From: an uncultured bacterium
Lineage (GTDB): Bacteria > Fidelibacterota > UBA2242 > JAFGTP01
Direction: 5' to 3'
NCBI GenBank assembly: GCA_964472715.1
Contig: CAYYMT010000002.1
Coordinates: 2,602-66,601, forward strand
Length of the DNA: 64,000 bases
Part shown: positions 1-64,000 of the stretch, in pieces
How positions within the stretch are numbered: position 1 is the first letter of the stretch
Layout: each line of letters opens with the position of its first letter
The notes under the pieces: generated by a model
What the model saw: the letters and a program-made list of their open reading frames with translations, nothing else
The model's database searches: none
Told to the model about the DNA's origin: nothing
Position numbers and translations under genes: made by a program

Positions 1-106
1 AAAATCACCCCGGTTTAAAACAAAACTGATATTTTCAAACACAGTAATATTATTTTCTTTGCTGAAATATTGTTTTTTTAAATTTTTTACTTCCAATACT
101 TTGGTG

Positions 107-1327
107 TTATTTTTCATATCTGATCGCTTCCAGTGGCAAAAGTTGACTGATTTTGTAAGCCGGGTATATAGTTCCCAGAAATATCAATATTATGCCGGTA
201 ATGATAATTAAAAACAAATCAAGAAAATAAAGTTTAACCGGCAGATAGGGAATAAAATAGACCGGCGGCAAAGGAATGAAGTTGTATTTTGCCTGTAGAA
301 TTATAATTGTCAATGACAAAAATAAACCGGCAATCATACCGATCAAACCGGTGATCATGCCCAAACGGGTAAAAATCTTTCTTAACTGGGTATTATTTAC
401 ACCTAAGGCCTGCAGCATTCCAATCTCTCTTATCTTCTCCATGACCAGCATGACCAAGGAACTGGTCAAATTAAAAACAGCAACAAATATAATTAAACTA
501 AGGGCAATAAACGTTCCATACTTTTCCAGTTTCATAGCGCCAAATAAAGTCTGGTGCAACTCCTCCCAACTTTTTATATCAGCGTCCCGGAAATTTATTG
601 TTTTTAATGCGGACATCATTTTTCCGGCTCGTTTATAGTCCTTAAATTTAACATTGATTTCCGTATAATTGTTCCCTTTACGAAATATTCGCTGCCCTTG
701 TGAGAGGTCAATAAATGCCACATTATCATCATAATCAAACAAATCCAGCCGGAATACACCGGTGAGGACAAATTGACCGACATAAGGAATGTTAAAAGTA
801 CTACCGATTTTCAGCGGATTGACCACATTCACTGTATCACCAATATAAAGCCCCATCTTGTCCACCAGCCGGTATCCCATAATAATACCCGGTAATTCGC
901 TGACAGGGGAATTCAGGTAATTCCCGCCACGGACAAAGAGCGACTCCCCGAACATCTCTTCCCTGGCAACGGAATCAACAGCTTTAATTTTGACGACAGC
1001 ATCCTTGTGATCATTGGTCAAAATCGATTTGCTTGTCACAGCCGGATGAACACTTAATTTTTTTTCTTCACGAAATTTCGTTTGAATGGCTTTCACATCA
1101 TCCGGGTTGAGCTGATTTCCTATAATTTTTACATGAGATTCAAAATCAATCAGTCGCCGGCTGATCTCATTTTCAAAGCCATTTAATACTGCCACTGCCA
1201 AAATCATGGCAAAAATTCCAATTGCAACCCCCACAATAGAGACCCAGGAAGTGAAGGATATCAATCCGGTTTGTTTCTTGGAGAAAAAATACCTGAAAGC
1301 AACCATGTTGATAAATTTTTTATTCAT
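107..1327 (-). CDS. Lipoprotein-release ABC transporter permease, LolC/LolE (FtsX) family
   Basis: 406-aa ORF with an N-terminal TM helix, a large periplasmic loop and a C-terminal FtsX-type 3-TM bundle. An 8-bp overlap with the upstream paralog suggests translational coupling. Confidence 0.75.
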   Translation of the reverse strand: MNKKFINMVAFRYFFSKKQTGLISFTSWVSIVGVAIGIFAMILAVAVLNGFENEISRRLIDFESHVKIIGNQLNPDDVKAIQTKFREEKKLSVHPAVTSKSILTNDHKDAVVKIKAVDSVAREEMFGESLFVRGGNYLNSPVSELPGIIMGYRLVDKMGLYIGDTVNVVNPLKIGSTFNIPYVGQFVLTGVFRLDLFDYDDNVAFIDLSQGQRIFRKGNNYTEINVKFKDYKRAGKMMSALKTINFRDADIKSWEELHQTLFGAMKLEKYGTFIALSLIIFVAVFNLTSSLVMLVMEKIREIGMLQALGVNNTQLRKIFTRLGMITGLIGMIAGLFLSLTIIILQAKYNFIPLPPVYFIPYLPVKLYFLDLFLIIITGIILIFLGTIYPAYKISQLLPLEAIRYEK

Positions 1328-2540
1328 AACGAATTGCCTCCACCGGTTCCAGTCTTGTCGCTTTATAGGCGGGATAAATTGTTGCCATCAGACAAAAAAA
1401 CAAAGCGCCGGCGCCAATATATAAAAAATTCCAGGCATTGAGGAGAATCGGTAAATTCTGCATAAAATAAACATCTTCAGGAATCGAAATAATTCCAAAT
1501 TTTTGTTGTAACCACGTAATTCCAAGCGCCAATAAATACCCGCATCCAATGCCTGTAAGTCCAATCAGCATTGATTCAATCACAAATATTTTCAATATCT
1601 GGTTGTTGTTCACGCCGTAACTTTTCAAAATACCGATATCTTTTGTTTTTTCGATTACGATCATCATCAGGGAACTGACAATATTGAAAATAGCGACCAA
1701 ACTGATCAGGCCGAAGATCAAAATAACCGGCAAGCGCTGGACTCTCAGCCATTCGAACAGATTAGCGTGCATATCATTCATACTTCTGGCATTATAGGGA
1801 AATCCCAGGCTTTCATCAATATCCGCTGCGATTTGATCAGCTTTATCCGGATCGCTTAACATAATTTGATAGCCGGATATTTCATCTCCAATTTGAAATA
1901 ATTCTTTTGTGGCCTGCAAACTGGTATAAACAAAAATATCATCGTAGTCGGAAATTCCGGAATCATACAAACCGGTTACCACAAAAACGCCGATTTTTGG
2001 CCGGCGGCCAACTCCCCTGGCACCATGAATAACGAAGAGATAGACTTCATCGCCAATCGCCAATTCCAGTTTATTAGCCAGTTTTTCACCCATCAGGAGG
2101 CCGGGATTATCATCGTCCGTCTTAAAATTAGCCTGCCCTTTGGAAATGAAACGCTCAATATTAATAGTATGACCAATTTGTTCATGATCAATTCCTTCAA
2201 CAATGACCCCATCGGTGAGATTTTTATTACGAATGATGACATGGCGCTGAATATAGGGAACGATGTGGGTTATTTCCGGATATGACTCTAATTGCTCCTC
2301 TACTTTCCGGGCGGAATCCAGTGAGGCCGAATACATCAGATTGAGACGAATGTGGGCGTCAAAGTCCACTAATTTGGACTTGAGTTCCTTTTCGAAACCG
2401 TTAAGTATGGAAATGGTTAATATTAAAGCAGCGACACCCACGCTGAGTCCGATCACAGAAAAAATACTGATAAAACTGATAAATCCGATTTTGTGATGGC
2501 CAAGTAAATGTCGCTTTGCAATATAATAGGATATATTCAT
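1320..2540 (-). CDS. Lipoprotein-release ABC transporter permease, LolC/LolE (FtsX) family, second paralog
   Basis: 406-aa ORF with the same architecture as 107..1327. The N-terminus (MNISYYIAKRHLLG...FISFISIFSVIGLSVGVAALI) is typical of LolC/E. Confidence 0.75.
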   Translation of the reverse strand: MNISYYIAKRHLLGHHKIGFISFISIFSVIGLSVGVAALILTISILNGFEKELKSKLVDFDAHIRLNLMYSASLDSARKVEEQLESYPEITHIVPYIQRHVIIRNKNLTDGVIVEGIDHEQIGHTINIERFISKGQANFKTDDDNPGLLMGEKLANKLELAIGDEVYLFVIHGARGVGRRPKIGVFVVTGLYDSGISDYDDIFVYTSLQATKELFQIGDEISGYQIMLSDPDKADQIAADIDESLGFPYNARSMNDMHANLFEWLRVQRLPVILIFGLISLVAIFNIVSSLMMIVIEKTKDIGILKSYGVNNNQILKIFVIESMLIGLTGIGCGYLLALGITWLQQKFGIISIPEDVYFMQNLPILLNAWNFLYIGAGALFFCLMATIYPAYKATRLEPVEAIRYE

Positions 2541-2554
2541 TGCTTTTATCTGAA

Positions 2555-4051
2555 TTATGTCTTCATTTGCGGGAACAGCAGTACATCACGAATTGTTTTC
2601 TGGTTTGTAAATAACATGGTCAGGCGATCAATTCCAATACCCACACCACCGGTTGGCGGCATGCCGTATTCCATGGCCTGAATAAAATCCTTATCATAAG
2701 TTTGCGCCTCTTCGTCACCTTCCAGCCCCAGTCGTTCCTGGTTCCGCAGGCGCTCTTCCTGATCTATCGGGTCATTCAGTTCGCTAAAGGCATTGGAAAA
2801 TTCCTTGGCACCGATAAACAGTTCAAATCGTTCCACAATTCGGTCGGAACCGTCCCGTTTTAATTTTGCTAACGGCGAAATAGCTTTTGGAAAATCGATC
2901 ACAAAGGTCGGCTGAATCAATTTCGGTTCCACAAATTGATCAAAAAGATATTCTATATAATTACCATAGTGATCTTTGTCACCGGTCTTAATGCCTTTGG
3001 ATTCACAGACCTTTTTCATTTCCGCCTCATCGGCTTCACTCAGATCAATGCCAACATATTCTTCCAGCAGATCAAACATGGTTTTACGGGCAAAGGTCTT
3101 TTTAAAATCAATGGTTTCGCCTTCGTAAGTGAACTCATATTCACCCAGTTGGTCGCAAATATGCTTGAACATTTTTTCAACGAAATCCATCATATAGTTG
3201 TAGTCCACAAAGGTCTCATAAAATTCCAGCAATGTAAATTCCGGATTATGGTTTCTGTCAATACCTTCATTGCGAAAGTTCTTCGACATTTCAAACACCT
3301 TGTCAAAACCGCCGATAATACATCTTTTCAAATAGAGTTCATCGGAAACTCTCAGAAAAAACTCCCTGTTCAGTGCATTATAATGGGTTCTGAAGGGCCG
3401 GGCCGAAGCGCCGCCGTAAAGGGTTTGCAGGATCGGTGTTTCCACTTCCAGATAGCCATTGTCGATCAGAAAATTTCGCACCCAGGTCATGATCTTGCTT
3501 CGGGTTTCAAAAACCTTGCGGGAATCGGGATTCACGATCAGATCGAGATAACGCTGACGGTAGCGCTGTTCTTTATCGGAAAAAGCATCATAAACCTTAC
3601 CCTCTTTTTCTTTAACTACAGGGAGCGGACGGATACTTTTTGACAGAATTGTCAATTCCTCAACAAAAATGGTGATCTGACCGGTGCGGGTTTCAGTGAC
3701 AGTACCGGCCACGCCAATAATATCTCCCAGATCCAAAAGTTTGAAAACCTGGTATTGCTCTTCACCCAGTTTTTTTTGCTGGAAAAAGACCTGGATTTTT
3801 CCCTGTGAATCCTGAAGGTCACAAAAATTGGCCTTGCCCATCTGCCTGATAGCAGTCAGACGTCCGGCCACACGCACAACCGTCTTATCCTTTATTTCTT
3901 CGTAATTATCAAGGATCTGCCGTGTAAAATGAGTTCTGTTATATTCATAGGGAAAAGGATTGATCCCCATTTCTCTGAGTTTTTCAATTTTATCTTTTCT
4001 GACATTAATTATTTCGGTTAAAGATTTACCCATCGATTCGGTATTACTCAA
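2555..4051 (-). CDS. lysS: Lysine--tRNA ligase (class II)
   Basis: 498 aa with an N-terminal OB anticodon-binding region and class II motifs, including C-terminal GVGIGIDRLTMLFTNQKTIRDVLLFPQMK. It lies directly downstream of prfB, the classic prfB-lysS arrangement. Confidence 0.95.
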   Translation of the reverse strand: MSNTESMGKSLTEIINVRKDKIEKLREMGINPFPYEYNRTHFTRQILDNYEEIKDKTVVRVAGRLTAIRQMGKANFCDLQDSQGKIQVFFQQKKLGEEQYQVFKLLDLGDIIGVAGTVTETRTGQITIFVEELTILSKSIRPLPVVKEKEGKVYDAFSDKEQRYRQRYLDLIVNPDSRKVFETRSKIMTWVRNFLIDNGYLEVETPILQTLYGGASARPFRTHYNALNREFFLRVSDELYLKRCIIGGFDKVFEMSKNFRNEGIDRNHNPEFTLLEFYETFVDYNYMMDFVEKMFKHICDQLGEYEFTYEGETIDFKKTFARKTMFDLLEEYVGIDLSEADEAEMKKVCESKGIKTGDKDHYGNYIEYLFDQFVEPKLIQPTFVIDFPKAISPLAKLKRDGSDRIVERFELFIGAKEFSNAFSELNDPIDQEERLRNQERLGLEGDEEAQTYDKDFIQAMEYGMPPTGGVGIGIDRLTMLFTNQKTIRDVLLFPQMKT

Positions 4052-4052
4052 T

Positions 4053-5160
4053 TTATTTTCTCCTTTTTGCTTGCATGATTAAATATGCATCAATAAAGTC
4101 GTCGATATTTCCATCCATGACAGCCTGTATGTTTCCGGTACTGAGATTAGTCCTGTGGTCTTTTACCATTGTGTAGGGCTGAAACACATAGGAACGGATC
4201 TGATGTCCCCAGCCAATGTCAGTTTTAGTCTCTTCCACCTTATTTTTTTCTTTTTCCAGTTCTTCTTTGTGATGCTGGTAAAGACGCGCTTTCAATAATT
4301 TCATGGCGCTTTCTTTATTTTTATGCTGCGACCTTTCATTCTGACACTGAACAACAATATTAGTGGGGAGATGTGTAATTCTGATAGCAGAATCGGTTTT
4401 ATTCACATGCTGGCCACCAGCGCCACTGGCCCGGTATGTATCAATGCGCAGATCCTGGGAATTGATCTCAACCTCAATCGTATCATCCACCTCGGGATAA
4501 ACAAAAACCGATGCAAAGGAGGTATGCCGTCTTGCATTGGAATCAAAGGGAGATATTCGCACCAACCGGTGAATTCCAGCTTCGGCTTTCAGGTAGCCAT
4601 AGGCATAATCTCCTTTTATCTCAACGGTAACATCTTTGATACCGGCCTCATCGCCTTTTAGCAGGTCAATAACTTTGGCTTTCATACCGGATTGCTCGAC
4701 ATACCGCAAATACATCCGTAATAGCATGTCAGCCCAGTCCTGGGATTCCGTACCTCCGGCGCCGGGGTGAATTGTCAAAATGGCATTTTTGTCATCATCT
4801 TCCCCATTCAACATACTTTTCAGATTGAGTTTTTCAACTTTTTTGGTCAAGGGGATGAGAATATTTTCCACTTCCTGCAAAAGTTCGTCATCATCTTCCA
4901 TTTCTGACAACTCATAAAACTCAATGGCATCATTCAGTTGTTTTTTGACACTATCATATTCTTTGATGGTATCTTCAAATTTACTGATCTTGCTGGTGAT
5001 CTTCTGCGCTTTTGAAGGATCATTCCAAAAATTTTCGTCAGTTGTTAAAGACCTTAGACCTTGCAGTTCCTTTTTCTTAGTTTCGACGTCAAAGAAACCT
5101 CCGCAAATCTTCCACCTGAGGCTTTAATGTCTCAATTGTCTGTTTAATATCCAGTTCCAT
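4053..5160 (-). CDS. prfB: Peptide chain release factor 2, expressed through a programmed +1 ribosomal frameshift
   Basis: The 285-aa frame (4053..4910) carries the RF2 signature SGAGGQHVNKTDSAIRITH and GGQ motif. The true N-terminus is a 23-codon frame-0 ORF starting with ATG at 5160 (MELDIKQTIETLKPQVEDLRRFL) that ends in CTT-TGA-C. It is preceded by an internal Shine-Dalgarno GGAGG; the reverse complement of 5088..5102 reads GGAGGTTTCTTTGAC. After the +1 shift the reading continues DVETKKKELQGL... into the long ORF. Confidence 0.9.
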
Positions 5161-5167
5161 TTTGACC

Positions 5168-5635
5168 TTATTTAATTAAATCTTCCGAGGGCAATAAGGA
5201 GGAAAATTCTTTGTAACTGGAGAGAGCAATATAAGTTCTGGTCTGCAACACACCATCCCAGGATTGAATATCAGACAGTAATTTTTCCAGTGTCATGGTG
5301 TTTTGTGTCTGAATTTTTAAAAGATGCGATCCTTCGCCGGTAATGGAGTGACATTCGATGATATCACTGACTTTATGAGTGTTATCTACAAAACTGTTAT
5401 AATTTTTTGACGGAGTTGTAATGACAAAAACAAAGGCTGTCACCTCTTTACCGATTTTAGAGTTGTTTACCTTGGCGTGATATCCGCTGATAATGCCTTT
5501 CTGCTCCAGTTTTCGCATTCTTTCACTGACCGCCGGAATTGTTAATCCCACCTGTTCAGCGATTTTATTTCTTTGAATTCTTCCTTCTCTCTGCAAAATA
5601 TCCAAAATTTGAACATCGATTTTATCCATCTTCAA
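5168..5635 (-). CDS. Lrp/AsnC family transcriptional regulator
   Basis: 155 aa with an N-terminal HTH (DVQILDILQREGRIQRNKIAEQVGLTIPAVSERMRKLEQKGII) and a C-terminal RAM/AsnC_trans_reg-like domain. Confidence 0.85.
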   Translation of the reverse strand: MKMDKIDVQILDILQREGRIQRNKIAEQVGLTIPAVSERMRKLEQKGIISGYHAKVNNSKIGKEVTAFVFVITTPSKNYNSFVDNTHKVSDIIECHSITGEGSHLLKIQTQNTMTLEKLLSDIQSWDGVLQTRTYIALSSYKEFSSLLPSEDLIK

Positions 5636-5670
5636 TTGAACTCCTGTTCTTTATTTTTGATTAAATTTAT

Positions 5671-6195
5671 TTAAGTAATCCATGAATAAATCAAGATACT
5701 CACGGACACAATATTTAATACATTTAAAATTTTTGGTAAATTATCAAAAAACTGACGATTTTTTGTTTTCGGAATGATTATTACCATATCATTCCCGATT
5801 TTTGGTTCAGTTCGAAATTTACCTTTTTGCAGGAAATACTCCAAATTAATAATTTGTTGAAGTATCTTTTCATTACTTTTTAAATTTTGAACTTCCCCAA
5901 TTAATTCGATTTTACTCAAATCAGCCGAGGCTTTAGGCCCGCCGGCCAGAGAAATAATGTCCACCAGGCCGGCATATTCCGGCACAATATAAACGCCGGG
6001 ATTATGAATTTCACCCCAAATACTGATTTTGTGATTTTCATTATTTAAAAAAGCAGAATCCCGCCGGGCAACCACTTCAAAACCTCTCACCTGCGGTGTA
6101 AAATTATTTGACTGCCCCTGTTGACCGAACAATACCTTCAAAAATATTATACAGCAAAGGATTGTTTTATATAGATTTTTCTTATTCATTTCCAA
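5671..6195 (-). CDS. Secreted SLBB-domain protein (polysaccharide-export/ComEA-N-like beta-grasp)
   Basis: 174 aa with a signal peptide and a GVYIVPEYAGLVDIISLAGGPKASADL motif resembling the SLBB domain of Wza and ComEA. Confidence 0.45.
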   Translation of the reverse strand: MEMNKKNLYKTILCCIIFLKVLFGQQGQSNNFTPQVRGFEVVARRDSAFLNNENHKISIWGEIHNPGVYIVPEYAGLVDIISLAGGPKASADLSKIELIGEVQNLKSNEKILQQIINLEYFLQKGKFRTEPKIGNDMVIIIPKTKNRQFFDNLPKILNVLNIVSVSILIYSWIT

Positions 6196-6383
6196 TAATC
6201 AATATTTCTAAATAAATTAAAACAGTCAACACGGTTAATTCATAATTCGTAACCTTTACAAAAAGCCTCATAATTTCAACTTTAAAAGACAAATTTGCAA
6301 CCATCTTATGAAGATAATTTTTTATGCCATAGCAAAATTTCAATAATTTAACTAACCAACTGAACAAAAGTGTCTTAATTAAA

Positions 6384-7151
6384 TTATTTATCACTGAAGA
6401 AAAGTTTATTCAGAAATCCGCGCAGAGTATCTTCATTGAGATTACGGTAAAACATGCCTTCGTAAGCAACAGAAATTTTTTGCGTTTCCTCACTGACAAC
6501 AACAATGACAGCATCAGATTCTTCTGAAAGGCCAAGTGCGGCACGATGGCGGGTTCCGACCATCTGTGTCAAATCGGGATTCTGAGAGAGCGGCAATATA
6601 CATCCGGCGGCCTCGATCATATTATTCTGGATCAGTATTGCGCCGTCATGCAGAGGCGATTCGGGATTGAATATCGATACCATCAAATTGGAACTGACTT
6701 TAGCATTCATTTCAGTCCCTTGTTCCTTGATGGTTTTCAGCATATTTTCCTTGGAAAGCACAACCAGACCGCCCCATTTTCGTCGTGAAAGTTCCAGGGC
6801 GGTATCGATGATCTCTTCGATCAACCGTGATTTCTGCTTATGGGTGAACCGTCCGAAGAACCGGCTTTGCCCCACATTGATCAAAATCCGCCGCAATTCC
6901 GGCTGAAAAATGATCACAAAGGCAATCACCCAAATAGTCCTTAAATTTCCCATTAAAAAGGAGATGGACTGCAGGTTTAAAATATTGGAAATAAAGGATA
7001 ACAGAAATATGATGATGAGGCCAATGATCATCTGACCGGCCCTTGAATCCCTAAAAAATTTATACAGATACAAAAAAATAAAATAGACCAGAACAATATC
7101 CAGAATATCCCAAATTGTAACTGTTATGAATTTATAGGTGAATAATTCCAT
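6384..7151 (-). CDS. cdaA: Diadenylate cyclase (c-di-AMP synthase), membrane-anchored CdaA type
   Basis: 255 aa with three N-terminal TM helices and a DisA_N/DAC domain carrying DGAILI...TRHRAALGLSEESDAVIVVVSEETQKIS. Its start overlaps the folP stop. Confidence 0.9.
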   Translation of the reverse strand: MELFTYKFITVTIWDILDIVLVYFIFLYLYKFFRDSRAGQMIIGLIIIFLLSFISNILNLQSISFLMGNLRTIWVIAFVIIFQPELRRILINVGQSRFFGRFTHKQKSRLIEEIIDTALELSRRKWGGLVVLSKENMLKTIKEQGTEMNAKVSSNLMVSIFNPESPLHDGAILIQNNMIEAAGCILPLSQNPDLTQMVGTRHRAALGLSEESDAVIVVVSEETQKISVAYEGMFYRNLNEDTLRGFLNKLFFSDK

Positions 7152-7153
7152 TT

Positions 7154-8347
7154 TTATTTCTTTCCAATGATTTCATCCGCGACCCTGACAGCCCGGAACG
7201 TTTCTTTGACATCATGAACGCGAACAATGTCCGCTCCATTCAATATTGATGCTGTTACCGCAGCCAGTGTTCCTTCCAGTCGTTCATCAGCAGGCAAGTC
7301 CAGCAAATTACCAATAAAAGATTTTCGTGATGGTCCTACCAATAATGGATAACCGGCACTTTTGAATTCATTTAAATAACGAATTATATCGTAATTTTTC
7401 CGCCAGGGCTTACCGAACCCGATTCCCGGGTCCAGAACAATTTTGGTCTTATCAATTCCCGAATTTTTTAACTTTCCGGCAGATTTCCAAAGGTACGCTA
7501 AAATTTCATCGATCATATTTTCATAGACCGGTTTTTTTTGCATATTTTGGGGTGTTCCCTGAATGTGCATCAAAACTGCAGATGCTTTATTTTTTGCAAT
7601 AACTTCGACCATTTTCTCATCAAAATTCAGGCCGCTTATATCGTTGACAATATCCGCACCGGCTGTCAGCGCTTTTTCCGCCACTTCACTTTTGTAAGTA
7701 TCAATTGAGATTGGTATGTCATTTTTTTGTCTGATTTTTTCTATCACCGGTATGACACGGGATAGCTCTGTTTTGAGATCAACTGCTGCTGCGCCGGGGC
7801 GGGTGGATTCGCCGCCGATATCAATAATATCAGCCCCTTGCTCAATCATCTTCATGGCATGGCCGTAAGCCTTTTCTTCGCCGGAGTAATGACCGCCATC
7901 TGAAAAAGAGTCCGGCGTCACATTCAAAATTCCCATGATCAAGGTTTTTTTTGACAAATCAAACCGCTGCTGTCCCACTTCAAAAATAGTCCCGGAACTT
8001 TTACTCAGAAATTCTTTCAATTCCTGCTGCAAACGCTCCAACCCGAAGCATTGGTAATCCAGGCTGGCCACCAGTTGTTTAAATTGTTTCCGCGTACCAA
8101 AGATGATTGCCGGTTTCGAATCGATTGAACAATTAGCAGCGCCTTTTGAAACGGCTGCTTCGCCCCCGATTGATAACATTTGCTGTTTCAAAATATTACA
8201 GCCGGCAGCCGGCAGCGGCGGAGTTTTCAGGATAATAAACTCACCCTTTTCCAGCATAATATTGATTCCTGCCGGATCCACCTGGCACCGCGCCATCTCC
8301 AGTTTTAACTGGTTTTTATCATTTATCGTCAGCTGTCTCAGCATCAC
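7154..8347 (-). CDS. folP: Dihydropteroate synthase with an N-terminal extension of about 120 aa
   Basis: The pterin-binding core reads LIMGILNVTPDSFSDGG...DIIDIGGESTRPGA. About 120 residues of unknown domain precede it. Confidence 0.9.
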   Translation of the reverse strand: MMLRQLTINDKNQLKLEMARCQVDPAGINIMLEKGEFIILKTPPLPAAGCNILKQQMLSIGGEAAVSKGAANCSIDSKPAIIFGTRKQFKQLVASLDYQCFGLERLQQELKEFLSKSSGTIFEVGQQRFDLSKKTLIMGILNVTPDSFSDGGHYSGEEKAYGHAMKMIEQGADIIDIGGESTRPGAAAVDLKTELSRVIPVIEKIRQKNDIPISIDTYKSEVAEKALTAGADIVNDISGLNFDEKMVEVIAKNKASAVLMHIQGTPQNMQKKPVYENMIDEILAYLWKSAGKLKNSGIDKTKIVLDPGIGFGKPWRKNYDIIRYLNEFKSAGYPLLVGPSRKSFIGNLLDLPADERLEGTLAAVTASILNGADIVRVHDVKETFRAVRVADEIIGKK

Positions 8348-10397
8348 CTGTTTTATCTCTGTTCTTCTTGTCTACATTTTCTTCTGATGCCGGTTTCTCA
8401 TTATCATCTGTATTTTCTGTATTTTTTCCCGATTCTTCTTTTTTTTGCTTTGGATCATCCGGCTGGTTGGTTTGTATTTTTTCCGCAGGCTTTATCGCTA
8501 CTTTTTCACCATTAATTACCTTTTTGATTTCATCGGCATCAAGTATTTCGTGCTCTAACAGAGCCTGTGCCAGCAATTCCAGTTCTTCACTTCTTTCTTT
8601 CAGAATTTCCACTGCTTGCTGCTGTGCTTCTTCAACAATTTTTCGTACTTCCTGGTCAATGACTTTCGCAGTCTCCTCGCTAAAATCACGGTGCTGAGAG
8701 ATTTCTCTGCCTAAAAATATTTCTTCCTGCTTTTTACCAAAGGTTAGTGGTCCGAGTTTTTCACTCATTCCCCATTCACAAACCATTTTTCGTGCCATAC
8801 CGGTGGCTCTTTCAATATCATTGCCGGCGCCGGTGGAGAGGTCATTAAAAACCATTTGTTCGGCAGCCCGGCCACCCAGTAATATTCCCAGACGTCCCTG
8901 AATATAACTTCTGGAGTAATTATGTCTGTCATCCAGAGGCAATTGGTGAGTCACACCCATGGCTCTTCCACGAGGAATAATGGTCACTTTGTGAATCGGG
9001 TCAGCTTCGGGAATATTTAACGCCACAAGTACGTGTCCGGCTTCATGATAAGCCGTCAATTTGCGTTCTTCTTCGCTAATAACCATACTCTTGCGTTCTT
9101 TGCCCATCATGACCTTATCTTTGGCATCCTCAAAATCTATATTCTGAACCTTATCTTTACCGCGCCGGGCAGCCAGCAATGCCGCCTCATTAACAAGATT
9201 CGCAAGATCAGCTCCTACAAGTCCGGGAGTTCCCCTGGCGATTACTTTGATATCAACATCTTCATCCAGTGGAATTTCTTTGGTATGTACCTCTAAAATA
9301 CCGGCGCGTCCATTGACATCCGGTGAATCCACTATGATCTGACGGTCAAAGCGTCCGGGCCGCAATAAGGCATTATCCAGCACATCAGGCCGGTTGGTAG
9401 CGGCGATAATGATAATATTTGTATTTTCATCAAATCCATCCATCTCAACCAGTAGCTGATTCAGGGTCTGTTCACGCTCATCATGTCCGCCACCGAGGCC
9501 GGCGCCGCGATGACGGCCTACTGCATCAATCTCATCAATAAAGATAATACAAGGTGCATTTTTCTTTCCCTGCTGAAAAAGATCACGCACACGTGACGCC
9601 CCGACACCTACGAACATCTCCACAAAATCGGCACCACTGATACTAAAAAAAGGCACACCGGCTTCTCCGGCAACCGCTTTGGCCAACAGCGTTTTTCCGG
9701 TGCCCGGAGGTCCCAATAATAAGGCGCCTTTCGGTATTTTACCACCCAGTTTAGAAAACTTCTCAGGTGATTTCAAAAATTCAATCACTTCTTCCAACTC
9801 TTCTTTTGCTTCCTGGCAGCCGGCAACATTTTTAAAAGTTGTCTTTGGTGTATCGGCTGTCCAAAGTTTTGCCTTACTTTTACCAAATCCAAAAACACCT
9901 TTGTTATTATTGCCCTGCATACGGCGAATAATAAAGATCCATACACCAATGATCAAAAGCCAGGGTAAAAAATTCAACAGATAAGCGGTCCATTCACTAT
10001 TATCCTGCTTAAAATTTATTTCAATCCCTTTGGCTTTCCATTCATTCAGCATATCACTGTCAATGAATGGCAATGTTATCACGAACTTTTTAACTTCCAA
10101 TTCCCGTCCGCCAATATTGATAGTGATCTTATTGATCAATTCACCGTGAAGTTCTTTATCTACTACGAGGATGGATTTTATATTACCCTGTTCTAATTGT
10201 TGCGCATATTGGGTATAGGTAAACTTTACTTCTTCGCCGGGAGATTTGCCCAAAATTCCGAATAAAATAATCGTACTGACAATAATAATCAGCCACATCA
10301 TGGAAGTTTTCGAGGCTTGCTTCCATTTAAAATCATTATTTTTATCAGGTTTTTTATTGTCCTTATTTGGTTTTTTATTTTTTTTATTATCGCTCAT
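8319..10397 (-). CDS. ftsH: ATP-dependent zinc metalloprotease FtsH
   Basis: 692 aa with two TM helices, an AAA module (Walker [17 protein letters not shown]) and an M41 protease HEAGH zinc motif. The N-terminus is Lys-rich and the C-terminal tail is acidic. Confidence 0.95.
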
Positions 10398-10412
10398 TCA
10401 TTTTCCTTTTTA

Positions 10413-10973
10413 TTATATATCCACAGAATAAATTGCTTTAAGATTTCTCAAATTTTGGGCCAGGTCCAGTCCGTATCCCACCACATATTTATCCGGTACT
10501 GTAAAGCCGATATAGTCGATAGGTTCCGGTGTCTTAGTATACTCTTTTGTCAAAAGCGTTACGAAGCGGACGGAACTGGTGCCACTCTCTTCCATGCGAC
10601 GTTTGAGAAATTTCATAGAGAGGCCGGTGTCGATAATGTCCTCCACAACCAACACATCGCGTCCGGTTATGTCACAGCTTATATCCTTTAACAAACGAAC
10701 AGTTCCGCTGGATTTGGTTTTATTCTGATACGAGGATATTTTAATGAAATCAACTTCCGCATCCAGATCCAGTTCGCGAAACAGATCAGCAAAAAATATA
10801 AAACTACCATTCAGTACACCAATAATAATAGGTATTTTACCTTTATAGTCATTACTAATTTTGGCCGCCAGTTCTTTTACTCTTGCTCTTATTTTTTCTT
10901 CGGATATCAACACCGAAAGTCTTCTACCGGAAAACTCTCCATAATTTTCATTAAGCACGATATCTTTTGGCAT
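10413..10973 (-). CDS. hpt: Hypoxanthine-guanine phosphoribosyltransferase
   Basis: 186 aa with the PRPP-binding motif VLVVEDIIDTGLS. It sits in the conserved tilS-hpt-ftsH order. Confidence 0.9.
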   Translation of the reverse strand: MPKDIVLNENYGEFSGRRLSVLISEEKIRARVKELAAKISNDYKGKIPIIIGVLNGSFIFFADLFRELDLDAEVDFIKISSYQNKTKSSGTVRLLKDISCDITGRDVLVVEDIIDTGLSMKFLKRRMEESGTSSVRFVTLLTKEYTKTPEPIDYIGFTVPDKYVVGYGLDLAQNLRNLKAIYSVDI

Positions 10974-10974
10974 T

Positions 10975-12375
10975 TCAGAGTTCCTTATATTCTAATTTTA
11001 ATATTTTTCTCGTCTTTTTTGTAATTTTTACATGGTCACTGATCTGCATTCCGCAAACCCATATAATTTTTTCTTCATCCCATAAAAGCGGAATGTGGTC
11101 CTTCAAAAACCTGGGAATTTTATTATCAATAAAAAAATCACTTAATTTTTTCTTAAACTGACTACCCAGGGGTGAAAAACTATCTCCCTGCCGCCAATGT
11201 CTTAATCTTAATTTTCCACGAATTTTATCAGCATCAATATATTCAACAGACCTTGAATTATTAACACTGGTAAAGTCCTCAAACTTAATAAATTTAGATG
11301 TAAATATGAAAGAATCCCGGGTATATATTTTTCCGGGCCTTATTTCCAGTTCCTCCCAGGCAATGATTTTTTTGTTCAAAATGACCAGATTTTCACGGTT
11401 CACCAGCACAACGATATTTTTAAAAGGCTCAATATAACGGCCGGTATCCGATGAAAAAATCAGGTCTTCAATCCTTTGCATATAATGAAATGACGGATAG
11501 TTATAAATTTTATTGTTAATTTCATGAAATCCCGCCAGCAGCACCTCTTTTCGAATAACAGGTTCCAGTTTTTTCAGTTTTTCAATACCAAATTCCAAAT
11601 AACCGGCAGTAATTCTGCCGGCGCATTGGGAAAACTGTTTCCGGGCAATCTTTTTTATAAAGGATAAATATTCCAGAATTATTTTCGAAAAATTATTCAT
11701 ATTGTTGTCAATACTGGGGTTTAAATATTTACGAATTTCCGGTAAAATTGTGTTGCGAATGACATTTCTCTGGCACTCATTTTCAAAATTGGTATGGTCA
11801 TCATGATAAGGGATTTTATGAATTTCCGCATATTGACAGAGATTGGTTTTTTGCGCAAACATGAGGGGACGAATTATATTATCCCGTTTTACTTCAATAC
11901 CGGTCAGACCGTGCAGCCCTGTCCCATTGATCAGCCGCATCAAAATTGTTTCCGTATTATCACTTTGAATATGGGCGGTAGCAATGGTGGCATTCCCGAT
12001 TTCACGGGCGGTTTTCTCAAAAAATTGATACCGGAGCCGCCGGCCGGCCATCTCAAAAGAAATGCCCATTTTTCCGGCTAATGTTCCGACGTCGGCACGC
12101 TCTGTGTATAGTTTGATCTCAAGTTGACGGCAATAAACCCGAACCAGTTCCTCATCATCATCAGAGGCTCCATCACGGGTTAAATGATTAAAATGCGCGG
12201 CGGAAAGATTGTATTTAAAAGATTCTTTAAATTTCCATAACAAATGTAATAATACCATTGAATCAACGCCACCGGACACACAGACAAGGATATGCCGCGA
12301 AGAAGATAACAGATTTTCCGATTCACAAAAATTCAGAAAATCATCTTCAATATTTTGTTTCTCACTGGAATGCAT
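10975..12375 (-). CDS. tilS: tRNA(Ile)-lysidine synthetase
   Basis: 466 aa with an N-terminal PP-loop ATPase motif (ILVCVSGGVDSMVLLHLL). Confidence 0.9.
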   Translation of the reverse strand: MHSSEKQNIEDDFLNFCESENLLSSSRHILVCVSGGVDSMVLLHLLWKFKESFKYNLSAAHFNHLTRDGASDDDEELVRVYCRQLEIKLYTERADVGTLAGKMGISFEMAGRRLRYQFFEKTAREIGNATIATAHIQSDNTETILMRLINGTGLHGLTGIEVKRDNIIRPLMFAQKTNLCQYAEIHKIPYHDDHTNFENECQRNVIRNTILPEIRKYLNPSIDNNMNNFSKIILEYLSFIKKIARKQFSQCAGRITAGYLEFGIEKLKKLEPVIRKEVLLAGFHEINNKIYNYPSFHYMQRIEDLIFSSDTGRYIEPFKNIVVLVNRENLVILNKKIIAWEELEIRPGKIYTRDSFIFTSKFIKFEDFTSVNNSRSVEYIDADKIRGKLRLRHWRQGDSFSPLGSQFKKKLSDFFIDNKIPRFLKDHIPLLWDEEKIIWVCGMQISDHVKITKKTRKILKLEYKEL

Positions 12376-12381
12376 AATTTA

Positions 12382-13005
12382 TCAGAAATAAGGATTATGG
12401 TTAATTTCTTCCGCAATCGTCGTGTTGGGCCCATGTCCCGGATAAACAGTCAGATTGGGAGCAAGATTCCTCAAAATATCAATGCTTTTTTTCATTTGCT
12501 CCATTGAGCCACCGGGTAAATCAATCCGCCCGACTGATCCTCTGAACAGTGTGTCGCCGCTGATCAAATGCTGCCCGAATTTAATGCAAATACTACCGGG
12601 CGAATGACCGGGTGTATTTATTATTTCAAAATTAAAATCCTGAATTCTTAATTTCATTCCTTTTATGTATGTTATATTTTCAGGTAATTTCAGACCGGTC
12701 ATGCCCACCATCGCTGCCATTGAGTGCAAATTATCAAGCACAAATTTTTCCCCCTCATGAATATAAAAGGGAATTTCATTCTTCTCCTGCAATATAGCTG
12801 CACCGGCAATATGATCAGGATGCCCGTGGGTATTTAAAATTGCAATTGGTTTCAATTTGTGGGTTTCCAGGAAAGCGGTTATTTGTTCATATTCAATTTC
12901 ACCAGGATCAATGATCACTGTTTCTGTATTCTCATTGGATACAAACCAAATGTTTTCCTGAAAAAAATCTGTTGTCATTTTACTTATTTTATACATAGAT
13001 ATCAC
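12382..13005 (-). CDS. MBL-fold metallo-hydrolase (glyoxalase II-like)
   Basis: 207 aa with the metallo-beta-lactamase motif HGHPDHIAG and downstream His/Asp ligands. Confidence 0.8.
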   Translation of the reverse strand: MISMYKISKMTTDFFQENIWFVSNENTETVIIDPGEIEYEQITAFLETHKLKPIAILNTHGHPDHIAGAAILQEKNEIPFYIHEGEKFVLDNLHSMAAMVGMTGLKLPENITYIKGMKLRIQDFNFEIINTPGHSPGSICIKFGQHLISGDTLFRGSVGRIDLPGGSMEQMKKSIDILRNLAPNLTVYPGHGPNTTIAEEINHNPYF

Positions 13006-13111
13006 TTTCTTGTTATCTATGAAAAAATAAAATTATATATTAAGTAATCCAATGAATAAAAAAAAAGTGCTGAGAAGTCCCCAACACTTTTTTCTGCCGT
13101 TATATACCCAA

Positions 13112-13543
13112 TTAAAAATTGTATAATTTCGTGTAAAAAGTCTCTTGCTGATAATGATTATCTTCCCCAACTACGCCGGCAGGTTGCTGTGATGTTTTCA
13201 TTTTCTCTATCAATTGGAGAATCTCTTCACGTATAACCGGTTTTATTAGAAAGCCGTAAGGACTTAAATAATGCGCTTTTTCAGGAATTTTTTGAAAGAA
13301 AGAAGTTAAAAAGATTACGCGGATACCATACTTTCTGTAGATCATTTCAGCGACTTCAACACCTGTAAATTCACCTTTCAACCCCATATCAATAAATACT
13401 GAATCCGGTTTATGTTTATCGATATTTTTAAAAGCTTCTTCAATTTCTGAAACCATTCCGGTAATTTTGTGTCCGCATTGTTCGACAGTAAACTTTAAGT
13501 CATCAGCGATTATAATTTCATCTTCAATTATTAGAAACTTCAT
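13112..13543 (-). CDS. Stand-alone response-regulator receiver (CheY-like) protein
   Basis: 143 aa with an REC fold (MKFLIIEDEIII...DSVFIDMGL...IFLTS) and no output domain. Confidence 0.7.
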   Translation of the reverse strand: MKFLIIEDEIIIADDLKFTVEQCGHKITGMVSEIEEAFKNIDKHKPDSVFIDMGLKGEFTGVEVAEMIYRKYGIRVIFLTSFFQKIPEKAHYLSPYGFLIKPVIREEILQLIEKMKTSQQPAGVVGEDNHYQQETFYTKLYNF

Positions 13544-13672
13544 TTACATTCCTTTGTTGCTGAAAACCTTTTTTAACAATATACGTGCCGTTTATTTTTC
13601 ACGAGGGGGAAAAGGATTATTTTTTTAAATATGGGGATATATTCCCCAAAGGATTGAGGATTTTTTCCTCAC

Positions 13673-14515
13673 TTATTTTGTTCTGTTGATCACCTCTTGC
13701 GTACGTACCTGATCAGGAGTTACCTGGCTTCTTTCATAAATGATCTCTACCCGCCGGTTACGGGCGCGTCCTTCAGGAGTTTCATTGGATGCGATGGGTT
13801 CAACCGAGGCCCGGCCTGACGCTGTCAAAAAAATTGGGTCAATCCCTTCATCAATTAGCAGAGTAACGATATCACAGGCTCTTGCTGCTGACAATTCCCA
13901 ATTATTATTATAGCGGTTATTTTTACTAACAGGTACATTATCGGTGTGACCGATTATTTTTACACGATATCTAAATTGATTTAATATCCGGCTCAGTTTT
14001 TTCATAGTTTGCTGACCTTCGGCTATAAGGTTTGCTTCGCCGGGATTGTACAATATCATATCGGAGAGTGTAATAACAGCCCCGGCATCTGTATTTTCCG
14101 CACTGACTTTGCCACTTAATTCATTAACTAAAATGAATTCTTTGATCTTTGAAACCAATTCTTCCTGTTCTTTTGGCTGGATCATGCCGCCAAGTTCATC
14201 GACTGCTTCCGGTTCGGTCTGGCTTTCGACATCGCGCATGGATAGCCCTTCCCTGGTACCGGCTTCAGGTACATTCTGCTTTCCGATTGCTTCCTGGAGG
14301 GTCAGTTTTAACTGTTCAAACTTCTCCTCCTCAACAGTACTCATGGCAAAAAGTAATACAAAAAAGGCAAATAATAAGGTTACCAGATCAGCGTAGGTTG
14401 CCAACCAACCGGCACCTTCTCCACCGCCATCATTATCATTTTCAAAATCATAATCCCGGTTCATTTTGTTCCTCTTTCTTTTTACCTTTAGGCTTTTTAT
14501 TGCTTTCTTCTGCAT
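13673..14515 (-). CDS. motB: MotB/OmpA-family stator subunit (peptidoglycan-binding)
   Basis: A single TM helix (LATYADLVTLLFAFFVLLFAM) followed by an OmpA-like domain (IIGHTDNVP...NWELSAARA...NRRVEI). A likelier start is ATG at 14464 (MNRDYDF...), which overlaps the motA stop by 17 bp. Confidence 0.8.
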   Translation of the reverse strand: MQKKAIKSLKVKRKRNKMNRDYDFENDNDGGGEGAGWLATYADLVTLLFAFFVLLFAMSTVEEEKFEQLKLTLQEAIGKQNVPEAGTREGLSMRDVESQTEPEAVDELGGMIQPKEQEELVSKIKEFILVNELSGKVSAENTDAGAVITLSDMILYNPGEANLIAEGQQTMKKLSRILNQFRYRVKIIGHTDNVPVSKNNRYNNNWELSAARACDIVTLLIDEGIDPIFLTASGRASVEPIASNETPEGRARNRRVEIIYERSQVTPDQVRTQEVINRTK

Positions 14516-15242
14516 AGACCATCAGGCGTTCACGCATAACCTTGGGATTTTCTCCGTTGCGAATGCCCAGAACTCCTTCATACAGCAGGTTTTTATGCGT
14601 GGTTTCGGTGGCGGACCTGCGCTGTAACTTTCCTGACATGGGGAGAAATATTAAATTAGCGAAAAAGGCTCCGTAGAAAGTAGTGATCATTGCCACCGCC
14701 ATTTTCGGGCCGATGGAACCGGGATCACTCAAATCTGCCAACATCTGAATTAATCCGATTAATGTTCCCACCATTCCGAAGGCCGGACAATAGGTTCCCA
14801 TGGCGCCCATGATTTCCCAGCCTACTTTATGTTTTGAACGGTTGATTGATATCTCCTGCTGCAGTTGGGCTTCCATCACTTCCGCCGGCAGACCATCGAC
14901 TGTCATTTGCAAAGCTTTACTCAGAAATTCATCCTTTTCTTCTTTTAGACTTTTTTCAAGAGCCAGAAGGCCTTCCTTTTTGGCGACATTTCCCAAATCA
15001 ACAATTTTATCCACAACTTTAACTGGGTCTTCTGTTTTTGATACAAAAACCTTTACAAACAGCCCCATTACTTTGAGAAATTCCTTAATCGGATAATTGA
15101 TCAGGGTGGCGGCAATTGTACCGCCAATAACAATCATCAGGGATGGAACATCAATAAAAATATCAAGACCACTATTCATCAGTATCGAACCGACGACAAG
15201 ACCTATTCCGGACAATATACCTATAATTGTTGCAATATCCAT
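14448..15242 (-). CDS. motA: MotA/TolQ/ExbB-family proton-channel stator subunit
   Basis: 264 aa with 4 TM helices and a cytoplasmic loop, MotA/PomA-like. It is translationally coupled to motB. Confidence 0.8.
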   Translation of the reverse strand: MDIATIIGILSGIGLVVGSILMNSGLDIFIDVPSLMIVIGGTIAATLINYPIKEFLKVMGLFVKVFVSKTEDPVKVVDKIVDLGNVAKKEGLLALEKSLKEEKDEFLSKALQMTVDGLPAEVMEAQLQQEISINRSKHKVGWEIMGAMGTYCPAFGMVGTLIGLIQMLADLSDPGSIGPKMAVAMITTFYGAFFANLIFLPMSGKLQRRSATETTHKNLLYEGVLGIRNGENPKVMRERLMVYAEESNKKPKGKKKEEQNEPGL

Positions 15243-15246
15243 AATA

Positions 15247-16557
15247 TCATCCTTTTATGTAAATTTTATCTTCAATTGGATCAATTTTATTATATCGAAT
15301 TAAGGTGCTGATAGCGTGTTCATCCAGAAGGGTACCGGCATGCAGGAGTTTCATACCACTTTTTGTGAAAATATCGGCCTGGATCACCATACCCGGTTCC
15401 ACCTCATACAAGCGCATTTCTTTCACATGGTCATGATTGATTATTCCCTTATCCTTAATATACCGGCGAATATACTTGATCAGTGACGGATCATATTTGG
15501 ACCCCGCCTTTTCATTGAGAATATCATAAAAACGTTCAATTGTGCCGGATTCAGCGCGATTGACAATATTGTCAAACAGGTTAGCCAGCGCAATAATTCT
15601 TGAACCTACCGGTATTTCCCGTCCTCTTAAATTCTCCGGAAACCCTGAACCGTCATACCGTTCATGCGAATATTTAATATATTTTACAATGTCGGAACTT
15701 TCGCCTAAATACTCACTTAATAATTTCGCTCCGGATACCGGATGCTGCAGAAGCAATTCTTTTTCATCGGGTGTATACTCATAGGGCTTTTTCATTGCCA
15801 GTTCATCAGGAATACCAATCTTGCCGATTTCATGAAGCATTGCGGCTGTTTTAACACTCTTGACTAATTCACCAGGAAGTTCCATTTGTTCCGCAATGTA
15901 TTCGGCAACATTGGCAACTTCTTTCGCATGTCCCCGGTGATATTGACGGCGTGCTTCGATCAGCCAGGAAAGTAATTCCAGTGATTTTTCCAAATCCCGC
16001 TTTCTTTTTTCACTGATTTTGAACAGCTGACGATTGCTTTCTTCCAACTTGCGCGTCATTGCGGAAATTTGTTTATAAGAGTAGTCCAACTCTTCTTTTT
16101 CGCGTCTCAACTCTTCGTTTCTTTCATGAAGATTTAATTGCAAATCCCGAATTCTGATAAAAGAGCGGATTTTCGCCAGAAATTCGACTTTGCTCAGATC
16201 CTTTTTGATAAAATCATCGGCTCCCTGTTCTATGGCATTGGCTGCATCTTCCGCACTGACTTTTACTGCTGAAGTCAGAATAAAGATCACCGTTTCATAT
16301 TCTTTGTACCGCCGTATTTTTCGACATAATTCCAGTCCTGTCATTGACGGCATTACATTGTCACTGATAATAATATCAGGGACTTCACTTTTTAGTTTTT
16401 CAAAGGCCTCATCACCATCCTTTGCCGTAATAACAGTGACATCGAGAAAACTTAAGAATTCCACCATGATCTCCAGTGATAATTCTTCATCATCAACAAT
16501 TAAGATTTTCATTTTTGTTTCTTCACTCATTGCTTGAATCGCCTTCCTTTTGAGCAT
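15247..16557 (-). CDS. Response regulator with a non-canonical HD-GYP-type domain (HE...GFP variant)
   Basis: 436 aa with an N-terminal REC (MKILIVDDEE...), a coiled-coil linker, and a C-terminal HD-GYP-like domain. The HD motif reads LHEIGKIG and the GYP motif reads SHERYDGSGFP. Confidence 0.8.
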   Translation of the reverse strand: MLKRKAIQAMSEETKMKILIVDDEELSLEIMVEFLSFLDVTVITAKDGDEAFEKLKSEVPDIIISDNVMPSMTGLELCRKIRRYKEYETVIFILTSAVKVSAEDAANAIEQGADDFIKKDLSKVEFLAKIRSFIRIRDLQLNLHERNEELRREKEELDYSYKQISAMTRKLEESNRQLFKISEKRKRDLEKSLELLSWLIEARRQYHRGHAKEVANVAEYIAEQMELPGELVKSVKTAAMLHEIGKIGIPDELAMKKPYEYTPDEKELLLQHPVSGAKLLSEYLGESSDIVKYIKYSHERYDGSGFPENLRGREIPVGSRIIALANLFDNIVNRAESGTIERFYDILNEKAGSKYDPSLIKYIRRYIKDKGIINHDHVKEMRLYEVEPGMVIQADIFTKSGMKLLHAGTLLDEHAISTLIRYNKIDPIEDKIYIKG

Positions 16558-16720
16558 TTTTTAACAAAAACACCTGCAGGAGATCTTTTTTTAAAAATCT
16601 CCATTGACCACCAATTTTTACACCGGGTAATGTGTTTTCCTTGAGAAGAGTATAAACGGTTCGCTTACTCACACTAAACATTTCAGCAACTTCGTCTATG
16701 GTCAGTATTTCTTTTTCCAT
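16523..16720 (-). CDS. Small excisionase/MerR-like HTH DNA-binding protein
   Basis: HTH_17-like sequence EILTIDEVAEMFSVSKRTVYTLLKENTLPGVKIGGQWRF. The likely start is ATG at 16720, preceded by GAGGAAA. The six-frame ORF extends to 16825 with an implausible N-terminal extension. Confidence 0.55.
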   Translation of the reverse strand: MEKEILTIDEVAEMFSVSKRTVYTLLKENTLPGVKIGGQWRFLKKDLLQVFLLKNAQKEGDSSNE

Positions 16721-16871
16721 TTTTCCTCGCATAAAATCACTTTGATAATCGGAGGAATGAACAAAACATTTCAAAAAAAGATACAAATCTTCTGTATTTT
16801 TCAGTAAAAACAGAATAATCACCATAAAACAATAATTTTAGATAAATTTCCGTAAATTTTAATAGTAATGG

Positions 16872-16919
16872 GGGAATAAAAAGGAAAGCCTCCACTTAGG
16901 TTAGGGAATCATGGAGGCT
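16872..16919 (-). terminator. Rho-independent terminator downstream of the GHMP kinase gene
   Basis: On the minus strand, an AGCCTCCA...TGGAGGCT stem with a 16-nt loop is followed by TTTCCTTTTTTATT. Confidence 0.45.
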
Positions 16920-16966
16920 ATTTCCAGGGAATCAACATTTAAAATATGTTTTAAAAGACACCCGCA

Positions 16967-18337
16967 TTAATCCAAAGCAAATGCTGACTGTCCTGCTTTT
17001 GTAATAAAAAATTCTGCATTTTTATAATCTTCAGGAAACTTTTCCTGATAAGCATTTTTCCATTTTTCTAGGAACTCACTGACTCTCGCATTGTTAACCA
17101 GGGCCCAAACACTGCCGCCAAATCCGGCGCCAAAAGCGGATGCTGCATTTGCACCAAATTTTCTGGCGGAAAAAGCTAAAAACCTTGTTTGATCCACCTG
17201 GTTTTTCAGGAGGTCGGTTGTCAATTTTTGCGAACGGTCAACTAATTGTCCAAAGGCGTGAATATTACCTTCTTTCAAAAATTTAACAGATTCCGGAATA
17301 ATTTCATAATTTTCTGCATAAAATTGTTCAAACCTGTCGCTTAACTGCCGGCTTGTATATCCATTTTGATTATGATCATGTAGCAAATGACGTATCTCTT
17401 CCACAGCATTGCGGCTGCTTTGAACAATGGAATTCAAGTCTGTAAAAGCAGTCTTTCTTGCACTATTCCAAAGATCCACCAGACTTTTTACCAGGTCTGA
17501 TGCTGTATTGTACCGGGCCATGGCATTTCCTGTTTTGATAGCATGGACACCGCTGGAACCAATTACAAATTTGTAATCATCCGGCAATTGTATTTCGTCA
17601 ATAAATTCAATCGGGCAGTAGGAATATTCAGCCAGTTTGCCTGAATTGCAATTGATAATAGCCGTATGGTCTTCACTGCCACCAAAGGTGCCGACACCTT
17701 TGTGACCTTTCAAACCACGAAAAGTCAAACCATTTTCTATTGAAGCCAGGTACTCAGCCAAATCAATTTTATCATGGATATTGGCTTTATATTCATCATG
17801 ATTTTCCAGATTATTAACACCGGCAATGGCAAAATATACAGCGATCATGAATGCGCTGGAACTGCTCATACCGGAGGCCTGGGGCAAATCACTGTCAAAG
17901 ACAATATCGCATCCCTGTAAATCACGGCCGAAATTCAGTACCAATCGACGGACAACATTTGCGGGATAATGTGTCCATGTACCTGCTTCAGCAGTGATCT
18001 CTCCCTTCATTTCAAAAATCACATCTTCTTCATTTTTTGCACTTGTTACGCGAATAATATTATCATCTCGTGGGGTCGAAAGTATACAAAAACCCCGATC
18101 AGCTGCGATTATAAGTGAGTTTCCACCGGCATAATCGGTATGTTTTCCCAATACTTCCACACGACCGGGTACGTAATATGCAAAAACTAAATCCTTTTCC
18201 TTATATCCTTTTTCTAATAAGGTTCTGGCTGATTTCTCAAATAATATTGCTTTACTCTTTGAAGAATCATTACATAAACCTTTTCTCATTAATCTCTCTT
18301 CAACTTGTCGGGGATTGCGTAGATCACTAATAACCAT
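16967..18337 (-). CDS. GHMP-family sugar 1-kinase (galactokinase-like anomeric kinase)
   Basis: 456 aa with a galactokinase-like N-terminus (GKHTDYAGG), GHMP motif 2 (PQASGMSSSSAFMIA) and a C-terminal GAGFGGSVWALV. Confidence 0.75.
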   Translation of the reverse strand: MVISDLRNPRQVEERLMRKGLCNDSSKSKAILFEKSARTLLEKGYKEKDLVFAYYVPGRVEVLGKHTDYAGGNSLIIAADRGFCILSTPRDDNIIRVTSAKNEEDVIFEMKGEITAEAGTWTHYPANVVRRLVLNFGRDLQGCDIVFDSDLPQASGMSSSSAFMIAVYFAIAGVNNLENHDEYKANIHDKIDLAEYLASIENGLTFRGLKGHKGVGTFGGSEDHTAIINCNSGKLAEYSYCPIEFIDEIQLPDDYKFVIGSSGVHAIKTGNAMARYNTASDLVKSLVDLWNSARKTAFTDLNSIVQSSRNAVEEIRHLLHDHNQNGYTSRQLSDRFEQFYAENYEIIPESVKFLKEGNIHAFGQLVDRSQKLTTDLLKNQVDQTRFLAFSARKFGANAASAFGAGFGGSVWALVNNARVSEFLEKWKNAYQEKFPEDYKNAEFFITKAGQSAFALD

Positions 18338-18502
18338 TATCTAGCTCCTGTTAAAATTCAAGTTGAAATTGTATAAAAAAGAGATATTCTTCAGTACCGC
18401 TTTTTCATATAAATCTTTCTCTTATTAGAAAAATGTAACTATTTCAAATAACAATGTTGGTTACAAAAGATAAATAATTATCACAATGTATCCTAAAGTT
18501 TT

Positions 18503-20314
18503 TTAAATCGCTCCCAGTTTATTGAAAGACTTGAATAAAAATACAGTCCCGGCGGCGGCGACTGCCAGCAAACCAGTTCCCCACAGGGGATTACCATACA
18601 CAAAATTACCAATGGCGAACAGGCTGGAATAAATCACAATACATCCGATGAAAACACAGAGAATTTGAATCGGCATTTCCCAGGATTTTCCCAGTTCTTT
18701 TTCATTGATGATATCACCGTCGTTAATAGCAGATTCAACCACTTTTCTCCAACCGGGACCACCGGGACGTGTCAGACGATAAAAACTACGGAGAATTTTC
18801 GGGTCCTCCGGCCGGGTCAGGAAGGTTGTCACCAGCCATATCACAGTGTTGATTCCCACAGCGATCAGTAGTTTCATGGTAAATCCATCTAAAATAGAAT
18901 TGGATACTGTAGCATCATCCACAAAAATAACCAAAATCACAGCCACAACTGTCGCGCCAAACATCGCCACAATCTCTGTCCAGGCATTGATCCGCCACCA
19001 AAACCAGCGCAATAAATATATCGCGCCGGAACCGGCCCCGGAAAGCAGTAAAATATTAAAAGCCTGAGTAGCATTGTTCAATAGAAATAATGCCACTACT
19101 GCGGTTAAAACCATTAGCAATACTGTAGAAACACGCCCCATTGCAACCAGTTCTTTTTCGGAAGCCTCCGACCGTACGAATCGTTTATAAAAATCATTAA
19201 CCAGATAGGATGAGCCCCAGTTTAGATGGGTACCGATGGTCGACATATAGGCCGCAATCAGTGACGCGATCACCAGGCCCAGCCATCCCGGTTCCAATTT
19301 TGATAACATTACCGGATAGGCGATATCATGTTTCAAATAGGTTTCGTTGATAGCCGGAAATTCCGCCTTGATTGAGGCCAGATCCGGATAGAGAATAATA
19401 GAAGCCAGGGCCACAATTATCCAGGGCCACGGGCGCAGGGCATAGTGTGCAAAATTAAATAGCATGGTCGCGCCAATAGCATTTTTTTCATTCTTGGCCG
19501 AGAGCATCCGCTGGGCAATATAACCGCCACCCCCCGGTTCCGCGCCGGGATACCAGACTGACCACCATTGCACAGCGATGGGAATGATCAGGAGTGGTAC
19601 ATAGGTTGACGGGTCTGAAAAATCCGGTACGAAATTTACGGTATCGCCCAGTTGATTCAACATACCGCTGAGTCCGCCGATCGACTGGATTTCCGGCTGT
19701 TTAACAGCAATGATTGCAGCATAAACAGCTCCCAGCATCGCAATGGAATACTGGAAAAAATCCGCCCATATTACACCTTTTAATCCGCCTAAACCGGCAT
19801 ATAACACGACAGCTGTGGAAGCCACCACTACGGTAACCCAGGGTTTCAATCCGAACATGACCGCACCGATCTTGATGGCGGCCAATGTTACGGTTCCCAT
19901 GATCAGGACATTAAAAAACAGACCCAGGTAAACCGCCCGAAATCCCCGCAAAAAGGCCGCCGGTTTTCCGGAATACCGTTTTTCATAAAATTCCAAATCT
20001 GTCATTATATTGGAACGGCGCCATAATTTTGCATAAATAAATACCGTAACCATTCCGGTAATCAGGAAAGCCCACCAGGCCCAGTTTTTTGCGACACCAT
20101 TTTCACGGACCATTCCGGTTACCAGGTTTGGTGTATCAGCAGAAAAGGTACAGGCTACCATAGAAATTCCCAATAACCACCAGGGCATGCCCCGGCCACC
20201 CAGAAAAAATTCCGATGTGTTTTTTCCGGCGGTTCTTGAAGCCACATATCCGATCGCTATGACGACGAGAAAGAATCCGCCAATAACTGTCCAGTCAATT
20301 GTTTGTAATAACAT
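18503..20314 (-). CDS. Sodium:solute symporter (SSS family)
   Basis: 603 aa with about 13-14 TM helices and an SSF-type profile. Confidence 0.8.
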   Translation of the reverse strand: MLLQTIDWTVIGGFFLVVIAIGYVASRTAGKNTSEFFLGGRGMPWWLLGISMVACTFSADTPNLVTGMVRENGVAKNWAWWAFLITGMVTVFIYAKLWRRSNIMTDLEFYEKRYSGKPAAFLRGFRAVYLGLFFNVLIMGTVTLAAIKIGAVMFGLKPWVTVVVASTAVVLYAGLGGLKGVIWADFFQYSIAMLGAVYAAIIAVKQPEIQSIGGLSGMLNQLGDTVNFVPDFSDPSTYVPLLIIPIAVQWWSVWYPGAEPGGGGYIAQRMLSAKNEKNAIGATMLFNFAHYALRPWPWIIVALASIILYPDLASIKAEFPAINETYLKHDIAYPVMLSKLEPGWLGLVIASLIAAYMSTIGTHLNWGSSYLVNDFYKRFVRSEASEKELVAMGRVSTVLLMVLTAVVALFLLNNATQAFNILLLSGAGSGAIYLLRWFWWRINAWTEIVAMFGATVVAVILVIFVDDATVSNSILDGFTMKLLIAVGINTVIWLVTTFLTRPEDPKILRSFYRLTRPGGPGWRKVVESAINDGDIINEKELGKSWEMPIQILCVFIGCIVIYSSLFAIGNFVYGNPLWGTGLLAVAAAGTVFLFKSFNKLGAI

Positions 20315-20326
20315 ACGTCCCCTTTG

Positions 20327-21190
20327 CTACCAATTTAAGTTAATATTTTTTTGTTGAAGATAATCACGAACTTTGATAATGTCCTCTTTTCTGGTTAAAT
20401 CCGGCACATGTTCACAAATCGGAATTCCCTTCATGGATTTTGGATTTTCCCTGACCATATTTAAAATTGCCGTGGGAAGCTCTTTTTCCTTGCGTTTTGG
20501 ATTCAACGGACAATTTTTTACATATTGATAGATCATGTTGCCGTCAAATTTGAAAATGTTCATACTAACCCGTACAATGTCATTTTCGTCAGCAAACTTT
20601 TCAACATCTTCCGCACCGGGTTTTTCAATGATATCCTTTAAAAAGCCCTCTGAATCAGTATGCGTAATTGCAAAAGCCTCAACCTGCTCCTGTGGAAAAT
20701 CCAGTCCTTTACGATCATAATTCAACCATCCGTTCGGTGTTTTCAGAGTCGCTAATCGTTTAAATCCTTCAATCGAATAAAGGTTATCACAATTACAAAC
20801 AATAAAGGATTCCTCTTGCAGTTCAGGTAGCTGTTCCATGGCCTGAAAGACAGCATCAGCCGTTCCCAGGGGCTTTTCTCTGTTCTGTGGTACAAATTGA
20901 ATGGCATAGGAAATTTTTAATCCGTGGAAATCATTGTCCCGGTCTTTTTGTCCATATAAATCACGAATTTCACGGGCATCTTCGCCGGTCAGAATAATGA
21001 TTTCTTTTAAACCGGCCTGATAAGCATTATATAAAATGTAGTCCATGAAGGGCCGGTTATTGACCGTGATCATGCCTTTTGTTTTATGATTAGCCGTATC
21101 AATGTCCTTTTGGGACATTCCTGCCGCTGCTTCAGACTTCTTCATCCGGGAAGACTTTCCACCGGCGAGAATTAACAATTTCTTTGTCAT
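20327..21190 (-). CDS. Sugar-1-phosphate nucleotidylyltransferase (GT-A-like NTP-transferase)
   Basis: 287 aa with the N-terminal nucleotide-binding loop LLILAGGKSSRM. It is the operon partner of the GHMP anomeric kinase. Confidence 0.7.
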   Translation of the reverse strand: MTKKLLILAGGKSSRMKKSEAAAGMSQKDIDTANHKTKGMITVNNRPFMDYILYNAYQAGLKEIIILTGEDAREIRDLYGQKDRDNDFHGLKISYAIQFVPQNREKPLGTADAVFQAMEQLPELQEESFIVCNCDNLYSIEGFKRLATLKTPNGWLNYDRKGLDFPQEQVEAFAITHTDSEGFLKDIIEKPGAEDVEKFADENDIVRVSMNIFKFDGNMIYQYVKNCPLNPKRKEKELPTAILNMVRENPKSMKGIPICEHVPDLTRKEDIIKVRDYLQQKNINLNW

Positions 21191-21211
21191 TTAACCCTCT
21201 TTTTTTTGATT

Positions 21212-22471
21212 TTACAATGCAGAATACTCCGGGCTTTCAATTTCCGCAAATAACGCACGAATAAAAACGGCATAGGCACCCAAAATAACTGATTTTTTAC
21301 CCAGTTTGGAGACCTGCACTTCGGTTTTATTTCTGATCTGCGCCATGGAGTATTTGTTGAGTGAATAATTAACAGGGTCCAAAATATATTTCCCTGCCAA
21401 TGACACCACTCCGCCAATAATTATTTTTTCGGGGTTAAAAATATGTAATAAATAAGAAATTCCTCTACCTAAATTATATCCAACCTCAGACAATAATGAT
21501 GTCGCAAACTGGTCACCCTGGTTGGCGGTTTCAATGATAGTCTGAATATCCAGTTTGTCATAATTGTTCCCAACTATTTTTTCCAATCGTGTGGGTACCT
21601 TCTTCTTCAATCCTTCAATGGCCAGTCGCTGCAGCGCATAACCGGAGGCTACGGTTTCCAGACAGCCGCGCATACCACAATCACACAGCAATCCGTCTTC
21701 CTCCACCTGAATATGTCCGAATTCACCGGCCAAACCATCATTACCATTGTATAAATTGCCATTGGCGATGATACCAAGTCCAAGGCCCCAATTCACATTC
21801 AGGCACAGGACATTATTCATGTTTTGCGCCAGTCCGAATTGGGATTCAGCCAGCGCCATGACGCGGGCGTCATTTTCTATCACAACAGGTATATTTAATT
21901 TTTCTTCGAATAAATCCCGTGTCTTTTTCGTCTCATGGGTGAGATATGTATAACTTTCACCCAATTCATAGTTAACCAATCCTTTTAAAGCAATGCCGGC
22001 ACCAATTAATGTGCTATTGTCAATACCAATATTATTAACATGGGATTCCACGGCAACTCGAATATTTTCAACAATTTTTTCGGTATCTCCCTGTACGCTA
22101 ATATCAGTGACTTTCACATCTCCGATAATTTTTTTATTCAGATTGAATATGGCAATCTTTGTATTATAGGTTTCAATATCAATAGCGATGATATAGCGAG
22201 AATCAGGATTTATTCCGTAATAGGTTGGCCTGGGTCCCCCTTTTTGATTGGCTTCGCCCAATCCGTAGTCTCTGACCAATTCCAGGTCCTGTAATTCTTC
22301 AATTAGTTTATTCACCGTCGGCGGACTCATTCGTGTTCGGTTGGACAATTCGCGTTTCGGCATTTTTCCATCTGTATAAAGATATTTTAATATTGCCAGT
22401 TTGCGTAAATACTGTTTGTAGCCGACACCTTTTAAATCCTTCTGTAACCAGTTGTTCTCAATCGTATTCAT
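21212..22471 (-). CDS. ROK-family transcriptional regulator (NagC/Mlc-like)
   Basis: An N-terminal wHTH (MSPPTVNKLIEELQDLELV) is followed by an ROK sugar-kinase fold with the Zn-binding CDCGMRGCLE. The start is trimmed to ATG at 22471, which has a GGAGAAGG RBS. The 5' extension in the ORF track is unlikely to be real. Confidence 0.8.
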   Translation of the reverse strand: MNTIENNWLQKDLKGVGYKQYLRKLAILKYLYTDGKMPKRELSNRTRMSPPTVNKLIEELQDLELVRDYGLGEANQKGGPRPTYYGINPDSRYIIAIDIETYNTKIAIFNLNKKIIGDVKVTDISVQGDTEKIVENIRVAVESHVNNIGIDNSTLIGAGIALKGLVNYELGESYTYLTHETKKTRDLFEEKLNIPVVIENDARVMALAESQFGLAQNMNNVLCLNVNWGLGLGIIANGNLYNGNDGLAGEFGHIQVEEDGLLCDCGMRGCLETVASGYALQRLAIEGLKKKVPTRLEKIVGNNYDKLDIQTIIETANQGDQFATSLLSEVGYNLGRGISYLLHIFNPEKIIIGGVVSLAGKYILDPVNYSLNKYSMAQIRNKTEVQVSKLGKKSVILGAYAVFIRALFAEIESPEYSAL

Positions 22472-22749
22472 ATCACCTTCTCCATAATATCTTATCCGGT
22501 GAAAGTTAATAAAATAATTTGCTAACACACAAGTAGTTTTTTCCAAAATTAATAAATTTATTCTTTTCTGCTATAGGATTTTTTCAATTACAGATTTCCT
22601 CACTGGTTACTTTTCCTATAAAATCATTAAAACAATTGCAATAAAATGACAAAATTCCTGTATCTTTGATGACAACTAATTTCAATCTTTTTTAATCATA
22701 ATTTTGTTATGAATTGAAAATAGAATAAATTTCAAAAAAGGAGAAATCA

Positions 22750-23208
22750 ATGGCACGTAAATTATATCGCAACGACAAAGATAAAATTATTGCCGGCGTA
22801 TGCAGTGGAATCGCTGAATATCTGAATATCGATCCGGTCATTGTACGGATCATTGCACTGGGCTTGTTTTTCATGCATGGTTTTGGGTTGTTGACCTATA
22901 TCATCGCCTGGGTGATCATTCCCCCAAAGGAATTCAAGGATAAGGATGAGAATGAAGTAGAACCCGCAAAAAAACAATCAGCCGGTGGCAGCACCAAAAT
23001 AATCATCGGGGTTATCCTGATCATATTCGGGGCCCTGGTGGCCCTGGATAAATCTTTTTACTATACCCATTTTGTCACCAGGGTATTTCACCTGACCTGG
23101 GAATATTTCGTACCGCTGGCGCTGATTATTGCCGGGGTTTTCATCCTGATGCAGGGAAAAAAGGATACGGATAAAAAAGATGATAAAGATGTCAGAGATT
23201 TTACATAG
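22750..23208 (+). CDS. PspC-domain membrane protein
   Basis: 152 aa with an N-terminal PspC domain (DKIIAGVCSGIAEYLNIDPVIVRIIALGLFF) and TM helices. Confidence 0.8.
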   Translation: MARKLYRNDKDKIIAGVCSGIAEYLNIDPVIVRIIALGLFFMHGFGLLTYIIAWVIIPPKEFKDKDENEVEPAKKQSAGGSTKIIIGVILIIFGALVALDKSFYYTHFVTRVFHLTWEYFVPLALIIAGVFILMQGKKDTDKKDDKDVRDFT

Positions 23209-23226
23209 TCTGTTTTTTGAAGCAAA

Positions 23227-23267
23227 AAAAAGCGCTTGATTCATAGAACAAGCGCTTTTTTTATTTT
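23227..23267. terminator. Bidirectional rho-independent terminator between convergent pspC-like and nagA genes
   Basis: A 10-bp AAAGCGCTTG...CAAGCGCTTT hairpin is flanked by an A-run upstream and a T-run downstream, so it can terminate transcripts from both strands. Confidence 0.8.
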
Positions 23268-23276
23268 AGGTTTAAT

Positions 23277-24449
23277 TTAAAGATTATTCTTTTTTATGAT
23301 GCCTTTGGTCATTACCATCTTGATATTGAACTCTTTATCAAAAACAGTAATATCAGCGGATTTTCCTGGAATGATATAGCCCTTATCAAATTGCCTGCTG
23401 ATAACTGTTGCCGGATTACAGGCTGCCATTCGCAATGAGTCTTCCAGGGAAACGCCAATTTCATTCAGGTATTTGACACCCTTGATCATCGTAAGCGAGG
23501 AACCGGCAATTGTATCATCGCCTTTCTTTTTAAAAAGACCGCCGCTGAAATAAACCTCTTCGCCATTGGCCATTAATTTTCCGGTAGTCTGGCAGGTGGG
23601 CCGCAGTGCGTCAGTGACCATGACAATTTTGTGGATCGGCTTTACCCGCAGTAATAATTTTATGATTGCCGGGTGAACATGATGGCCATCGGCAATGACT
23701 TCACAACTGATATTGGGATGAATCATAATACCACCAACAACACCGGGGTCCCGGTGATGCAAGCGCCGCATAGCATTAAAAAAGTGAGTGGAATGCAGAA
23801 TACCGGCCTGCATTCCTTCAACCATATGTTCGTAAGTCGCATTGGAATGACCGGCCGACAAAACAATGCCCTGTTTGGTTCCGTACAGCGCCAGTTCACG
23901 CATATTCTTTAATTCCGGCGCAACCGTCATAATAGCAATTTTTCCCCTGGAAGTCTCATAATATTTTTTCATCAGATCCAGGTCGACCTCTTTCATATAT
24001 TGCTGATCCAGAGCGCCATGTTTATCCCTGGATACAAAAGGTCCTTCCAGGTGATGTCCCAGCACTTCCGCGCCGGGTTCATTATCCATGGCATCGGATA
24101 TGGCTTTTATTCCGGTTAAAAAATCATCCTCCTGCTGGGGATACATTGTAGGACAAAAGGAAGTCACACCATGCTCAATCAGGGCTTCCGACATGCCGTG
24201 AATCGCGTCCGGGGAATTGTCACTGGTATCATAGCCTTTGATGCCATGAATATGTGTATCGATAAATCCCGGTGAAACCACCGCACCGTTGACATCATAG
24301 ACTTCCGCATCTTTGGGTATATCTTTACTTGTAAATCGTTCATTGGAGATGACATCCTCGATCCTGCCATCTTTAATAATGACAGTATTGTTTTCGAGCA
24401 ATGCGACACCTGTAAAAATTTTTCCATTATAAAGTATGATTGTATTCAT
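23277..24449 (-). CDS. nagA: N-acetylglucosamine-6-phosphate deacetylase
   Basis: 390 aa from the amidohydrolase superfamily, with NagA-type metal-ligand motifs (GFIDTHIHG ... HF.N.M). Confidence 0.85.
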   Translation of the reverse strand: MNTIILYNGKIFTGVALLENNTVIIKDGRIEDVISNERFTSKDIPKDAEVYDVNGAVVSPGFIDTHIHGIKGYDTSDNSPDAIHGMSEALIEHGVTSFCPTMYPQQEDDFLTGIKAISDAMDNEPGAEVLGHHLEGPFVSRDKHGALDQQYMKEVDLDLMKKYYETSRGKIAIMTVAPELKNMRELALYGTKQGIVLSAGHSNATYEHMVEGMQAGILHSTHFFNAMRRLHHRDPGVVGGIMIHPNISCEVIADGHHVHPAIIKLLLRVKPIHKIVMVTDALRPTCQTTGKLMANGEEVYFSGGLFKKKGDDTIAGSSLTMIKGVKYLNEIGVSLEDSLRMAACNPATVISRQFDKGYIIPGKSADITVFDKEFNIKMVMTKGIIKKNNL

Positions 24450-24614
24450 TATTTTTTAATTTCCTTCTTAATGTTTTATTTTTTTTCTAACTAACTAAAC
24501 TTATTCAGGATTTTTTTCTTTTGCAACCCATTATTTTTTTCTGTTACAGGGTAAAATTATAAAAACTTTTTCATATATTACCATTGTTGATTTGTAATTA
24601 ACGAAATCTTAACA

Positions 24615-26738
24615 ATGACCTATTTCAAAAAACAGTTTTATCCAATATTCATCTACGGCGTACTTTCGGTCACGGTTCAGCTGAGTTTTATTAAAATTAT
24701 CAGTTTTGTCTTTTCCGGCAATGAGATTTCTATCAGTATTGTTTTGGGACATTGGCTGATATTTACAGCACTGGGCAGTTACACCTATGGCAAATATCAA
24801 CAAAAAATATCCTTTAATTCTTTTAACATTGCACTTTTATACATTATACTTTCAGTTCTGTTTTACTGGTCTCTCTATTATTTACGACAAATAATCGGTC
24901 TCGATAATTTTGTCATCCTTAGTAATGATAGGATATTTTTCATTTCGTTACTTTTCCTGGCCCTTCCCGTTTTTATCAATGGATTTATGTTCCCGGCCAT
25001 TACCGGGTCAATTTTTGAGCAATATGCCAAAGTGCGCATTAATCAAATCTATGGCTGTGAATTAATCGGAGCGGCGCTGGGAAGCCTTTTATTTGCCCTC
25101 TGCCTGAAATATAGAGGCAGCACCTATGAATATTTCATTGCCGTGGCAATTTTGGCAGTGCCCGGTTTTCGCATATTAACTCCCGCAAAAAGATATCGGC
25201 TTCTGTCCGCAATTCTGATTATTTTTTTAGGGATCACTCTCCTGTTGGAAGATAAATTATCAAAAATTTATTATGAAAAATTTCAACTGACAGCCAAAGT
25301 AGAGACGCCTACCGGCATCATTACAGAATTACAGCACAAAAAAGACATGACCTTATACGTGGATAATATTTTTATTCATAGCAATGAAAACCTCTCTGTC
25401 AATGAAGAAATTGTGCATTTTGCCTGTTCTATCCACCGGAGCCCTGAAAATCTGCTGATCATTGGGCCAACCAATCCCTTAATGCTGAGGGAAATCGCCA
25501 AATATAAAACAATTGAGCAGGTGACCCATATCAGCAGCAACGAAGAGTTGCATAAAAAGGTCTTTGCACAACATCCTGACTTAGATTTTCCCTTTGCACT
25601 CAATCATATTTTCAGCGATCCCTACAAAAAAATCAAAAGTATCAATGAAGATTTTGATGTTATTTTGTTAAATATTCCGGAACCTACCAATCTTAAATTC
25701 AACCGGTATTATACAACGGAATTTCTGCAAATACTCGCCCGGATTATGTCACCCAATTCCCTGGTGAATTTACGCCTAAACGGCAGTGAAACCTTTCTTC
25801 CGCCGGACAGGGCAAAACTCCTGAATACGATTAAAAATACGGTCAAAAAAACCTTTTCGGAAATTCTGGTAATTCCGGGAGGAACAATTCATTTTATCGG
25901 CACCAATAATTACAAAGATTATGATATTACAGATTTTTCCGTCATACCGGACACTACACATTATATCAATTCCTACTATTTAAGCGACAGGCTGACTCCA
26001 TTTAAAACAGACTTCCTGAAAAATAATTTAGAAAAAAATTCCACTGAAGAGATAAATTCACTGTTTAAACCCACGGGATATTTCTATTCAGCCCTGTTGC
26101 AGGATTTTCAAACCAAAGGATTTATTAGCAAAATTTACAGGAAATTATCAAAAATTCCGGTCTTTGCCCTCTATCTTTTTATTATCACGATCATACTCCC
26201 GATACTTTTCATCAGGAATAAAAAAAAGCGTTCTAAGTATAATATGATCTTTTTTGGATTTTTTGTAATGAGCCAGGAATCAATTCTGATTTTGCTTTAT
26301 CAATCCATTGCAGGATCAGTATATTTGCGCACTGCGCTGATTATTTTTTTATTTATGACGGGAGCCGGTATCAGCTCGCTTCTCCATAATAAATTTAATC
26401 TCAAGCTTAAACCCATATTTTTGCTGGCCAACCTGGTCAATCTAACTGCTATTTCCATCATATTTTTTAATCAGCTGGTTTTTATTATCAATGTTTCTAT
26501 CCTGATTACCGGTTTTATCAGCGGACAGGTTTTTCCTTTATTAATGAAACAGTACAAAAAAAACGAACTGATAGCGGGAACAGGAAAGATGTATGCTTAT
26601 GATATCCTGGGTGGAAGTGTGGGTTTATATTTAATTTCGATTATAATAATTCCGGTATGGGGATTTTTACCGGCTTTAATTTCTATAGAAATAATGTTGC
26701 TATTTTTATCAATTCATAATATTATTAGAGGCGCTTAA
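24615..26738 (+). CDS. Polytopic membrane protein with a central spermidine-synthase-like (class I SAM-MTase/aminopropyltransferase fold) domain
   Basis: 707 aa with about 7 N-terminal TM helices and a central soluble domain resembling SpeE (LLIIGPTNPLMLREIAKYK...DVILLNIPEPTNLKFNRYYTTEF), followed by about 6 C-terminal TM helices. The canonical GGGDGG dcSAM loop is degenerate. Confidence 0.6.
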   Translation: MTYFKKQFYPIFIYGVLSVTVQLSFIKIISFVFSGNEISISIVLGHWLIFTALGSYTYGKYQQKISFNSFNIALLYIILSVLFYWSLYYLRQIIGLDNFVILSNDRIFFISLLFLALPVFINGFMFPAITGSIFEQYAKVRINQIYGCELIGAALGSLLFALCLKYRGSTYEYFIAVAILAVPGFRILTPAKRYRLLSAILIIFLGITLLLEDKLSKIYYEKFQLTAKVETPTGIITELQHKKDMTLYVDNIFIHSNENLSVNEEIVHFACSIHRSPENLLIIGPTNPLMLREIAKYKTIEQVTHISSNEELHKKVFAQHPDLDFPFALNHIFSDPYKKIKSINEDFDVILLNIPEPTNLKFNRYYTTEFLQILARIMSPNSLVNLRLNGSETFLPPDRAKLLNTIKNTVKKTFSEILVIPGGTIHFIGTNNYKDYDITDFSVIPDTTHYINSYYLSDRLTPFKTDFLKNNLEKNSTEEINSLFKPTGYFYSALLQDFQTKGFISKIYRKLSKIPVFALYLFIITIILPILFIRNKKKRSKYNMIFFGFFVMSQESILILLYQSIAGSVYLRTALIIFLFMTGAGISSLLHNKFNLKLKPIFLLANLVNLTAISIIFFNQLVFIINVSILITGFISGQVFPLLMKQYKKNELIAGTGKMYAYDILGGSVGLYLISIIIIPVWGFLPALISIEIMLLFLSIHNIIRGA

Positions 26739-26771
26739 TTTTATTAAAAAATCAGAAAATTCCGGAGATGT

Positions 26772-28214
26772 ATGATGATGAATGAGATCCCCACCACCTT
26801 TAAAATTTTAATTTGCGGTCCTTTTAACAACAGTTTAAAATTGGATTATTCCATGCTGAGCAATACCTATGAAGATTTCAGGCGAAAGGTTTTCAGGAAT
26901 TTGCAGAAGTATAATTCAGCACAAAAAAAATATTATATTCAGCGGTACCAGGATAATGAAATGGCACTTCAGGACTGGCTCGATGAAAATGGCAACACTA
27001 ATACAAATCAGCTGCTCTTTGATAATCCCCAGGGCGTTACTCACCGGGACTGTGCTATTTTTTCTGCAAAAATTATCAAAACCATCACTCCGGACAAAAC
27101 ACTTTATGCCACTGTTGCTGATTATTTGGCGGAAGAACCAAAAATCGAATCCCTCACCATTAATTTCCATGAAAATGGTATTGGGTCATTTAGTTGCTTC
27201 GTGGACTTAAAACTCAAAAAATATATCTCCGCCGGGGATAATGAATACAAGCAATTTATGCAAAAACTCAGGGACTCTTTTGTACTGTCAGAAGGATTGC
27301 TAAAAACCGTGTCTGAATGTGATCAGCAGGTCCTACAAAGCGCCAGAACCGCTGTTCCAAAAGTTGTGGATGCAAAAAAAATCATCGACATCTCGGAACT
27401 TTATCCTCATGAACAACCGGGATTTCCCCTTTGGGGCCATTCCGTCGCTATCTTTGATTTTGAATATGAAGGCATGTTACCCTTCGGTAAAAACACCCAT
27501 AACATTTTAATCGTCAGTCATCCCGACGGATTAATTGATATGAATAGCCTCTCAAAAGGATTTATTCATCTTGGCTGGGGAATGTCACTGGCAGTGGGCA
27601 TTTCCCATGAAGAAAAAGAAAAATTGGCTTCCACACTGACTCAATTACAATTTTACTGGCGGTCCGCCCAGATCCTCAATGACCTGGTTATGAAATACCT
27701 GGAAAAATATACTTGCATGAAAAAATTCTCCAAAAATGAAATTATAGATTCAATGAATGAAATCGAAAAACTGACAGTGGAAAGTGAATTGATCTTTTCC
27801 TACCAGATGGATTACCTGAAAATGCTCTCCCCTCTTTCTCATTACCTCTACCAGGAAACAGCAAAAAGTTGGCGGATCAATGACATGATCAATTATTTTG
27901 ACAATAAAAAGGATGCTTTGGCCCATCTCCATGAACAGGGCGAAGCAAGACTCAAAGAAAGCCTTGAACAAAAACGCAATAAAATGTCCGACCGGTTAAA
28001 TATTTTGCTGTCAATTTTAGCTTTATTGACATTGTTCAGCTGGGCAGCGGATTCCATCGGCTTTCTGGATGCGACTCTGGATATGCTGCCAAACTTAAAA
28101 CCCTTTTTGATCGGCGGTAAATTTGTCGTCATTATATTGACGCCAATCCTGGTGATTGGTATCTTTTTATTCTTTTTCCGGGTCACAACAGCAATGGAAA
28201 AACTGGAGGATTAA
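26772..28214 (+). CDS. Hypothetical protein with two C-terminal TM helices
   Basis: 480 aa with no motif I can recognise. It sits between the SpeE-like membrane protein and the MFS transporter on the same strand with short gaps. Confidence 0.5.
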   Translation: MMMNEIPTTFKILICGPFNNSLKLDYSMLSNTYEDFRRKVFRNLQKYNSAQKKYYIQRYQDNEMALQDWLDENGNTNTNQLLFDNPQGVTHRDCAIFSAKIIKTITPDKTLYATVADYLAEEPKIESLTINFHENGIGSFSCFVDLKLKKYISAGDNEYKQFMQKLRDSFVLSEGLLKTVSECDQQVLQSARTAVPKVVDAKKIIDISELYPHEQPGFPLWGHSVAIFDFEYEGMLPFGKNTHNILIVSHPDGLIDMNSLSKGFIHLGWGMSLAVGISHEEKEKLASTLTQLQFYWRSAQILNDLVMKYLEKYTCMKKFSKNEIIDSMNEIEKLTVESELIFSYQMDYLKMLSPLSHYLYQETAKSWRINDMINYFDNKKDALAHLHEQGEARLKESLEQKRNKMSDRLNILLSILALLTLFSWAADSIGFLDATLDMLPNLKPFLIGGKFVVIILTPILVIGIFLFFFRVTTAMEKLED

Positions 28215-28247
28215 CCCATTCCGGCCCGCACAACAAATCTGCGGAAA

Positions 28248-29402
28248 ATGGGAGTTATCCATTTCCTGCTGGAATCCCAGTTCTGGTTTCCCATCTGGGT
28301 CATCTTTTTGCTGGAAAAGGACTTCACACTTCAGCAAATCGTATTTGCCGACATGATCTTTCGCGGTTCGATTGTAGTTATGGAATTTCCACTGGGTGTA
28401 TTGGGTGATAAAATCGGCCGTAAATCCACTTATTTTTTCGGCGCTGTGCTCGGGGTGATCACCTATCTGCTGCTCTTGATTACCAATAATTTTCTCACCC
28501 TGGCGCTTTGCTGGATCATGTGGGCCTTTTTTCTCAGTATGCTGTCCGGGACAAATACCGCTTACCGGTATGAATTACTGGCCACCAGGGAGCAGGCTAA
28601 GAGTAATGTGCGGTTATTCGGACTCTTTAATTCCATTGCCGCCCTATCTCTGGTGATTTCCCACTCTTCCGCCGGTTTTCTCTATGATATCAAACCGGCA
28701 CTGCCGATCATCATTAATTGCTGTTTCGCCGGTTTGGCGGCCTTATTAATTCTGACTCTCCCGGGTATTCCCAGGCCAAAGGTCAGTAATGCACCAAATT
28801 CACTAAGAGAGATCTGGCGCGCTTTCCTGATACTGGCAAAAAAGGAACGGACATTACTGGCAACAATTTTTCTATTGGCTATCTGGACAGCATTTCACTG
28901 GACACCAACCCTGCTTTATCAGCCTTTGCTCAAATCAATTGGTATTGGAACAGAATCCTTTGGGATCATTTTTGCGCTCTTTACCGGCATGGGTATTCTC
29001 AGTGGTTTTATAACCGGAAAGATCGCCGGCAGGATCGGTAATATCAAATTGATCATTCTGGGTTTAATAATGCAGGTTGTCGCCGTCGGTATTACCGCTT
29101 TCAGCAGTACAATTGCGCTGATTATTTTTGGAATTGTATTACTCAGGTTTGCTTTCTTTTTGTGTGAGCCGGTACTGAATATTATTCTGAATAACAATCT
29201 GACCAATGATATTCGCGCCTCAGTGATCTCGCTGGTTAATTTAGTCGCCAGCATCATCATGATCTTTTCACGTCCGCTGGTGGGACTGACAGCTGACCGA
29301 TATACGGTAAAATTAGCTTTTATGGTCTGGTTTGTGGTCGGCTTGGCAGCCCTGGGAATCAGCAGCCTGTTGATTGTAAAGCTAAAAAAAACACCGGCAT
29401 GA
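28248..29402 (+). CDS. MFS transporter
   Basis: 384 aa with 12 predicted TM helices and a major-facilitator-like layout. Confidence 0.75.
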   Translation: MGVIHFLLESQFWFPIWVIFLLEKDFTLQQIVFADMIFRGSIVVMEFPLGVLGDKIGRKSTYFFGAVLGVITYLLLLITNNFLTLALCWIMWAFFLSMLSGTNTAYRYELLATREQAKSNVRLFGLFNSIAALSLVISHSSAGFLYDIKPALPIIINCCFAGLAALLILTLPGIPRPKVSNAPNSLREIWRAFLILAKKERTLLATIFLLAIWTAFHWTPTLLYQPLLKSIGIGTESFGIIFALFTGMGILSGFITGKIAGRIGNIKLIILGLIMQVVAVGITAFSSTIALIIFGIVLLRFAFFLCEPVLNIILNNNLTNDIRASVISLVNLVASIIMIFSRPLVGLTADRYTVKLAFMVWFVVGLAALGISSLLIVKLKKTPA

Positions 29403-29441
29403 TCACACACCGGTGCTTAGATTGAAAATTCATAATCTGTT

Positions 29442-30050
29442 CTATTCGTATTTCCCGGTTAAAACCGAGTCCATCACACCGGCCAGTTTTTCCGCGCTAT
29501 GAAATCCGACGACATGTCGAATGACATTTTTGTCCTGATCCATGAATAAAATATTGGGAATACCAATCCCTCCATACTTACCGGCATTGCCATTGTATTC
29601 ATTGGCGACATCCTGCTGCTTGTCCACATCGATTCTTACAGGAATAAACTGTTCCGCTTTGTGAATGACATTGTGATTGGGAAAGGTTTTCTCATCCATT
29701 GCCTGGCAGGGCGGACACCAGGTAGCCATAAAATCAACCATTAAAATTTCATTGGTTTCAGCGGCTTTCTCCAGCGCGGCATCAATGTCATTTCCCCATT
29801 TTATTTCTTCAAAATTTTCTTTGGCTACAGTATTGTTTTCACAACCACCACATCCGTCATGAGTTTGGCCGCGGTCTGTATGGTCAGCATGATCATGGTT
29901 GTCAACCTCATGTGTATCATCGTCTTGGGTGTGCGTGTGATGTGTATCAGCCGTTCCCTTTTGGTCAGTTTGATTGCTACAGGCAAAAACCAACATTAGT
30001 GCCATCATCGTAATGATGAATAAATTTTTTCTCAATGCTTCTCCCTTCAA
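29442..30050 (-). CDS. Thioredoxin-fold lipoprotein with a His/Asp-rich N-terminal linker
   Basis: A lipobox (LVFAC|S) is followed by the His-rich segment HHTHTQDDDTHEVDNHDHADHTDRGQTHDGCGGCE and then a thioredoxin-like domain with WCPPC. Confidence 0.7.
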   Translation of the reverse strand: MKGEALRKNLFIITMMALMLVFACSNQTDQKGTADTHHTHTQDDDTHEVDNHDHADHTDRGQTHDGCGGCENNTVAKENFEEIKWGNDIDAALEKAAETNEILMVDFMATWCPPCQAMDEKTFPNHNVIHKAEQFIPVRIDVDKQQDVANEYNGNAGKYGGIGIPNILFMDQDKNVIRHVVGFHSAEKLAGVMDSVLTGKYE

Positions 30051-30095
30051 ATTGTTCTTACCAACGAATTCCTATAATATAAGTATGTTTGAATT

Positions 30096-30917
30096 TTAAA
30101 CCAAATCCTGCAATATTTTTGAGAACCCATTCTTATTGTTGCTGGTAGTTGTGTGAAATTTATCCCGCAAGGGCGGCGGACTATTGGCCACCACATAACT
30201 TTGCGCTGTCCATTCCAGCATGTCAAGATCATTGTAATCATTGCCAAAGCTGATCGTATTGCGCTGTTCTATTCCCAAATGGTCACAGACCCACTGGCAA
30301 CCGGATTTTTTAGATACCCGGGGATGAAAAATCTCCATCCAGATTGACTGATGGTCAAGGGGCGAAGTGGTTCGAATTACTTTAACATTTTCCAATTGAC
30401 GGCGGATGGCCTCGAACTTTTCCAAATCATCAAAAATGGCTAAAAACTGAGAAGCCAGGTTCAGATCGGGATGTACCACATGCATGCGGTCCGCATGATC
30501 CAAATAGAGATTTAGCCGGCGCTGAAAATCTTCCATAACCTCATCATGATGAAAATAATAAAACTGGTGATTGTCAGGCACTTCGCGGTGGAGCATGAAA
30601 TTTATCTTTTCACGCATCAGCAGAGCGGACACACTGTCGATCTGGTGACGGGTCAAATTGCAGCTGTGAATCAAATGTTTGGTTTTCCAGTCCATAATAC
30701 CGGCGCCGGAGGAAAAAACCACATAATCCACAGGAAAGTCTGGTGCAAGGGCCCTGTTTAAAGAATAGAGGTTCCGCCCGGTGGCGATTACTCTGGAAAT
30801 ATTTTTGTCTTTTAAATGATGCAGCATATCCAGATCAATCCGGCTGATTTCATGATCAGAATTGAGGAGCGTACCATCAAGATCGGTAAAAACGATTTTT
30901 ATTGTTGATTTATTCAT
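30096..30917 (-). CDS. HAD-superfamily Cof-type sugar phosphatase
   Basis: HAD motif I reads FTDLDGTLL, followed by a Cof-like cap. The start is trimmed to ATG at 30917 (MNKSTIKIVF...). The six-frame ORF extends to 31052. Confidence 0.75.
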   Translation of the reverse strand: MNKSTIKIVFTDLDGTLLNSDHEISRIDLDMLHHLKDKNISRVIATGRNLYSLNRALAPDFPVDYVVFSSGAGIMDWKTKHLIHSCNLTRHQIDSVSALLMREKINFMLHREVPDNHQFYYFHHDEVMEDFQRRLNLYLDHADRMHVVHPDLNLASQFLAIFDDLEKFEAIRRQLENVKVIRTTSPLDHQSIWMEIFHPRVSKKSGCQWVCDHLGIEQRNTISFGNDYNDLDMLEWTAQSYVVANSPPPLRDKFHTTTSNNKNGFSKILQDLV

Positions 30918-30989
30918 TTGATATTTTGCTTTTTTATACTTAGCATTTATTCCATTATAACCTAATAATCGAAAAAATACACAGAATCC

Positions 30990-32120
30990 ATGAAAATTGA
31001 AAATGTTGAAATTACAAAATATGAAATAGCGCCTTATCTCAGAAGCGGTCACCGCCTAACCCTTCAGGAAAAGATCAAAGCCCTGATTGATCATCAACTT
31101 ACCCCTGTTTCCGGTTTTCCAGTGCTTATTAAAAATATGAAGCAATACATGAATTCCAGTTTTGCTTATATCAAGATCAACAATATTACCTATCGAATAT
31201 TCTTTAATCCGACACGCACAAAGAATGTCCGCGCCAATACATTCACCGACAAAACCAATAATCACAAATGCCTGCTTTGCGATCTGTTACCCGGACAAAA
31301 AGGACTCAGGGCTATAGACGGAAAATATATGATCATTCTGAATCCCGGCATTACAATTCCCGGCGATTTGACGATTCCCACAATCCGTCATGAGTTACAA
31401 ATACTGGATAACAAATTTTCTGATATGCTTGATTTGTCGCGAAAATTACCAGACTACTCTATTTATTTCAATGGCCCTCTGGCCGGCGCCACTTGTCCGC
31501 ACTTTCATTTTCAGGCCGGAATCAGGGACCGGCTTCCGCTGGAAAATTCTATCAATCAAATTATTGAAAAAAAACCAGCAGAGCGTTCTAACATCAATTG
31601 TATTTATCAATCCAAAGAAACCCATATTTTTCATATCCCTTCATTTGCTCCTGTCACTTATGCCTGTTTTACCCCATCCAAAGACGAGGCCGAAAAATTT
31701 ATGCAACACATGCTGCCAGCCTTGAAAGAACTTGATAAACAGTATATTCACAGCATTGAAAACATTCCTGATTTTGGTAGAGTCATTAAAGTCTTTGGTC
31801 AAGAGGAGTCCGAAGCCCGCTTCAATCTCATGGTAAAATATTATCCCAAAAAGAAAAAATACCTGACTGTTATTTTTCCGAAACTCTACAACCGCCCAAA
31901 AATATATTTTGCGGCGGAAAAAAAGCGAATGATACTGGGTTTTGCCATCAAGGAAGCCCTGGGACATATTTTAACTTCAAAACGTGAGGATCTATTCAGA
32001 TTGTTAGAGGATAAAGAAATTTTGCGTCAATCCTATTCAAATACTTCAATAACTCCTGTTATGAGAAAACAATTATCCCAAAAATTAAAAATTGCTTACA
32101 AACTAAAAAATCCGGTGTAA
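30990..32120 (+). CDS. HIT/GalT-superfamily-like protein of unknown function (HxHxQ motif)
   Basis: 376 aa with a PHFHFQAG motif matching the histidine-triad-like nucleotidyl-transfer motif of Ap4A-phosphorylase and GalT-like enzymes. It is divergent from the HAD phosphatase gene. Confidence 0.45.
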   Translation: MKIENVEITKYEIAPYLRSGHRLTLQEKIKALIDHQLTPVSGFPVLIKNMKQYMNSSFAYIKINNITYRIFFNPTRTKNVRANTFTDKTNNHKCLLCDLLPGQKGLRAIDGKYMIILNPGITIPGDLTIPTIRHELQILDNKFSDMLDLSRKLPDYSIYFNGPLAGATCPHFHFQAGIRDRLPLENSINQIIEKKPAERSNINCIYQSKETHIFHIPSFAPVTYACFTPSKDEAEKFMQHMLPALKELDKQYIHSIENIPDFGRVIKVFGQEESEARFNLMVKYYPKKKKYLTVIFPKLYNRPKIYFAAEKKRMILGFAIKEALGHILTSKREDLFRLLEDKEILRQSYSNTSITPVMRKQLSQKLKIAYKLKNPV

Positions 32121-32139
32121 AAACCGGATTTTTATTTGC

Positions 32140-32229
32140 GGAGAGTGCGAGATTCGAACTCGCGATACCGTTACTAACGGTATACTCGCTTAGCAGGCGA
32201 GCGCCTTCAGCCGACTCGGCCAACTCTCC
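32140..32229 (-). tRNA. tRNA-Ser (anticodon GCU)
   Basis: The cloverleaf was folded by hand: acceptor GGAGAGU/ACUCUCC, anticodon loop CUGCUAA, a long variable arm (UAUACCGUUAGUAACGGUAU), and T-loop GCGAGUUCGAAUCUCGC. Confidence 0.85.
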
Positions 32230-32250
32230 CTGGAAAGTTTCTTTCCAAAG

Positions 32251-32334
32251 CGGAGGTGGAGGGACTCGAACCCCCAAGGGCGCAAACCCGGCGGTTTTCA
32301 AGACCGCTGCCTTACCAATTAGGACTACACCTCC
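32251..32334 (-). tRNA. tRNA-Ser (anticodon UGA)
   Basis: Acceptor GGAGGUG/CACCUCC, anticodon loop CUUGAAA, an extended variable arm and T-loop GGGGGUUCGAGUCCCUC. The anticodon is UGA and reads UCA codons, so this is not tRNA-Sec. Confidence 0.85.
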
Positions 32335-32558
32335 GTTAACAAATAGCGGGCGAAATATACTCTTTTTTTCGGATTGAAAGCAAGAAAAAAAATGAATTTA
32401 ATTAAATTTTAATGAATCTGTTTTAGCCCGTTTAATAAAGGAAAATATTATAACGGGAATGGTATTATCATAAATAACATCAGTTGGATATAAAAAATTT
32501 ATCTTCAAAAAAAATCTCACCTTATGGTATGAAGTTGTCCAAAAAAGTACACGAATAA

Positions 32559-33278
32559 TCAGTGACTTAGATATTCTTCAGCCTTTTTAATTGCCGGCAA
32601 CTTTCCCACATCCAGCCAAAAAGAGTCATTATGAACATAACCACTGATCAGATGGCTTTTTGCCAGGTCAAGATACCAGTGAATAATCGAGAATATCTGT
32701 TCCTCCGGCTTGTATTGAAATATTGCCGGATCAATGACATGTATGCCGCTAAAAGCATAGGCATTCAGATCATTAGAGTGCTGGCAGGTATAAACCGAGT
32801 TTCCGGTTTTCACATTTTTCCAACCACGTAAATAATTGTCGTCATCAAAGAGCAGATAGCGACTGGTTGTCCTGTTCCTGACTGCTAATGTTGCCAACGC
32901 CTTATTCCGGTGGTGAAAGGCCACCATTTTATCTAAATCAATGTCGGTGATGATATCAACATTATAAACAACAAAAGGATCATTGGCCAGCCATTTTTCC
33001 ATTTTAAAAAGACCGCCACCGGTATTCAGTAATTGTTGTCGTTCGTCGGAAATATGGATAATTACACCGAAATTATTATGCCGGTGAAGATATTCCAGAA
33101 TCAAATCTCCAAAGTGGTGGATATTGATAACAAATTCCTGAATGCCGTATTTTTTAAGGTAATTAATGGCGAGTTCCAGCAGTGTTTTCCCACCAATCTC
33201 AACCAGCGCTTTTGGTTTATTATCAGTCAGGGGTTGTAACCGGGAGCCAAGTCCGGCAGCGAAAATAACTGCTTTCAT
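32559..33278 (-). CDS. Sugar-1-phosphate nucleotidylyltransferase, MurU-like
   Basis: 239 aa with an N-terminal MKAVIFAAGLGSRLQPLTDNKPKALVEIGGKTLLE NTP-transferase loop. It lies immediately downstream of an APH-family kinase gene, as in the AmgK-MurU peptidoglycan-recycling pair. Confidence 0.7.
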   Translation of the reverse strand: MKAVIFAAGLGSRLQPLTDNKPKALVEIGGKTLLELAINYLKKYGIQEFVINIHHFGDLILEYLHRHNNFGVIIHISDERQQLLNTGGGLFKMEKWLANDPFVVYNVDIITDIDLDKMVAFHHRNKALATLAVRNRTTSRYLLFDDDNYLRGWKNVKTGNSVYTCQHSNDLNAYAFSGIHVIDPAIFQYKPEEQIFSIIHWYLDLAKSHLISGYVHNDSFWLDVGKLPAIKKAEEYLSH

Positions 33279-33284
33279 AATCGA

Positions 33285-34724
33285 TCACTCCGTTTCAAAC
33301 AGATGGCTTTCCATATGACTGACATCAACAGCCAGCCCATATTTTTCTTTCAGATGGCGGGCGAGATTTTCAGCGCAATAGACAGACCGGTGCTGGCCGC
33401 CGGTGCAACCGAAGCTAACCATTAAATGGGTAAAATTCCGTTCCAGGTAATTATCCACCGCCATATCTACAATCCCATTCGTCTTATCTATAAAATTTTT
33501 AACGTCATCTTTGGTACGAAAAAATTCAATGACGTCCTGATCCCTGCCTGTAGACTGGCTGAATTCGGCATACCTCCCGGGATTGCTGAGACAGCGGCAA
33601 TCAAAAATAAATCCTCCGCCATTCCCCGATGTATCAACGGGAAGTCCTTTCTTATAAGAAAAACTTTTAATTGTCACTGTGAGATCATTTTGTTCTTTGA
33701 CAATATTTCGTAACAACTGTGATTTTGTTGTCTTTTGCAGGGCATTTAAAAGACTGGGGAGTTTCAGGGGCATTCGATAATTTTCCAGTAAATACTCCAG
33801 ATTTTTTAAAGCATAGGGTATTGATTTTAAGAAATGACGCTTCTTTTCATAAAACCCCCGAAAGCCATATGCCCCCATGGCCTGCATGATTCGAATCAGC
33901 ACATATCCCTGAAAATATTCCAAAAATTCTTCCCTGTTTACCGGAATATACTGTTCCAGTTCGTCCAGGTAATAGGCCATTAATTCCGACCGTACATGCT
34001 GTGGAATATTCGCTTTGGAGTCATAAAGCAACGAGGCCAGGTCATATTGCAGCGCGCCTTCTCTTCCCCCCTGGTAATCGATAAAATAGACATCCTCATG
34101 CTTCAGCATAATATTTCGCGACTGAAAATCCCGGTATAAAAAATAATGGCAATCGGTTTGCAATAAATAATCGGTGAAAGTATGAAAATCCTTTTCCAGT
34201 TCCTGCTCGTTAAAGCCAATCCTGGCCAGTTTGAGAAAATAATATTTAAAATAATTCAGGTCCCACATCATGGACTGCTTGTCAAAACTGTGACGGGGAT
34301 AAGCATAAGAAAAATCCAGATTCTTACTGCCGGCAACCTGGAATTGCGGCAGATTTTTAAGTACTTTTTTATAAGTCCTTTTAAGTTGATCCGGAAATTC
34401 TTCTCCCTGGTAAATTCCCGACAAATATTGATATAGCGTTATATCCCCAAGATCCTCCTGCAAATAAATATTATTCACAAGGTCGCTGAGGTAGATGCGG
34501 GGAACATTTAAATTTTTTGCATAAAACTGTTCACTGTAATATAAAAAAGCCTGGTTTTCCTGGTAATCTTCATTAAATGTACCAATGGCGCTTTTGGTTT
34601 TGCCGTATATTCTTATATATTCACGGTAGGAGCCGGAGCGGGGTAGTTTCTGTACCTCAAGGGCTTCTTCTCCAGACCATCTTACGAACATTTCAATTAA
34701 TTTATTTTTGGTTTCAGTATTCAT
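33285..34724 (-). CDS. APH-family (AmgK-like) anomeric sugar kinase fused to a RapZ C-terminal-like domain
   Basis: The N-terminal roughly 330 aa form a phosphotransferase/APH fold (YRDFQSRNIML catalytic-loop analog, IDYQGG). The C-terminal roughly 140 aa match the RapZ/YvcJ C-terminal domain, including GGGFIFDCRCLSNPGR. Confidence 0.6.
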   Translation of the reverse strand: MNTETKNKLIEMFVRWSGEEALEVQKLPRSGSYREYIRIYGKTKSAIGTFNEDYQENQAFLYYSEQFYAKNLNVPRIYLSDLVNNIYLQEDLGDITLYQYLSGIYQGEEFPDQLKRTYKKVLKNLPQFQVAGSKNLDFSYAYPRHSFDKQSMMWDLNYFKYYFLKLARIGFNEQELEKDFHTFTDYLLQTDCHYFLYRDFQSRNIMLKHEDVYFIDYQGGREGALQYDLASLLYDSKANIPQHVRSELMAYYLDELEQYIPVNREEFLEYFQGYVLIRIMQAMGAYGFRGFYEKKRHFLKSIPYALKNLEYLLENYRMPLKLPSLLNALQKTTKSQLLRNIVKEQNDLTVTIKSFSYKKGLPVDTSGNGGGFIFDCRCLSNPGRYAEFSQSTGRDQDVIEFFRTKDDVKNFIDKTNGIVDMAVDNYLERNFTHLMVSFGCTGGQHRSVYCAENLARHLKEKYGLAVDVSHMESHLFETE

Positions 34725-34881
34725 CTTCTCTCTTTGGTTAGTATTTAAAATTACCCATAAAATCTAAAAAACAGACTGTAAATTACCAAAAAGCGACTAA
34801 ATATCTGTACATTTTTTTGGCTTTTTCAAAATTAATCATGAAATTAGTCAACTTAAATACATAAAAAATGCAAGGAAATCT

Positions 34882-37842
34882 ATGGACGCGCATGAATTAA
34901 TCTACTACTACAATAAATTTAAATTCGGTGATGAATGCTATCACAACCTGATGACCGACCGCATCGAAAGTATCTTACTGGTCTCATCCTTTTACGATGC
35001 CTATACTTTTGAGCAGGACGGCCAGTTATCGCAGCAAATTTTTGGCGAATACCGGGAATTAAATCTTTCCATGGTACCAAAAATAACCAGCGTACCAACG
35101 GGTACGGAAGCGCTTAAGTTGCTTGAGCATGAAAAATTTGATATGGTCATTACCATGATGCACATCGGTAAAACCTCTCCTTTTACCCTGGCTGAAACCA
35201 TTAAACAACAGGATCCCAATCTGCCGGTGGTGCTTTTACTCAGTATGCTTTCCGATACTAAATACCTGAAAAATAAGGATGATACAAAATTCTTCGACGA
35301 CATTTTCCTCTGGAATGGCGATTCAAAACTCTTTCTGGCCATCATCAAATCCCTGGAAGATAAAATCAATTGTGAAGCCGATACACAAAATGGCCTGGTG
35401 CGCGTAGTTCTGATTGTTGAAGACTCCATTAAATATTATTCAATGTTTCTTCCGTTACTTTATCAGGAAATCATGAAACAGACCCAGTATCTGATTGAAA
35501 GTGATGTGGCGGAAAACAATAAACGGCTGCGAATGCGCGCCCGCCCAAAATTAATTCTGGTACACAACCTGGAAGACGCAATGGAATTTTTTAATCAATA
35601 CCAGGAATATGTCATCGGTGTGATCTCCGATACCAGCTATCCTTTTAACGATGAAATGGATATGCATGCCGGCGTTAAGCTGATTTCAGCCGTCAAAAAA
35701 AGTGTTTTTGATATTCCTACAGTCCTCCTTTCTTCCGATCGATCCAACAAAAAAAATGCTGACGAAATCGAATCGCTTTTTCTTTATAAATACTCTTCAC
35801 GGCTCCTGAGACGATTGCAGAATTTTATCTTGAATCACATGGGCTTTGGTGAATTTATTTTTCGCACAGCTGATCAGACAGAATTAACCCGCGCAAAAAC
35901 ACTGGGCGAATTTAAAGAGAAACTCCACCAGATTCCCAATGAATCCATTCTGTTTCACAGTGAAGCCAATCATTTTTCCGCCTGGTTAATGGCCCGGGGA
36001 GAAATTGAAATCGCCAGAAAATTAAAACCCTTAACCTATAAAGATTTTGCCTCTATTGAAGAGTTAAGAGGCTACCTGATATCAACGATCCTGGATATTC
36101 AAAAAATTCACGGCCGCGGTAAGATCATTAATTTTTATGATTATATTAATCTCGCCCCCAATGAAGTGACCCGTCTCTGCAGCGGATCGCTCGGTGGAAA
36201 AGGCAGGGGCCTGGCCTTTTTAAACTCCCTGCTGGTGGCTATGGATTTTGATGAAAAATATCCGGAGGTCAATATTTTCCTGCCCAATACAGCTATTATC
36301 GGTACCAATGAATTCGACAAATTTATCGAGATCAATAATATTGTTGAGGAAGACCTTTATGAAAAAACGGACCGTGAAGTTGACGAATATTTTATCAATT
36401 GCCGCCTAACGGATAAACTGATGCACCGGTTGGACATTATTCTGGATAATGCCCGCTATCCCCTCGCTGTGCGAAGTTCGGGACTTCTGGAAGACTCCTA
36501 TGCCGAACCTTTTGCCGGTATATACAGAACCTTTATGCTGCCCAACAATCATTCTGAAAAAAGCCTTCGTATGAAACAACTAACCGATGCCATCAAACTG
36601 GTCTTCGCTTCGGTTTTTAATTCCAAAACAAGGGAATATATTGAAAATATGGCCCATCAGTTGGATGAAGAAAAAATGGCGGTGATCATTCAGCAAATTG
36701 TGGGCAATCAATTCGGAGAAAGATATTTTTATCCCTCCTTTTCCGGAGTGGCCCAGTCATATAATTTTTATCCCATTGCCGATATGAAAAACAAGGACGG
36801 GATTGTCTCACTTGCTGTGGGTATGGGAAAAGGAGTTGTGGAAGGCGGCCGGATTTTTAGGTTTTGTCCCAAATATCCGAAAAAAGAATTTCTCCTCCCT
36901 GAAGCCCAGTTGAAAAATTCGCAACAGTCTTTTTACACCCTGAACCTGGAAAGAAACAATATTAACCTGATTGACGGGGAAGATTCCACACTGGAAAAAC
37001 TCAGTATTTATGAAGCCAAAAAACATGAATCCCTAAATCATGTCGCCTCAACCTGGGATTATCAGAACAGCCGGCTCTATCCCGGCACAAAACGCAAAGG
37101 GGCGCTTGTTATTAATTTTGACAATATTATCAAATATGATTACATCCCCTTCGCCAGGATCATGGAAAATATTCTGGACATTGCCCAGACGGCATTGGGA
37201 ATGCCGGCGGAAATCGAGTTTGCCGTTGACCTGAACAGGAACAATGAATATAACAAACCAACCTTTTATATTCTCCAGGTCCGGCCCCTTACAATTCGTT
37301 CTGAAGATGTGGAAATCCCAAAGGATATTCCAAAAGAAAAATTATTTCTATCCTCCTGTCACAGTATGGGAAATGGCATTATCAACAATCTTACGGATGT
37401 CATTTTTGTGAAGCCGGATACTTTTGATAAAACCAAGACCGAACAAATGAGGGATGAAATTTCCAAAATTAATAAACAAATGAAAGAACAGGGACAATCT
37501 TATATTCTTATCGGGCCCGGCCGCTGGGGATCACAGGACCGGTTTTTGGGCATTCCGGTAAAATTTGTAGACATATCTTATGCAAAAGTGATCATCGAAG
37601 CGGGTATCAAAGACTTTGACATTGATCCTTCACAGGGCACACATTTTTTTCATAATGTCGTTGCCATGGAATTGGGATATTTATCGATCCCGGTCAATAG
37701 CAATGATTGTCATCTCGACTGGAAATGGCTCTGCCGGCAGAATGTTATTGAAGATGGCCAATTTTTTCGTCATGTAAAACTCAAACAACCGGCAGTTGTG
37801 AAAATGGACGGGAAGCATGGTGACGCCATTATTTACAAATAA
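34882..37842 (+). CDS. Multidomain signalling protein with N-terminal receiver-like domains and a PEP-utilizer ATP-grasp (PPDK_N) domain
   Basis: 986 aa. Residues about 1-400 form REC-like alpha/beta domains. Residues about 420-800 match the PPDK_N nucleotide-binding domain of PEP synthase and pyruvate phosphate dikinase (LGGKGRGLAFLNS, VRSSGLLEDSYAEPFAGIYRTF, MAVIIQQIVG). The C-terminal region (GPGRWGSQDRFLGIPV) looks like a phospho-His swivel domain that has lost its histidine. Confidence 0.6.
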   Translation: MDAHELIYYYNKFKFGDECYHNLMTDRIESILLVSSFYDAYTFEQDGQLSQQIFGEYRELNLSMVPKITSVPTGTEALKLLEHEKFDMVITMMHIGKTSPFTLAETIKQQDPNLPVVLLLSMLSDTKYLKNKDDTKFFDDIFLWNGDSKLFLAIIKSLEDKINCEADTQNGLVRVVLIVEDSIKYYSMFLPLLYQEIMKQTQYLIESDVAENNKRLRMRARPKLILVHNLEDAMEFFNQYQEYVIGVISDTSYPFNDEMDMHAGVKLISAVKKSVFDIPTVLLSSDRSNKKNADEIESLFLYKYSSRLLRRLQNFILNHMGFGEFIFRTADQTELTRAKTLGEFKEKLHQIPNESILFHSEANHFSAWLMARGEIEIARKLKPLTYKDFASIEELRGYLISTILDIQKIHGRGKIINFYDYINLAPNEVTRLCSGSLGGKGRGLAFLNSLLVAMDFDEKYPEVNIFLPNTAIIGTNEFDKFIEINNIVEEDLYEKTDREVDEYFINCRLTDKLMHRLDIILDNARYPLAVRSSGLLEDSYAEPFAGIYRTFMLPNNHSEKSLRMKQLTDAIKLVFASVFNSKTREYIENMAHQLDEEKMAVIIQQIVGNQFGERYFYPSFSGVAQSYNFYPIADMKNKDGIVSLAVGMGKGVVEGGRIFRFCPKYPKKEFLLPEAQLKNSQQSFYTLNLERNNINLIDGEDSTLEKLSIYEAKKHESLNHVASTWDYQNSRLYPGTKRKGALVINFDNIIKYDYIPFARIMENILDIAQTALGMPAEIEFAVDLNRNNEYNKPTFYILQVRPLTIRSEDVEIPKDIPKEKLFLSSCHSMGNGIINNLTDVIFVKPDTFDKTKTEQMRDEISKINKQMKEQGQSYILIGPGRWGSQDRFLGIPVKFVDISYAKVIIEAGIKDFDIDPSQGTHFFHNVVAMELGYLSIPVNSNDCHLDWKWLCRQNVIEDGQFFRHVKLKQPAVVKMDGKHGDAIIYK

Positions 37843-37856
37843 CAAAAATTGAAAGC

Positions 37857-39776
37857 GTGCCATTACTAATGAATTATTTAAATCCTATAACGCTGAAATT
37901 TCAAGGTAACAAAAAGCACCTTGAACAGAAATTTCTCGAATATTATCTGGAGCGGAAAATATTTCAGCAAAGGGTTGCCATGGTATCCGGTACGGTTCTT
38001 TACTTGTTGTTCAGTTTTCTTGATGTTCTGATGATCCCGGAAAAAAGTCATCTCTTCTTAGGAATGCGATTTTTTATTGTTATGCCGGCCGCCCTTTTTA
38101 CACTGGTTTTGAGTTTTCAAAAAATCTATAAAAAAATCAGTCAACCGGCCTTATTCGTGACCAATTTTATCGGCGCTGTCGTCATTATCATTATGATCAT
38201 CATTGCCCATCCCCCGGTTACATATCTCTATTACGCCGGCGAGATCCTCGTCATTATTTTTGCCTTTACCTTTAGCGGGCTGCGGTTTATTTGGTCACTG
38301 GTGCTGAGCATCCTGATCATATTGATCTACCAGGCATCGGCAATTTATAATAACACACCACTTCTTTATATTATTAATAATAATTTCTTTTTTATATCCG
38401 CTAATTTCCTCTGCCTCACGGCCGCTTATATCATTGAATCCACCATGCGCAATGACTTTTTACAGTCAATTCTGTTGCAAAAAGAAAAAGATAAGGTTTC
38501 TGAACTTAACAAAAATTTAGAAGAAAAAGTTAAACTGAGAACTGAACAGTTGGAATTAACCAATCAACAACTGCAAGAGGAACTCGCTCATAGCCATCAG
38601 CTAAGGAAAGAGCAAAAAAAATTGCAGAATCAACTGATACAATCCCAAAAAATGGAGGCTATCGGGCAATTAGCCGGCGGAGTCGCTCATGATTTCAACA
38701 ATCTTCTGACTGTTATCAATGGCTATGCTGATATTATTATGTATACCACAAAATCGGACCATCCGCTTTATGAACCGGTTGAGCAAATTCTGGAAGCCGG
38801 GAAAAAGGCCGCTGATCTGACCGCCCAACTACTGGCTTTTGGCCGTAAACAACTCTTGCATCCGGCTATTATCGATCTCAATATCCTGATCAAAGATTTT
38901 GAAAAAATGCTCAGCAGTGTCGTCAAAAATGATAATGCCATTACTTTTAAATATTCAGATAATCCTATTAACATTAATATCGACTCACGGCAGATGGAGC
39001 AAGTCCTATTAAACCTTGTTCTCAACGCGAAAGATGCCATTCAGGACGGCGGTACAGTTACTATTGAAATTTCAAAAATTACTATTAATGAGGAAAACGC
39101 TTCCAAATTTCCAAAAGATACTCCCGCCGACTATGCCATGATATCCGTCCGTGATACTGGTGTCGGCATGGACCGGGAGATCGTCGATCATATTTTTGAT
39201 CCTTTTTACACAACCAAAGAAATGGGCAAAGGTACCGGACTGGGACTGTCCACAGTTTTCGGCATTATCCTGCAAAGTAAAGGAAATATTTATGTCACCA
39301 GTGAAAAAGGTATTGGGACGGAATTCCGGATTACTTTCCCATTGGTGGAATCTCCCGCTAAACTGGCGTTAGAAAACATTGAAGAATCAGAAAAGGACTT
39401 TTATGGAAAAGGCCTGATCCTGATCATTGAAGACAATCAGGAAGTGAAAAAATATGTCAGAAAGACCCTGAACTATTTCGGCTATGATACCCTGGAAGCA
39501 AAAGATTATCTCGAAGCCGCGCCGATTTTTGAAAAATTATATTTTAATATTGATCTGGTTGTCAGTGATGTCATGCTGCCGGGCATTAGCGGCGAAAAAA
39601 TTATTGAAACTTTTCTGAAAATAAAACAGGATCTCAAATATATTCTGATTTCCGGTTATACCGATTCGATCCTGGACAATAAAAAGCACATCAGCCGGGG
39701 AAATTTTATCCAAAAACCCTTTTCCCGTGAGCAATTAATGGAAAAGGTAAAATTTAATCTATCAAAGACATCCTAA
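37857..39776 (+). CDS. Hybrid sensor histidine kinase (polytopic membrane sensor, HisKA, HATPase, C-terminal REC)
   Basis: 639 aa with about 6 N-terminal TM helices, a coiled coil, an H-box (GVAHDFNNLLTVINGYADI), N/G1/G2 boxes (DTGVGMD...GKGTGLGLS) and a C-terminal receiver (LIIEDNQEVKK...VVSDVMLPGISG). Confidence 0.85.
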   Translation: MPLLMNYLNPITLKFQGNKKHLEQKFLEYYLERKIFQQRVAMVSGTVLYLLFSFLDVLMIPEKSHLFLGMRFFIVMPAALFTLVLSFQKIYKKISQPALFVTNFIGAVVIIIMIIIAHPPVTYLYYAGEILVIIFAFTFSGLRFIWSLVLSILIILIYQASAIYNNTPLLYIINNNFFFISANFLCLTAAYIIESTMRNDFLQSILLQKEKDKVSELNKNLEEKVKLRTEQLELTNQQLQEELAHSHQLRKEQKKLQNQLIQSQKMEAIGQLAGGVAHDFNNLLTVINGYADIIMYTTKSDHPLYEPVEQILEAGKKAADLTAQLLAFGRKQLLHPAIIDLNILIKDFEKMLSSVVKNDNAITFKYSDNPININIDSRQMEQVLLNLVLNAKDAIQDGGTVTIEISKITINEENASKFPKDTPADYAMISVRDTGVGMDREIVDHIFDPFYTTKEMGKGTGLGLSTVFGIILQSKGNIYVTSEKGIGTEFRITFPLVESPAKLALENIEESEKDFYGKGLILIIEDNQEVKKYVRKTLNYFGYDTLEAKDYLEAAPIFEKLYFNIDLVVSDVMLPGISGEKIIETFLKIKQDLKYILISGYTDSILDNKKHISRGNFIQKPFSREQLMEKVKFNLSKTS

Positions 39777-39798
39777 AATTAGCAGGAATAGTATAATC

Positions 39799-40635
39799 AT
39801 GCCCGAATTACCCGAAGTAGAAACAATTGTACGATCTTTAAATAATCATGTGCGAAACCGTGTCATTACCGGCGTGACCATCAATTTTGCCAAAATCATC
39901 GCCAATCATCAACCCGCTCCTTTCCGGAATAAAGTGACTGGCAAAAAGATCATTGATATATCACGGCGGGGGAAATATATTGTCTTCCATCTATCAGAGA
40001 ATTGGTTTCTGATACTTCACCTGCGCATGACGGGGAAAGTCATCATAGCGCAGGATGATCAACAGGAAACCAAACATGACCACCTGGTGCTTACACTTGA
40101 TAATGATACGAGACTATTCTATAATGATACACGAAAATTCGGCCGGTTCTATCTGACCCAAAACCCTGAAGAAAAACTGGGCAGATTAGGCCCCGAACCT
40201 CTGAGTGAAAATTTTAGATCCATTAATTTTTACGAGAAACTTCAGGCCACACAGCGCAGGATCAAAGCGGTTTTGCTGGACCAGAGTATTGTGGCCGGAC
40301 TGGGAAATATCTACACCGATGAAGCGCTCTTTGAAGCCGGCATTCATCCGGAGCAGCCGGCATCAACAATCTCACGGCAGAAACAAAAAAAACTCTTTTT
40401 CGCAATCCAAAATGTCTTGCGGAAGGGAATTCAGAATAAAGGTACTTCTCTAGGCGATGGACAGACCAATTATGTCTCCTCAGACAGCGCCAGCGGCAGC
40501 AACCAACACTCGCTGCAGGTCTTTGCCCGCACCGGCCGGCCTTGCCCAAAGTGCCGGCGGCCTGTCAAAAAAATTGTCGTTGCTCAGCGGGGGACACATT
40601 ATTGCTCTAATTGTCAGCGGTTGCGGAAAGGGTAA
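39799..40635 (+). CDS. mutM: Formamidopyrimidine-DNA glycosylase
   Basis: 278 aa with the N-terminal MPELPEVET catalytic Pro2/Glu3 segment, an H2TH, and a C-terminal zinc finger (CPKCRRPV...CSNCQ). Confidence 0.9.
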   Translation: MPELPEVETIVRSLNNHVRNRVITGVTINFAKIIANHQPAPFRNKVTGKKIIDISRRGKYIVFHLSENWFLILHLRMTGKVIIAQDDQQETKHDHLVLTLDNDTRLFYNDTRKFGRFYLTQNPEEKLGRLGPEPLSENFRSINFYEKLQATQRRIKAVLLDQSIVAGLGNIYTDEALFEAGIHPEQPASTISRQKQKKLFFAIQNVLRKGIQNKGTSLGDGQTNYVSSDSASGSNQHSLQVFARTGRPCPKCRRPVKKIVVAQRGTHYCSNCQRLRKG

Positions 40636-40651
40636 ATTTTTCACACTAGAA

Positions 40652-41833
40652 TTATATGAACTTCCCAAAGGGCAGAAAATGTATTTTACATCCATTTTTC
40701 ACAATGCTCTCTTTTTCCACTTCAGAAATAACAAATCCTTCTTCGGGTTGATATTTTTTAATAAAACTTTGGAAAGCGCGGGTGACTTTCGGCCTTTTTT
40801 TAATTTCAACAGGAATTCGTTCATCTTTGATGAAATCGACTTCTGCCTGTGATGTGGTACGCCAATATTTAAGTTCAATTCCCTTTTTTAGATATTCTGA
40901 ATAGACAAGATTTTCATAAAATGCACCAATTTGCTGTTCATTAATCGAAAAATCGCCGGCACATTGATTTCTAAAACCATGATCCAGAAAATATATCTTG
41001 GGTACTTTCACGATTTCCAGCCGTTTATTTGTATAAAAAGTTGAACATCTTTTACAGATAAAGGTCTGTTCCAGGATATACATATACTTTTTTAATGTAT
41101 TAAAATTAAAGCCGGAAATTTGTGACAATTCATTGTATTGTAGCATATTTCCTATCTGCAATGCCAGGGCTTTGAGTAGTTTTATCAGTTGATCATTTTT
41201 ACTTAATTGCATAATTTCTTTTATTTCTCTCAACAAATAAGTGTCATATATGTTTTCCAATACAAATTTCTTTTCTTCATTTGAATCCGATAAAACAACC
41301 CGTGGATATCCGCCATACTGCATATATTCGTGAATGTATTTTTGTATTTTCGTATTTATTGTCTCTTTAAAAGCACCCTGCTTATAAATACCAAAGAGTT
41401 TTTCATCTTTAAATAAAAGAAATTCACTAAAAGAAAATGGATGAAGTTGAAAGATAAAAATTCTACCAACCAGATATTTTAAACTATTAATTGATAAATC
41501 CGTTGAAGATGAACCGGAGATAATAATTTTAATTTTTTGGGTGTCATAAATATATTTTAGATGTTTTCCTCCATTTTTTGCATATTGAACTTCATCTATA
41601 AATAAAAAATCATAACCAGCTACATGCAAATCAATAAAGGAATTGATATCATTTTCAAATAATTGTTTTACTTCTACATTTTCTAAAGTAATTGAATTTA
41701 CGTTTTGATATTTTTTTAATAAGTTGGTGATCATAGTTGTTTTGCCACATTGTCTGGCACCAACCACTGCAATAATCTCTTTTTTTTTCATGTATTTAAT
41801 AATTTTTTGTTCAATTTCTCTTTTAATATACAT
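40652..41833 (-). CDS. AAA-family ATPase with C-terminal DUF4143-like domain
   Basis: 393 aa with an N-terminal Walker A (VVGARQCGKTTM) and Walker B (LFIDEVQ). The C-terminal region is of the type often predicted to have a restriction-endonuclease-like fold. Confidence 0.65.
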   Translation of the reverse strand: MYIKREIEQKIIKYMKKKEIIAVVGARQCGKTTMITNLLKKYQNVNSITLENVEVKQLFENDINSFIDLHVAGYDFLFIDEVQYAKNGGKHLKYIYDTQKIKIIISGSSSTDLSINSLKYLVGRIFIFQLHPFSFSEFLLFKDEKLFGIYKQGAFKETINTKIQKYIHEYMQYGGYPRVVLSDSNEEKKFVLENIYDTYLLREIKEIMQLSKNDQLIKLLKALALQIGNMLQYNELSQISGFNFNTLKKYMYILEQTFICKRCSTFYTNKRLEIVKVPKIYFLDHGFRNQCAGDFSINEQQIGAFYENLVYSEYLKKGIELKYWRTTSQAEVDFIKDERIPVEIKKRPKVTRAFQSFIKKYQPEEGFVISEVEKESIVKNGCKIHFLPFGKFI

Positions 41834-41864
41834 TTTAAAACCTCTTAAAACTTAACAATCATAT

Positions 41865-41919
41865 AATTTTAACCCCGTTAAAATTACACTGTATTACAAT
41901 TTTAACCCCGTTAAAATTA
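41865..41919. promoter_or_regulatory. Two identical 22-bp palindromic operator-like repeats upstream of the AAA/DUF4143 ATPase gene
   Basis: AATTTTAACCCCGTTAAAATTA occurs at 41865..41886 and 41898..41919, a 33-bp period. Each copy is an inverted repeat AATTTTAAC-ccc-GTTAAAATT. A third half-site GTTAAAATT lies at 41927..41935. Confidence 0.55.
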
Positions 41920-41960
41920 AATTCCAAGGTTAAAATTGGTTTTTCTTATACTTTTAATTG

Positions 41961-42671
41961 TTAATTACTCCGCCTCAAAAACAATCTCATGGTCCACAAC
42001 AAAACCAAAACATGCACTAAAAACCCGATTCCCAGAAAAATCCAATAATTCTTTCCCTGCGCGAAATAGGCTTCGGCAATCCAGAAAGTCGGCATAATTC
42101 CGGCAAAATATTTCCACCAGGCCATGAAAAAATAGGCGATAACAGGACCTGCCACACTGATCCCCATGAGTTTTCCGATTGCCAGGCCTTCCACCTTATT
42201 GCTGGCCACACTGGCCATGATCAGGGCGTACATCGGTGTTTCCAGGGCTAAAATAATAATCAAGGGTAATAACCGCGGAAGATTCATCTCACCCAGATTA
42301 AAAATTATCAATATAAATAAGGACTGGAAAAAAACCGCCAGCATAGGCGCGAATACCTTGAACAGCAAATACCCCTCTTTGCGAATCGGTGTCACAGACA
42401 TGTAGGTGAGTATATTTTCATCCCGGTCATCCAATAGATTAAAACCGATCACCATGCCGGACATCATCGGCGCCATTGTCAAAATGAAGAGCGTTGCAAA
42501 ATTATAATGAATACTCAGGTCAAAATAGTCGATCAAATACCGCTGCGCTATTGGTAGTACAAAGCGAAACAGGGCCGCCATAAACAAAGGAATTCCAAGA
42601 ATTAGCAGCATAAAGGAATCCCTGAATATACTTTTTATTAAACTACTGCCTAAAACTTTTATTGCTCTCAT
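41961..42671 (-). CDS. ABC-2-type exporter permease
   Basis: 236 aa with 6 TM helices. It is the last gene of the TetR-ABC operon. Confidence 0.7.
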   Translation of the reverse strand: MRAIKVLGSSLIKSIFRDSFMLLILGIPLFMAALFRFVLPIAQRYLIDYFDLSIHYNFATLFILTMAPMMSGMVIGFNLLDDRDENILTYMSVTPIRKEGYLLFKVFAPMLAVFFQSLFILIIFNLGEMNLPRLLPLIIILALETPMYALIMASVASNKVEGLAIGKLMGISVAGPVIAYFFMAWWKYFAGIMPTFWIAEAYFAQGKNYWIFLGIGFLVHVLVLLWTMRLFLRRSN

Positions 42672-42729
42672 ATATCAATCCTTATTTAATAAAAATTCGC
42701 GATTATCCGTGTCATCAGCGAACCATCAC

Positions 42730-43428
42730 TTAATCTCCCGTCTGATCGATCACATATTTTACGAACCATTTTCGCGCCCAGTACCAGGCGATACCGATCC
42801 ACAAAATCAGCAAGCCAATATCCAGCCATAAATACCCTGATTTTGTATCCAGAATAGCATAATACAATAAATTCAAAATTGAATGGGTAGGAATAAAGAA
42901 AAAGAGATTCCGGGGAAACAGGCCTAAAAAGCTTAATACCGGTAAAATTGTAAAAACCAAATACAACGGACTGATAAACAGATACCGGTTCACATCCCTG
43001 GCGCGGACACCGAGCGTAATCCCTACCAGGGTATAGATCGCTGATGCCAAAAGTATCGTCACTATCAATACAGGGATATGCAGATCAAACCCCACTAATA
43101 AAAAAGCAATTGCCAGGCTGCTGATCAATGCCAGAAGTCCCAGTGACAGGACTTTGGCCAGAATGTATTCATGCAGTCGCATGGGAGTTACAAAAAGCGA
43201 GGTCAGGGTTTTTTGGCCTTTCTCCAGCAACAACAATCCACCCACAAAATAAAACCCCAAAACTGTTGGGTCGGTGAATATCACATAAAAGAGTCCGATT
43301 TTTGTATAATCTCCCGGCAGTTGCCTGATCAATAAAATATAAAACAGGCAGACAAAGAGATAGGCATAATAAAACCCGCTGCGAAACTGAATTTTCACAT
43401 CATTGATAGTGGCGGAGATCAATCTCAT
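42730..43428 (-). CDS. ABC-2-type exporter permease
   Basis: 232 aa with 6 TM helices. Its stop overlaps the ATPase gene. Confidence 0.7.
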   Translation of the reverse strand: MRLISATINDVKIQFRSGFYYAYLFVCLFYILLIRQLPGDYTKIGLFYVIFTDPTVLGFYFVGGLLLLEKGQKTLTSLFVTPMRLHEYILAKVLSLGLLALISSLAIAFLLVGFDLHIPVLIVTILLASAIYTLVGITLGVRARDVNRYLFISPLYLVFTILPVLSFLGLFPRNLFFFIPTHSILNLLYYAILDTKSGYLWLDIGLLILWIGIAWYWARKWFVKYVIDQTGD

Positions 43429-44291
43429 ATCAGCCTCTTTCCGGTTGTTTTGATAAAAACATCTTCCAGTGTCGCTTCCTGGGAATGGATGGTTTCAATT
43501 TTATGCTTTTTTATAATCTTTAGAAACTCCTTATTATTCCCCAAATACTCCATGGAAAAATTTTCCCGATTAATTTGTCCATCTACATGATATTCAACTG
43601 ATACTGTATTTTCACCGTTTTCCACTTTCAGTTTCTGCGGCGAATCGATCAGATCGATTTTCCCCTCAGTAATAAAAGCAACCCGGTCACAGACTTCGTC
43701 TGCGACATTCATATTGTGAGTCGTCAGAAAAATTGTTTTACCCTTTGATTTTTGTTGCCGGATCAGGTCTTTGACAATTTTCTGATTCACAGGATCAAGC
43801 CCGCTGGTGGGTTCGTCGAGAAACAGGATATCAGCATCGTTGAGCAAAGCGCGACAAAAATTCAGGCGGGCTTTCATTCCTTTGGAAAAATTTTCAAAGC
43901 GGACATCCTTATCTTTTTCTAATCCCACCGCACCCATCAGTTCAACAGGTTCAAGCGTACTGCCTTTGTAAAGGGAACGAAAAAAATTGAGGTTTTCCAG
44001 GGCGGTGAGTTTGCCGAAGAAATTAGGAAATTCAAAGGATACCCCAATATTTTCATAAAAATCAGCCGTGACCCGTTTGATCTCAATACCGTTTAAGATG
44101 ACGGAACCCGCATAATTCTTTAGAATACCGAACAGTATTTTTTGTGTCGTGGATTTCCCGGCTCCCGACGGCCCCAGGAACCCAAAAATCTCACCTTTAT
44201 CCACCTGAAAATTCATACCCTTAATGGTTTCATCCTTCCCATCGGGATAGGTGTAATGCAAATTTTCAACTTTAATCATTTTTGACCTCAT
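43425..44291 (-). CDS. ABC transporter ATP-binding protein
   Basis: 288 aa with Walker A (GPSGAGKST), ABC signature (LSGGMK-like FSKGMKARL) and Walker B (ILFLDEPTSGLD). Confidence 0.9.
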   Translation of the reverse strand: MRSKMIKVENLHYTYPDGKDETIKGMNFQVDKGEIFGFLGPSGAGKSTTQKILFGILKNYAGSVILNGIEIKRVTADFYENIGVSFEFPNFFGKLTALENLNFFRSLYKGSTLEPVELMGAVGLEKDKDVRFENFSKGMKARLNFCRALLNDADILFLDEPTSGLDPVNQKIVKDLIRQQKSKGKTIFLTTHNMNVADEVCDRVAFITEGKIDLIDSPQKLKVENGENTVSVEYHVDGQINRENFSMEYLGNNKEFLKIIKKHKIETIHSQEATLEDVFIKTTGKRLI

Positions 44292-44886
44292 TTGTGGTTA
44301 ATCCTTTTGCCAGCACTTCTGTGAACAATCTCATCACATCCTCATAAATATCTTCGCCAATTTCTTTTTTATGTAACGGCAACATAAAAAATCCACGGAG
44401 AAGCCCGATGATAATCGCCGGATTTTCTTTGACCAGATCACCCTGTTCCTGAAAAAATTTTATAAACTCGCTGGATTTTTTAAAATCCTGTGCAAAATGG
44501 GCTTCAATTCGTTCAGGCGGTAATTTTAAATACAAGCGCTCAACCAGGTTTTCTTTAAAAAACATTTTGAAAATTTTATTCTCATCGGTTTCTTTCAGGG
44601 ATTGCTTTACCAGGCGACGAATCGCTGATTCAGCGCTTCTCTCTGATGTCATTAATTCATCAAGCAATCTGTCACGAAACTTTTCCTGTTCTTCCAGCAC
44701 GGCAAAAAGAATATCTTCCTTGGAAGAAAAGATATTATAAAAGGTGCCCTTGGCGACTCCGGCGGCCGCGGTAATATCGTCTATACCGGTCTTTTTATAT
44801 CCCAGTGTGGAAAATAATTTTGTGGCTTCATCAATCATTTTCTGTTTGTAAAAATTTTTTTCTTTATCTGTAAACTTACGTGTCAT
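44272..44886 (-). CDS. TetR/AcrR-family transcriptional regulator
   Basis: 204 aa with an N-terminal TetR HTH (GYKKTGIDDITAAAGVAKGTFYNIFSSKEDIL). It is the first gene of the exporter operon. Confidence 0.85.
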   Translation of the reverse strand: MTRKFTDKEKNFYKQKMIDEATKLFSTLGYKKTGIDDITAAAGVAKGTFYNIFSSKEDILFAVLEEQEKFRDRLLDELMTSERSAESAIRRLVKQSLKETDENKIFKMFFKENLVERLYLKLPPERIEAHFAQDFKKSSEFIKFFQEQGDLVKENPAIIIGLLRGFFMLPLHKKEIGEDIYEDVMRLFTEVLAKGLTTNEVKND

Positions 44887-45118
44887 CGGTCACTCGCTCT
44901 CTAATTTTAAACCTCTGTGACTATTTCTATTAATTTAGTCATTGATAATTTACGCCTTACAATTTTAATTACAAATCTTTTTTTTATGGCATACTAACTT
45001 TAAGATTGTAACCTTAAAAAATCTAATTCGTCCAAGATTATCAGGGAATTTGAAAATTGAATAACTCTTTTATATATTGAAATTGTTATGAAAATCAAAC
45101 ACTAAAGCGGAGAATTAA

Positions 45119-46102
45119 ATGGACTTTAACCTCAATTTCAACATGCCCGAAAACAAAGGTGAATACAAAATCAAAAGCATGAATTCCAATGAATTATATG
45201 ACATTTTGATTTTAGGCGGCGGTCCGGCGGCCCTGACAGCAGCTGTATACTGTATGCGCAAAGGTGTCAAAACCGGTCTGATCACCGACAATGTCGGCGG
45301 ACAGGTAGCCGAAACCGCCAGTGTTGAAAATTATATGGGGTTCAAATATATCGAAGGCATGAGCCTGGTGGAAAAATTTGAAGAACAGGTCAAACAGTTT
45401 GAAATCGGTTTCCTGGAAAAATTTCCCGCTATTAAAATTGAAGGGGATCAGGAAAAAATAGTAACGGTTAAAGGTGGCAGGCAATTCAAATCCAAAGCCG
45501 TGATTGTTGCCACCGGAAAAAGTCCCCGCTGGCTCAATGTTCCCGGTGAGGAAAAATTCAAAGGCAATGGCATCGCTGTTTGCGCCACCTGCGACGCGCC
45601 CCTTTACAAAGATAAAAAAGTAATCGTGGTGGGCGGCGGCAATTCAGGTGTGGAAGCCGCCATTGATCTGGCCAGAGTTGCCAAACATGTCACAATTATT
45701 CAATTCATGGAAGATTTTACCGCTGATAAATCCCTAATAGATAATCTCAAAACCTATGATAACTGGGATGTCTATTTTAATTCACAGGTCACGGAAATAT
45801 CCGGAGATAAACGAATTGAACAGGTGGATATAGAAAATCGAACAACCAAAGACCATAAACTAATTGGCACCGACGGACTTTTTGTAGAGATCGGCTGGAT
45901 TCCAAATACGGATTTTCTGAAAGATACATTAACCCTGAATGAATGGAATGAAATAATTGTGGACTGCCAATGCAAAACCAATGTTTCCGGCATTTTTGCC
46001 GCCGGCGATGTAACATCAGTCCCTTACAAACAAATAATAATAGCAGCCGGTGAAGGGTCAAAAGCCGCCCTGGCTGCCTACGAATATATACTGAAGAACT
46101 AA
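45119..46102 (+). CDS. Thioredoxin-reductase-like FAD/NAD(P)H disulfide oxidoreductase
   Basis: FAD GxGxxA (ILGGGPAALTAAVY), the redox-active CATCDA motif, and an NAD(P)H GGGNSGVEAA motif. The true start may be the internal M (MNSNELYDIL). Confidence 0.8.
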   Translation: MDFNLNFNMPENKGEYKIKSMNSNELYDILILGGGPAALTAAVYCMRKGVKTGLITDNVGGQVAETASVENYMGFKYIEGMSLVEKFEEQVKQFEIGFLEKFPAIKIEGDQEKIVTVKGGRQFKSKAVIVATGKSPRWLNVPGEEKFKGNGIAVCATCDAPLYKDKKVIVVGGGNSGVEAAIDLARVAKHVTIIQFMEDFTADKSLIDNLKTYDNWDVYFNSQVTEISGDKRIEQVDIENRTTKDHKLIGTDGLFVEIGWIPNTDFLKDTLTLNEWNEIIVDCQCKTNVSGIFAAGDVTSVPYKQIIIAAGEGSKAALAAYEYILKN

Positions 46103-46119
46103 CTAAAAAGGAGTTTATT

Positions 46120-46764
46120 ATGAGTCTTTTTAATGAAGAAGCACAAAAACAAATAAAGACAATTCTTGATAAAATGGAAGATAAGGTTGAACTGATTTTT
46201 TTTACTCAGGAATTTGAATGTGAGAGTTGCAAGGATGCCCATGAATTTGTAAATGAAGTATCAGCACTAAGTGACAAACTGGATTTTACGGTTTATGATT
46301 TTGTGAAAAACCAGGATGAAGTAAAAGCATTGGGAATCAAACAAATTCCGGCCATTGCCCTGGCGGATAAAGATGGAAACGATACACGAATGCGTTTTTA
46401 TGGCATTCCCGGTGGGTATGAGATCAATTCTTTTCTCACCAGTGTGGTAGAAGTTTCCGGCGGCGGCGAGCCTCTGGAGGAGGCCATTATGGAACGCATT
46501 AAAAAAATAGAAAAAGATGTCCATATCCAGGTTTTTGTCACCATGAGTTGTCCTTACTGCCCGCAGGCGGTTATCAATGCCCATCGCCTGGCCCTGGAAA
46601 GTCCGAAAGTAGTTGCTGATATGGTGGAAGCCGGGACTTTTCCCCATTTATCCAACAAACATAATGTCACCGGAGTCCCGAAAATTGTGATCAATAATGG
46701 CGCTGAAGAACTGGTTGGCGCGCAGCCACTGGAAGTGATGCTGGATAAAATAGAAGCCCTCTGA
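46120..46764 (+). CDS. Protein-disulfide oxidoreductase-like protein with two thioredoxin-fold units (glutaredoxin-like)
   Basis: 214 aa with two CxxC motifs (CESC in unit 1, CPYC in unit 2), resembling the archaeal/Thermotoga PDO proteins that partner with thioredoxin-reductase-like enzymes. It lies 17 bp downstream of the reductase gene. Confidence 0.7.
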   Translation: MSLFNEEAQKQIKTILDKMEDKVELIFFTQEFECESCKDAHEFVNEVSALSDKLDFTVYDFVKNQDEVKALGIKQIPAIALADKDGNDTRMRFYGIPGGYEINSFLTSVVEVSGGGEPLEEAIMERIKKIEKDVHIQVFVTMSCPYCPQAVINAHRLALESPKVVADMVEAGTFPHLSNKHNVTGVPKIVINNGAEELVGAQPLEVMLDKIEAL

Positions 46765-46784
46765 TTTTTTTATAAAATATAACG

Positions 46785-46817
46785 AAAGGGGAGCTGTTAT
46801 CGCTCCCTTTTTTAATT
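46785..46817 (+). terminator. Rho-independent terminator after the oxidoreductase pair
   Basis: A GGGGAGC...GCTCCC stem with a 7-nt loop is followed by TTTTTTAATT. Confidence 0.65.
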
Positions 46818-46875
46818 CTGGCGGGAACTATTCAAATTAAAAAAACGTAGTAAAAGCAATTATGGGAGATCAATA

Positions 46876-47685
46876 ATGACCAAAGAAAAAATTATCAGCG
46901 AAATTAAATCCTGGACGATGATCATATTGATTGCTTTTATAATCAAGTCATCGATTTTTGCCGCTTACTTTGTACCCACCGGATCCATGGAAAATACAAT
47001 CCTCACCGGCGATTTTCTGATTGGAAACAATATGAGTTATAATATCCATACACCTGACCGGATTGGCATTCCTTTTACCAAAATCGGCCTGGATATTCCC
47101 CGCTTACAGATGCGCGGCTTTAAAAAACTTCAGCAAGGTGATATTGTCATCTTCCGCTATCCGAAAGACCACTCCCTCAATTATGTCAAACGGTGTGTAG
47201 CCTTACCGGGCCAATACCTGCAAATCATTAACAAGCAAATAATTGTTGATGATAAAATATTTTCCAATGCCGCTGAAACTAAATTTACGCGGGAAAATAG
47301 CTATGGAAATCACCTGGTGAATCGCGGTATTTTCCCAAAAAACAACGGGAATGAGGACAATTATTCGGAAATCTATGTGCCGCAGAAAGGTGATACCCTG
47401 TATTTTAACGATCATAATTTTGAACTGATCAAAAATGTAGCCTGGTTGTCCGGAGATTCTATTTCGAAAAAGGATGCGCAGCAATATTATGTGACAAAAC
47501 AGCATTACTATTTCATGATGGGTGACAACCGGGACGAAAGTTATGACAGCCGGTTTTGGGGGTTTGTACCCGAATCCCTGATTGTCGGAGAACCACTGAT
47601 TCTGCTGTCTTCCTTTGACCTGGACCAACCGGGCTGGAATATTTTTAACCGCATCCGCTGGCGCAGGATTGGAAAACTTTTTTAA
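46876..47685 (+). CDS. lepB: Signal peptidase I
   Basis: 269 aa with an N-terminal TM anchor, the S26 catalytic Ser box (GSMENTILTGD) and the Lys box / box E (GDNRDESYDSRFWGFVP). Confidence 0.9.
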   Translation: MTKEKIISEIKSWTMIILIAFIIKSSIFAAYFVPTGSMENTILTGDFLIGNNMSYNIHTPDRIGIPFTKIGLDIPRLQMRGFKKLQQGDIVIFRYPKDHSLNYVKRCVALPGQYLQIINKQIIVDDKIFSNAAETKFTRENSYGNHLVNRGIFPKNNGNEDNYSEIYVPQKGDTLYFNDHNFELIKNVAWLSGDSISKKDAQQYYVTKQHYYFMMGDNRDESYDSRFWGFVPESLIVGEPLILLSSFDLDQPGWNIFNRIRWRRIGKLF

Positions 47686-47722
47686 TCTGAATTCCGATCA
47701 TTTCTGAATTTTCTTTCGTTTC

Positions 47723-47797
47723 ATTCGTTCCCAAATCCCCCCATTCACTCGTTCCCAAATCCCCCCATTCACTCGTTCCCAAATTGTATTTGGGAAC
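47723..47797. repeat. Tandem 24-bp repeats (about 3 units) ending in a perfect 23-bp palindrome, copy A
   Basis: The units are cattcGTTCCCAAATCCCCCC, ATTCACTCGTTCCCAAATCCCCCC and ATTCACTCGTTCCCAAAT. These are followed by the palindrome GTTCCCAAATtgtATTTGGGAAC at 47775..47797. Confidence 0.8.
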
Positions 47798-48120
47798 GCA
47801 CCCACCCGAAGTTTCAGAACCATTTTCCAAATATAATGTGAGCACAAGTAGCAACACTTCTCAATAACATTGTCCGGAGTATAGTTCAGGAAGTAGGCTG
47901 AAGCCTACTGGCTGTTTCGATTTAGCTTTTTCTCCACCACAATGAATTGTGGTGTTATTCTGAAATTCTTTCACTCGTAGGGCTGTCCCAAAAGGTACAA
48001 TAATTATTAAAATTCAGGGTTATTTTATATTTCACCGAACAGGACAATAGGAATTGTCCTCTACATTTTTTTAACAAAGAAACTTTTAAGACAGCCGCTT
48101 ATTCTGATATTTCTCCTTGC

Positions 48121-48177
48121 AATTCACTTCGTTCCCGAATCCCCCTATTCACTCGTTCCCAAATTGTATTTGGGAAC
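48121..48177. repeat. Second copy of the repeat/palindrome element, copy B
   Basis: AATTCACTTCGTTCCCGAATCCCCCT, then ATTCACTCGTTCCCAAAT, then the identical palindrome GTTCCCAAATTGTATTTGGGAAC at 48155..48177. It is in the same orientation as copy A, about 380 bp away. Confidence 0.8.
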
Positions 48178-48187
48178 GCATCCATTA

Positions 48188-50008
48188 TTATTTTACCAAT
48201 ACCATTTTTCTGGTGGTCACCAATCCTGCATCAACAAACAACCGATAAAAATATATTCCACTGGAATATTGCGAGCCATTCCATTTTGAGGAATAATTAC
48301 CAGCAATTTGTAATTTATCTACCAGGGTATCAATCTTACGGCCGTTAAGATCAAAAACTGATAACTCAACAGCACCATTTTTCTTTAATGAATATTCGAT
48401 AGTTGTCTCGGGATTAAAAGGATTGGGATAATTCTGTTCCAATTGAAACTTTTCCGGTAATGCCGCCTCATCCCCGATAGTGGTTTCCGCTACCTGGACA
48501 ATTTCCAGGCCATGGAGAAAGGCAAAATCCTGTGTCGCAGAAAAATGAATATCAATGACACAATCATTCACTTCGATATTTTCCACCAGCAAATCATAAG
48601 CGGTGTGAATTCCGCCGGCTTCCTTAAACACATCCAGTCCTTTGACCACATAATCACCTTCAATATTGATATCAAAGACCCGTTGGTCACTGGCAGTAAA
48701 ATAATTCTCAGAAAACATCAGTTTCACAGTGTAAATGCCTTTTGGAACCCGTACCTTATACATTACAAAATCCCGTATTTCGGTACGATAAACAGCGTCC
48801 AATGTAGTATTAGCGATAGGTTGTGTAGTTGAGCCTTCAGCACCGGGCATATAGCCGTAATTCTTTTCGAAATCCCACTCCTGGCCTGCCAGAAAATCTC
48901 CGGTAGCATCACCACCGACATTGATCTTCAGCGGATAAACATACTGCGGTGGATTCACAATATTCAAAAATTTTGGCGCGGAAACATTGGGTGTGGCCGT
49001 GCTGTCCTCAATATTCGTTACCATAATATCATGGGCCACAGACATATCATAATCCTTTACCGAAAGAATGACATCCCGTTGATTCTCCTGTAATTCAATG
49101 GCTGTGATTTCACCACCATTGCGCAAAATATAATTAGCAGAATTTTCCGCGCTGGCTTTCAAAACCGGCTCGGAGAACTCAATCTGAATTTGATGTCCGT
49201 CATACCAGGCGCCCTGGGGAATGGGTGGATTTTTGTCCGTGTAACCGGTATTGGTTCCATCTGTCAGGCAAAGTACCAGGTTACCGTCCCGGAAAACTGC
49301 ATTGTCTTTTATGAAATCACAGTTATTTCCAACAAAGGTATGGGTCGCTTTTCCCCAGCGGTTTTGGTCCCAGCTGTCAAAGTCATCTTTCCACTGAAGC
49401 GTAAAATTATTGTCCGTTCCCACGTCCCCGCTACCCGGTGTGTGGGTGGCGTAACTGACGTAATCATAATAAGCGAATTTCGGTAATGTAGCCGGATCAA
49501 GGGTACCCACCCAGTTTTGATAGGCCGGGGGCCAGATATTCATCATGATCTTTTGGCCCCGGTCCAGGGCTTCGATATGCGCGCCGGTCTGACGGTGCAT
49601 TTCCACCCCGTCAATAAACCAGGCCACATATTCCGGCGTCCATTCAAAAGCATAAACATGGAAGTCATCCGCCGGATCAAAATCCACCTGTTGATGATAG
49701 ACATGGTTCTGCTGCCCCGGTGTAATGGGATTGAACTGGACATCATTGTCATAGCGGCCCAGGATTTCTATATCAATTTCATTCCAGGCGGCGGTGCCTT
49801 CCCCTCCCAATTCATGGTAAGTAAAAAAAGTCGATGTATGCCCGGGGCCGATGGAAGATCTGTAGCGCACTTCAAAGCGGCCATAGGTAAAGGTGTCATG
49901 GGTACGGTATTCCGCACCTTTGTAAGTTTTACCGAACGCAGTCCAGCAAAGTACTATCAAAGCCAATATTAGTTTCATGATTTTTTGCATATTACATTTC
50001 CTGTTCAT
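48188..50008 (-). CDS. GH16-family beta-glucanase (laminarinase/licheninase-like) with a T9SS C-terminal sorting domain
   Basis: A signal peptide and the GH16 catalytic motif EIDIE in a beta-jelly-roll region, a middle beta-rich region, and a C-terminal roughly 80-aa Por/T9SS domain (NYPNPFNPETTIEYSL...GIYFYRL). The likely true start is ATG at 49990 (MQKIMKL), which has an AGGAAA RBS. Confidence 0.8.
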   Translation of the reverse strand: MNRKCNMQKIMKLILALIVLCWTAFGKTYKGAEYRTHDTFTYGRFEVRYRSSIGPGHTSTFFTYHELGGEGTAAWNEIDIEILGRYDNDVQFNPITPGQQNHVYHQQVDFDPADDFHVYAFEWTPEYVAWFIDGVEMHRQTGAHIEALDRGQKIMMNIWPPAYQNWVGTLDPATLPKFAYYDYVSYATHTPGSGDVGTDNNFTLQWKDDFDSWDQNRWGKATHTFVGNNCDFIKDNAVFRDGNLVLCLTDGTNTGYTDKNPPIPQGAWYDGHQIQIEFSEPVLKASAENSANYILRNGGEITAIELQENQRDVILSVKDYDMSVAHDIMVTNIEDSTATPNVSAPKFLNIVNPPQYVYPLKINVGGDATGDFLAGQEWDFEKNYGYMPGAEGSTTQPIANTTLDAVYRTEIRDFVMYKVRVPKGIYTVKLMFSENYFTASDQRVFDINIEGDYVVKGLDVFKEAGGIHTAYDLLVENIEVNDCVIDIHFSATQDFAFLHGLEIVQVAETTIGDEAALPEKFQLEQNYPNPFNPETTIEYSLKKNGAVELSVFDLNGRKIDTLVDKLQIAGNYSSKWNGSQYSSGIYFYRLFVDAGLVTTRKMVLVK

Positions 50009-50028
50009 TTATAAAAAAATGTTTCTCT

Positions 50029-50073
50029 CCCGAAGATTTAACTCCGGAAGAGAAACAAAAAGAAGGAGACATT
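50029..50073 (-). terminator. Rho-independent terminator after the outer-membrane barrel gene
   Basis: On the minus strand, a GTTTCTCTTCCGG...CGGGAGAGAAAC stem is followed by ATTTTTTTAT. Confidence 0.6.
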
Positions 50074-50085
50074 CATATTTGAAAT

Positions 50086-51150
50086 TTACAGACTAATTCC
50101 AAATGTATAGACGTGTACATTTCCCAGCACACCGATATCCCTGTAAGCATAATCAATTTTTAGCGCTGTATTTTTCAGCATATTGATTTGCACACCGCCA
50201 CCGACAGTCATACCATAAATGGACTCATCCATAAACAGCCCTTTATAACCGGCGCGGGCAAAGAGACTGCCGGTGCCCGGAATTTTCAGTTCGTATTGTC
50301 CACCTATATTGATGGATTCACTGTTATTGTTGGGATGTAGCGCATCAGCAGATACTGTCAACGCATTATACCGATTATTGATAGGAATCCAGGAAACACC
50401 GATTCTGAAAATTAAAGGCAATTCCCATTCACTCATGCGAAATTGACCGGGAACATCTTTGAAATTTCCATTTTCATCGGGTGCGATGTCAATGGGATAA
50501 ACCAGATCAATGCCATCGTATTGCATTTTTGTTCCGTAGTTGGAAATGCTCATTCCGATTCGCAACCCGTCTTCCTGTCTGCCGGTTGTGGAGAAAAATC
50601 CCGTGGACACCAGGGCCCCCAGGTCAATCGCCATGGCGCTGGCTTTGGAATGCCATATCTGTGAGGAGACATATTTGGCATTCGCCCCAAAACTGAACCA
50701 TTGGGCCAATTTACGTGCAAATCCAAGACTGAAACTATACTCATTGGATGTAAATTTTTCCCCTGTACCTTCCTGCATGGATAAAGTGGTGACATCGATA
50801 TCCCCGTAATCAATATGATGTATTCCGCCTGAGACAGTGCCGACGCCGGGAATAATATAGGCGCCAACAAAGGCGGTTGTGTTGATATCCACCAGCCAGG
50901 GTTGCTGCATGAATAAAAATTCACCACCCTCCATATGGGCCAAACCCGCCGGATTCCAATAAAAGGATGATATCTGACCGGGAATAGCCACAAAAGCATC
51001 GCCCATGGCCATTCCGTCGCTGCCAATTCCTGTTTCCAAAAAATTGCATGCTGTGGTTCCCACTCTGTATGGCTTTTGCGCAAAAAGTGTCCCCAGCATT
51101 ATTGTGATCAGAATTAGCATCGTAACGGGTAATTTTATCTTATTTACCAT
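50086..51150 (-). CDS. Outer-membrane beta-barrel protein, possibly a PorV/PorQ/PorP-like T9SS-associated barrel
   Basis: Signal peptide (MVNKIKLPVTMLILITIMLGTLFAQ) and alternating amphipathic beta-strands with Gly/aromatic-rich turns throughout. It sits immediately downstream of a T9SS cargo gene. The start is trimmed to ATG at 51150. Confidence 0.5.
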   Translation of the reverse strand: MVNKIKLPVTMLILITIMLGTLFAQKPYRVGTTACNFLETGIGSDGMAMGDAFVAIPGQISSFYWNPAGLAHMEGGEFLFMQQPWLVDINTTAFVGAYIIPGVGTVSGGIHHIDYGDIDVTTLSMQEGTGEKFTSNEYSFSLGFARKLAQWFSFGANAKYVSSQIWHSKASAMAIDLGALVSTGFFSTTGRQEDGLRIGMSISNYGTKMQYDGIDLVYPIDIAPDENGNFKDVPGQFRMSEWELPLIFRIGVSWIPINNRYNALTVSADALHPNNNSESINIGGQYELKIPGTGSLFARAGYKGLFMDESIYGMTVGGGVQINMLKNTALKIDYAYRDIGVLGNVHVYTFGISL

Positions 51151-51199
51151 AATTGTCCTTATATTTGATAATTTTTTCATCTTACTCATATCCTGATCT

Positions 51200-54100
51200 C
51201 TATTTAATAATTGCAAATTTTCCCATTTTCTCATCACCGGTTAAATTCGACTTGACATGATAAATATACATACCGGCAGCTACTTCCAGGTCTTCACGGG
51301 ATTTCAGGTCCCAGTGCGCGGTTCCGTTGTCGGAAGTATTATTCACCTCAATTTCATCGATAAATACACCACTGACTGTAAATATCTTAATGGTACATTG
51401 GGACGGAATGTGGGTGAACATGATCCGTCTGCGTTGATTCAAAAACTCATTCAACACCGAAGTTTCCATTTTATTGGTAGCGATGTAAGGATTAGGCACC
51501 ACTTTGATATCTTTCATGGTTTCTTCCAGGTCTTCCGTATCAAGAGAGTCACTGGCATTGACTTTAAACAGGATTCGGTCATCTTTCCAATAGGGGCGTT
51601 GAAAAGAGAGATGATACTCATCACCGGATTTTGGTAAATAGTCGGGATTTCCATTGGCATATGAAAAATCAATGACCATCACCGTACCGGCCCAATCGCC
51701 GGTCGTGTCAATCACACCCAGAAAAACACGATCTTTTAACATATCGAATTTACCATTTTGATTGACATCCTGAACAACTGCGTCCAGTATTTCATAATTT
51801 CCATCATCATCAGTGACAGATTTGTTGATCGCTTTCAATGGCAGGTCCGCGTCATTGATCAGGTTACGGCGTACATTTTGATTATCTTCATTCCGTACAC
51901 GGCGGGCAATACCCCGGCCGGTATAGATCACTTCGGTGGTATCGCCAAAGAGAATATCATATTCCCACGGAAACGCATGGCCTTCCGGGGTGACAGCGAC
52001 TTTCATCATAGCTTCACCAACCACCCAGCCGCTATTGGCATAGTCGATGTCAGCCGTTACCACCGGCAAATCAACGTTTAAACGCAACCCGTCAAACACA
52101 TCGGTTTTAATGGTTTTATTTTGGTTGATATAATAGGCCTCCAATGAGTCGCTGTGCATTATATTGGTGCCGCTGTAATTATCCTTATTTTCCCTGTAGA
52201 TCACTGATTTTGTATCGGCATCACGAACAATAACCCCGCTGTTGGTATAGCGGATACCATATTCGTAATCGTCCACATTATCAACGGTATCTATTTCAAA
52301 AAGAACTTCATAGGTTCTGTCGGTATTCAGGGCCTTTTTACCCAGAATTTCCGGTGATATCTCACCGCTGCCGAAGATTTCTCCGGTTTCCAGCATTTCA
52401 ATATTTTCCGGCACATATCCGGCGGCCTGCTGATAGGGTTTGACGATCTGAACATTTTTACTCATGCCGGTGATTGATTCGGAAGCGTCCAGTTCAATGA
52501 TAATATTGTTTTCAGAAGGCGCGATACCGGGGCCAATATGTTCGGCGCCATAGTCATAGGCCACAAGAGCATAATAATAGGTTCGTCCGTTTTCAACATT
52601 TTCATCGATGAAATAATGCCGAATACCTGAATCAGAACCGAGATAATATCCCATACCATTGACAAGGCCGAAGTTTGTAAACCCGGTTTTCAGGTCCTTT
52701 ACGTCACACTGGAAAATCGGTTTTTTGAATACTTTGTCACCATAACCGTCGGTAATGACTTCGGCGTCCTGCATCTTTTTATCTGTAGCGCGGTAGAGTT
52801 TATATCCCTCGAAATCATTAATATTACCCAGGAAAGGATCACGGGTTTTGGTATCCGCCATATCATCCCAGGTGAGGATCACTTTGCCATCTCCCGGTGT
52901 TGCAGTCAGCGTCGGCATATGGGGGGGCTGGGCAAATCTGTAGTCCTTTTCATAGATCACCTGGACAATGCGTTTCTTTTCGAATAAGGATGGCGCGACA
53001 AAACCATTTTCTTCCGTTAACCCTTCCAGGGGATCATAAGCGAATAACATAGCCATGGAAATACGTTCTGTTCTGCCGGCAGGAAGTGTAAAAGGGCCGG
53101 AAGCAAAGGTTTCGATCAGGTTGGAGCGGTCAGCAAAGTGGGTCTGCAATGTATCACCGCCGATCAATTCCCACATAGACTTATCATTTCTGAACCAATT
53201 TGTATAGGGCGGATTGTGGCTGGGGACACGGAAGAGCCTAAAAGTCGTTAATCCGATCATATCAGATTCGCTGACATCGGTGGCCGCGAAATTGGGTTCA
53301 CAACCAACACCTTCGACATAATCAGGTTTGTGGTTACACTCTCCCTCATCAGGGCCGGGATAATTCAGGTCATCAGGGCCGAGACCGTCAAGGCCCACAT
53401 CATCACCCGGATTTTCACCCGGATCATAAACCCCGTTGCCATTCAGGTCTTCGCCATCCATCCAGTCCTGATCTTCATCGCCGGACCAGTGATCTTTCAG
53501 GTCTTCTTCTTTCAGGTTGTAAAAGGCCAGAAATTTTTGCAGGTCAGCAATCCCATCATAAGGGCCCACCAGACTTCCGGCAGGATTATCACGCTTTTCA
53601 TCAATCAGGCCATCATCATCATTATCCAGCATATCATTGGGTTTTCCCGGGCTTTCCAGGTATGCAAATCCCATCAAACCGGTGGGTAATCCACCTGAAC
53701 CAACGCCATCAATGTCCCATGAATACGAAAGGTTCAGCAGTTTGTCAAAAAAACCAATATCATCTTCTGGAGCGTTGCCGCCGATGGCATTATCCACCCA
53801 ATACCCAAAAGCCACATCTTTGACTGTGTAATCCGAGATGTTGGCAATATTGTATTCCCAGAAAATCGCATCTCTGGCCTGCGGATTATTCCATTGAAAC
53901 CCCCGTTGTTCCACACGGATGCCAATACCTCCCCAGGGAGCGCCTCTTTGTTTTGTGACTTTATGGCCAAAACGGGGATGGTCACCAATAAAAACGCCGG
54001 GACGGGGATAATAACGGGAAGTACCCTCGGGTCGTAAGATATATTCCTGATCCTGGGCATCATTGGTAACAAAAAAGGTCTCCAGGTCGGCATATTTTAC

Positions 54101-54670
54101 GCCCCGGCCAAACCGGCCATTCCATTCGCCGGCCCATTTCAAAGGACCGTGATTACTGGAAGGCCACCCTGCAACAGGCCATGAATCTTCACGATTACTC
54201 ATTGCCGGATTTTCACTAAGTTCATTAAAATAACCAAAAGCTGGATAGAGCGCCCATTCCACCTGACCGGTGGGGTCCACATCCATTTCTTCCCTGTAAC
54301 TCGTTTGTAAAAAATGTAAGGTATCGATCATTCCCTGTGCAGACAATGTCAGCAGCTCGGCCGGATCAGTGACAGGTATTGAGTCACCTTTCATAACATA
54401 AACCCTGGCCCCGATCATCAGGCCGACACCATCAGTCATGCTGACGCCATTATAATTGTCCGGCCAACGGGACGGGTTTGGTGTATTGTCATAATCAGAT
54501 AGTTCGGAGGTATTGCGAAAAAAGAGGTGGACCCTGTTTCCGGTCATTCGGCCCTCGCGCTCGGCAGCCGGATCACCGGCCGGATCTGAAGGCCCCTCAT
54601 AAATTTTCGCCTGACCAAACAGACTGACGCTGAGCAGAACAGTAAAAATCAATATTATGCTTTTTCTCAT
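51200..54670 (-). CDS. Large secreted T9SS cargo protein of unknown function with acidic Ca-binding-like repeats
   Basis: About 1156 aa with a signal peptide (MRKSIILIFTVLLSVSLFGQA) and Asp-rich D-x-D-x-D-G loops (DNDDDGLIDEKRDNP, DLNGNGVYDPGENPGDD). The C-terminal T9SS sorting domain reads KVVPNPY...GMYIYHVKS. The start is trimmed to ATG at 54670, which has a GGGGAG RBS. Confidence 0.7.
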   Translation of the reverse strand: MRKSIILIFTVLLSVSLFGQAKIYEGPSDPAGDPAAEREGRMTGNRVHLFFRNTSELSDYDNTPNPSRWPDNYNGVSMTDGVGLMIGARVYVMKGDSIPVTDPAELLTLSAQGMIDTLHFLQTSYREEMDVDPTGQVEWALYPAFGYFNELSENPAMSNREDSWPVAGWPSSNHGPLKWAGEWNGRFGRGVKYADLETFFVTNDAQDQEYILRPEGTSRYYPRPGVFIGDHPRFGHKVTKQRGAPWGGIGIRVEQRGFQWNNPQARDAIFWEYNIANISDYTVKDVAFGYWVDNAIGGNAPEDDIGFFDKLLNLSYSWDIDGVGSGGLPTGLMGFAYLESPGKPNDMLDNDDDGLIDEKRDNPAGSLVGPYDGIADLQKFLAFYNLKEEDLKDHWSGDEDQDWMDGEDLNGNGVYDPGENPGDDVGLDGLGPDDLNYPGPDEGECNHKPDYVEGVGCEPNFAATDVSESDMIGLTTFRLFRVPSHNPPYTNWFRNDKSMWELIGGDTLQTHFADRSNLIETFASGPFTLPAGRTERISMAMLFAYDPLEGLTEENGFVAPSLFEKKRIVQVIYEKDYRFAQPPHMPTLTATPGDGKVILTWDDMADTKTRDPFLGNINDFEGYKLYRATDKKMQDAEVITDGYGDKVFKKPIFQCDVKDLKTGFTNFGLVNGMGYYLGSDSGIRHYFIDENVENGRTYYYALVAYDYGAEHIGPGIAPSENNIIIELDASESITGMSKNVQIVKPYQQAAGYVPENIEMLETGEIFGSGEISPEILGKKALNTDRTYEVLFEIDTVDNVDDYEYGIRYTNSGVIVRDADTKSVIYRENKDNYSGTNIMHSDSLEAYYINQNKTIKTDVFDGLRLNVDLPVVTADIDYANSGWVVGEAMMKVAVTPEGHAFPWEYDILFGDTTEVIYTGRGIARRVRNEDNQNVRRNLINDADLPLKAINKSVTDDDGNYEILDAVVQDVNQNGKFDMLKDRVFLGVIDTTGDWAGTVMVIDFSYANGNPDYLPKSGDEYHLSFQRPYWKDDRILFKVNASDSLDTEDLEETMKDIKVVPNPYIATNKMETSVLNEFLNQRRRIMFTHIPSQCTIKIFTVSGVFIDEIEVNNTSDNGTAHWDLKSREDLEVAAGMYIYHVKSNLTGDEKMGKFAIIK

Positions 54671-54726
54671 ATTTATTTTATCTCCCCGGGTATTAGTTTT
54701 TTTTAATTGCTTCATTTTTTTCTCCG

Positions 54727-57522
54727 TTAAAAATTAATACCCATTCCTAGTTTTATAGTACGCGGCGCTGAATACATAGCTGGATTCTGATATGTATCTT
54801 TATATTCATTGAAATTACTTCTGTGGGTAAGCAGATCACTTTCCCGGACGATGGCGGTGTAAGCGCGTCCCGTTGTCGGGTTGACCCAGTTTTCATTTAA
54901 TCTGTCCATCAGGTTATAAATTGACAATGTGAATCTGAGACTGATGTTGTCGCTGATCTGCAAATTATAGTAGCCATTAAAATCAACCGACGTGCCGCTG
55001 GGCTGCCAGGCATTATTGTTATATAAATTCACCCGGGATAAGACACTTTCTTCAATCGGCGCCCAGGTATAGGGTGTTCCGGAATTGTAATAAGCGATCA
55101 TTGTACCGCCAAATTTCGGCGTATTATATCCCAGTGAAAGATTGAAAGTATGGCGCTGGTCCCAATTCATCGGGATCATAACCGGAATCGGATCCATATT
55201 ATTCCCGGCGCGGGTAAAGGTTTGTGTGGGATTATCAGCCACACCCCGTGTATACTGCAAAGTATAATTTATCATTGCCGAGACATGGTTCCAGAAAAAA
55301 TTATATTTTAATTCCAGTCCACGGACATTACCATAATCTTTATTGGTGTATAGTCCGTATTGAATCTGGTTGTAGGTGGAGACCACTTTGGTACTTAACA
55401 GGTCATAAATATCACGATAAAACAGCGCCACATCAACATCCATATAGTCATTGAGTTGCTGCCACAATCCCACTTCATACTGAACCGTTTTTTCAGCTTT
55501 CAGATTGGGATTACCCAGAATGGTCCCAAAATCATTGGGCGGGATCAGAAAACTGTGGTTCTGAAACATGGATTCCATTTGCGGATTCTGGAAAAAATGG
55601 CCGTAACTAAAGTGTAATACGGCGGTGCTGGCCAATGTATAGGAAAGCCCCAGCCGCGGACTGAACTGCGCCTTGACATCAGCATCAACATAATCGGACA
55701 TTCTTTCGGGATCAGGAATTTCATTACCATTTTCATCCAGCATAGGATTTCCATTGTCATCAACCAGGGGGAAAAAGATAGAATTATCAGGATTCCGCCA
55801 CTGGCTTGGCACCTTGGTGGCCGGATCAAAATAATCATAACGCAAGCCGATATTCATAACCAGGTCACCAAAACTGATCTCATCCTGCAGATAGGCTGAA
55901 AACTCCTGCGGTTTGACTTGATAGATATCGGAATAAACAGTTGAATCCGGGAGAGTTATCGGCGCGTAACTGGAATCATATTTCACTTTTAAAGTACCAT
56001 CATCCAGGGTGGTCCAATAAAATTCACCCTCTTTGTCTGTATTGCGAAATTTATTTAACACTGTCCGGTATTTATTATCCAAATCGTGCTGAACCAGTTG
56101 AAATCCGGTCTTGAATTTGTGGTGTTTGGTCACTTGCCAGGTGGCATCAAATTTCAAATTATCCTGGGCCATAGTTCTCATGGTATGGCCTTTCTGCTGC
56201 CCGCCGGTATAAAATCCGGGGCCGTAATTGGTCAGATATATATCATGGACATAGCGGTCATCATGGGGATCTTCAAAAACATACCAGCCAAAATCATTGA
56301 CCATGCGCTGATATTTCATTTCATAAAAAAATCTTTCCGATAGGGATTGATTCAGGGAAAAGGCCAGCATATTGGAATTACGATGGGCCGTTCCCATTCC
56401 ATCGGGATTATATTTAAAGGCGTGATCATAACTATTCCATTCATCAATATTTAATGTGTAGAGCATGGAAATATTGAGCCTTTCAAACAGCCGTGTCGAA
56501 ACCTTGGCCATCACGGACTGCATAATATCCCGGTCCATGGGTACATAAGCGCTGTCACCGGTCTGTTCGGTATACCACATAGATTCATTTTCACCACTGT
56601 AATCGCTCAGGTTATCCACATCAAACCGGCGTATGCCATTCAAGTAGTTTTTATTATCCCGGTATCTGTAATTAACAAAAAAGTGTAAATGATCTTTGAC
56701 AATCGGCCCGCTGAGATTGATTTTAAAATCCTTGTTGCGGTCAACTTCCGCCGGATCCAGTCCTATGAAAATATGGTCATTGGCTGTAAAGTAATTTGAT
56801 AATGCTCCGGAGAAACCACCGTGAAATTCATTTGACCCGGACTTGGTAACAGCATTCACAATACCGCTCATAGCTTTTCCGTATTCAGCATTAAAGGTTC
56901 CGGTGATCACTTCCAGATCGGAAATGGCTTCCTTTTCCACTTCCACAGCGCGCCCGGCGCCACCAAAAGAATCGTCAACCTGCATTCCATCGATCATATA
57001 TGACACTTCTGTTGTGCGGCCGCCGCGAAAATGGCCATTGACCACACCGGCCTGCATGGATACAATACTACCAATGTCCTCGACGGGTAATAACTCCATA
57101 ACTTCAGAACTGACATTTTTCACTGTCGAAGTCTGATCCCGTTTGGTTGTGATCTTATCGGCCTGGACAATAACCGCTTCGCCTTCCAGCATACCCTGGG
57201 TTAGATCGAAATTTACATAAGAGGTTCGGTTTACAGAGACACGTACATCTTCTATGATCATGGGCTCATACCCAATCATAGATGCTTTGATATCGTAATT
57301 TCCAGGTCTGAGGTTGATGATATAGTAATCCCCGTTCATATCAGTAGCAGCGCCAACATTCTCTTCCATTATGATTATATTGGTACCGATGAGCGGCTCG
57401 CCGGTTTTTTTATCAACAACTTTCCCGGAAATTTTTCCCGTGGTCTGGCCAAACAAAAGACCCGCCTGGAAAATCAGTATCATCAATATTAGGAACAATT
57501 TATAATTGTTTGATTTAGACAT
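54727..57522 (-). CDS. TonB-dependent outer-membrane receptor with an N-terminal carboxypeptidase-regulatory-like domain (SusC/RagA-like layout)
   Basis: 931 aa with a signal peptide and a CarbopepD_reg-like domain (GKISGKVVDKKTGEPLIGTNI...GNYDIKASMIGYEP), then a plug, a 22-strand barrel and a terminal aromatic residue (GMGINF). Confidence 0.85.
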   Translation of the reverse strand: MSKSNNYKLFLILMILIFQAGLLFGQTTGKISGKVVDKKTGEPLIGTNIIIMEENVGAATDMNGDYYIINLRPGNYDIKASMIGYEPMIIEDVRVSVNRTSYVNFDLTQGMLEGEAVIVQADKITTKRDQTSTVKNVSSEVMELLPVEDIGSIVSMQAGVVNGHFRGGRTTEVSYMIDGMQVDDSFGGAGRAVEVEKEAISDLEVITGTFNAEYGKAMSGIVNAVTKSGSNEFHGGFSGALSNYFTANDHIFIGLDPAEVDRNKDFKINLSGPIVKDHLHFFVNYRYRDNKNYLNGIRRFDVDNLSDYSGENESMWYTEQTGDSAYVPMDRDIMQSVMAKVSTRLFERLNISMLYTLNIDEWNSYDHAFKYNPDGMGTAHRNSNMLAFSLNQSLSERFFYEMKYQRMVNDFGWYVFEDPHDDRYVHDIYLTNYGPGFYTGGQQKGHTMRTMAQDNLKFDATWQVTKHHKFKTGFQLVQHDLDNKYRTVLNKFRNTDKEGEFYWTTLDDGTLKVKYDSSYAPITLPDSTVYSDIYQVKPQEFSAYLQDEISFGDLVMNIGLRYDYFDPATKVPSQWRNPDNSIFFPLVDDNGNPMLDENGNEIPDPERMSDYVDADVKAQFSPRLGLSYTLASTAVLHFSYGHFFQNPQMESMFQNHSFLIPPNDFGTILGNPNLKAEKTVQYEVGLWQQLNDYMDVDVALFYRDIYDLLSTKVVSTYNQIQYGLYTNKDYGNVRGLELKYNFFWNHVSAMINYTLQYTRGVADNPTQTFTRAGNNMDPIPVMIPMNWDQRHTFNLSLGYNTPKFGGTMIAYYNSGTPYTWAPIEESVLSRVNLYNNNAWQPSGTSVDFNGYYNLQISDNISLRFTLSIYNLMDRLNENWVNPTTGRAYTAIVRESDLLTHRSNFNEYKDTYQNPAMYSAPRTIKLGMGINF

Positions 57523-57546
57523 AAAAATTCCTTTTAGAATCCTTAA

Positions 57547-57589
57547 TTAAAAAAGTTGAGAGAGTCATTTTTGTATAACTCTCTCAACT
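57547..57589 (-). terminator. Hairpin terminator or attenuator between a T9SS cargo gene and the TonB receptor gene
   Basis: On the minus strand, a perfect 10-bp GTTGAGAGAG...CTCTCTCAAC stem is followed by TTTTTTAATT. Confidence 0.55.
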
Positions 57590-57599
57590 GTAATTGTAT

Positions 57600-60182
57600 T
57601 TATTTCATTAATAACATTTTTTTGGTGCTGACAAAATCCCCGGCCTGTAATCTGTAAATATACATACCGGAAGCAAAATTTGCCGCATCCCACCGGACAT
57701 TATAGACGCCGGCTTTTTGGTTTTTATTAACCAACTGGGCGACTTTTTGTCCGAGTACATTGTAAACACTGATCTTAACCAAGTCAGCTTTTGCAATGGA
57801 GTAATTGATGGTTGTGGTGGGGTTGAACGGATTTGGATAATTCTGTTCCAGGCTGAATTCCGTTGCAAAGGATTCATCAACATCATCATCCACACCAACA
57901 TATCCGTATTGATCACCGATGAAGGTGTAGGTCCATTCTGTCGGTGTCTGCCATGCGGCATCTGTATTGTTAGGCGACCATCCAAGGGCTGATTCATGGG
58001 TTGTTGTGCCATCATCATTGTCATGAACATATATTTCAATCGGGATTTTCATACCGTTTTTCGGATAGAACCGGGCTTCATCATCGGTTTTGATGCTGTC
58101 CAATGATATTTTGGCTTCGAAAACATAGTCCGGATCAAAACCTTCGAAATAGTAATTTTCATGATCCAGATCCATGGAATATCCTGAAGTCACTTCATCA
58201 GTAAATCCATTGGCTCTGATTTGAAATTTGTGGTCCGGCTCATTGCCTTTTTGATAATTCTGATGGGCGCCGCCGGTTTGATTGTATAGTCCGATAAAGA
58301 AGTCAATCGCGTCATTGGTCCACCAGTCCTGATTGTCGGAATGATAGAAAACATCATCAATAACATCGCCGGCAATATAGAGATAGTCATCATCAATCGC
58401 CAGGTATACGGAGGCTTTGAGGTCTGTACTGTCAGCCATTGAACCAACTACTACATAATCGGTTTCCGGTTTCAGTACAATCGGCTCAATCCCTGCATCC
58501 CACCATTCGTCCAGATAACCATCGGCTTCAAAATCAGGCACATTCAGAGAAATGGTCGGCACACCTTTAGCCATACCGGTTACCATTCCGGAAAATCCGG
58601 CTTCACCTTCATTGCCCGCGGCGTCACGGCAAACTACAGCATAGTAGAAATCAACCTGTCCGTCAACCAGGGGATATTTCAGATGGTGAGCAACCGCCTG
58701 GGTACCTTCCAGAACACCTGAGGCCAATTTTTCAACCATCGGGCCGGTGACAGAGTCAATGGGTTCTGAAGATGCATAAACATCATAAACTTCACCATCT
58801 TCACCTTCCACATCCTGCCACATCACCAGGTTATAGTACTGTGACGGATAAGGTGTGGCGCTGACACCGGAAGGCGCTTCCGGCGGGAACAGGTCAAATA
58901 CGGGATTTCCGATCACGATATCATCCAGATAAACGACTTCTCCCAAAGCTGCTGTTGAACCCATTAAGATTTTCAGATCTTTCAATCTTGACGTATCCAT
59001 CAGGGCATCATAAACCATGGTTTCGCCATTCCAGGCACCACCATTTCTGTCAAAATCACTCAACGGAATTTCAACTTCTTTCCAGGTGCCGTCATAGCCG
59101 ACTTCTTCTTCTTTTAACATATAAAAGGCTTCATAACCCAGGTCAGGGCCGTCGCCATCCATATCATCATCAGCCAGCACAATTTTCAAAGAATCCAGTC
59201 CGGCGTCTGCTTTAATTTTAAATTTTAAGGACTCGGTTAACCAACTCATCATAGTGTTCGCCGGATTGTCCAGTGTAAACACCAGACCATCCCAGAGCGC
59301 CCAGTCATTGGGTGGTAAATTCCATTTAATGGATGATGTGCCACCTTCCGGATAAGCGTCTTCTTCTTCGGTAATTTCATAGGAACCACCGCCCCAGCCG
59401 CCGTATAGAGATACATTGGCAGGAAGCGCCCGCCCATTAAAGAATGTTACATCAACAGCATTCGCACCGGTCAATGCCAAACGGTCCAATAAAATAACAC
59501 CATGAGCACGGTCACCTTCACCGGCACCGGAAATGGAAAGTTCGATATCCACAGACTTAATGTGTTCCTTGTCAATAACAGCGTTATTAACAACACCGGC
59601 CCATCCGGTTAAATTAAAGGCCGAACCATCCCAGGCATAAGTGTTTTCAATGGCAATTTTTTTCTCATTCCAACCCGGTTCCATATCTACCAGGCCGTCA
59701 GTGAGAGAATAGTAGTATTCCGCATTGATATTGCTGCTGGCAGTATCGCCCGCCGGGGCCTCTGCCACATCTGTCAGGTTAACTCTAAAATTGATACGGC
59801 CGCTTTTTGAACATGCCTCATCCACATAATACCAGAGAGATAATGTGTCATAGCCGGTAAAATCAAAGGATTTTGTGGAATCTGCTAAACTAAAACCTAA
59901 TTTCTGGTAACCACCCCAACTTTCGGCATTATGAACACTGTATTCCCAGCGCAGGGCTTTTGTTCCTTCATGAACAGGGTCTTCTACCCAGGTCAGACGG
60001 GAATATCCGGAATCCGGATCACTGTTTTCATTGCGTTCATAATACAACTGTGTTTCATTATAACCGGACATGGTAGTATCCAATTCTTCATCAAAACTTT
60101 GCAGCATCCTGTCAAAATCCCCTGCAAAGGCAACACTGGCAACGAGCACAAGTGTCAGTAACAATAACATTTTACTTTTCAT
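57600..60182 (-). CDS. Secreted T9SS cargo protein with carbohydrate-binding-like beta-sandwich domains, function unknown
   Basis: 860 aa with a signal peptide (MKSKMLLLLTLVLVASVAFA), several beta-sandwich/CBM-like segments, and a C-terminal T9SS domain (NYPNPFNPTTTINYSI...GMYIYRLQAGDF). Confidence 0.7.
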   Translation of the reverse strand: MKSKMLLLLTLVLVASVAFAGDFDRMLQSFDEELDTTMSGYNETQLYYERNENSDPDSGYSRLTWVEDPVHEGTKALRWEYSVHNAESWGGYQKLGFSLADSTKSFDFTGYDTLSLWYYVDEACSKSGRINFRVNLTDVAEAPAGDTASSNINAEYYYSLTDGLVDMEPGWNEKKIAIENTYAWDGSAFNLTGWAGVVNNAVIDKEHIKSVDIELSISGAGEGDRAHGVILLDRLALTGANAVDVTFFNGRALPANVSLYGGWGGGSYEITEEEDAYPEGGTSSIKWNLPPNDWALWDGLVFTLDNPANTMMSWLTESLKFKIKADAGLDSLKIVLADDDMDGDGPDLGYEAFYMLKEEEVGYDGTWKEVEIPLSDFDRNGGAWNGETMVYDALMDTSRLKDLKILMGSTAALGEVVYLDDIVIGNPVFDLFPPEAPSGVSATPYPSQYYNLVMWQDVEGEDGEVYDVYASSEPIDSVTGPMVEKLASGVLEGTQAVAHHLKYPLVDGQVDFYYAVVCRDAAGNEGEAGFSGMVTGMAKGVPTISLNVPDFEADGYLDEWWDAGIEPIVLKPETDYVVVGSMADSTDLKASVYLAIDDDYLYIAGDVIDDVFYHSDNQDWWTNDAIDFFIGLYNQTGGAHQNYQKGNEPDHKFQIRANGFTDEVTSGYSMDLDHENYYFEGFDPDYVFEAKISLDSIKTDDEARFYPKNGMKIPIEIYVHDNDDGTTTHESALGWSPNNTDAAWQTPTEWTYTFIGDQYGYVGVDDDVDESFATEFSLEQNYPNPFNPTTTINYSIAKADLVKISVYNVLGQKVAQLVNKNQKAGVYNVRWDAANFASGMYIYRLQAGDFVSTKKMLLMK

Positions 60183-60437
60183 ACTTCCTCCTTCTGAAAA
60201 TTAGATTGTCTAAATATCAAGATCTCCTCTTGAATTTTGTTTTTTATTTTTTTGAAATTTTCTAACGATCAGGATCAATTCACCGATAATGCCTAAAATT
60301 AATATGACAATAAGAACATTTATTCCAATCATTAACATTCTCCAATTAGCAATTGACTATTTGTTCATATCAAACTCCAGACCAAACCTCTATTTGCGAG
60401 GACATCAGTAGGAAAAATATTTTTGTAGCAACCTCTT

Positions 60438-60476
60438 TTTATCATTTTGATAAATAATTTTTATCTTTTCGATAAA
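60438..60476. promoter_or_regulatory. Array of four alternating TTTATC/GATAAA half-sites (two 17-bp palindromes), a candidate enhancer or regulator binding site
   Basis: TTTATC(60438-43)-N5-GATAAA(60449-54)-N5-TTTATC(60460-65)-N5-GATAAA(60471-76). The array lies about 100-140 bp upstream of the candidate sigma-54 promoter. Confidence 0.4.
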
Positions 60477-60573
60477 AGTCAGGGTTAGTGATTTTTTTTA
60501 CTATCCTCTTTTGCATTTTTAAAACGGTATCTAATTTTTTGTAATAGCCAGTCTGTCTGATTTTGGATCTGTA

Positions 60574-60590
60574 GTGGTATATCCTTTGCT
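60574..60590 (+). promoter_or_regulatory. Candidate sigma-54 (-24/-12) promoter
   Basis: TGGTAT-ATCCT-TTGCT has the conserved GG (60576-77) and GC (60588-89) at the canonical 10-nt spacing and matches the TTGC -12 element. It sits next to a sigma-54-dependent enhancer-binding protein gene. Confidence 0.4.
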
Positions 60591-62130
60591 CTATAATTTT
60601 AATATCAAAAAGGAGACGAACATCAAATTTTTAAAAATATTACTGATCCAAATATTCCTTCTATTATTGGTTGCGGGCCCTCTTTTTTCCAACACCAGGA
60701 TCATGGTTCATTACATGCCCTGGTACCAGTCCCGGGAATACTCAGGCCGCTGGGGATGGCACTGGACCATGGACCATTTTAATCCGAACCAGATGAATGC
60801 TAAAGGAGAACGTGAAATCGCCTCCCATTACTACCCCCTCACCGGCCCCTATGATTCACGGGATGATAATCTGTTGGAATACCAGGTTTTACTGATGAAG
60901 CTGAGTGGCGTCGATGGCGTGATTGTGGATTGGTACGGGATCAAAGATTATAATGATTACCTGGTTCTCCATGAAAGTACTCAGGCTCTTATATACTGGA
61001 TTGAAGAAGCTGACATGGAATTTTCAATCTGTTATGAGGACCGCACAATCAAGGCAATGGTTGACGACGGGCATTTTACTGCCGCCCGGGCGCTGAACCA
61101 CGGGAAGGAAGTAATGAATTTTTTAGGTAATAATTGGTTCGGCAAGGACTTTTATACCAAACTGGACGGGCAACCAGTCTTGCTCAGCTGGGGCCCGGTT
61201 TATTTCAAAAGCAGTTCGGACTGGGAAACCATGTTCGCAGAGTTGGAGCCAAAACCACATTTATTCACCTATGAAAACAGATTGGCCCCAATTGCCATCG
61301 GCGCATATCCCTGGCCGCCCATGTGGAAATCCAAAAACGGAGTTTTAAGCCCCATTGACCTCAATCTTTACCTGACCTCCTTTTATCAAAATTCCCTGAA
61401 CTGGGACTACCTGGTTGCAACCGCTTTCCCTGGATTTCATGATATCTATGAAGAGGCGGGATTGCACAATTCCTATGGCTACCTGGATGCGGCTGACGGT
61501 GAAACCTTTCGCAACACCATTGCCACAGCCATGTCTTATGAACCGGAAATTTTACAGGTCGCAACCTGGAATGATTATGGCGAAGGTACGATTGTCGAAC
61601 CTACCAGGGAATTTGGATATCAATATCTTGATGAAATTCAAAATACGCGCAGGACCTATATTGACTCTACTTTCAACTATCAGCCGGAATTCCTGGAAAT
61701 GCCATTGAAAATATATGAATTGCGGCAGGAATACAGCAACAGTTCCGCTGTCCAGAATATGCTGGACGATGCCTTTTATCATATCGTAGACGGAAATATT
61801 CAGGATGCCCAGGATATTGTCAACAGTTTATATCCACAAAATATTGATGCCATTGATCAGCAGGCAACCTTCTATAAAATAGGAAATTTTTATCCAAACC
61901 CCTTTAATCCTGTGACTACCCTGAAATTACATTTATCGCGATCCATGCCGGTAAAAATCAATATCTATGATTTGCAGGGAAACCTGGTGGATACCTTAGC
62001 CAATCAGCGCTACCAGCAGGGAGACCATATTGTTCAATGGGATGCTGAGAGTTTCACCAGCGGGGTTTACTTTGTAAAGATTTTTAGTGAAGAATTTACC
62101 GCAAGCCGTAAAATTGTGCTCATGAAATAA
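60574..62130 (+). CDS. Secreted GH99/GH71-like (beta/alpha)8 glycoside hydrolase with a T9SS C-terminal sorting domain
   Basis: The N-terminal catalytic region (HYMPWY...GRWGWHW...HYYPLTGPYDSRD...SGVDGVIVDWYG) resembles endo-alpha-mannosidase/mutanase-type hydrolases. The C-terminal Por domain reads FYPNPFNPVTTLKL...GVYFVKIF. The annotated GTG start at 60574 overlaps the candidate promoter, so the real start is probably downstream, possibly a non-AUG start at 60622. Confidence 0.6.
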   Translation: MVYPLLYNFNIKKETNIKFLKILLIQIFLLLLVAGPLFSNTRIMVHYMPWYQSREYSGRWGWHWTMDHFNPNQMNAKGEREIASHYYPLTGPYDSRDDNLLEYQVLLMKLSGVDGVIVDWYGIKDYNDYLVLHESTQALIYWIEEADMEFSICYEDRTIKAMVDDGHFTAARALNHGKEVMNFLGNNWFGKDFYTKLDGQPVLLSWGPVYFKSSSDWETMFAELEPKPHLFTYENRLAPIAIGAYPWPPMWKSKNGVLSPIDLNLYLTSFYQNSLNWDYLVATAFPGFHDIYEEAGLHNSYGYLDAADGETFRNTIATAMSYEPEILQVATWNDYGEGTIVEPTREFGYQYLDEIQNTRRTYIDSTFNYQPEFLEMPLKIYELRQEYSNSSAVQNMLDDAFYHIVDGNIQDAQDIVNSLYPQNIDAIDQQATFYKIGNFYPNPFNPVTTLKLHLSRSMPVKINIYDLQGNLVDTLANQRYQQGDHIVQWDAESFTSGVYFVKIFSEEFTASRKIVLMK

Positions 62131-62135
62131 GGTGT

Positions 62136-63584
62136 CTATTTCAGCCCCAGTTCTTTACACGTCCGGTAGAAATTCGACGGCGCCATACCTAGTTTACCGG
62201 CGGCTTCCGTGTCGGTGTTACTTTTTTTGCGAACAAATTCGATATAATTCCGGCGCAGTTCTTTCTCCATTTCACGCAGAGGAAGAATATTATCGTCATT
62301 AAAATTAAAGCAACGTATACTTTCACTCTTTTTGGTCAATGACGCAGTGAGGGCTTCATCGATAATATCCTCATCAATGGCATCGTCAGCAATCAACAAC
62401 ATCCGCTGGACGACATTTTGTAATTCCCGAATATTTCCCGGCCAGTCATAGGCTTTTAATTTTTCCATCAGTTTCGGTTCAATGATCGGGGCAATAATTC
62501 CCATCTTATTTGAAAAATATTTGATATAATGATTAATGAGCAAAGGAATATCTTCCCTATATTCAGCCAGGGGCGCGACATCGATCTGCAGGACATTCAG
62601 GCGATAGTAGAGGTCTTCGCGAAATTTGCCTTCCTGCACCATGGCTTTCAAATCCTTATTGGTGGCGGCAATGACGCGTACATCGACATTATGCTTTTTC
62701 TTGCGGCCGATCTTATCGATCTCCCCTTCCTGGAGAACCCGCAACAGTTTGGCCTGGGCATTCATGGGAAAATCACCGATTTCATCGAGAAAAATCGTCC
62801 CTTTATCCGCCTGTTCAAAATAACCTTCCCGCTTCTCACCGGCGCCGGTAAAAGAACCTTTCTCAAATCCAAACAATTCCGATTCGATCAATTCCCCCGG
62901 GATCGAGGCGCAATTCAGGGTAATGAATTTTTCATATTTCCGCTTGCTGTGATAGTGAATATTGGCGGCGATCAATTCTTTTCCCGTGCCGGACTGTCCG
63001 TAGATCATGATATTGGCGTCAGTATTACTGTATTTGCGGATTCTGGATTTCAGTTTATGAATGGTTTCTGACTCACCGATAATCTGTTTCTTAGCCAGAA
63101 TATCCTGGATATTGCTGTCCAGTTTTTTATCGGAACGCTGTTTTTCGATGGCCAGCTGTTTTTTGTGGTAGGCATTGACCACACTGAGGATAAAGTCCGT
63201 GGGCTGATAGATCAGATCCTCAATGTCCGCCGGATATTTGGTGCAGAACCAGTAGGCGCCGGCTTTTAACAGACTGTCGGCGAAATCAAAATTGGTCTGT
63301 TGAATGGTCATCTTGGTGATCACGATCAGCTGGATAACCGGCTCAACTTTTTTAAACTCCTGTATCAATCGCTCGCCCATCAGGCCGCCGGCGATTTGAT
63401 AATCCATAATGATGACATCATATCCGGCAGGGTCTTTTTCAAATTCCCGAACAGCTTTCCGGCCATTGGAAAAGTTGGATTTTATATTCAGATTATATTT
63501 TGAAAGTTTTAGCGTATTTTTGACACGCCGCGCGTCAAATTCCTCATCTTCGATCAGCATTATATTGATTTGATTTTTTACCAA
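62136..63584 (-). CDS. Sigma-54-dependent response regulator (NtrC-family enhancer-binding protein)
   Basis: 482 aa with an N-terminal REC, a central AAA+ sigma-54 interaction domain (GQSGTGKELIA, GAFTGA-like GSFTGA, ESELFGFEKG) and a C-terminal HTH. Confidence 0.9.
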   Translation of the reverse strand: MVKNQINIMLIEDEEFDARRVKNTLKLSKYNLNIKSNFSNGRKAVREFEKDPAGYDVIIMDYQIAGGLMGERLIQEFKKVEPVIQLIVITKMTIQQTNFDFADSLLKAGAYWFCTKYPADIEDLIYQPTDFILSVVNAYHKKQLAIEKQRSDKKLDSNIQDILAKKQIIGESETIHKLKSRIRKYSNTDANIMIYGQSGTGKELIAANIHYHSKRKYEKFITLNCASIPGELIESELFGFEKGSFTGAGEKREGYFEQADKGTIFLDEIGDFPMNAQAKLLRVLQEGEIDKIGRKKKHNVDVRVIAATNKDLKAMVQEGKFREDLYYRLNVLQIDVAPLAEYREDIPLLINHYIKYFSNKMGIIAPIIEPKLMEKLKAYDWPGNIRELQNVVQRMLLIADDAIDEDIIDEALTASLTKKSESIRCFNFNDDNILPLREMEKELRRNYIEFVRKKSNTDTEAAGKLGMAPSNFYRTCKELGLK

Positions 63585-63593
63585 AAGTGCTCC

Positions 63594-64000
63594 TTACATG
63601 TTGGGGATTGTTATTTTGATAATAGCGCCACCGGAGTCCCGGTTGTCAGCGTATAATTCCCATCCGCATTTGCGTTTTGCGATCTCACTGGCGATATAGC
63701 AGCCATAGCCGGAATTTACCTTATCCTCTTTGCTGGTAAAATGCTCCTTGAATATTTTCTGAACACCGTCATCATCCCGCTTCAGCAATTCCGGCAGAAT
63801 TCCCTGCCCGTCATCCATAATGAAGATTTGGCCTCTTCGACGCTTTTTATCATACCGCGTTCTTATTGTAACGACAATGTCACTCTCATTGTGCTCGATA
63901 CAATTCTGGATCAGGGGTTCCAGCACTTCCCAGATGACATATTCATTGATGGAGACATTTTTCAAATTTTCATCCAGATCCATTTCAAACTGATATCCCG
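63594..64000 (-). CDS. Sensor histidine kinase, C-terminal HATPase part only; the gene runs off the window edge
   Basis: HATPase_c N/G boxes (IMDDGQGI...GYGCYIASEIA). The ORF is open to the window end and sits directly upstream of the sigma-54 regulator. Confidence 0.75.
   Translation of the reverse strand, partial: GYQFEMDLDENLKNVSINEYVIWEVLEPLIQNCIEHNESDIVVTIRTRYDKKRRRGQIFIMDDGQGILPELLKRDDDGVQKIFKEHFTSKEDKVNSGYGCYIASEIAKRKCGWELYADNRDSGGAIIKITIPNM

Follow-up and report, generated by a model that had tools for sequence, protein, structure and literature searches.

An AmgK-like kinase fused to a RapZ C-terminal-type domain and encoded next to a MurU-like nucleotidylyltransferase in an uncultured bacterium

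We analyzed two adjacent genes in a 64,000-nucleotide stretch of DNA from an uncultured bacterium (GCA_964472715.1, CAYYMT010000002.1:2602-66601), referred to below as the window; positions are counted from its first letter. One gene encodes an AmgK-like kinase of the APH fold that is fused to a C-terminal domain of the RapZ type, and the other encodes a MurU-like sugar-1-phosphate nucleotidylyltransferase. On balance, we regard the two genes as a probable two-step amino-sugar salvage module, in which the kinase carries a phospho-sugar-binding and probably dimerising regulatory domain.

Results

Organization of the locus

Both genes lie on the minus strand. The fusion gene (33285..34724, stop codon included) encodes 479 aa and the MurU-like gene (32559..33278) encodes 239 aa; both open reading frames were found exactly where a sequence-only reading of the same DNA, made without database searches, had placed them. 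A spacer of 6 nt (33279..33284, minus strand; ...GAG TGA tcgatt ATG...) lies between the TGA that ends the fusion gene and the ATG at which the MurU-like gene starts; co-transcription and translational coupling are likely. Two tRNA-Ser genes (anticodons TGA and GCT; 32138..32334), identified by ARAGORN and Rfam, are located directly downstream on the same strand. Past the second tRNA, a pattern scan gave a terminator-like hairpin with an 11-bp stem and a T-run (32106..32133, minus strand), which is a consensus match only. The ORF map shows a divergent intergenic region of 157 bp upstream of the fusion gene (34725..34881, no strand assigned), presumed to be the promoter region, which had no Rfam match and contained a single weak sigma-70-like match in the pattern scan (34829-34800). 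The promoter and terminator scans of the region gave site numbers not above shuffled expectation. Regulatory RNA was also sought with Rfam in and near the locus, and only the two tRNAs were found.

Among the window genes that we scanned, none was recognisable as a MurNAc-specific recycling gene (AnmK, MurQ, MupP, or AmpG). The window also contains a distinct amino-sugar cluster that includes a GHMP kinase and an NTP-transferase of its own.

The kinase half

The architecture proposed in the sequence-only reading, an APH kinase joined to a RapZ C-terminal domain and followed by an NTP-transferase, was borne out by Pfam (PF01636, PF22740, and PF00483). The kinase half (residues 1-335; 33720..34724, minus strand) consists of the APH fold and a helical C-terminal extension or linker, as defined using Pfam, NCBIfam, a profile search of the PDB, and Foldseek. 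PF01636 matched residues 35-258 of the 479-aa protein (E 5.8e-7; 30 bits against a cut-off of 23.2). The AmgK models NF045759 and NF045698 were the sole NCBIfam matches of this half (E 1.9e-10 and 8.3e-8), so the kinase was not assigned to a non-sugar APH subfamily, and its scores of 40.4 bits against 550 and 31.9 bits against 500 were below both AmgK equivalog cut-offs. The profile search of the PDB gave 3csv as the only sequence-level match (E 6.6e-20). The same structure, which itself scored 243 bits on NF045698, was the best Foldseek match (TM 0.77), and the top matches were all APH-fold kinases.

The putative catalytic loop YRDFQSRN (residues 197-204; 34113..34136, minus strand) is kept as [YF]RDFQSRN in 73 of the 75 family members. 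D199 and N204 are invariant in the family alignment, and we take them, from the general APH-fold motif, to be the equivalents of the catalytic Asp and Asn of APH and protein kinases. The segment FIDYQGG (residues 214-220; 34065..34085, minus strand) contains the predicted metal-binding, 'DFG-like' Asp216 and aligns to VIDFQDA of 3csv; I215, D216, Q218, G219, and G220 are invariant. As YRDFQSRN and IDYQGG are kept across the family, the kinase domain looks active. The AlphaFold model of the full-length fusion had a pLDDT of 90.9 and a pTM of 0.71, the latter not establishing a fixed interface between the kinase and the C-terminal domain (CTD). The linker between the two was conserved.

The RapZ C-terminal-type domain

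[quoted passage not shown] PF22740 matched residues 348-472 (33309..33683, minus strand) with E 8.8e-35 and 120 bits against a cut-off of 27. Residues 338-461 aligned to residues 150-268 of E. coli RapZ (5o5o) in a phmmer search of the PDB (E 5e-18). The AlphaFold model of residues 336-479 superposed on the RapZ-CTD crystal structure 5o5s with TM 0.87, an rmsd of 1.8 A, and 36% identity. The peptide GGGFIFDCRCLSNPGR corresponds to residues 369-384 of the fusion protein. The NCBIfam RapZ model NF003828 was matched only at positions 146-276 (113 bits against a cut-off of 244), and the RapZ P-loop NTPase domain with its Walker A and B motifs (PF03668), sought with Pfam in the 479-aa protein, was absent.

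In RapZ, C247 is essential and the pocket residues have been defined (PMC5737377, PMC9841335). The pocket, formed by T248, G249, H252, and R253 together with H190, binds sulfate or malonate, and the isolated CTD binds GlcN6P (PMC5737377, PMC7073468, PMC9841335). Conservation of the pocket extends far outside Enterobacteriaceae, unlike that of the RNA-binding tail (PMC7073468). In the fusion protein, the predicted phosphate-binding loop CTGGQHRS (residues 440-447; 33384..33407, minus strand) corresponds to C247-S254 of RapZ and retains C440 (C247), T441 (T248), G442 (G249), H445 (H252), and R446 (R253); CTGG[QRK]HRS was found in 73 of 75 family members. Other parts of the pocket are changed. 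The segment NPGR (residues 381-384; 33573..33584, minus strand) aligns to N188-P189-H190-W191, so that the pocket residue His190 is replaced by an invariant Gly (G383), followed by Arg or Lys (NPG[RK] in all 75 members). RapZ K251 is replaced by an invariant Gln in the fusion family. A family-specific Gly-rich segment, SGNGGG (residues 366-371; 33612..33629, minus strand), includes a five-residue insertion relative to RapZ (residues 366-370) in the loop that matches RapZ 170-178, beside the pocket, and G[NH]GGG is kept in 74 of 75 members.

The strand FIFD (residues 372-375; 33600..33611, minus strand) aligns to the CTD dimerisation strand of RapZ (residues 179-182), and F374 and D375 are invariant. 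The RapZ-CTD dimer is abolished by F181A and D182A (PMC5737377). Mean column identity was 62-68% over the full length across phyla. As judged from these alignments, the RapZ-type domain is under strong constraint.

The MurU-like transferase

The 239-aa protein matched NTP_transferase (PF00483) at residues 2-235 (E 2.5e-21). Its N-terminus reads MKAVIFAAGLGSRL, with the G-x-G-(T/S)-R motif; the protein has the minimal single-domain nucleotidylyltransferase fold, and its length is close to that of MurU 4y7t (231 aa). The two MurU models were the best among 34 NCBIfam families matched, at 142.1 bits for NF045761, below its cut-off of 250, and 125 bits for NF045697 (cut-off 370); the next best family reached 81 bits. 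The top two PDB matches were also MurU structures (4y7t, E 7.7e-23; 8hhd, E 1e-18).

On these scores, both window proteins are AmgK/MurU-like rather than orthologues, because they fall far below the NCBIfam equivalog cut-offs. The AmgK/MurU pair named in the sequence-only reading therefore holds for the nearest characterised relatives in NCBIfam and the PDB, and not at equivalog level; specificity for MurNAc and GlcNAc is presumptive.

Distribution of the fusion and gene linkage

We performed two protein searches, each with at least 8000 matches, and took the architecture from the best 120 listed of each. In these best 120, all proteins carried PF22740 and nearly all also carried PF01636. Relatives of the fusion protein are encoded in at least 585 species-representative genomes of Bacteroidota, Ignavibacteria, Calditrichota, and Marinimicrobia, with 54-60% identity across phyla, and a syntenic copy with 95% identity is present in GCA_964498725.1. 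The fusion is conserved in related genomes and is not a product of chance or an assembly artefact.

In 41 of 80 loci from four phyla, the next gene downstream of the fusion encodes a MurU-like orthologue; in 38 of the 80, no MurU-like gene was present within 10 kb. Inspection by eye of the 14 largest neighbour clusters from the 80 loci gave no conserved neighbour besides the MurU-like gene. DUF4922, Cof-type HAD, REC-PPDK_N, thioredoxin, and MFS genes were considered as linked genes and dropped, as their linkage was seen only in the 95%-identical relative. In three proteins (P0284, P0224, and P0153), the kinase, the RapZ-type domain, and the MurU-like enzyme are fused into a single polypeptide. 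P0284 has 727 aa, shares 41% and 44% identity with the two proteins of the window, and occurs on at least seven contigs of up to 154 kb.

Kinases of the same clade also occur as stand-alone proteins (53 of the best 150 representatives, with genuine examples on long contigs), although some of these sequences may be truncated gene calls. One of them likewise has an NTP-transferase gene downstream. The RapZ-type domain is accordingly an accessory to the kinase. Stand-alone members of the clade scored only 50-94 bits on the AmgK models. One of the two protein searches above used a profile built from 39 stand-alone kinases; it had only fusion proteins among its best 120 listed matches, with no Tannerella name among them. 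We also considered a single origin of the fusion. In a crude neighbor-joining tree of 131 kinase domains, fused and stand-alone forms were interleaved with 33 parsimony changes, and we drew no conclusion from it.

Discussion

Proposed function

We propose that the two genes form one transcription unit for a two-step amino-sugar salvage route. The APH-fold kinase would most likely take a free N-acetyl amino sugar (MurNAc and/or GlcNAc) and phosphorylate its anomeric hydroxyl, and the MurU-like enzyme would convert the sugar-1-phosphate and UTP to a UDP-sugar for cell-wall synthesis. The RapZ-type domain, comprising the C-terminal 130-140 residues, keeps the anion/phosphate loop and the dimerisation strand; it would bind a sugar phosphate and tune kinase activity to the amino-sugar pool, probably in dimeric form. 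Its candidate ligands are GlcN6P-like molecules, the sugar-1-phosphate product, or the UDP-sugar end product. The domain may also keep the kinase near the uridylyltransferase. GlcN6P binding, which the sequence-only reading had mentioned for RapZ, cannot be assumed for the fusion because the pocket is remodelled by the change of H190 to Gly, the change of K251 to Gln, and the Gly-rich insertion. Against the proposal stand the 38 loci whose 10-kb neighbourhood is free of a MurU-like gene and the lack of a recognisable MurNAc-specific recycling gene among the window genes scanned.

Alternative explanations

Since neither enzyme reaches an equivalog cut-off, the sugar could be another one. The pair may act on another hexosamine, a hexose, or a modified sugar and supply an NDP-sugar for a surface glycan instead of peptidoglycan recycling, as might be expected from a clade distinct from proteobacterial AmgK, whose stand-alone members are also low-scoring, and from the separate amino-sugar cluster of the window, which might already cover HexNAc salvage. 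We consider this unlikely, though it is the alternative to be taken most seriously. For each of the two proteins separately, the best characterised match in both sequence and structure is AmgK or MurU, respectively; the protein family that supplied the fused domain is linked to the homeostasis of GlcN6P and UDP-GlcNAc; and the housekeeping-like conservation across phyla is easier to reconcile with a core function of the envelope than with a variable glycan. A mainly structural role of the RapZ-type domain, in which it dimerises or serves as a scaffold, brings the kinase into oligomers, and provides a docking site through which substrate is channelled to the MurU-like enzyme with no ligand sensing, would agree with the retained strand F372-I-F374-D375, the conserved linker, and the kinase-CTD-transferase order in the triple fusions. 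It would leave the invariance of the phosphate loop, NPG[RK], and the Gly-rich insertion unexplained, as these are surface or pocket elements and not dimer contacts in RapZ, and we judge it to be rather improbable. A further alternative is an RNA role like that of RapZ with GlmZ and RNase E, in which the domain would bind a regulatory RNA and bring in a ribonuclease; RNA binding as such had been raised in the sequence-only reading. The homologous RapZ CTD makes most of the RNA contacts (PMC9841335), and the equivalents of RapZ K170 and R184 (K358 and R377) are conserved. However, the window protein ends with ...SHMESHLFETE, and the basic tail needed for RNA binding (RapZ K270, K281, R282, and K283) is absent; across 75 members the tail is variable and not basic, with a mean net charge of -0.45 over the last 12 residues. 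K251 and H190 are replaced by Gln and Gly, and H190A abolishes RapZ function (PMC9841335). The tail and GlmY/GlmZ are confined to Enterobacteriaceae (PMC7073468), and Rfam detected no RNA other than the tRNAs at the locus. An RNA role is therefore very improbable. Net charge and pI of the CTD were tried as a proxy for RNA binding and did not discriminate (pI 7.9 for the window stretch and 8.8 for the RapZ stretch).

The RapZ-type domain could instead be a second catalytic domain, with Cys440 as the nucleophile that attacks a sugar phosphate for phosphoryl transfer or hydrolysis. One such reaction would be to strip the 6-phosphate from MurNAc-6-P or GlcNAc-6-P, which in Pseudomonas is the job of MupP, and the fused kinase would re-phosphorylate C1, giving a '6-P to 1-P' converter that feeds the MurU-like enzyme. 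Cys-dependent phosphatase and phosphocysteine domains (PTP, LMW-PTP, and PTS EIIB) carry a C-x5-R-(S/T) loop between a beta-strand and an alpha-helix. In our own reading of the sequence, CTGGQHRS fits the Cys-x5-Arg-(Ser/Thr) signature, and in the AlphaFold model C440-TGGQH-R446-S447 lies between the strand 433-440 and the helix 446-462. Density in the RapZ pocket was ascribed to 'a chemically transformed product' of GlcN6P (PMC9841335), phosphatase activity has been reported for YvcJ and Xanthomonas HpaP (cited in PMC7525490), and the domain is placed between both enzymes in the triple fusions. On the other hand, the reported phosphatase activity of the RapZ family is not tied to a given domain in the literature that we searched, and anion binding fully accounts for the same loop. 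Foldseek of the CTD model gave RapZ followed by weak PFK matches, as published for RapZ, with no match to low-molecular-weight PTP, PTS-EIIB, or any other fold of Cys-phosphatases. The stand-alone kinases paired with an NTP-transferase do without the domain, and no general-acid residue was identified. We thus view a catalytic domain as quite unlikely. The extended form of this proposal, in which a Cys440-dependent CTD enzyme acting on amino-sugar phosphates completes a path with the kinase and the MurU-like enzyme (sugar-6-P to free sugar to sugar-1-P to UDP-sugar), and the ancestral RapZ CTD, including that of E. coli, turns over GlcN6P-like metabolites, seems slightly less probable again. 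If true, it would explain the inactive RapZ C247S mutant and the 'chemically transformed' ligand. We therefore retain the salvage kinase with a phospho-sugar-binding regulatory domain as the preferred explanation.

Significance

In the literature that we searched, we found no study of the fusion and no paper linking AmgK to RapZ, in agreement with the earlier statement that no studied example was known. The fusion itself is already in the databases as a very large family, named 'RapZ C-terminal domain-containing protein' by NCBI, and is not peculiar to the window. In enterobacteria, RapZ is central to regulating the supply of cell-envelope precursors. The laboratories working on it have posed the open question of which function its conserved C-terminal pocket had before being co-opted for sRNA control (PMC7073468, PMC9841335). 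A very widespread natural fusion, at times including the uridylyltransferase, is 'Rosetta-stone' evidence that ties the RapZ-type domain to amino-sugar or UDP-sugar metabolism independently of RNA. It also provides a simple system, a single enzyme whose activity can be measured, for testing how the pocket acts and which ligands it prefers. In Pseudomonas, the AmgK/MurU shortcut is relevant to fosfomycin tolerance, and amgK and murU mutants are fosfomycin-hypersensitive. Recycling shortcuts of this type have so far been seen in few species (PMC13046382), and our proposal would extend them to much of the FCB group (Bacteroidota, Ignavibacteria, Calditrichota, and Marinimicrobia).

Comparison with known systems

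Bacillus subtilis YvcJ is a RapZ homologue that lacks the RNA-binding tail, is tied to UDP-GlcNAc and peptidoglycan-precursor homeostasis, and is a partner of the UDP-GlcNAc-binding protein GlmR (PMC7525490). It differs from the fusion in retaining the P-loop domain, which is required for its UDP-GlcNAc binding (K22A), and in its linkage to glmR/yvcK; no yvcK-like gene was seen by eye in the 14 largest neighbour clusters of the fusion. E. coli RapZ (5o5s, 5o5o, and 8b0i) shares with the fusion the CTD fold, the C247-TGG-H252-R253-S254 loop, the dimer strand, and N188-P189. The fusion has an unrelated APH-fold kinase in place of the N-terminal P-loop NTPase domain of RapZ, in addition to the altered pocket residues, the five-residue insertion, and the missing tail described above.

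The AmgK/MurU shortcut of Pseudomonas putida and P. aeruginosa, reported also in Legionella, Caulobacter, and Tannerella forsythia, likewise has an APH-fold kinase gene followed by a small NTP-transferase gene, and its chemistry (sugar to sugar-alpha-1-P to UDP-sugar) is identical to that predicted here. The window proteins belong to a separate clade, mainly of the FCB group, and none of the AmgK references (NCBIfam models of 324 and 360 positions; 3csv, 333 aa) includes a RapZ_C part. The closest solved structure to the kinase half is 3csv, a 'putative aminoglycoside phosphotransferase' from Silicibacter sp. TM1040 determined by structural genomics, which has 19% identity in the structural alignment and lacks the RapZ_C domain; we know of no biochemical characterisation of it. 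Bacteroides Fkp, an L-fucokinase/GDP-fucose pyrophosphorylase, is a sugar salvage enzyme on a single polypeptide. Although its folds and sugar differ and it has no RapZ-type domain, Fkp resembles the triple fusions in combining a kinase and an NDP-sugar-forming transferase in one protein.

Organization of the kinase and transferase genes

The fusion protein (479 aa) is encoded at 33285–34724 and the MurU-like protein (239 aa) at 32559–33278, both on the minus strand. The two ORFs are separated by a 6-nt spacer, which reads ...GAG TGA tcgatt ATG... in the sequence. The MurU-like gene is followed by two tRNA-Ser genes (32138–32334, minus strand; ARAGORN and Rfam), and a pattern scan detected a terminator-like hairpin beyond them (32106–32133). 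The 157-bp divergent intergenic region upstream of the fusion gene gave no Rfam match.

Pfam assigned residues 35–258 of the fusion protein to the APH family (PF01636) and residues 348–472 to the RapZ C-terminal domain (PF22740, E = 8.8e-35), and identified the 239-aa protein as an NTP_transferase. This is the architecture described in the sequence-only reading, and the peptide quoted there for the RapZ-like domain was located at residues 369–384. As the ORFs, Pfam domains and peptide position agree, that observation was right on all stated points.

Relationship to AmgK and MurU

The only kinase-family matches of the 479-aa protein in NCBIfam were two AmgK models (E = 1.9e-10 and 8.3e-8), with scores of 40 and 32 bits versus cut-offs of 550 and 500. 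MurU was the top NCBIfam match of the 239-aa protein (142 bits versus a cut-off of 250), and the second-ranked family scored only 81 bits. When the transferase was compared with PDB sequences, the top two matches were the MurU structures 4y7t (E = 7.7e-23) and 8hhd (E = 1e-18). The kinase half gave one significant PDB match, 3csv, the structure of a putative aminoglycoside phosphotransferase from Silicibacter sp. TM1040 (E = 3.8e-12 alone and 6.6e-20 with a family profile). A fragment of 3csv (residues 30–321, rebuilt from the alignment) scored 243 bits on the AmgK model NF045698; therefore, the nearest solved structure to the kinase is AmgK-type. When the AlphaFold model of the full-length protein (pLDDT 90.9, pTM 0.71) was compared by Foldseek, 3csv again ranked highest (TM 0.77), ahead of generic APH-fold small-molecule kinases.

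Across the fusion family, both the YRDFQSRN catalytic loop and the metal-binding segment IDYQGG are kept, suggesting that the kinase should be active. Judged by its closest characterised relatives and the same gene order, the pair is AmgK/MurU-like, as had been proposed, although both proteins fell below the curated NCBIfam thresholds. We infer its sugar specificity from these relationships.

Distribution of the fusion protein and linkage with the MurU-like gene

Protein searches with the fusion protein gave at least 8000 matches. PF22740 was present in all 120 of the best matches listed, nearly always with PF01636, and most of these proteins were approximately 475 aa long. Relatives were detected in at least 585 genomes when each species was represented by one genome; conservation across related genomes was among the checks suggested in the sequence-only reading. 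The carriers belong to Bacteroidota (Marinilabiliales, Prolixibacteraceae and others), Ignavibacteria, Calditrichota and Fidelibacterota/Marinimicrobia; culturable examples include Carboxylicivirga, Labilibaculum filiforme, Mariniphaga anaerophila, Caldithrix abyssi and Prolixibacter bellariivorans. The best 80 of these loci encode proteins with 53–60% identity to that of the window. A close relative of the window, GCA_964498725.1, shows 95% identity and full synteny; the next relatives among the matches listed share 72% identity and are labelled Marinimicrobia. The fusion is real, ancient and abundant, with a predicted function.

Searching exhaustively with the kinase portion yielded 722 representatives at E ≤ 1e-30. 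The best 150 comprised 77 kinase–RapZ_C proteins, 53 stand-alone kinases (315–365 aa), two kinase–RapZ_C–NTP-transferase proteins, and 18 fragments or others. Among the stand-alone kinases are genuine ones, located on long contigs, and one has an NTP-transferase gene of its own downstream. A profile of the stand-alone kinases still retrieved fusions first among the matches listed, indicating that the fused form is the dominant and best-conserved version. The RapZ-type domain is strongly constrained, yet dispensable in some lineages. Two other proteins of the kinase clade carry different C-terminal extensions: P0265 (520 aa) has a UvrB interaction domain (PF17757) and is possibly a gene-call merger, and P0138 (624 aa) has approximately 350 further residues without a Pfam match.

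In 41 of the 80 best loci, with all phyla represented, the fusion gene is immediately followed on its own strand by a MurU-like gene; in one further locus such a gene lies 6 kb away, and in the remaining 38 none was found within 10 kb. No other conserved neighbour of the fusion gene was detected among the 80 loci. In the metagenomic proteins P0284, P0224 and P0153 (727–816 aa), the AmgK-like kinase, RapZ_C and MurU-like NTP-transferase form a single polypeptide. This triple fusion is genuine. P0284 (727 aa; 6001–8184 in each of loci L083 and L084) occurs on at least seven contigs from several sources, the longest of 154 kb. Its residues 5–475 share 41% identity with the window fusion and residues 487–722 share 44% with the MurU-like protein of the window; for the transferase part, the top NCBIfam match is MurU.

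The kinase–RapZ_C architecture is already visible in public annotation, where NCBI names include 'phosphotransferase', 'RapZ C-terminal domain-containing protein' and 'RNase adapter RapZ', the last of which is misleading. In the literature searched, we found no paper mentioning both AmgK and RapZ, or both the RapZ C-terminal domain and aminoglycoside phosphotransferases, in line with the earlier statement that no studied example was known. Alternative fusions of the domain are not discussed in the RapZ structural papers (PMC5737377). The MurU pathway was still described in 2026 (PMC13046382) as known from few species, and the distribution of the fusion suggests that AmgK/MurU-type recycling is common in the FCB group. 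For the RapZ field, the fusion offers a simple system for studying the ligand or function of the conserved pocket.

Other genes in the window

A second sugar kinase/NTP-transferase set is located at 16967–24449 on the minus strand, approximately 9–16 kb from the fusion pair. It contains a GHMP galactokinase-like kinase (16967–18337), a sodium:solute symporter (18503–20314), an NTP_transferase that is not MurU-like (20327–21190), a ROK/NagC-like protein (21212–22546) and NagA (23277–24449; TIGR00221, 413 bits, above the cut-off), all on the minus strand. The set resembles a cluster for the uptake and activation of amino sugars, distinct from the kinase pair.

A DUF4922 protein (PF16269; 30990–32120, plus strand) contains the peptide CPHFHFQAG, whose H-x-H-x-Q pattern recalls GalT/HIT-type nucleotidyltransferases or phosphorylases. 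Divergent from it is a Cof-type HAD sugar phosphatase gene (30096–31052, minus strand). Synteny of these two genes with the kinase pair was confined to the 95%-identical relative and absent from the other 80 loci. As called, the HAD ORF has 318 aa and a GTG start, and it shares 63 nt with the beginning of the DUF4922 gene. Its orthologue in GCA_964498725.1 is annotated with 273 aa, and Pfam matches the window protein from residue 54 onwards. Translation probably initiates at an internal Met (MNKSTIKIVFTDLDG...).

Divergent from the fusion gene, 34882–39776 (plus strand) encodes a 986-aa protein followed by a 639-aa hybrid histidine kinase/receiver. The former combines a partial receiver domain, DUF5752 and a PPDK_N (PEP-utilising, ATP-grasp-like) domain, an unusual 'response regulator–dikinase' architecture; its gene is kept in the close relative and is elsewhere unlinked to the fusion gene. 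The housekeeping block at 6384–12375 (minus strand) encodes a CdaA-type diadenylate cyclase (DAC and CdaA_N), a pterin-binding (FolP-like) enzyme, FtsH, a phosphoribosyltransferase and TilS; of this unremarkable set, only the c-di-AMP cyclase is of note.

The RapZ-type domain and its possible role

Residues 338–461 of the fusion aligned with RapZ residues 150–268 by phmmer. The model of residues 336–479 (pLDDT 89, pTM 0.84) superimposed on the RapZ-CTD crystal structure with a TM of 0.87 and an rmsd of 1.8 Å at 36% identity. Together with the PF22740 match, these results substantiate the proposed likeness of the tail to RapZ. Besides RapZ, Foldseek matched the domain model with phosphofructokinases alone, and weakly; this resemblance has already been published for RapZ (PMC5737377). 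The isolated CTD of RapZ binds GlcN6P, and its sulfate/malonate pocket consists of H190, T248, G249, H252 and R253, close to which lies the essential C247 (PMC5737377, PMC7073468, PMC9841335).

The data are most simply read as a two-step salvage module in which an accessory domain that binds phospho-sugars is attached to the kinase. The kinase would convert an amino sugar to a sugar-1-phosphate, and the MurU-like transferase would convert this to a UDP-sugar. The RapZ-type domain would bind a phospho-sugar and match kinase activity to the pool of amino sugars or UDP-sugars; it may also aid assembly of the kinase with the transferase. MurNAc/GlcNAc as the sugar, the ligand of the CTD and the allostery are what we infer; use of another sugar by the pair is rather doubtful. 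The pocket loop C-T-G-G-K/Q-H-R-S (RapZ C247–S254; window 33384–33407), placed between a beta-strand and a helix, conforms to the signature C-x5-R-(S/T) that characterises Cys-dependent phosphatases, and the domain might be catalytic. RapZ C247S is without activity and a 'chemically transformed' ligand was observed in the RapZ pocket (PMC9841335), and phosphatase activity has been reported for YvcJ and HpaP, as cited in PMC7525490. However, Foldseek of the CTD model detected no Cys-phosphatase-like fold, and we consider catalysis improbable. In the literature searched, neither pNPP nor phosphocysteine was mentioned together with a protein name of the RapZ family.

RNA binding as in RapZ, which had been raised as a possible role of the fused domain, is very unlikely. 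The basic RNA-binding tail of RapZ (K270, K281–K283), confined to Enterobacteriaceae (PMC7073468), is missing from the fusion, which ends in ...HLFETE; the last 12 residues in the family have a mean net charge of −0.45. RapZ K251 is replaced by Gln, nearly invariantly in the fusion family, and H190 by G383, next to which stands Arg or Lys (all 75 members carry NPG[RK]).

The pocket-side loop of the fused domain has a 5-residue Gly-rich insertion (SGNGGG) relative to RapZ, with G[NH]GGG in 74 of 75 members. The RapZ dimerisation strand 179–182, in which F181A and D182A abolish the dimer (PMC5737377), corresponds to F372-I-F374-D375, with F374 and D375 invariant in the family. The fused domain probably dimerises as well; that it serves as a scaffold or dimeriser only seems quite improbable. 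RapZ C247-TGGKH-R253-S254 corresponds to C440-TGGQH-R446-S447, kept in 73 of 75 members. By this residue-by-residue comparison with RapZ, the fused domain has a remodelled pocket, retains a phosphate-binding site and is without the equipment for RNA binding.

Follow-up and report, generated by a model that had tools for sequence, protein, structure and literature searches.

Two direct copies of a probable dispersed REP-like hairpin module between convergent lepB and GH16 genes of an uncultured bacterium

REPs are usually lineage-specific, co-evolving with the lineage that carries them and tied to a resident RAYT transposase. The roles ascribed to them include stabilisation of mRNA 3' ends, termination, protein binding and service as IS targets (PMC3333891), and IS1397 and others insert into the loops of enterobacterial REPs (PMC1525189). 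The transposase TnpA-REP (RAYT) needs both a GTAG tag and a mismatch in the stem, a perfect palindrome having abolished binding and cleavage, and the Escherichia coli enzyme cuts between C and T (PMC3333891). The CGTC-tagged REP superfamily (Di Nocera et al. 2013) comprises short palindromes with an unpaired 5' CGTC tag (in some cases TGTC or CCTC), an 8-9-bp stem that opens with A-T and T-A pairs, a loop of 4-5 nt and an unpaired 3-nt 3' tail of consensus CCA; its members occur mostly as head-to-head dimers in several phyla, including Chlorobi and Bacteroidetes, with no linked transposase gene, and the Neisseria dRS3 repeats are among them (PMC3733652). dRS3 flanks RS elements of 19-214 bp, which are themselves repeated, and a filamentous phage integrates at dRS3; the resulting NIME arrays, known from one genus, vary between strains and have been linked with recombination and rearrangement (PMC1797815).

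The locus described here lies in a 64-kb stretch of DNA (64,000 nucleotides, hereafter the window), in the 502-nt gap between the convergent lepB and GH16 genes, which is the longest intergenic region of the window (Table 1). Our preferred reading, to which we give a probability of about 0.6, is that the gap holds two direct copies of a REP-kind module, a dispersed repeat that forms hairpins. A first, sequence-only reading had described two identical palindromes about 380 bp apart, each preceded by tandem 24-bp units, and its description proved accurate: the 23-nt palindrome core occurs in exact copies at 47775-47797 and 48155-48177, 380 nt from start to start, with three units before copy 1 and one (48123-48146) before copy 2. 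Shuffles of the window gave 0 matches to the 23-nt palindrome. The stems reach 11 bp once the flanking C and G are counted (47774-47798 and 48154-48178), and the folding energies as DNA are -11.6 kcal/mol for copy 1 and -13.2 kcal/mol (z = -5.4) for copy 2. Since the loop, TGT, is asymmetric, the two copies are direct repeats and not merely palindromic, a correction to the earlier description. The full direct repeat spans 56 nt at 95% identity (47749-47804 against 48129-48184), the copies being identical for 31 nt upstream and 7 nt downstream of the palindrome.

The left array begins 33 nt from the lepB stop codon (47683-47685). Each of its three 24-nt units (47719-47790) contains CTCGTTCCCAAAT, and unit 3, which starts at 47767, continues into palindrome copy 1; TRF reported a period of 24, 2.7 copies and 97% matches for 47720-47784. 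Counted as half-sites, the left array has three direct and one inverted at a 24-bp period and the right array two direct and one inverted. A covariance model matches copy 1 at 47770-47822 (48 bits, E = 3e-10) and copy 2 at 48150-48208 (43 bits). The second hairpin of the module, H2, is decayed in copy 1, where 47806-47817 reads CCGAAGTTTCAG and the loci L053 and L088 read CCGAAGCTTCGG and CGAAGCTTCG; in copy 2 the H2 positions are unpaired, and 9 nt separate the end of the module from the GH16 stop codon. A decayed inverted doublet (inverted repeat I2), of which copy 1 would be one half, was also considered and was dropped because the mirror sequence expected after H2 is absent. An identity look-up of the GH16 protein, taken from either of two starts, returned no record.

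Table 1. Features of the lepB-GH16 intergenic region and its flanking genes (window coordinates)
Feature	Position	Strand	Basis or remark
lepB (signal peptidase I), left flank	46876..47685	+	ORF; homologs with Pfam PF10502, named signal peptidase I of Cand. Marinimicrobia
70-aa ORF, translated repeats, no gene	47645..47857	-	reads GTSEWGDLGTSEWGDLGT
Unit 1 of array, TTTCATTCGTTCCCAAATCCCCCC	47719..47742	+	tag + palindrome left arm + C6 spacer; 2 mismatches to unit 2 (sequence reading, TRF)
Unit 2 of array, ATTCACTCGTTCCCAAATCCCCCC	47743..47766	+	sequence reading, TRF
5' tag of module copy 1, ATTCACT then paired C at 47774	47767..47773	+	family alignments; family consensus NCTC
Palindrome copy 1, C-GTTCCCAAAT-TGT-ATTTGGGAAC-G	47774..47798	+	11-bp stem, 3-nt loop
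Copy 1 tail and decayed second hairpin H2	47799..47822	+	starts CACCCA; GCA tail begins at paired G 47798; covariance-model alignment
Unique non-coding interior	47823..48122		no ORF >49 aa; no homolog found
Perfect hairpin AGTAGGCT-GA-AGCCTACT	47892..47909		single occurrence in window
Perfect hairpin CACCACAA-TGAA-TTGTGGTG	47935..47954		single occurrence in window
Possible decayed unit: TTTCACTCGT, 7 nt, TCCCAAAAGGTA	47969..47997	+	direct-repeat family D2 and sequence reading; weak
Hairpin AGGACAAT-AGGA-ATTGTCCT, then CTACA + T7	48041..48072	+	stem-loop itself 48041-48060
Unit before copy 2, TTCACTTCGTTCCCGAATCCCCCT	48123..48146	+	2 mismatches; single unit
5' tag of module copy 2, ATTCACT then paired C at 48154	48147..48153	+	sequence reading
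Palindrome copy 2	48154..48178	+	same as copy 1 including loop TGT; direct orientation
Copy 2 tail, CATCCA then TTA; no H2	48179..48187	+	GCA tail begins at paired G 48178
GH16 glycoside hydrolase with Por/T9SS secretion tail, right flank	48188..50008	-	PF00722, PF11721, PF18962; convergent with lepB

Two hairpins between converging genes could be read as intrinsic (Rho-independent) terminators for both, being stable and placed right after the stop codons (9 nt in the case of GH16). However, no T-run follows either palindrome on either strand, and a terminator scan returned neither; the lack of a U-run had already led to the view that these are not classic terminators, which is borne out by the T-run hairpins that the genome uses at other gene ends, with long stems at 50057-50020, 57589-57554 and 29418-29389. 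In more distant relatives, too, lepB is followed by a canonical hairpin with a T-run (L121). A terminator function of this type is thus most unlikely. A tRNA/tmRNA scan gave no match at the repeat locus.

The segment between the 56-nt repeats is 324 nt long and, as had been proposed, contains no plausible ORF, none exceeding 49 aa and the 70-aa ORF being translated repeat. The perfect hairpins that had been picked out by eye were recovered exactly, at 47892-47909, 47935-47954 and 48041-48060. The interior has seven hairpin entries with stems of at least 7 bp, against a mean of 0.19 in 2000 first-order Markov resamples, none of which reached seven; thus it is hairpin-rich beyond chance. Downstream of lepB, the + strand has a single canonical terminator-like site, at 48041-48072.

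These features raise the possibility that a small RNA is encoded on the + strand of the interior, at about 47890-48072, and that the palindromes merely insulate it. A promoter-like site at 47858-47885, the hairpin and T7 at 48041-48072, three perfect hairpins where about 0.2 would be expected and a folding z-score of -2.3 on the + strand all fit such an RNA. Against this, the promoter-like site matches at 9 of 12 positions, which equals the background rate, the folding z-scores are modest (-2.3 on the + strand, and -1.75), and an Rfam search gave nothing beyond tRNAs, either on the window at the gathering score or on 47500-48400 at E up to 10. No homolog of the interior appeared in the fetched loci, in viral contigs (searched with two interior patterns) or in the closest relative, which is without the region altogether. 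The earlier suggestion that the palindromes bound a small structured RNA therefore finds no support, and we consider a small RNA here improbable.

The evidence for a dispersed module comes from other genomes. Within the window no further copy of the palindrome, the unit or the interior hairpins was found, and a covariance-model search with filters off returned the two known copies only. A scan of 185,579 species genomes (one per species, 596 Gb) with the pattern GTTCCCAAAT-N2-6-ATTTGGGAAC gave at least 116 loci, where we estimate about 3-4 by chance for this composition. The loci listed are a lower bound and a biased sample of the carriers. The carriers among the matches listed include Hydrogenedentota, Cand. 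Parabeggiatoa and other Thiotrichaceae, Ignavibacteriota, Chlorobiaceae, Cloacimonadota, Brocadiaceae (Kuenenia), Gemmatimonadota, Verrucomicrobiota, Nitrospirales, Neomarinimicrobiota, Calditrichota, Anaerolineales, Deferribacteres and Bacteroidota; the module thus recurs almost unchanged in at least 10 phyla. Because the flanks of the copies range from AT-rich to GC-rich, the spread across taxa is taken to be real, although some MAG bins may be contaminated. The suggestion of a REP-like genomic repeat family is thereby supported from other genomes, and not from the window itself.

Set aside from this family are 21 Planococcaceae loci with a different kind of palindrome, centred on 4 nt, flanked by covarying A-runs and T-runs and present a single time in each genome. 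These look like an orthologous bidirectional terminator and, given such flanks and the roughly 3 chance matches that we would expect, they were treated as unrelated. The position of the Planococcaceae copies, preceding a Xer-like recombinase gene near mid-chromosome, raised the idea of a Xer/dif-like site, which was rejected as there is no GC-skew switch at the site.

With the Planococcaceae removed, the listed loci have flanks and a second hairpin in common. The versions closest to the window module are L053 and L088, both from one unclassified related MAG, which share its TTCACTC tag and GCAnCCnCCCGAAGCTTCG tail. A purely local duplication with no wider meaning would agree with the lack of other copies in 64 kb and with the absence of the region from the nearest relative, but more than 100 loci elsewhere with common flanks and a second hairpin, and the tag and tail shared with the related MAG, refute it as a full explanation and leave it highly improbable. 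Searches of other collections were negative: viral contigs gave 0 matches to the palindrome and two interior hairpins, a plasmid collection gave no match to the window module or to a Hydrogenedentota doublet, a metagenome scan for the window-type tag (CACTC-P-GCA) found one unrelated high-G+C contig only, and a literature search with two palindrome 10-mers found primer matches only.

The module consists, in order, of an NCTC tag, a stem of 10-11 bp, a TNN loop, a GCA tail and, about 10 nt further on, the second hairpin. Of 143 distinct copies, 90 carry an NCTC tag, most often in the form CCTC (32/143), and CGTC itself was not seen. The last C of the tag is able to pair with the G after the stem, and an unpaired CT is conserved at the 5' foot of the stem. 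The stem is made of 10 bp with an outer C-G or T-A pair; its first pair is G-C in 135 copies, and an A-T start was found in L071 only. Loops of 3 nt (117 copies) and 4 nt (23) predominate, with T as the first base in 140, and among the tails are GCA (54 copies), ACA (15), GTA (14) and CCA (3). H2, with the consensus GAARY-TNN-RYTTC, begins 8-12 nt past the tail.

Both hairpins show compensatory change. The inner pairs of H2 alternate, AU (17) with GC (14) and CG (16) with UA (15), and its covariation score, 0.183, compares with 0.094 for shuffles, was reached by none of 500 of them and lies above every slid control. A covariance model, R1, built from 33 copies, gave 287 matches in 682 kb of fetched loci, a count that includes overlapping matches and matches on the opposite strand at the same palindromes. 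Among the best 150 of these, 42 have a non-exact palindrome in which pairing is nevertheless kept (431 Watson-Crick, 12 GU, 6 AC and 12 other), with paired stem variants such as CCAAGT/ACTTGG, CCAAAC/GTTTGG, CCTAAAT/ATTTAGG and GTTACC/GGTAAC. Thus it is the ability to form both hairpins, and not sequence alone, that is conserved, and the module is a family present in many phyla. At the gathering score, Rfam found only tRNAs in 15 repeat-rich loci.

In having a 5' tag, of which the CCTC form is a variant listed for them, and a 3-nt tail, of a different first base, as well as in its head-to-head dimers, multi-phylum range and lack of a linked transposase, the module resembles the CGTC-tagged REPs, and true CGTC-1 copies (CGTC-ATTCCCGCGCAGGCGGGAAT-CCA) adjoin it in L114 and L032. 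It differs from them in having a stem of 10-11 rather than 8-9 bp, a loop of 3 rather than 4-5 nt, a first pair of G-C rather than A-T and a tail of GCA rather than CCA, as well as a second covarying hairpin and an AAAT/ATTT inner stem. Its stem starts GTTCCC, in the manner of dRS3 (ATTCCC...GGGAAT), and the ATTCCC form itself occurs in L071; written out, dRS3 is ATTCCC-N8-GGGAAT and the window palindrome is GTTCCC-N11-GGGAAC. The locus is also laid out like a single dRS3-RS-dRS3 unit, with a palindrome pair bracketing 324 nt of non-coding, AT-richer filler downstream of genes and at a synteny break. Unlike the NIME case, the interior at the window is unique rather than repeated, and no dRS3-targeting recombinase or phage was seen.

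With the GTAG REPs, BIMEs and REPINs (PMC3333891, PMC2817692, PMC3116915) the module shares intergenic hairpins, inverted doublets, compensatory stems and loops that serve as IS or MITE targets. In contrast to them, it has no GTAG in the alignments, its stems are perfect in the window and in most copies, it is near-identical across phyla rather than lineage-specific, and no RAYT gene was found in the loci and window covered. Since the module has neither the GTAG tag nor the stem mismatch that define RAYT-type REPs and differs from the CGTC repeats, it would be a new variant of the REP kind that belongs to no described family. The best reading is that its closest designs are the CGTC-tagged REPs and the Neisseria dRS3/NIME units, and that it represents a new family of REP-like repeats.

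Integron attC sites offer a further parallel, since in their folded hairpins, too, pairing rather than sequence is kept and cassettes are bracketed, although for the module any such recognition is hypothetical. The attC cores are RYYYAAC...GTTRRRY with extrahelical bases. The module has the order GTTCCC...GGGAAC, with a perfect stem and no integrase. DGR, attC, parS, LexA-box and CRISPR readings were rejected on consensus misfit and the lack of partner genes.

Family copies are intergenic, lie mainly downstream of genes, often 10-40 nt past a stop codon, and have no linked transposase gene. By crude gene calls, 19 lie between convergent, 27 between tandem and 6 between divergent genes; by our own count there is no orientation bias relative to genes. 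The copies often form inverted, tag-outside doublets of 80-145 bp, and most pairs are inverted, whereas the window pair is direct (head-to-tail). When all ORFs in the fetched loci were clustered, no protein cluster recurred near the palindrome; 148 neighbouring ORFs match 152 Pfam families, no family occurring in more than two ORFs.

These surroundings bear on the suggestion of paired operators. An operator or iteron array, with a dimer on the palindrome and monomers on the half-sites, might regulate lepB or GH16 or act as a partition or replication site, and the regular half-sites of the two arrays speak for it. However, the sites lie downstream of both converging genes, the same module has unrelated genes for neighbours in at least 10 phyla, none of them recurring from copy to copy, and a second covarying hairpin has no place in the model. 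The operator idea thus fails to find support and is very unlikely to be correct.

The same surroundings bear on the possibility that the module is a non-autonomous IS200/IS605-type element (PATE) or a RAYT-type REP, with the direct hairpins as ends for a Y1 HUH transposase acting in trans and the 324-nt interior as cargo. Two similar subterminal direct hairpins around a non-coding interior, identical over 31 nt upstream and 7 nt downstream, are as found at IS200/IS605 and PATE ends; pairing rather than sequence is conserved across variants; and the conserved unpaired CT at the 5' foot recalls the C-T cut of E. coli TnpA-REP (PMC3333891). On the other hand, there is no TnpA/TnpB gene in the window and no sign of a target tetranucleotide, and family pairs are mostly inverted. 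The interior is without counterpart in the searched sequences. Neither 95 loci of up to 8 kb each nor the 64-kb window yielded a RAYT gene, no Y1 transposase was seen among the genes near those 95 loci, and Y1 transposase is not among the 25 Pfam families listed for neighbouring ORFs. The perfect palindrome and NCTC tag seen here also differ from the GTAG tag and mismatch that RAYT needs (PMC3333891). We regard an element of this type as unlikely.

Several features of the family point to instability at the repeats. The palindrome lies within 100 nt of a contig end in at least 12 loci, and two Logan contigs with an identical lepB both end at window position 47699, 20 nt before the array, a pattern such as repeats or structural variants produce. 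From these contig breaks and from the related MAG (L053, L088), the module would be present in multiple copies in the source genome. A MITE of about 400 bp is inserted in the palindrome loop in three Hydrogenedentota MAGs, with different 7-nt duplications. Of 60 oriented copies, 12 have a solo left arm upstream of the palindrome and 1 has a solo right arm downstream; L031 carries a tandem array of at least eight 17-nt units, and in L024 four complete modules follow one another head to tail. The 24-nt units of the window are thus a recurrent, polar feature of the family and not a local oddity. Among the fetched loci there were no usable orthologous empty sites, and no filled/empty pair for any member.

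Homologs of LepB assign the window to Cand. Marinimicrobia/Neomarinimicrobiota. The history of the window locus can be followed in its nearest relative, GCA_964438745.1, in which lepB (82% aa identity) and GH16 (88%) lie on different contigs and the module is absent at both. There sbcC follows lepB after 65 bp and unrelated genes follow GH16, and the match to the window breaks off precisely at both stop codons. Modules and intervening filler are thus lineage-specific and sit on a synteny breakpoint.

A 56-nt repeat that brackets a unique segment at a synteny break could be a site-specific recombination cassette, the palindrome being the core site of a recombinase (IS110/Piv-like or tyrosine) and the A-B-A arrangement having arisen via a small one-site circle, as proposed for Neisseria dRS3-RS-dRS3. 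The dRS3-like design (PMC1797815) and the variant in L071 with ATTCCC...GGGAAT ends favour this. However, there is no recombinase gene in the window ORF list and none recurs near other copies, and pairing that is kept as far as a 3-nt loop is more in line with a folded single strand than with a duplex core site that has a 6-8-bp crossover region. Such a cassette is unlikely.

We return, then, to the REP-kind module, which probably acts both as 3'-end hairpins and as a recombination hot spot. To judge from position, each copy would give the convergent lepB or GH16 transcript a stable 3' hairpin, which by analogy with REPs may shield the 3' end of the mRNA or hinder read-through. Contigs that end near the repeats, the MITE in the loop, the half-site scars and the loss of synteny all suggest that the repeats, as DNA, would be substrates for recombination and insertion. 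A role as recombination substrate would explain the synteny break, the A-B-A direct layout and the tandem ‘tag + left arm’ units, the last of which may be scars of repeated rearrangement at the hairpin. The module may spread via a trans-acting enzyme or via recombination.

A bolder extension, which we consider unlikely, makes the two-hairpin module the recognition structure of a putative trans-acting enzyme that works on folded single strands and moves or recombines the module between distant bacteria. Bracketed segments such as 47799-48153 would then be captured cassettes, a non-coding counterpart of integron or NIME arrays, and the ‘tag + left arm’ units would be abortive products of strand transfer.

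The module is of practical consequence for genome reconstruction: it breaks assemblies, marks rearrangement points in MAGs and yields spurious ORF calls such as the 70-aa ORF of the window. The 23-nt palindrome and its companion hairpin are near-identical in candidate phyla, large sulfur bacteria, anammox bacteria and Verrucomicrobia. This distribution extends the little-studied ‘transposase-less’ class of REPs to many uncultured lineages, and it poses more sharply the question by what route such repeats spread and why they remain so constant in sequence.

The REP-like module, in which the palindrome is followed by a second hairpin (H2), recurs in other genomes (loci listed in the table below). 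In Candidatus Parabeggiatoa HSG14 an inverted doublet (palindrome, H2, H2', palindrome) is nested in a larger MITE of ~260 bp, which has a separate terminal inverted repeat, TAACCTGAGTTCGAT; a second version is REPIN-like, with a long hairpin. In three Hydrogenedentota MAGs among the matches listed, the palindrome loop is interrupted by a MITE of ~400 bp with the terminal inverted repeat TCTTGTCATTACCCACATC. Its insertions have unlike 7-nt duplications (GTGCAAC, ACGGAAT), so the MITE targets the loop specifically. Classic repeats of the CGTC-1/dRS3 type (CGTC-ATTCCCGCGCAGGCGGGAAT-CCA), which Neisseria and alpha-proteobacteria are known to carry, adjoin the new module in Hydrogenedentota and in one unclassified MAG. 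The module can also be tandemly repeated, with four complete copies head to tail at a period of 44 nt in one locus. In another, the palindrome precedes an array of eight or more tandem 17-nt 'right arm + tag' units, which extends to the contig end.

Locations of the repeats, related sites and hairpins (L numbers are fetched loci of other genomes)
Feature	Locus	Position	Strand	Genome
Doublet-containing ~260-bp MITE	L001, L019, L025, L041, L054, L058, L105			Cand. Parabeggiatoa HSG14
REPIN-like long-hairpin version	L005, L011, L040, L078
Loop-inserted MITE	L096	~1095-1515
Loop-inserted MITE	L018	~3000-3440	minus
Loop-inserted MITE	L039	~2200-2715
CGTC-1/dRS3-type repeats beside module	L114	4196-4283
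CGTC-1/dRS3-type repeats beside module	L032	7778-7805
Four tandem modules	L024	1-200
Palindrome and 17-nt units	L031	6816-6956
Planococcaceae site, example	L017	5370-5393
Long-stem (13-16 bp) hairpins with T-runs	window	50020-50057, 57554-57589, 29389-29418	minus

The 10-nt arms recur around a 4-nt centre in 21 Planococcaceae loci among the matches listed (L015, L017, L026, L027, L044, L050 and 15 others), at one site per genome. A Xer-like tyrosine recombinase gene starts 15-40 nt downstream, its product scoring 222 bits, under the XerC/XerD cut-offs of ~330, and ~50 nt upstream of the site is a LexA (Cheo)-like box, GAACGTATGTTC. The site maps 45-49% along the chromosome in three complete genomes, with no GC-skew switch there. 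Its A-run and T-run flanks covary. The site is probably a conserved bidirectional terminator that matches the palindrome by chance.

Two independent Logan assemblies with identical lepB (SRR15425355, SRR15425352) both stop at window 47699/47700, 20 nt ahead of the repeat array. This shared end also precedes every 31-mer repeated within the locus, and suggests a structural variant, or a dispersed repeat of greater length that begins at this point. On its minus strand the array (47719-47798) carries G-tracts (G6, G3, G6, G3, G3) in ~75 nt, which appear as C-tracts when the plus strand is read; a putative G-quadruplex or i-motif is conceivable. Between the palindromes, a 14-nt inverted repeat (47981-47994/48083-48096, 86% complementary) encloses a terminator-like hairpin (48041-48060) and forms the main long-range helix of both predicted interior folds.

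In the closest relative, the 65-bp lepB-sbcC spacer (L119, 1072-1136) includes a perfect DnaA-box consensus, TTATCCACA, probably by chance. The long-stem hairpins of the window lie directly 3' of gene ends, and canonical intrinsic terminators are in use in this Marinimicrobia genome.

What the first reader, a model, noticed from the sequence alone, without database searches (positions are those of the whole stretch)
48188..62130. T9SS-cargo glycan-utilization locus: a SusC-like receptor without SusD, two giant unknown cargo proteins, GH16 and GH99/GH71-like enzymes
Five secreted proteins here end in the Por/T9SS sorting domain: the GH16 enzyme, the 1156-aa Ca-repeat protein, the 860-aa CBM-like protein and the GH99-like enzyme. 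They are interleaved with a 931-aa TonB-dependent receptor carrying a CarbopepD_reg N-domain and an outer-membrane beta-barrel placed directly after a cargo gene, as PorP/SprF-type partners often are. No SusD-like gene lies next to the receptor. This looks like a non-canonical polysaccharide-utilization locus that may target beta-glucan or alpha-mannan. It is built from T9SS-anchored surface enzymes rather than lipoprotein Sus components. The two largest proteins have no assignable catalytic domain.
Basis: partly seen in the sequence, partly recalled or inferred. Interest (0 to 1): 0.55.

Follow-up and report, generated by a model that had tools for sequence, protein, structure and literature searches.

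The report
SusD-less, T9SS-linked beta-glucan uptake cassette
This locus is one copy of a widespread, apparently undescribed gene cassette in which a TonB-dependent outer-membrane importer always travels with a ~1,150-residue unannotated surface protein and a PorV-like barrel; here it is flanked by secreted beta-glucan-binding and beta-glucan-cutting proteins, so it looks like an alternative to the SusC/SusD sugar-uptake system.

Summary
The genes are real and sit at the stated coordinates. Three proteins carry canonical T9SS type-A sorting domains: GH16, the 860-aa CBM9 protein and the GH99-like protein. The 1171-aa protein carries a divergent sorting domain, so the count is four, not five. 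The GH16 is a circularly permuted lichenase of the Fibrobacter type. The receptor is a TonB-dependent transporter but not SusC, and no SusD gene is present. The barrel belongs to the PorV/PorQ family, not PorP/SprF.

The main result is comparative. The trio of receptor, 1171-aa protein and PorV-like barrel is adjacent in 61 of 61 related loci with enough flank. These loci come from Marinimicrobia, KSB1, Calditrichota (including cultured Caldithrix abyssi), Ignavibacteriota, Rhodothermales and other Bacteroidota. A sorting-domain protein usually lies just upstream, and the flanks hold varied CAZymes, sugar transporters and LacI regulators. The large protein has no Pfam domain, yet its family has about 3,500 clusters at 50% identity.

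Best reading: a SusD-independent, T9SS-dependent glycan capture and import module, here for beta-glucan, in which the large protein is held on the surface by its dedicated PorV-like carrier. This is a new variant of a known kind. The GH99-like gene is not part of the conserved module.

The parts
57600..60182 (-). 860-aa secreted multi-module glycan-binding protein: signal peptide, N-terminal beta-rich modules, FN3-like module, CBM9 (residues 554-750), type-A T9SS sorting domain (782-857). It is the conserved gene just upstream of the receptor.
   Evidence: Pfam CBM9_1 scores 44.2 bits (cut-off 23.4) and Por_Secre_tail 41.9; TIGR04183 scores 50.4. A profile of 22 orthologs matches the T. maritima Xyn10A CBM9 structure 1i82 at E 8.9e-11. 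Orthologs of 41-42% identity occupy the same position in KSB1 and other lineages.
57554..57589 (-). Strong hairpin of 15 base pairs followed by a T-run, in the 77-nt gap between the CBM9 gene and the receptor gene. Probably an intercistronic attenuator or terminator.
   Evidence: dG -21.3 kcal/mol. A comparable hairpin plus T-run sits between the upstream cargo gene and the receptor gene in 30 of 55 related loci. Inside the trio the figures are 1 of 72 and 2 of 68.
54727..57522 (-). 931-aa TonB-dependent transporter: signal peptide, CarboxypepD_reg N-terminal extension (31-119), TonB-box-like AVIVQAD (116-122), plug (127-220), beta-barrel (408-871). It is not a SusC-family member.
   Evidence: Pfam. 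The SusC/RagA model TIGR04056 scores 46.7 bits against a cut-off of 368 and matches only the N-terminus. No solved structure matches at E <= 1e-4. Orthologs are 55-58% identical in other phyla. The TonB-box-like motif was located.
51200..54715 (-). 1171-aa ORF, probably starting at Met16 (54670) to give 1156 aa. This is the conserved large surface protein with no Pfam domain. Layout: signal peptide; ~590-residue all-beta N-terminal domain with Asp-rich Ca-type loops (361-450); FN3-like module (~596-760); variable beta-sandwich region (~761-1065); divergent sorting domain (1066-1171, nt 51203-51520).
   Evidence: No Pfam hit for this protein, nor for 32 diverse members apart from weak FlgD_ig and CHU_C matches. 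1,792 homologs were found, with 57-64% identity across phyla. There are 3,542 clusters at 50% identity with E <= 1e-3. N-domain model: pLDDT 91.8, pTM 0.90. C-terminal half: beta-sandwiches. Sorting-domain homology.
50086..51189 (-). PorV/PorQ-family outer-membrane barrel, proposed to be the dedicated carrier and anchor of the large protein. The ORF extends to 51237; the likely start is ATG 51189 or 51150, just after the stop of the preceding gene at 51200.
   Evidence: NF033709 PorV_fam scores 204.9 bits (cut-off 90). It falls below the PorV (85.9 vs 250) and PorQ (86.4 vs 220) equivalog cut-offs. The only PDB match is F. johnsoniae PorV 6h3i_F, E 3.3e-9. Start candidates are listed. A PorV-like gene is adjacent to the large-protein gene in 67 of 69 loci.
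50020..50057 (-). Strong hairpin of 16 base pairs followed by T7, in the 77-nt gap between the PorV-like gene and the GH16 gene.
   Evidence: dG -25.0 kcal/mol.
48188..50008 (-). 606-aa secreted endo-beta-glucanase: signal peptide, circularly permuted GH16 lichenase domain (26-255, EIDIE at 77-81), linker module, malectin/CBM57-like domain (360-493), type-A sorting domain (527-603).
   Evidence: Pfam GH16 scores 90.3, Malectin 68.9 and Por_Secre_tail 40.7 bits. The catalytic domain aligns along its full length and in the same order with F. succinogenes 1,3-1,4-beta-glucanase (3axd E 4e-46; 1mve, 1zm1), including the permuted C-terminal strands. Orthologs of 45% identity occur in related loci.
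60574..62130 (+). 518-aa ORF for a secreted GH99-clan (GH99/GH71/WbsX-like) glycosidase with a type-A sorting domain (440-515). It is divergently transcribed and is not part of the conserved cassette. The start codon is uncertain (GTG 60574, TTG 60586 or ATC 60622).
   Evidence: Pfam GH99 scores 36.9 bits (cut-off 33, N-terminal 90 residues only), WbsX 36.7 and GH71 20.2 (below 34). A family profile matches BtGH99 4acy at E 3.3e-13 in three colinear segments. WNDYGEG lies at residues 332-338, aligned to the NEWHEG of GH99. The orthologous loci have no homolog.
60575..60590 (+). Sigma-54-like -24/-12 element TGGTATATCCTTTGCT, just upstream of the AAGGAG and signal-peptide coding region of the GH99-like gene.
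   Evidence: The position is suggestive, but the count of such matches in the window (25) is no higher than chance (28 expected).
62136..63584 (-). NtrC-type sigma-54-dependent response regulator, next to a HATPase_c ORF at 63594-63983. A possible regulator of the neighbourhood.
   Evidence: Sigma54_activat scores 240 bits, with Response_reg and AAA_lid_14 also matched; HATPase_c.

Best explanation
The locus is a beta-glucan member of a widespread, SusD-independent, T9SS-dependent glycan capture and import cassette found in bacteria of the Fibrobacteres-Chlorobi-Bacteroidetes group.

Shown: the core is a tight three-gene unit made of a non-SusC TonB-dependent transporter, a ~1,150-residue secreted protein and a PorV/PorQ-family barrel. 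This unit is conserved in order and sequence across at least five phyla. It is nearly always preceded by a gene for a sorting-domain surface protein (here a CBM9 protein) and is surrounded by CAZymes, sugar transporters and sugar regulators.

Inferred mechanism:
1. All surface parts cross the inner membrane by Sec and the outer membrane by the T9SS. None has a lipoprotein signal.
2. The CBM9 protein captures beta-glucan on the cell surface. The GH16-malectin enzyme, a permuted lichenase type, cuts it into oligosaccharides.
3. The large protein is exported with its own PorV-like carrier and stays bound to it through its unusually conserved PorU/PorZ-like sorting domain. It is therefore anchored in the outer membrane next to the transporter.
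4. Its conserved all-beta N-terminal domain works with the transporter as a SusD-like lid or hand-over partner, while its variable beta-sandwich region may set glycan specificity.
5. The transporter imports the oligosaccharides using TonB energy. Periplasmic GH3 enzymes and SSF or ABC importers, which lie inside the locus in relatives but elsewhere in this genome, finish the job.

Rough confidence by step: glycan-utilisation role about 0.85; anchoring by the barrel about 0.55; SusD-like role about 0.35.
For: Synteny. The receptor is adjacent in 65 of 67 loci, the PorV-like gene in 67 of 69, and both in 61 of 61 loci with enough flank. The loci come from Neomarinimicrobiota, KSB1, Calditrichota, Ignavibacteriota, Rhodothermales and other Bacteroidota MAGs.

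Same five-gene set elsewhere. CBM9 protein, receptor, large protein, PorV-like barrel and GH16-malectin occur together in KSB1 and other lineages, at 42, 57, 61, 57 and 45% identity respectively. The set is also in cultured Caldithrix abyssi DSM 13497, together with GH9, GH18, LacI, GH3, SSF and GH5.

Flanks of more distant cassettes. They carry GH9, GH2, GH30, GH5, GH59, CE2 and CBM6 cargo, plus GH130, GH3, GH94, GH92, LacI, ABC and SSF genes.

Several cassettes per genome. Two contigs of one MAG each carry a copy (L009 and L036; L032 and L042), and tandem copies of the large-protein gene occur in L013, L069 and L075.

Sorting domain of the large protein. It is homologous to type-A sorting domains. 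It is the most conserved region of the family, 0.60 against 0.34 for the variable region. Its nearest relatives by three methods are the PorZ and PorU sorting domains: the NCBIfam PorZ model matches the C-terminus at E 1.9e-5, Foldseek ranks 5m11 and 6za2 among its top hits, and the family profile matches 6za2 at E 0.007 and 5m11 at E 0.07. PorU and PorZ are the T9SS proteins whose sorting domains are retained and bound to PorV and PorQ (PMC10202324). The cognate carrier-protein concept is described in PMC10994853.

Enzyme and binding modules. GH16 and CBM9 are confirmed.

Operon shape. Gaps inside the trio are about 10 nt. Hairpins bracket the trio in the window, and a hairpin precedes the receptor gene in 30 of 55 loci against 1-2 within the trio.
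Against: There are no experimental data for any member. The physical association of the three proteins is inferred only from gene order. The N-terminal domain has no convincing structural relative: the best Foldseek TM-score is about 0.33, to the beta-supersandwich accessory domains of GH116, GH94 and GH15-type enzymes. A binding or lid role is therefore a guess. The very high conservation of the large protein (57-64% identity across phyla) is unlike SusD or SGBPs, which diverge quickly. A fifth conserved gene, SurA/PPIase-like and about 500 aa, follows the barrel in most relatives but is absent from this window. No GH3 or inner-membrane sugar importer lies in this copy of the locus. The hairpins could instead be full terminators that separate the genes into independent units. 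The match to the PorU and PorZ sorting domains is weak in every single test.
Confidence: 0.6

Rival explanations
1. The large protein and the PorV-like barrel form a local T9SS attachment or sorting module. They would be a non-peptidase counterpart of PorZ-PorQ or PorU-PorV that processes or anchors the neighbouring sorting-domain cargo (CBM9 protein, GH16). The transporter alone would do the import, and the large protein would not touch the glycan or the transporter.
For: The nearest relatives of its C-terminal region are PorZ and PorU. It always lies beside a PorV/PorQ-family barrel and sorting-domain cargo genes. A SurA/PPIase-like gene often follows the barrel.
Against: Several paralogous cassettes occur per genome, each with different CAZymes, whereas a general attachment machine should be single-copy. 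No PorU or Peptidase_C25 match was found, and no Cys/His pair is invariant across the family. The model shows no PorZ-like beta-propellers. The transporter is as tightly linked as the barrel (61 of 61 loci).
Confidence: 0.17
2. The large protein is a surface enzyme of an undescribed family, either a glycoside hydrolase or lyase or a Ca-dependent glycan-processing enzyme, and not a binding or lid protein.
For: It is exceptionally conserved, with many invariant Asp, Glu, Trp and Arg residues in the N-terminal domain. Its weak fold matches are all to carbohydrate-active enzymes: GH116, GH94, a GH15-type dextran dextrinase and PL26.
Against: The matched parts of those enzymes are their non-catalytic N-terminal beta-sandwich domains, and TM-scores are at most 0.33. 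No (alpha/alpha)6 or TIM-barrel domain is predicted. The same conserved core accompanies loci for chemically different glycans, marked by GH16, GH9, GH2, GH59 and GH130. That argues against a single catalytic specificity.
Confidence: 0.13
3. The genes are unrelated neighbours: ordinary secreted CAZymes next to a TonB receptor for some other nutrient. On this view there is no functional unit.
For: The hairpin terminators between genes could mark independent transcription units. The GH99-like gene really is not conserved with the rest.
Against: The trio is syntenic in 61 of 61 loci across phyla. The CBM9 and GH16-malectin genes recur next to it even in Ignavibacteria, where the large protein is only 31-34% identical. 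Gaps inside the trio are about 10 nt. The flanks are dominated by carbohydrate genes.
Confidence: 0.03

Closest known systems
Bacteroidota polysaccharide utilisation loci built on SusC/SusD pairs
   Same: Both have a TonB-dependent transporter with a CarboxypepD_reg-type N-terminal extension. Both are co-localised with surface glycan-binding proteins, endo-acting glycanases, sugar regulators and downstream glycosidases and importers. Both occur as several paralogous loci per genome with different CAZymes.
   Different: The transporter is not SusC family (46.7 vs 368 bits). There is no SusD and there are no lipoproteins. The surface parts carry T9SS sorting domains. The transporter's invariant partners are an all-beta ~1,150-residue protein and a PorV-family barrel.
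TonB-dependent-transporter loci without SusD: proteobacterial carbohydrate-utilisation (CUT) loci and the atypical cellulose PUL chu_1276-chu_1280 of Cytophaga hutchinsonii (PMC12016534)
   Same: All couple a TonB-dependent transporter with CAZymes and outer-membrane or surface binding proteins, with no SusD. The C. hutchinsonii case shows experimentally that non-SusD outer-membrane partners can be essential for glycan use.
   Different: The partner proteins differ. As the paper describes them, CHU_1277-1279 are outer-membrane and SGBP-B-like proteins (CHU_1279 is 375 aa), with no PorV-like barrel mentioned. Their sequences were not compared here. The CUT loci are recalled from general knowledge and were not tested.
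T9SS proteins that keep their sorting domain bound to a cognate carrier barrel: PorU-PorV, PorZ-PorQ, SprB-SprF
   Same: In each case a sorting-domain protein is encoded next to a PorV-superfamily barrel. The sorting domain of the large protein is closest to those of PorZ and PorU. The published model holds that a cognate barrel protects the sorting domain from cleavage and anchors the protein (PMC10202324; PMC10994853).
   Different: The large protein is neither PorU (no C25 peptidase domain) nor PorZ (no propellers). The barrel falls below the PorV and PorQ equivalog cut-offs. The pair is genetically fused to a nutrient transporter rather than to the secretion machine.
Fibrobacter succinogenes 1,3-1,4-beta-glucanase (PDB 1mve, 1zm1, 3axd)
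   Same: The GH16 catalytic domain aligns along its full length (E 4e-46) with the same natural circular permutation and the E-I-D-I-E catalytic motif.
   Different: The enzyme here is fused to a malectin/CBM57-like module and a T9SS sorting domain. Its activity and linkage preference are untested.
GH99 endo-alpha-1,2-mannosidases/mannanases and GH71 alpha-1,3-glucanases
   Same: The GH99-like protein belongs to the same clan. Its family profile matches BtGH99 over three colinear segments (E 3e-13), and a GH71-like WNDYGE motif aligns with the GH99 catalytic NEWHE.
   Different: It is a member of neither family by curated thresholds over the whole domain. The first catalytic Glu is replaced by Asp. 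Specificity is unknown. It is not syntenic with the cassette.

Membership tests
Canonical SusC/SusD PUL | Transporter belongs to the SusC/RagA family (TIGR04056) | tested here: not met
   46.7 bits against a cut-off of 368.25; only the N-terminal 30-153 matches.
Canonical SusC/SusD PUL | SusD-like gene adjacent to the transporter gene | tested here: not met
   The neighbours are the CBM9 protein and the 1171-aa protein. Neither has a SusD Pfam hit, and no free ORF lies in the 11-77 nt gaps.
Canonical SusC/SusD PUL | Surface components are lipoproteins | tested here: not met
   The signal peptides read end in ...FG|K...FA|G...FG|Q and ...FA|Q, with no lipobox Cys. The proteins carry T9SS sorting domains instead.
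Canonical SusC/SusD PUL | Co-localised CAZymes and glycan-binding proteins | tested here: met
   GH16, CBM9 and malectin in the window. GH3, GH5, GH9, GH16, SSF and LacI in orthologous loci.
TonB-dependent transporter | Plug domain, 22-strand-type barrel domain and a TonB box | tested here: met
   Plug scores 29.2 bits and TonB_dep_Rec_b-barrel 110.7 bits. The TonB-box-like AVIVQAD sits at 116-122 between the N-terminal extension and the plug. The motif was identified by eye, not by a model.
T9SS type-A sorting-domain cargo (TIGR04183 / PF18962) | C-terminal domain scores above the curated cut-off (GH16, 860-aa protein, GH99-like protein) | tested here: met
   43.0, 50.4 and 44.3 bits against a cut-off of 23. 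Pfam scores are 40.7, 41.9 and 45.7 against 27.
T9SS type-A sorting-domain cargo (TIGR04183 / PF18962) | C-terminal domain scores above the curated cut-off (1171-aa protein) | tested here: inconclusive
   16.9 bits, below the cut-off of 23, and an HMM of cargo sorting domains does not detect it at E <= 1. Profile-profile comparison nevertheless gives 97.2% probability, E 4e-11. PNP and GxY-type motifs are visible, with a 15-20 residue insertion. It is a divergent subtype.
PorV/PorQ family outer-membrane barrel | Matches NF033709 above the cut-off | tested here: met
   204.9 bits against 90, over the full length of the model. The PDB match is F. johnsoniae PorV, E 3.3e-9.
PorV proper / PorQ proper | Matches the equivalog models NF033710 / NF033711 above their cut-offs | tested here: not met
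   85.9 against 250, and 86.4 against 220. It represents a separate clade of the family.
PorP/SprF type-B carrier | Matches a PorP/SprF model | tested here: not met
   No PorP/SprF family appears among the NCBIfam or Pfam hits at E <= 0.01.
PorU (C25 sortase) / PorZ | Catalytic C25 domain with a Cys/His dyad (PorU), or two beta-propellers (PorZ) | tested here: not met
   There is no Peptidase_C25 or PorU hit, and the PorZ model scores 23.3 against 260, matching only the C-terminal 70 residues. No Cys or His is invariant outside the sorting domain in the diverse alignment. The models show beta-sandwiches, not propellers.
GH16 lichenase, circularly permuted F. succinogenes type | E-x-D-x-E catalytic motif and colinearity with the permuted fold | tested here: met
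   EIDIE lies at residues 77-81. Residues 27-255 align with residues 5-235 of 3axd, E 4e-46.
GH16 lichenase, circularly permuted F. succinogenes type | 1,3-1,4-beta-glucan endo-hydrolase activity | not testable with these tools
   The NCBIfam BglS equivalog scores 149 bits against a cut-off of 300, and that model has the non-permuted order. An enzyme assay is needed.
CBM9 | Matches the CBM9 model and a solved CBM9 structure | tested here: met
   PF06452 scores 44.2 bits against 23.4. The ortholog profile matches 1i82 at E 8.9e-11.
GH99 | Full-length match to the family, with both catalytic Glu residues of the NEWHE motif | tested here: inconclusive
   PF16317 scores 36.9 bits against 33, but over the N-terminal 90 residues only. 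The profile matches 4acy at E 3.3e-13 in three segments. The motif here is NDYGE, so the first Glu is Asp.
GH71 | Matches PF03659 above the cut-off | tested here: not met
   20.2 bits against 34. The PDB GH71 structure 9fnf matches at E 0.0078, in the WNDYGE region only.

The most novel reading that the evidence does not exclude
The transporter, the ~1,150-residue protein and the PorV-like barrel assemble into one stable outer-membrane machine. This would be a second, evolutionarily independent solution to SusC/SusD. A T9SS carrier barrel has been recruited as the permanent membrane anchor for the transporter's extracellular partner. The machine has diversified into many glycan-specific paralogs across Marinimicrobia, KSB1, Calditrichota, Ignavibacteriota and Rhodothermales.
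Probability: 0.38. Interest if true: 0.85.

Novelty: new variant of a known kind. Interest (0 to 1): 0.7.

Why it matters
SusC/SusD loci explain glycan foraging in Bacteroidota and underpin the tools that predict it from genomes. Abundant relatives in sediments, oxygen-minimum zones and hot springs degrade polysaccharides too, and the cassettes examined here contain no SusD. These relatives include Marinimicrobia, KSB1, Calditrichota and Ignavibacteriota.

A conserved cassette of transporter, large surface protein and PorV-like barrel would give a recognisable genomic marker for glycan-uptake loci in these lineages. It would assign a role to a Pfam-less family of thousands of proteins. It would also extend the job of PorV-family carriers from secretion to permanent anchoring of a nutrient-uptake partner.

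The idea is directly testable in cultured Caldithrix abyssi, where the cassette was confirmed here. Rhodothermus marinus may be a second test system: a published xylan locus (Rmar_1070-1072) appears to contain an unrecognised copy, but this was not confirmed by sequence.

Tried and rejected
PorU-like sortase. I first suspected one, because porU and porV are adjacent in Bacteroidota and PorU is also about 1,150 aa. I rejected this: there is no C25 or PorU match and no conserved Cys/His pair.

Structure prediction. The full-length prediction from a shallow alignment gave a poor N-terminal half (pLDDT 62). Redoing residues 35-620 with a deeper alignment gave pLDDT 91.8. Foldseek against the PDB then returned only weak partial matches, with TM-scores of at most 0.33.

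Failed look-ups. Exact-sequence look-up of the window protein and of Calab_3088 found nothing. A sibling sequence did locate the C. abyssi locus.

Rhodothermus marinus. I tried to confirm that Rmar_1071 belongs to the family by searching with a Rhodothermales homolog. No R. marinus name appeared among the best 120 hits. That link rests only on the published gene table.

Literature. Nine literature searches found no description of the cassette. The library lacks most subscription journals, so the absence is not proof.

Sigma-54 promoter. The scan gave 25 matches against 28 expected by chance. The element before the GH99-like gene is therefore only a lead, and none was seen upstream of the CBM9 gene.

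Small ORF. My tblastn check of the small hydrophobic ORF upstream of the CBM9 gene used the wrong frame and was not repeated.

Full report
**Observation.**
- On the minus strand, in order of transcription: an 860-aa protein (57600-60182), a 931-aa TonB-dependent receptor (54727-57522), a 1171-aa protein (51200-54715), a barrel protein (50086-51237) and a 606-aa GH16 protein (48188-50008). The barrel gene probably starts at 51189 or 51150.
- On the plus strand: a 518-aa GH99-like protein (60574-62130).
- Canonical T9SS type-A sorting domains pass the curated thresholds in the GH16, 860-aa and GH99-like proteins.
- The 1171-aa protein fails the threshold (TIGR04183 16.9 bits against 23), and an HMM built from 131 neighbouring cargo sorting domains does not find it. 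A profile of its C-terminus still matches the cargo profile at 97.2% probability, E 4e-11.
- The window has no other sorting domain. The count is therefore three canonical plus one divergent, not five.

**Gene by gene.**
- GH16. The catalytic domain aligns along its full length with Fibrobacter succinogenes 1,3-1,4-beta-glucanase (3axd E 4e-46; 1mve, 1zm1). The alignment includes the strands that in Bacillus lichenases are N-terminal but here follow the catalytic core. This is the natural circular permutation of the Fibrobacter enzyme. EIDIE lies at residues 77-81. A malectin/CBM57-like module and the sorting domain follow.
- 860-aa protein. It contains a genuine CBM9 (Pfam 44.2 bits; ortholog profile against T. 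maritima Xyn10A CBM9 1i82, E 8.9e-11).
- Receptor. It has a CarboxypepD_reg N-terminal extension, a TonB-box-like AVIVQAD, a plug and a barrel. It is not SusC (46.7 against 368 bits) and has no solved relative at E <= 1e-4.
- Barrel. It is PorV/PorQ family (204.9 against 90 bits) but falls below both the PorV and PorQ equivalog cut-offs, and no PorP/SprF model is matched. F. johnsoniae PorV is its only PDB match.
- GH99-like protein. It belongs to the GH99/GH71/WbsX clan. A family profile matches BtGH99 in three colinear segments (E 3.3e-13), and WNDYGEG aligns to the catalytic NEWHEG. Its specificity cannot be called.
- None of the signal peptides has a lipobox (sequences). No SusD gene fits in the locus.

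**The key result is comparative.**
- The 1171-aa protein has no Pfam domain, yet 1,792 homologs were scored. The best 120 are 57-100% identical over the full length, and those named by a source include Marinimicrobia, KSB1 and Calditrichota.
- An exhaustive search of cluster representatives finds 3,542 clusters at 50% identity with E <= 1e-3, and 426 with E <= 1e-30.
- A scan of one genome per GTDB species confirmed at least 564 loci. The best 80 come from Neomarinimicrobiota, KSB1, Calditrichota, Ignavibacteriota, Rhodothermales, other Bacteroidota MAGs and a few others.
- In these loci the order receptor, large protein, PorV-like barrel is essentially invariant. The receptor is adjacent in 65 of 67 loci, the barrel in 67 of 69, and both in 61 of 61 loci with enough flank. 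Three loci have the order receptor, barrel, large protein. Three have tandem copies of the large-protein gene.
- A sorting-domain protein lies directly upstream of the receptor in most loci.
- In the close subfamily this upstream protein is the ortholog of the 860-aa CBM9 protein, and a GH16-malectin ortholog lies nearby. The identities to the window proteins are 42, 57, 61, 57 and 45% for the five proteins in a KSB1 locus. GH3, a second GH16, GH5 and an SSF symporter are common additions.
- The same set is present in the cultured type strain Caldithrix abyssi DSM 13497 around Calab_3088. That organism grows on cellobiose, glucomannan and xyloglucan (PMC5317091).
- More distant cassettes are flanked by other CAZymes: GH9, GH2, GH30, GH5, GH59, CE2 and CBM6 among the sorting-domain cargo, and GH130, GH3, GH94, GH92 and GH31 among other neighbours, with LacI regulators and ABC or SSF sugar importers.
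- Single MAGs carry more than one cassette (L009 and L036; L032 and L042).
- The published xylan locus of Rhodothermus marinus lists Rmar_1069 Xyn10A (sorting domain), Rmar_1070 TonB receptor, Rmar_1071 hypothetical (sorting domain) and Rmar_1072 hypothetical (PMC6987092). This looks like an unrecognised copy, but I could not confirm it by sequence.

**A fifth gene.** A gene of about 500 aa follows the barrel in most loci. In distant cassettes it carries PPIC-type PPIase or SurA-like signatures. The close-subfamily versions are homologous to these but are not detectable by Pfam. This gene is missing from the window.

**Anatomy of the large protein.**
- With a shallow alignment only the C-terminal half was modelled well. 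It consists of FN3/Ig-like beta-sandwiches and a sorting domain.
- With a deeper alignment, residues 35-620 fold confidently (pLDDT 91.8, pTM 0.90) into an all-beta domain with long Asp-rich loops.
- Foldseek against the PDB gives only partial matches, with TM-scores up to 0.33, to the beta-supersandwich accessory domains of GH116, GH94-type phosphorylases, cyclic glucan synthase, a GH15-type dextran dextrinase and PL26. The fold class is common in carbohydrate enzymes, but nothing similar overall has been solved.
- Across a diverse alignment the sorting domain is the most conserved region (0.60). The beta-sandwich region 761-1065 is the least conserved (0.34).
- The sorting domain has the PNP and GxY-type motifs of type A, plus a family-specific insertion of 15-20 residues with invariant Glu, Gln and Arg.
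- By three independent but individually weak tests its nearest relatives are the sorting domains of PorZ and PorU: the NCBIfam PorZ C-terminus match at E 1.9e-5, the Foldseek top hits 5m11 and 6za2, and the family profile against the PDB, where 6za2 scores E 0.007 and 5m11 E 0.07.
- PorU and PorZ are the T9SS proteins whose sorting domains are not cleaved and stay bound to the PorV and PorQ barrels. A review proposes that cognate PorV-like barrels protect sorting domains from cleavage (PMC10202324). Cryo-EM work established that substrates bind the extracellular loops of a cognate carrier barrel, which can remain as their anchor (PMC10994853).

**Operon shape.**
- Gaps inside the trio are about 10 nt.
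- Two strong hairpins with T-runs sit exactly in the 77-nt gaps before the receptor gene and after the barrel gene (dG -21.3 and -25.0).
- The gaps leave no room for promoters. I therefore read the hairpins as attenuators or RNA-end stabilisers that set relative expression. This is an inference.
- Across related loci a hairpin plus T-run precedes the receptor gene in 30 of 55 cases. It is almost never found inside the trio (1 of 72 and 2 of 68).
- A sigma-54 response regulator and a kinase fragment lie upstream. A sigma-54-like -24/-12 element precedes the GH99-like gene, but such matches are no more frequent in the window than chance predicts.

**Mechanism proposed.**
- Shown: this is a conserved three-gene core, linked across phyla to sorting-domain glycan-binding and glycan-cutting proteins and to sugar catabolism.
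- Inferred:
  1. The surface proteins are exported by Sec and the T9SS.
  2. The CBM9 protein captures beta-glucan, and the permuted GH16 lichenase-type enzyme cuts it.
  3. The large protein is carried out by its dedicated PorV-like barrel and remains anchored to it.
  4. Its conserved N-terminal domain cooperates with the transporter, and its variable region may contact the glycan.
  5. The transporter imports the oligosaccharides.
- I put the glycan-utilisation role at about 0.85, the barrel anchoring at about 0.55 and a SusD-like role at about 0.35.

**Rivals.**
- A local T9SS attachment module, analogous to PorZ-PorQ, serving the neighbouring cargo (0.17). It is disfavoured by the multiple paralogous cassettes per genome, by the equally tight link to the transporter, and by the lack of PorU or PorZ catalytic or propeller domains.
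- An undescribed surface enzyme (0.13). It is disfavoured because the same conserved core accompanies chemically different glycan loci, and because the fold matches are to non-catalytic domains.
- Coincidental neighbours (0.03). This is contradicted by the synteny.

**Comparison with known systems and novelty.**
- Functionally this is a PUL-like locus based on a TonB-dependent transporter. It fails the defining SusC and SusD tests.
- The nearest published concepts are transporter loci without SusD, such as the C. hutchinsonii chu_1276-1280 cluster (PMC12016534), and T9SS pairs of a carrier barrel with a retained sorting domain.
- I found no description of this cassette or of the large-protein family in nine literature searches. 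The library is incomplete, so prior description cannot be excluded.
- I rate it a new variant of a known kind, with the window locus a typical beta-glucan member.
- The GH99-like gene is an add-on. Its homologs are common in the same lineages, but it is absent from the orthologous loci.

**Limits.**
- Everything about complex formation, sorting-domain retention and substrate is inferred from sequence, gene order and analogy.
- MAG taxonomic labels may include binning errors.
- The organism is not identified. The best named hits suggest Marinimicrobia.
- Two structure libraries were unavailable.

Noticed in passing
window 57554-57589(-) and 50020-50057(-); related loci L001-L086: Strong hairpins with T-runs bracket the three-gene core. 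A comparable hairpin lies between the upstream cargo gene and the receptor gene in 30 of 55 related loci, but almost never inside the trio (1 of 72 and 2 of 68). This suggests a conserved intercistronic attenuator that sets expression ratios.
   Followed up: partly
window 60575-60590(+), 62136-63584(-), 63594-63983(-): A sigma-54-like -24/-12 element (TGGTATATCCTTTGCT) sits just before the ribosome-binding site of the GH99-like gene. It lies next to an NtrC-type sigma-54 activator and a HATPase_c ORF. The number of such matches in the window is no higher than chance.
   Followed up: partly
window 60574-60640(+): The start codon of the GH99-like gene is unclear: GTG 60574, TTG 60586, or ATC 60622 six bases after AAGGAG. 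The version in the public database (P0271, 445 aa) starts later and lacks the signal peptide, although the protein carries a T9SS sorting domain.
   Followed up: partly
window 60210-60338(-): A 42-codon ORF encoding a hydrophobic, single-helix-like peptide (MLMIGINVLIVILILGIIGELILIV...) lies in the 391-nt gap upstream of the CBM9 gene. My conservation check used the wrong frame and was not repeated.
   Followed up: no
related loci, e.g. L001:16004-17524, L005:14705-16228, L045:14554-16038, L087:14640-16187: A fifth conserved gene of about 500 aa follows the PorV-like gene in most related loci. It is SurA/PPIase-like in distant cassettes and not detectable by Pfam in the close subfamily. It has no homolog anywhere in this window.
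   Followed up: partly
L013:282-10980, L069:6726-13204, L075:622-6419: Two or three copies of the large-protein gene lie in tandem and share a single PorV-like gene. This suggests that several variants can use one carrier barrel.
   Followed up: no
window 16967-22546(-): A separate sugar-metabolism cluster holds a GHMP (galactokinase-like) kinase, an SSF sodium:solute symporter, an NTP-transferase and a ROK-family regulator. The SSF protein matches (E 2e-32) the SSF gene that sits inside the cassette loci of relatives.
   Followed up: partly
window 48188-50008(-), residues 26-255: The GH16 domain is naturally circularly permuted like the Fibrobacter succinogenes lichenase. This explains why the Pfam and NCBIfam models, which have the Bacillus order, cover only part of it.
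   Followed up: yes
window: N-termini of the genes at 54727-57522, 51200-54715 and 50086-51237: The predicted signal-peptidase I sites of the receptor, the large protein and the barrel all expose an N-terminal Gln (LFG|Q, LFG|Q, LFA|Q). This matches the Q-rule described for Bacteroidetes (PMC5837995).
   Followed up: no
window 34882-37842(+): A 986-aa protein combines a response-regulator receiver domain, DUF5752 and a PEP-utilising (PPDK_N) domain, next to a hybrid histidine kinase (37857-39776). It appears unrelated to the finding.
   Followed up: no
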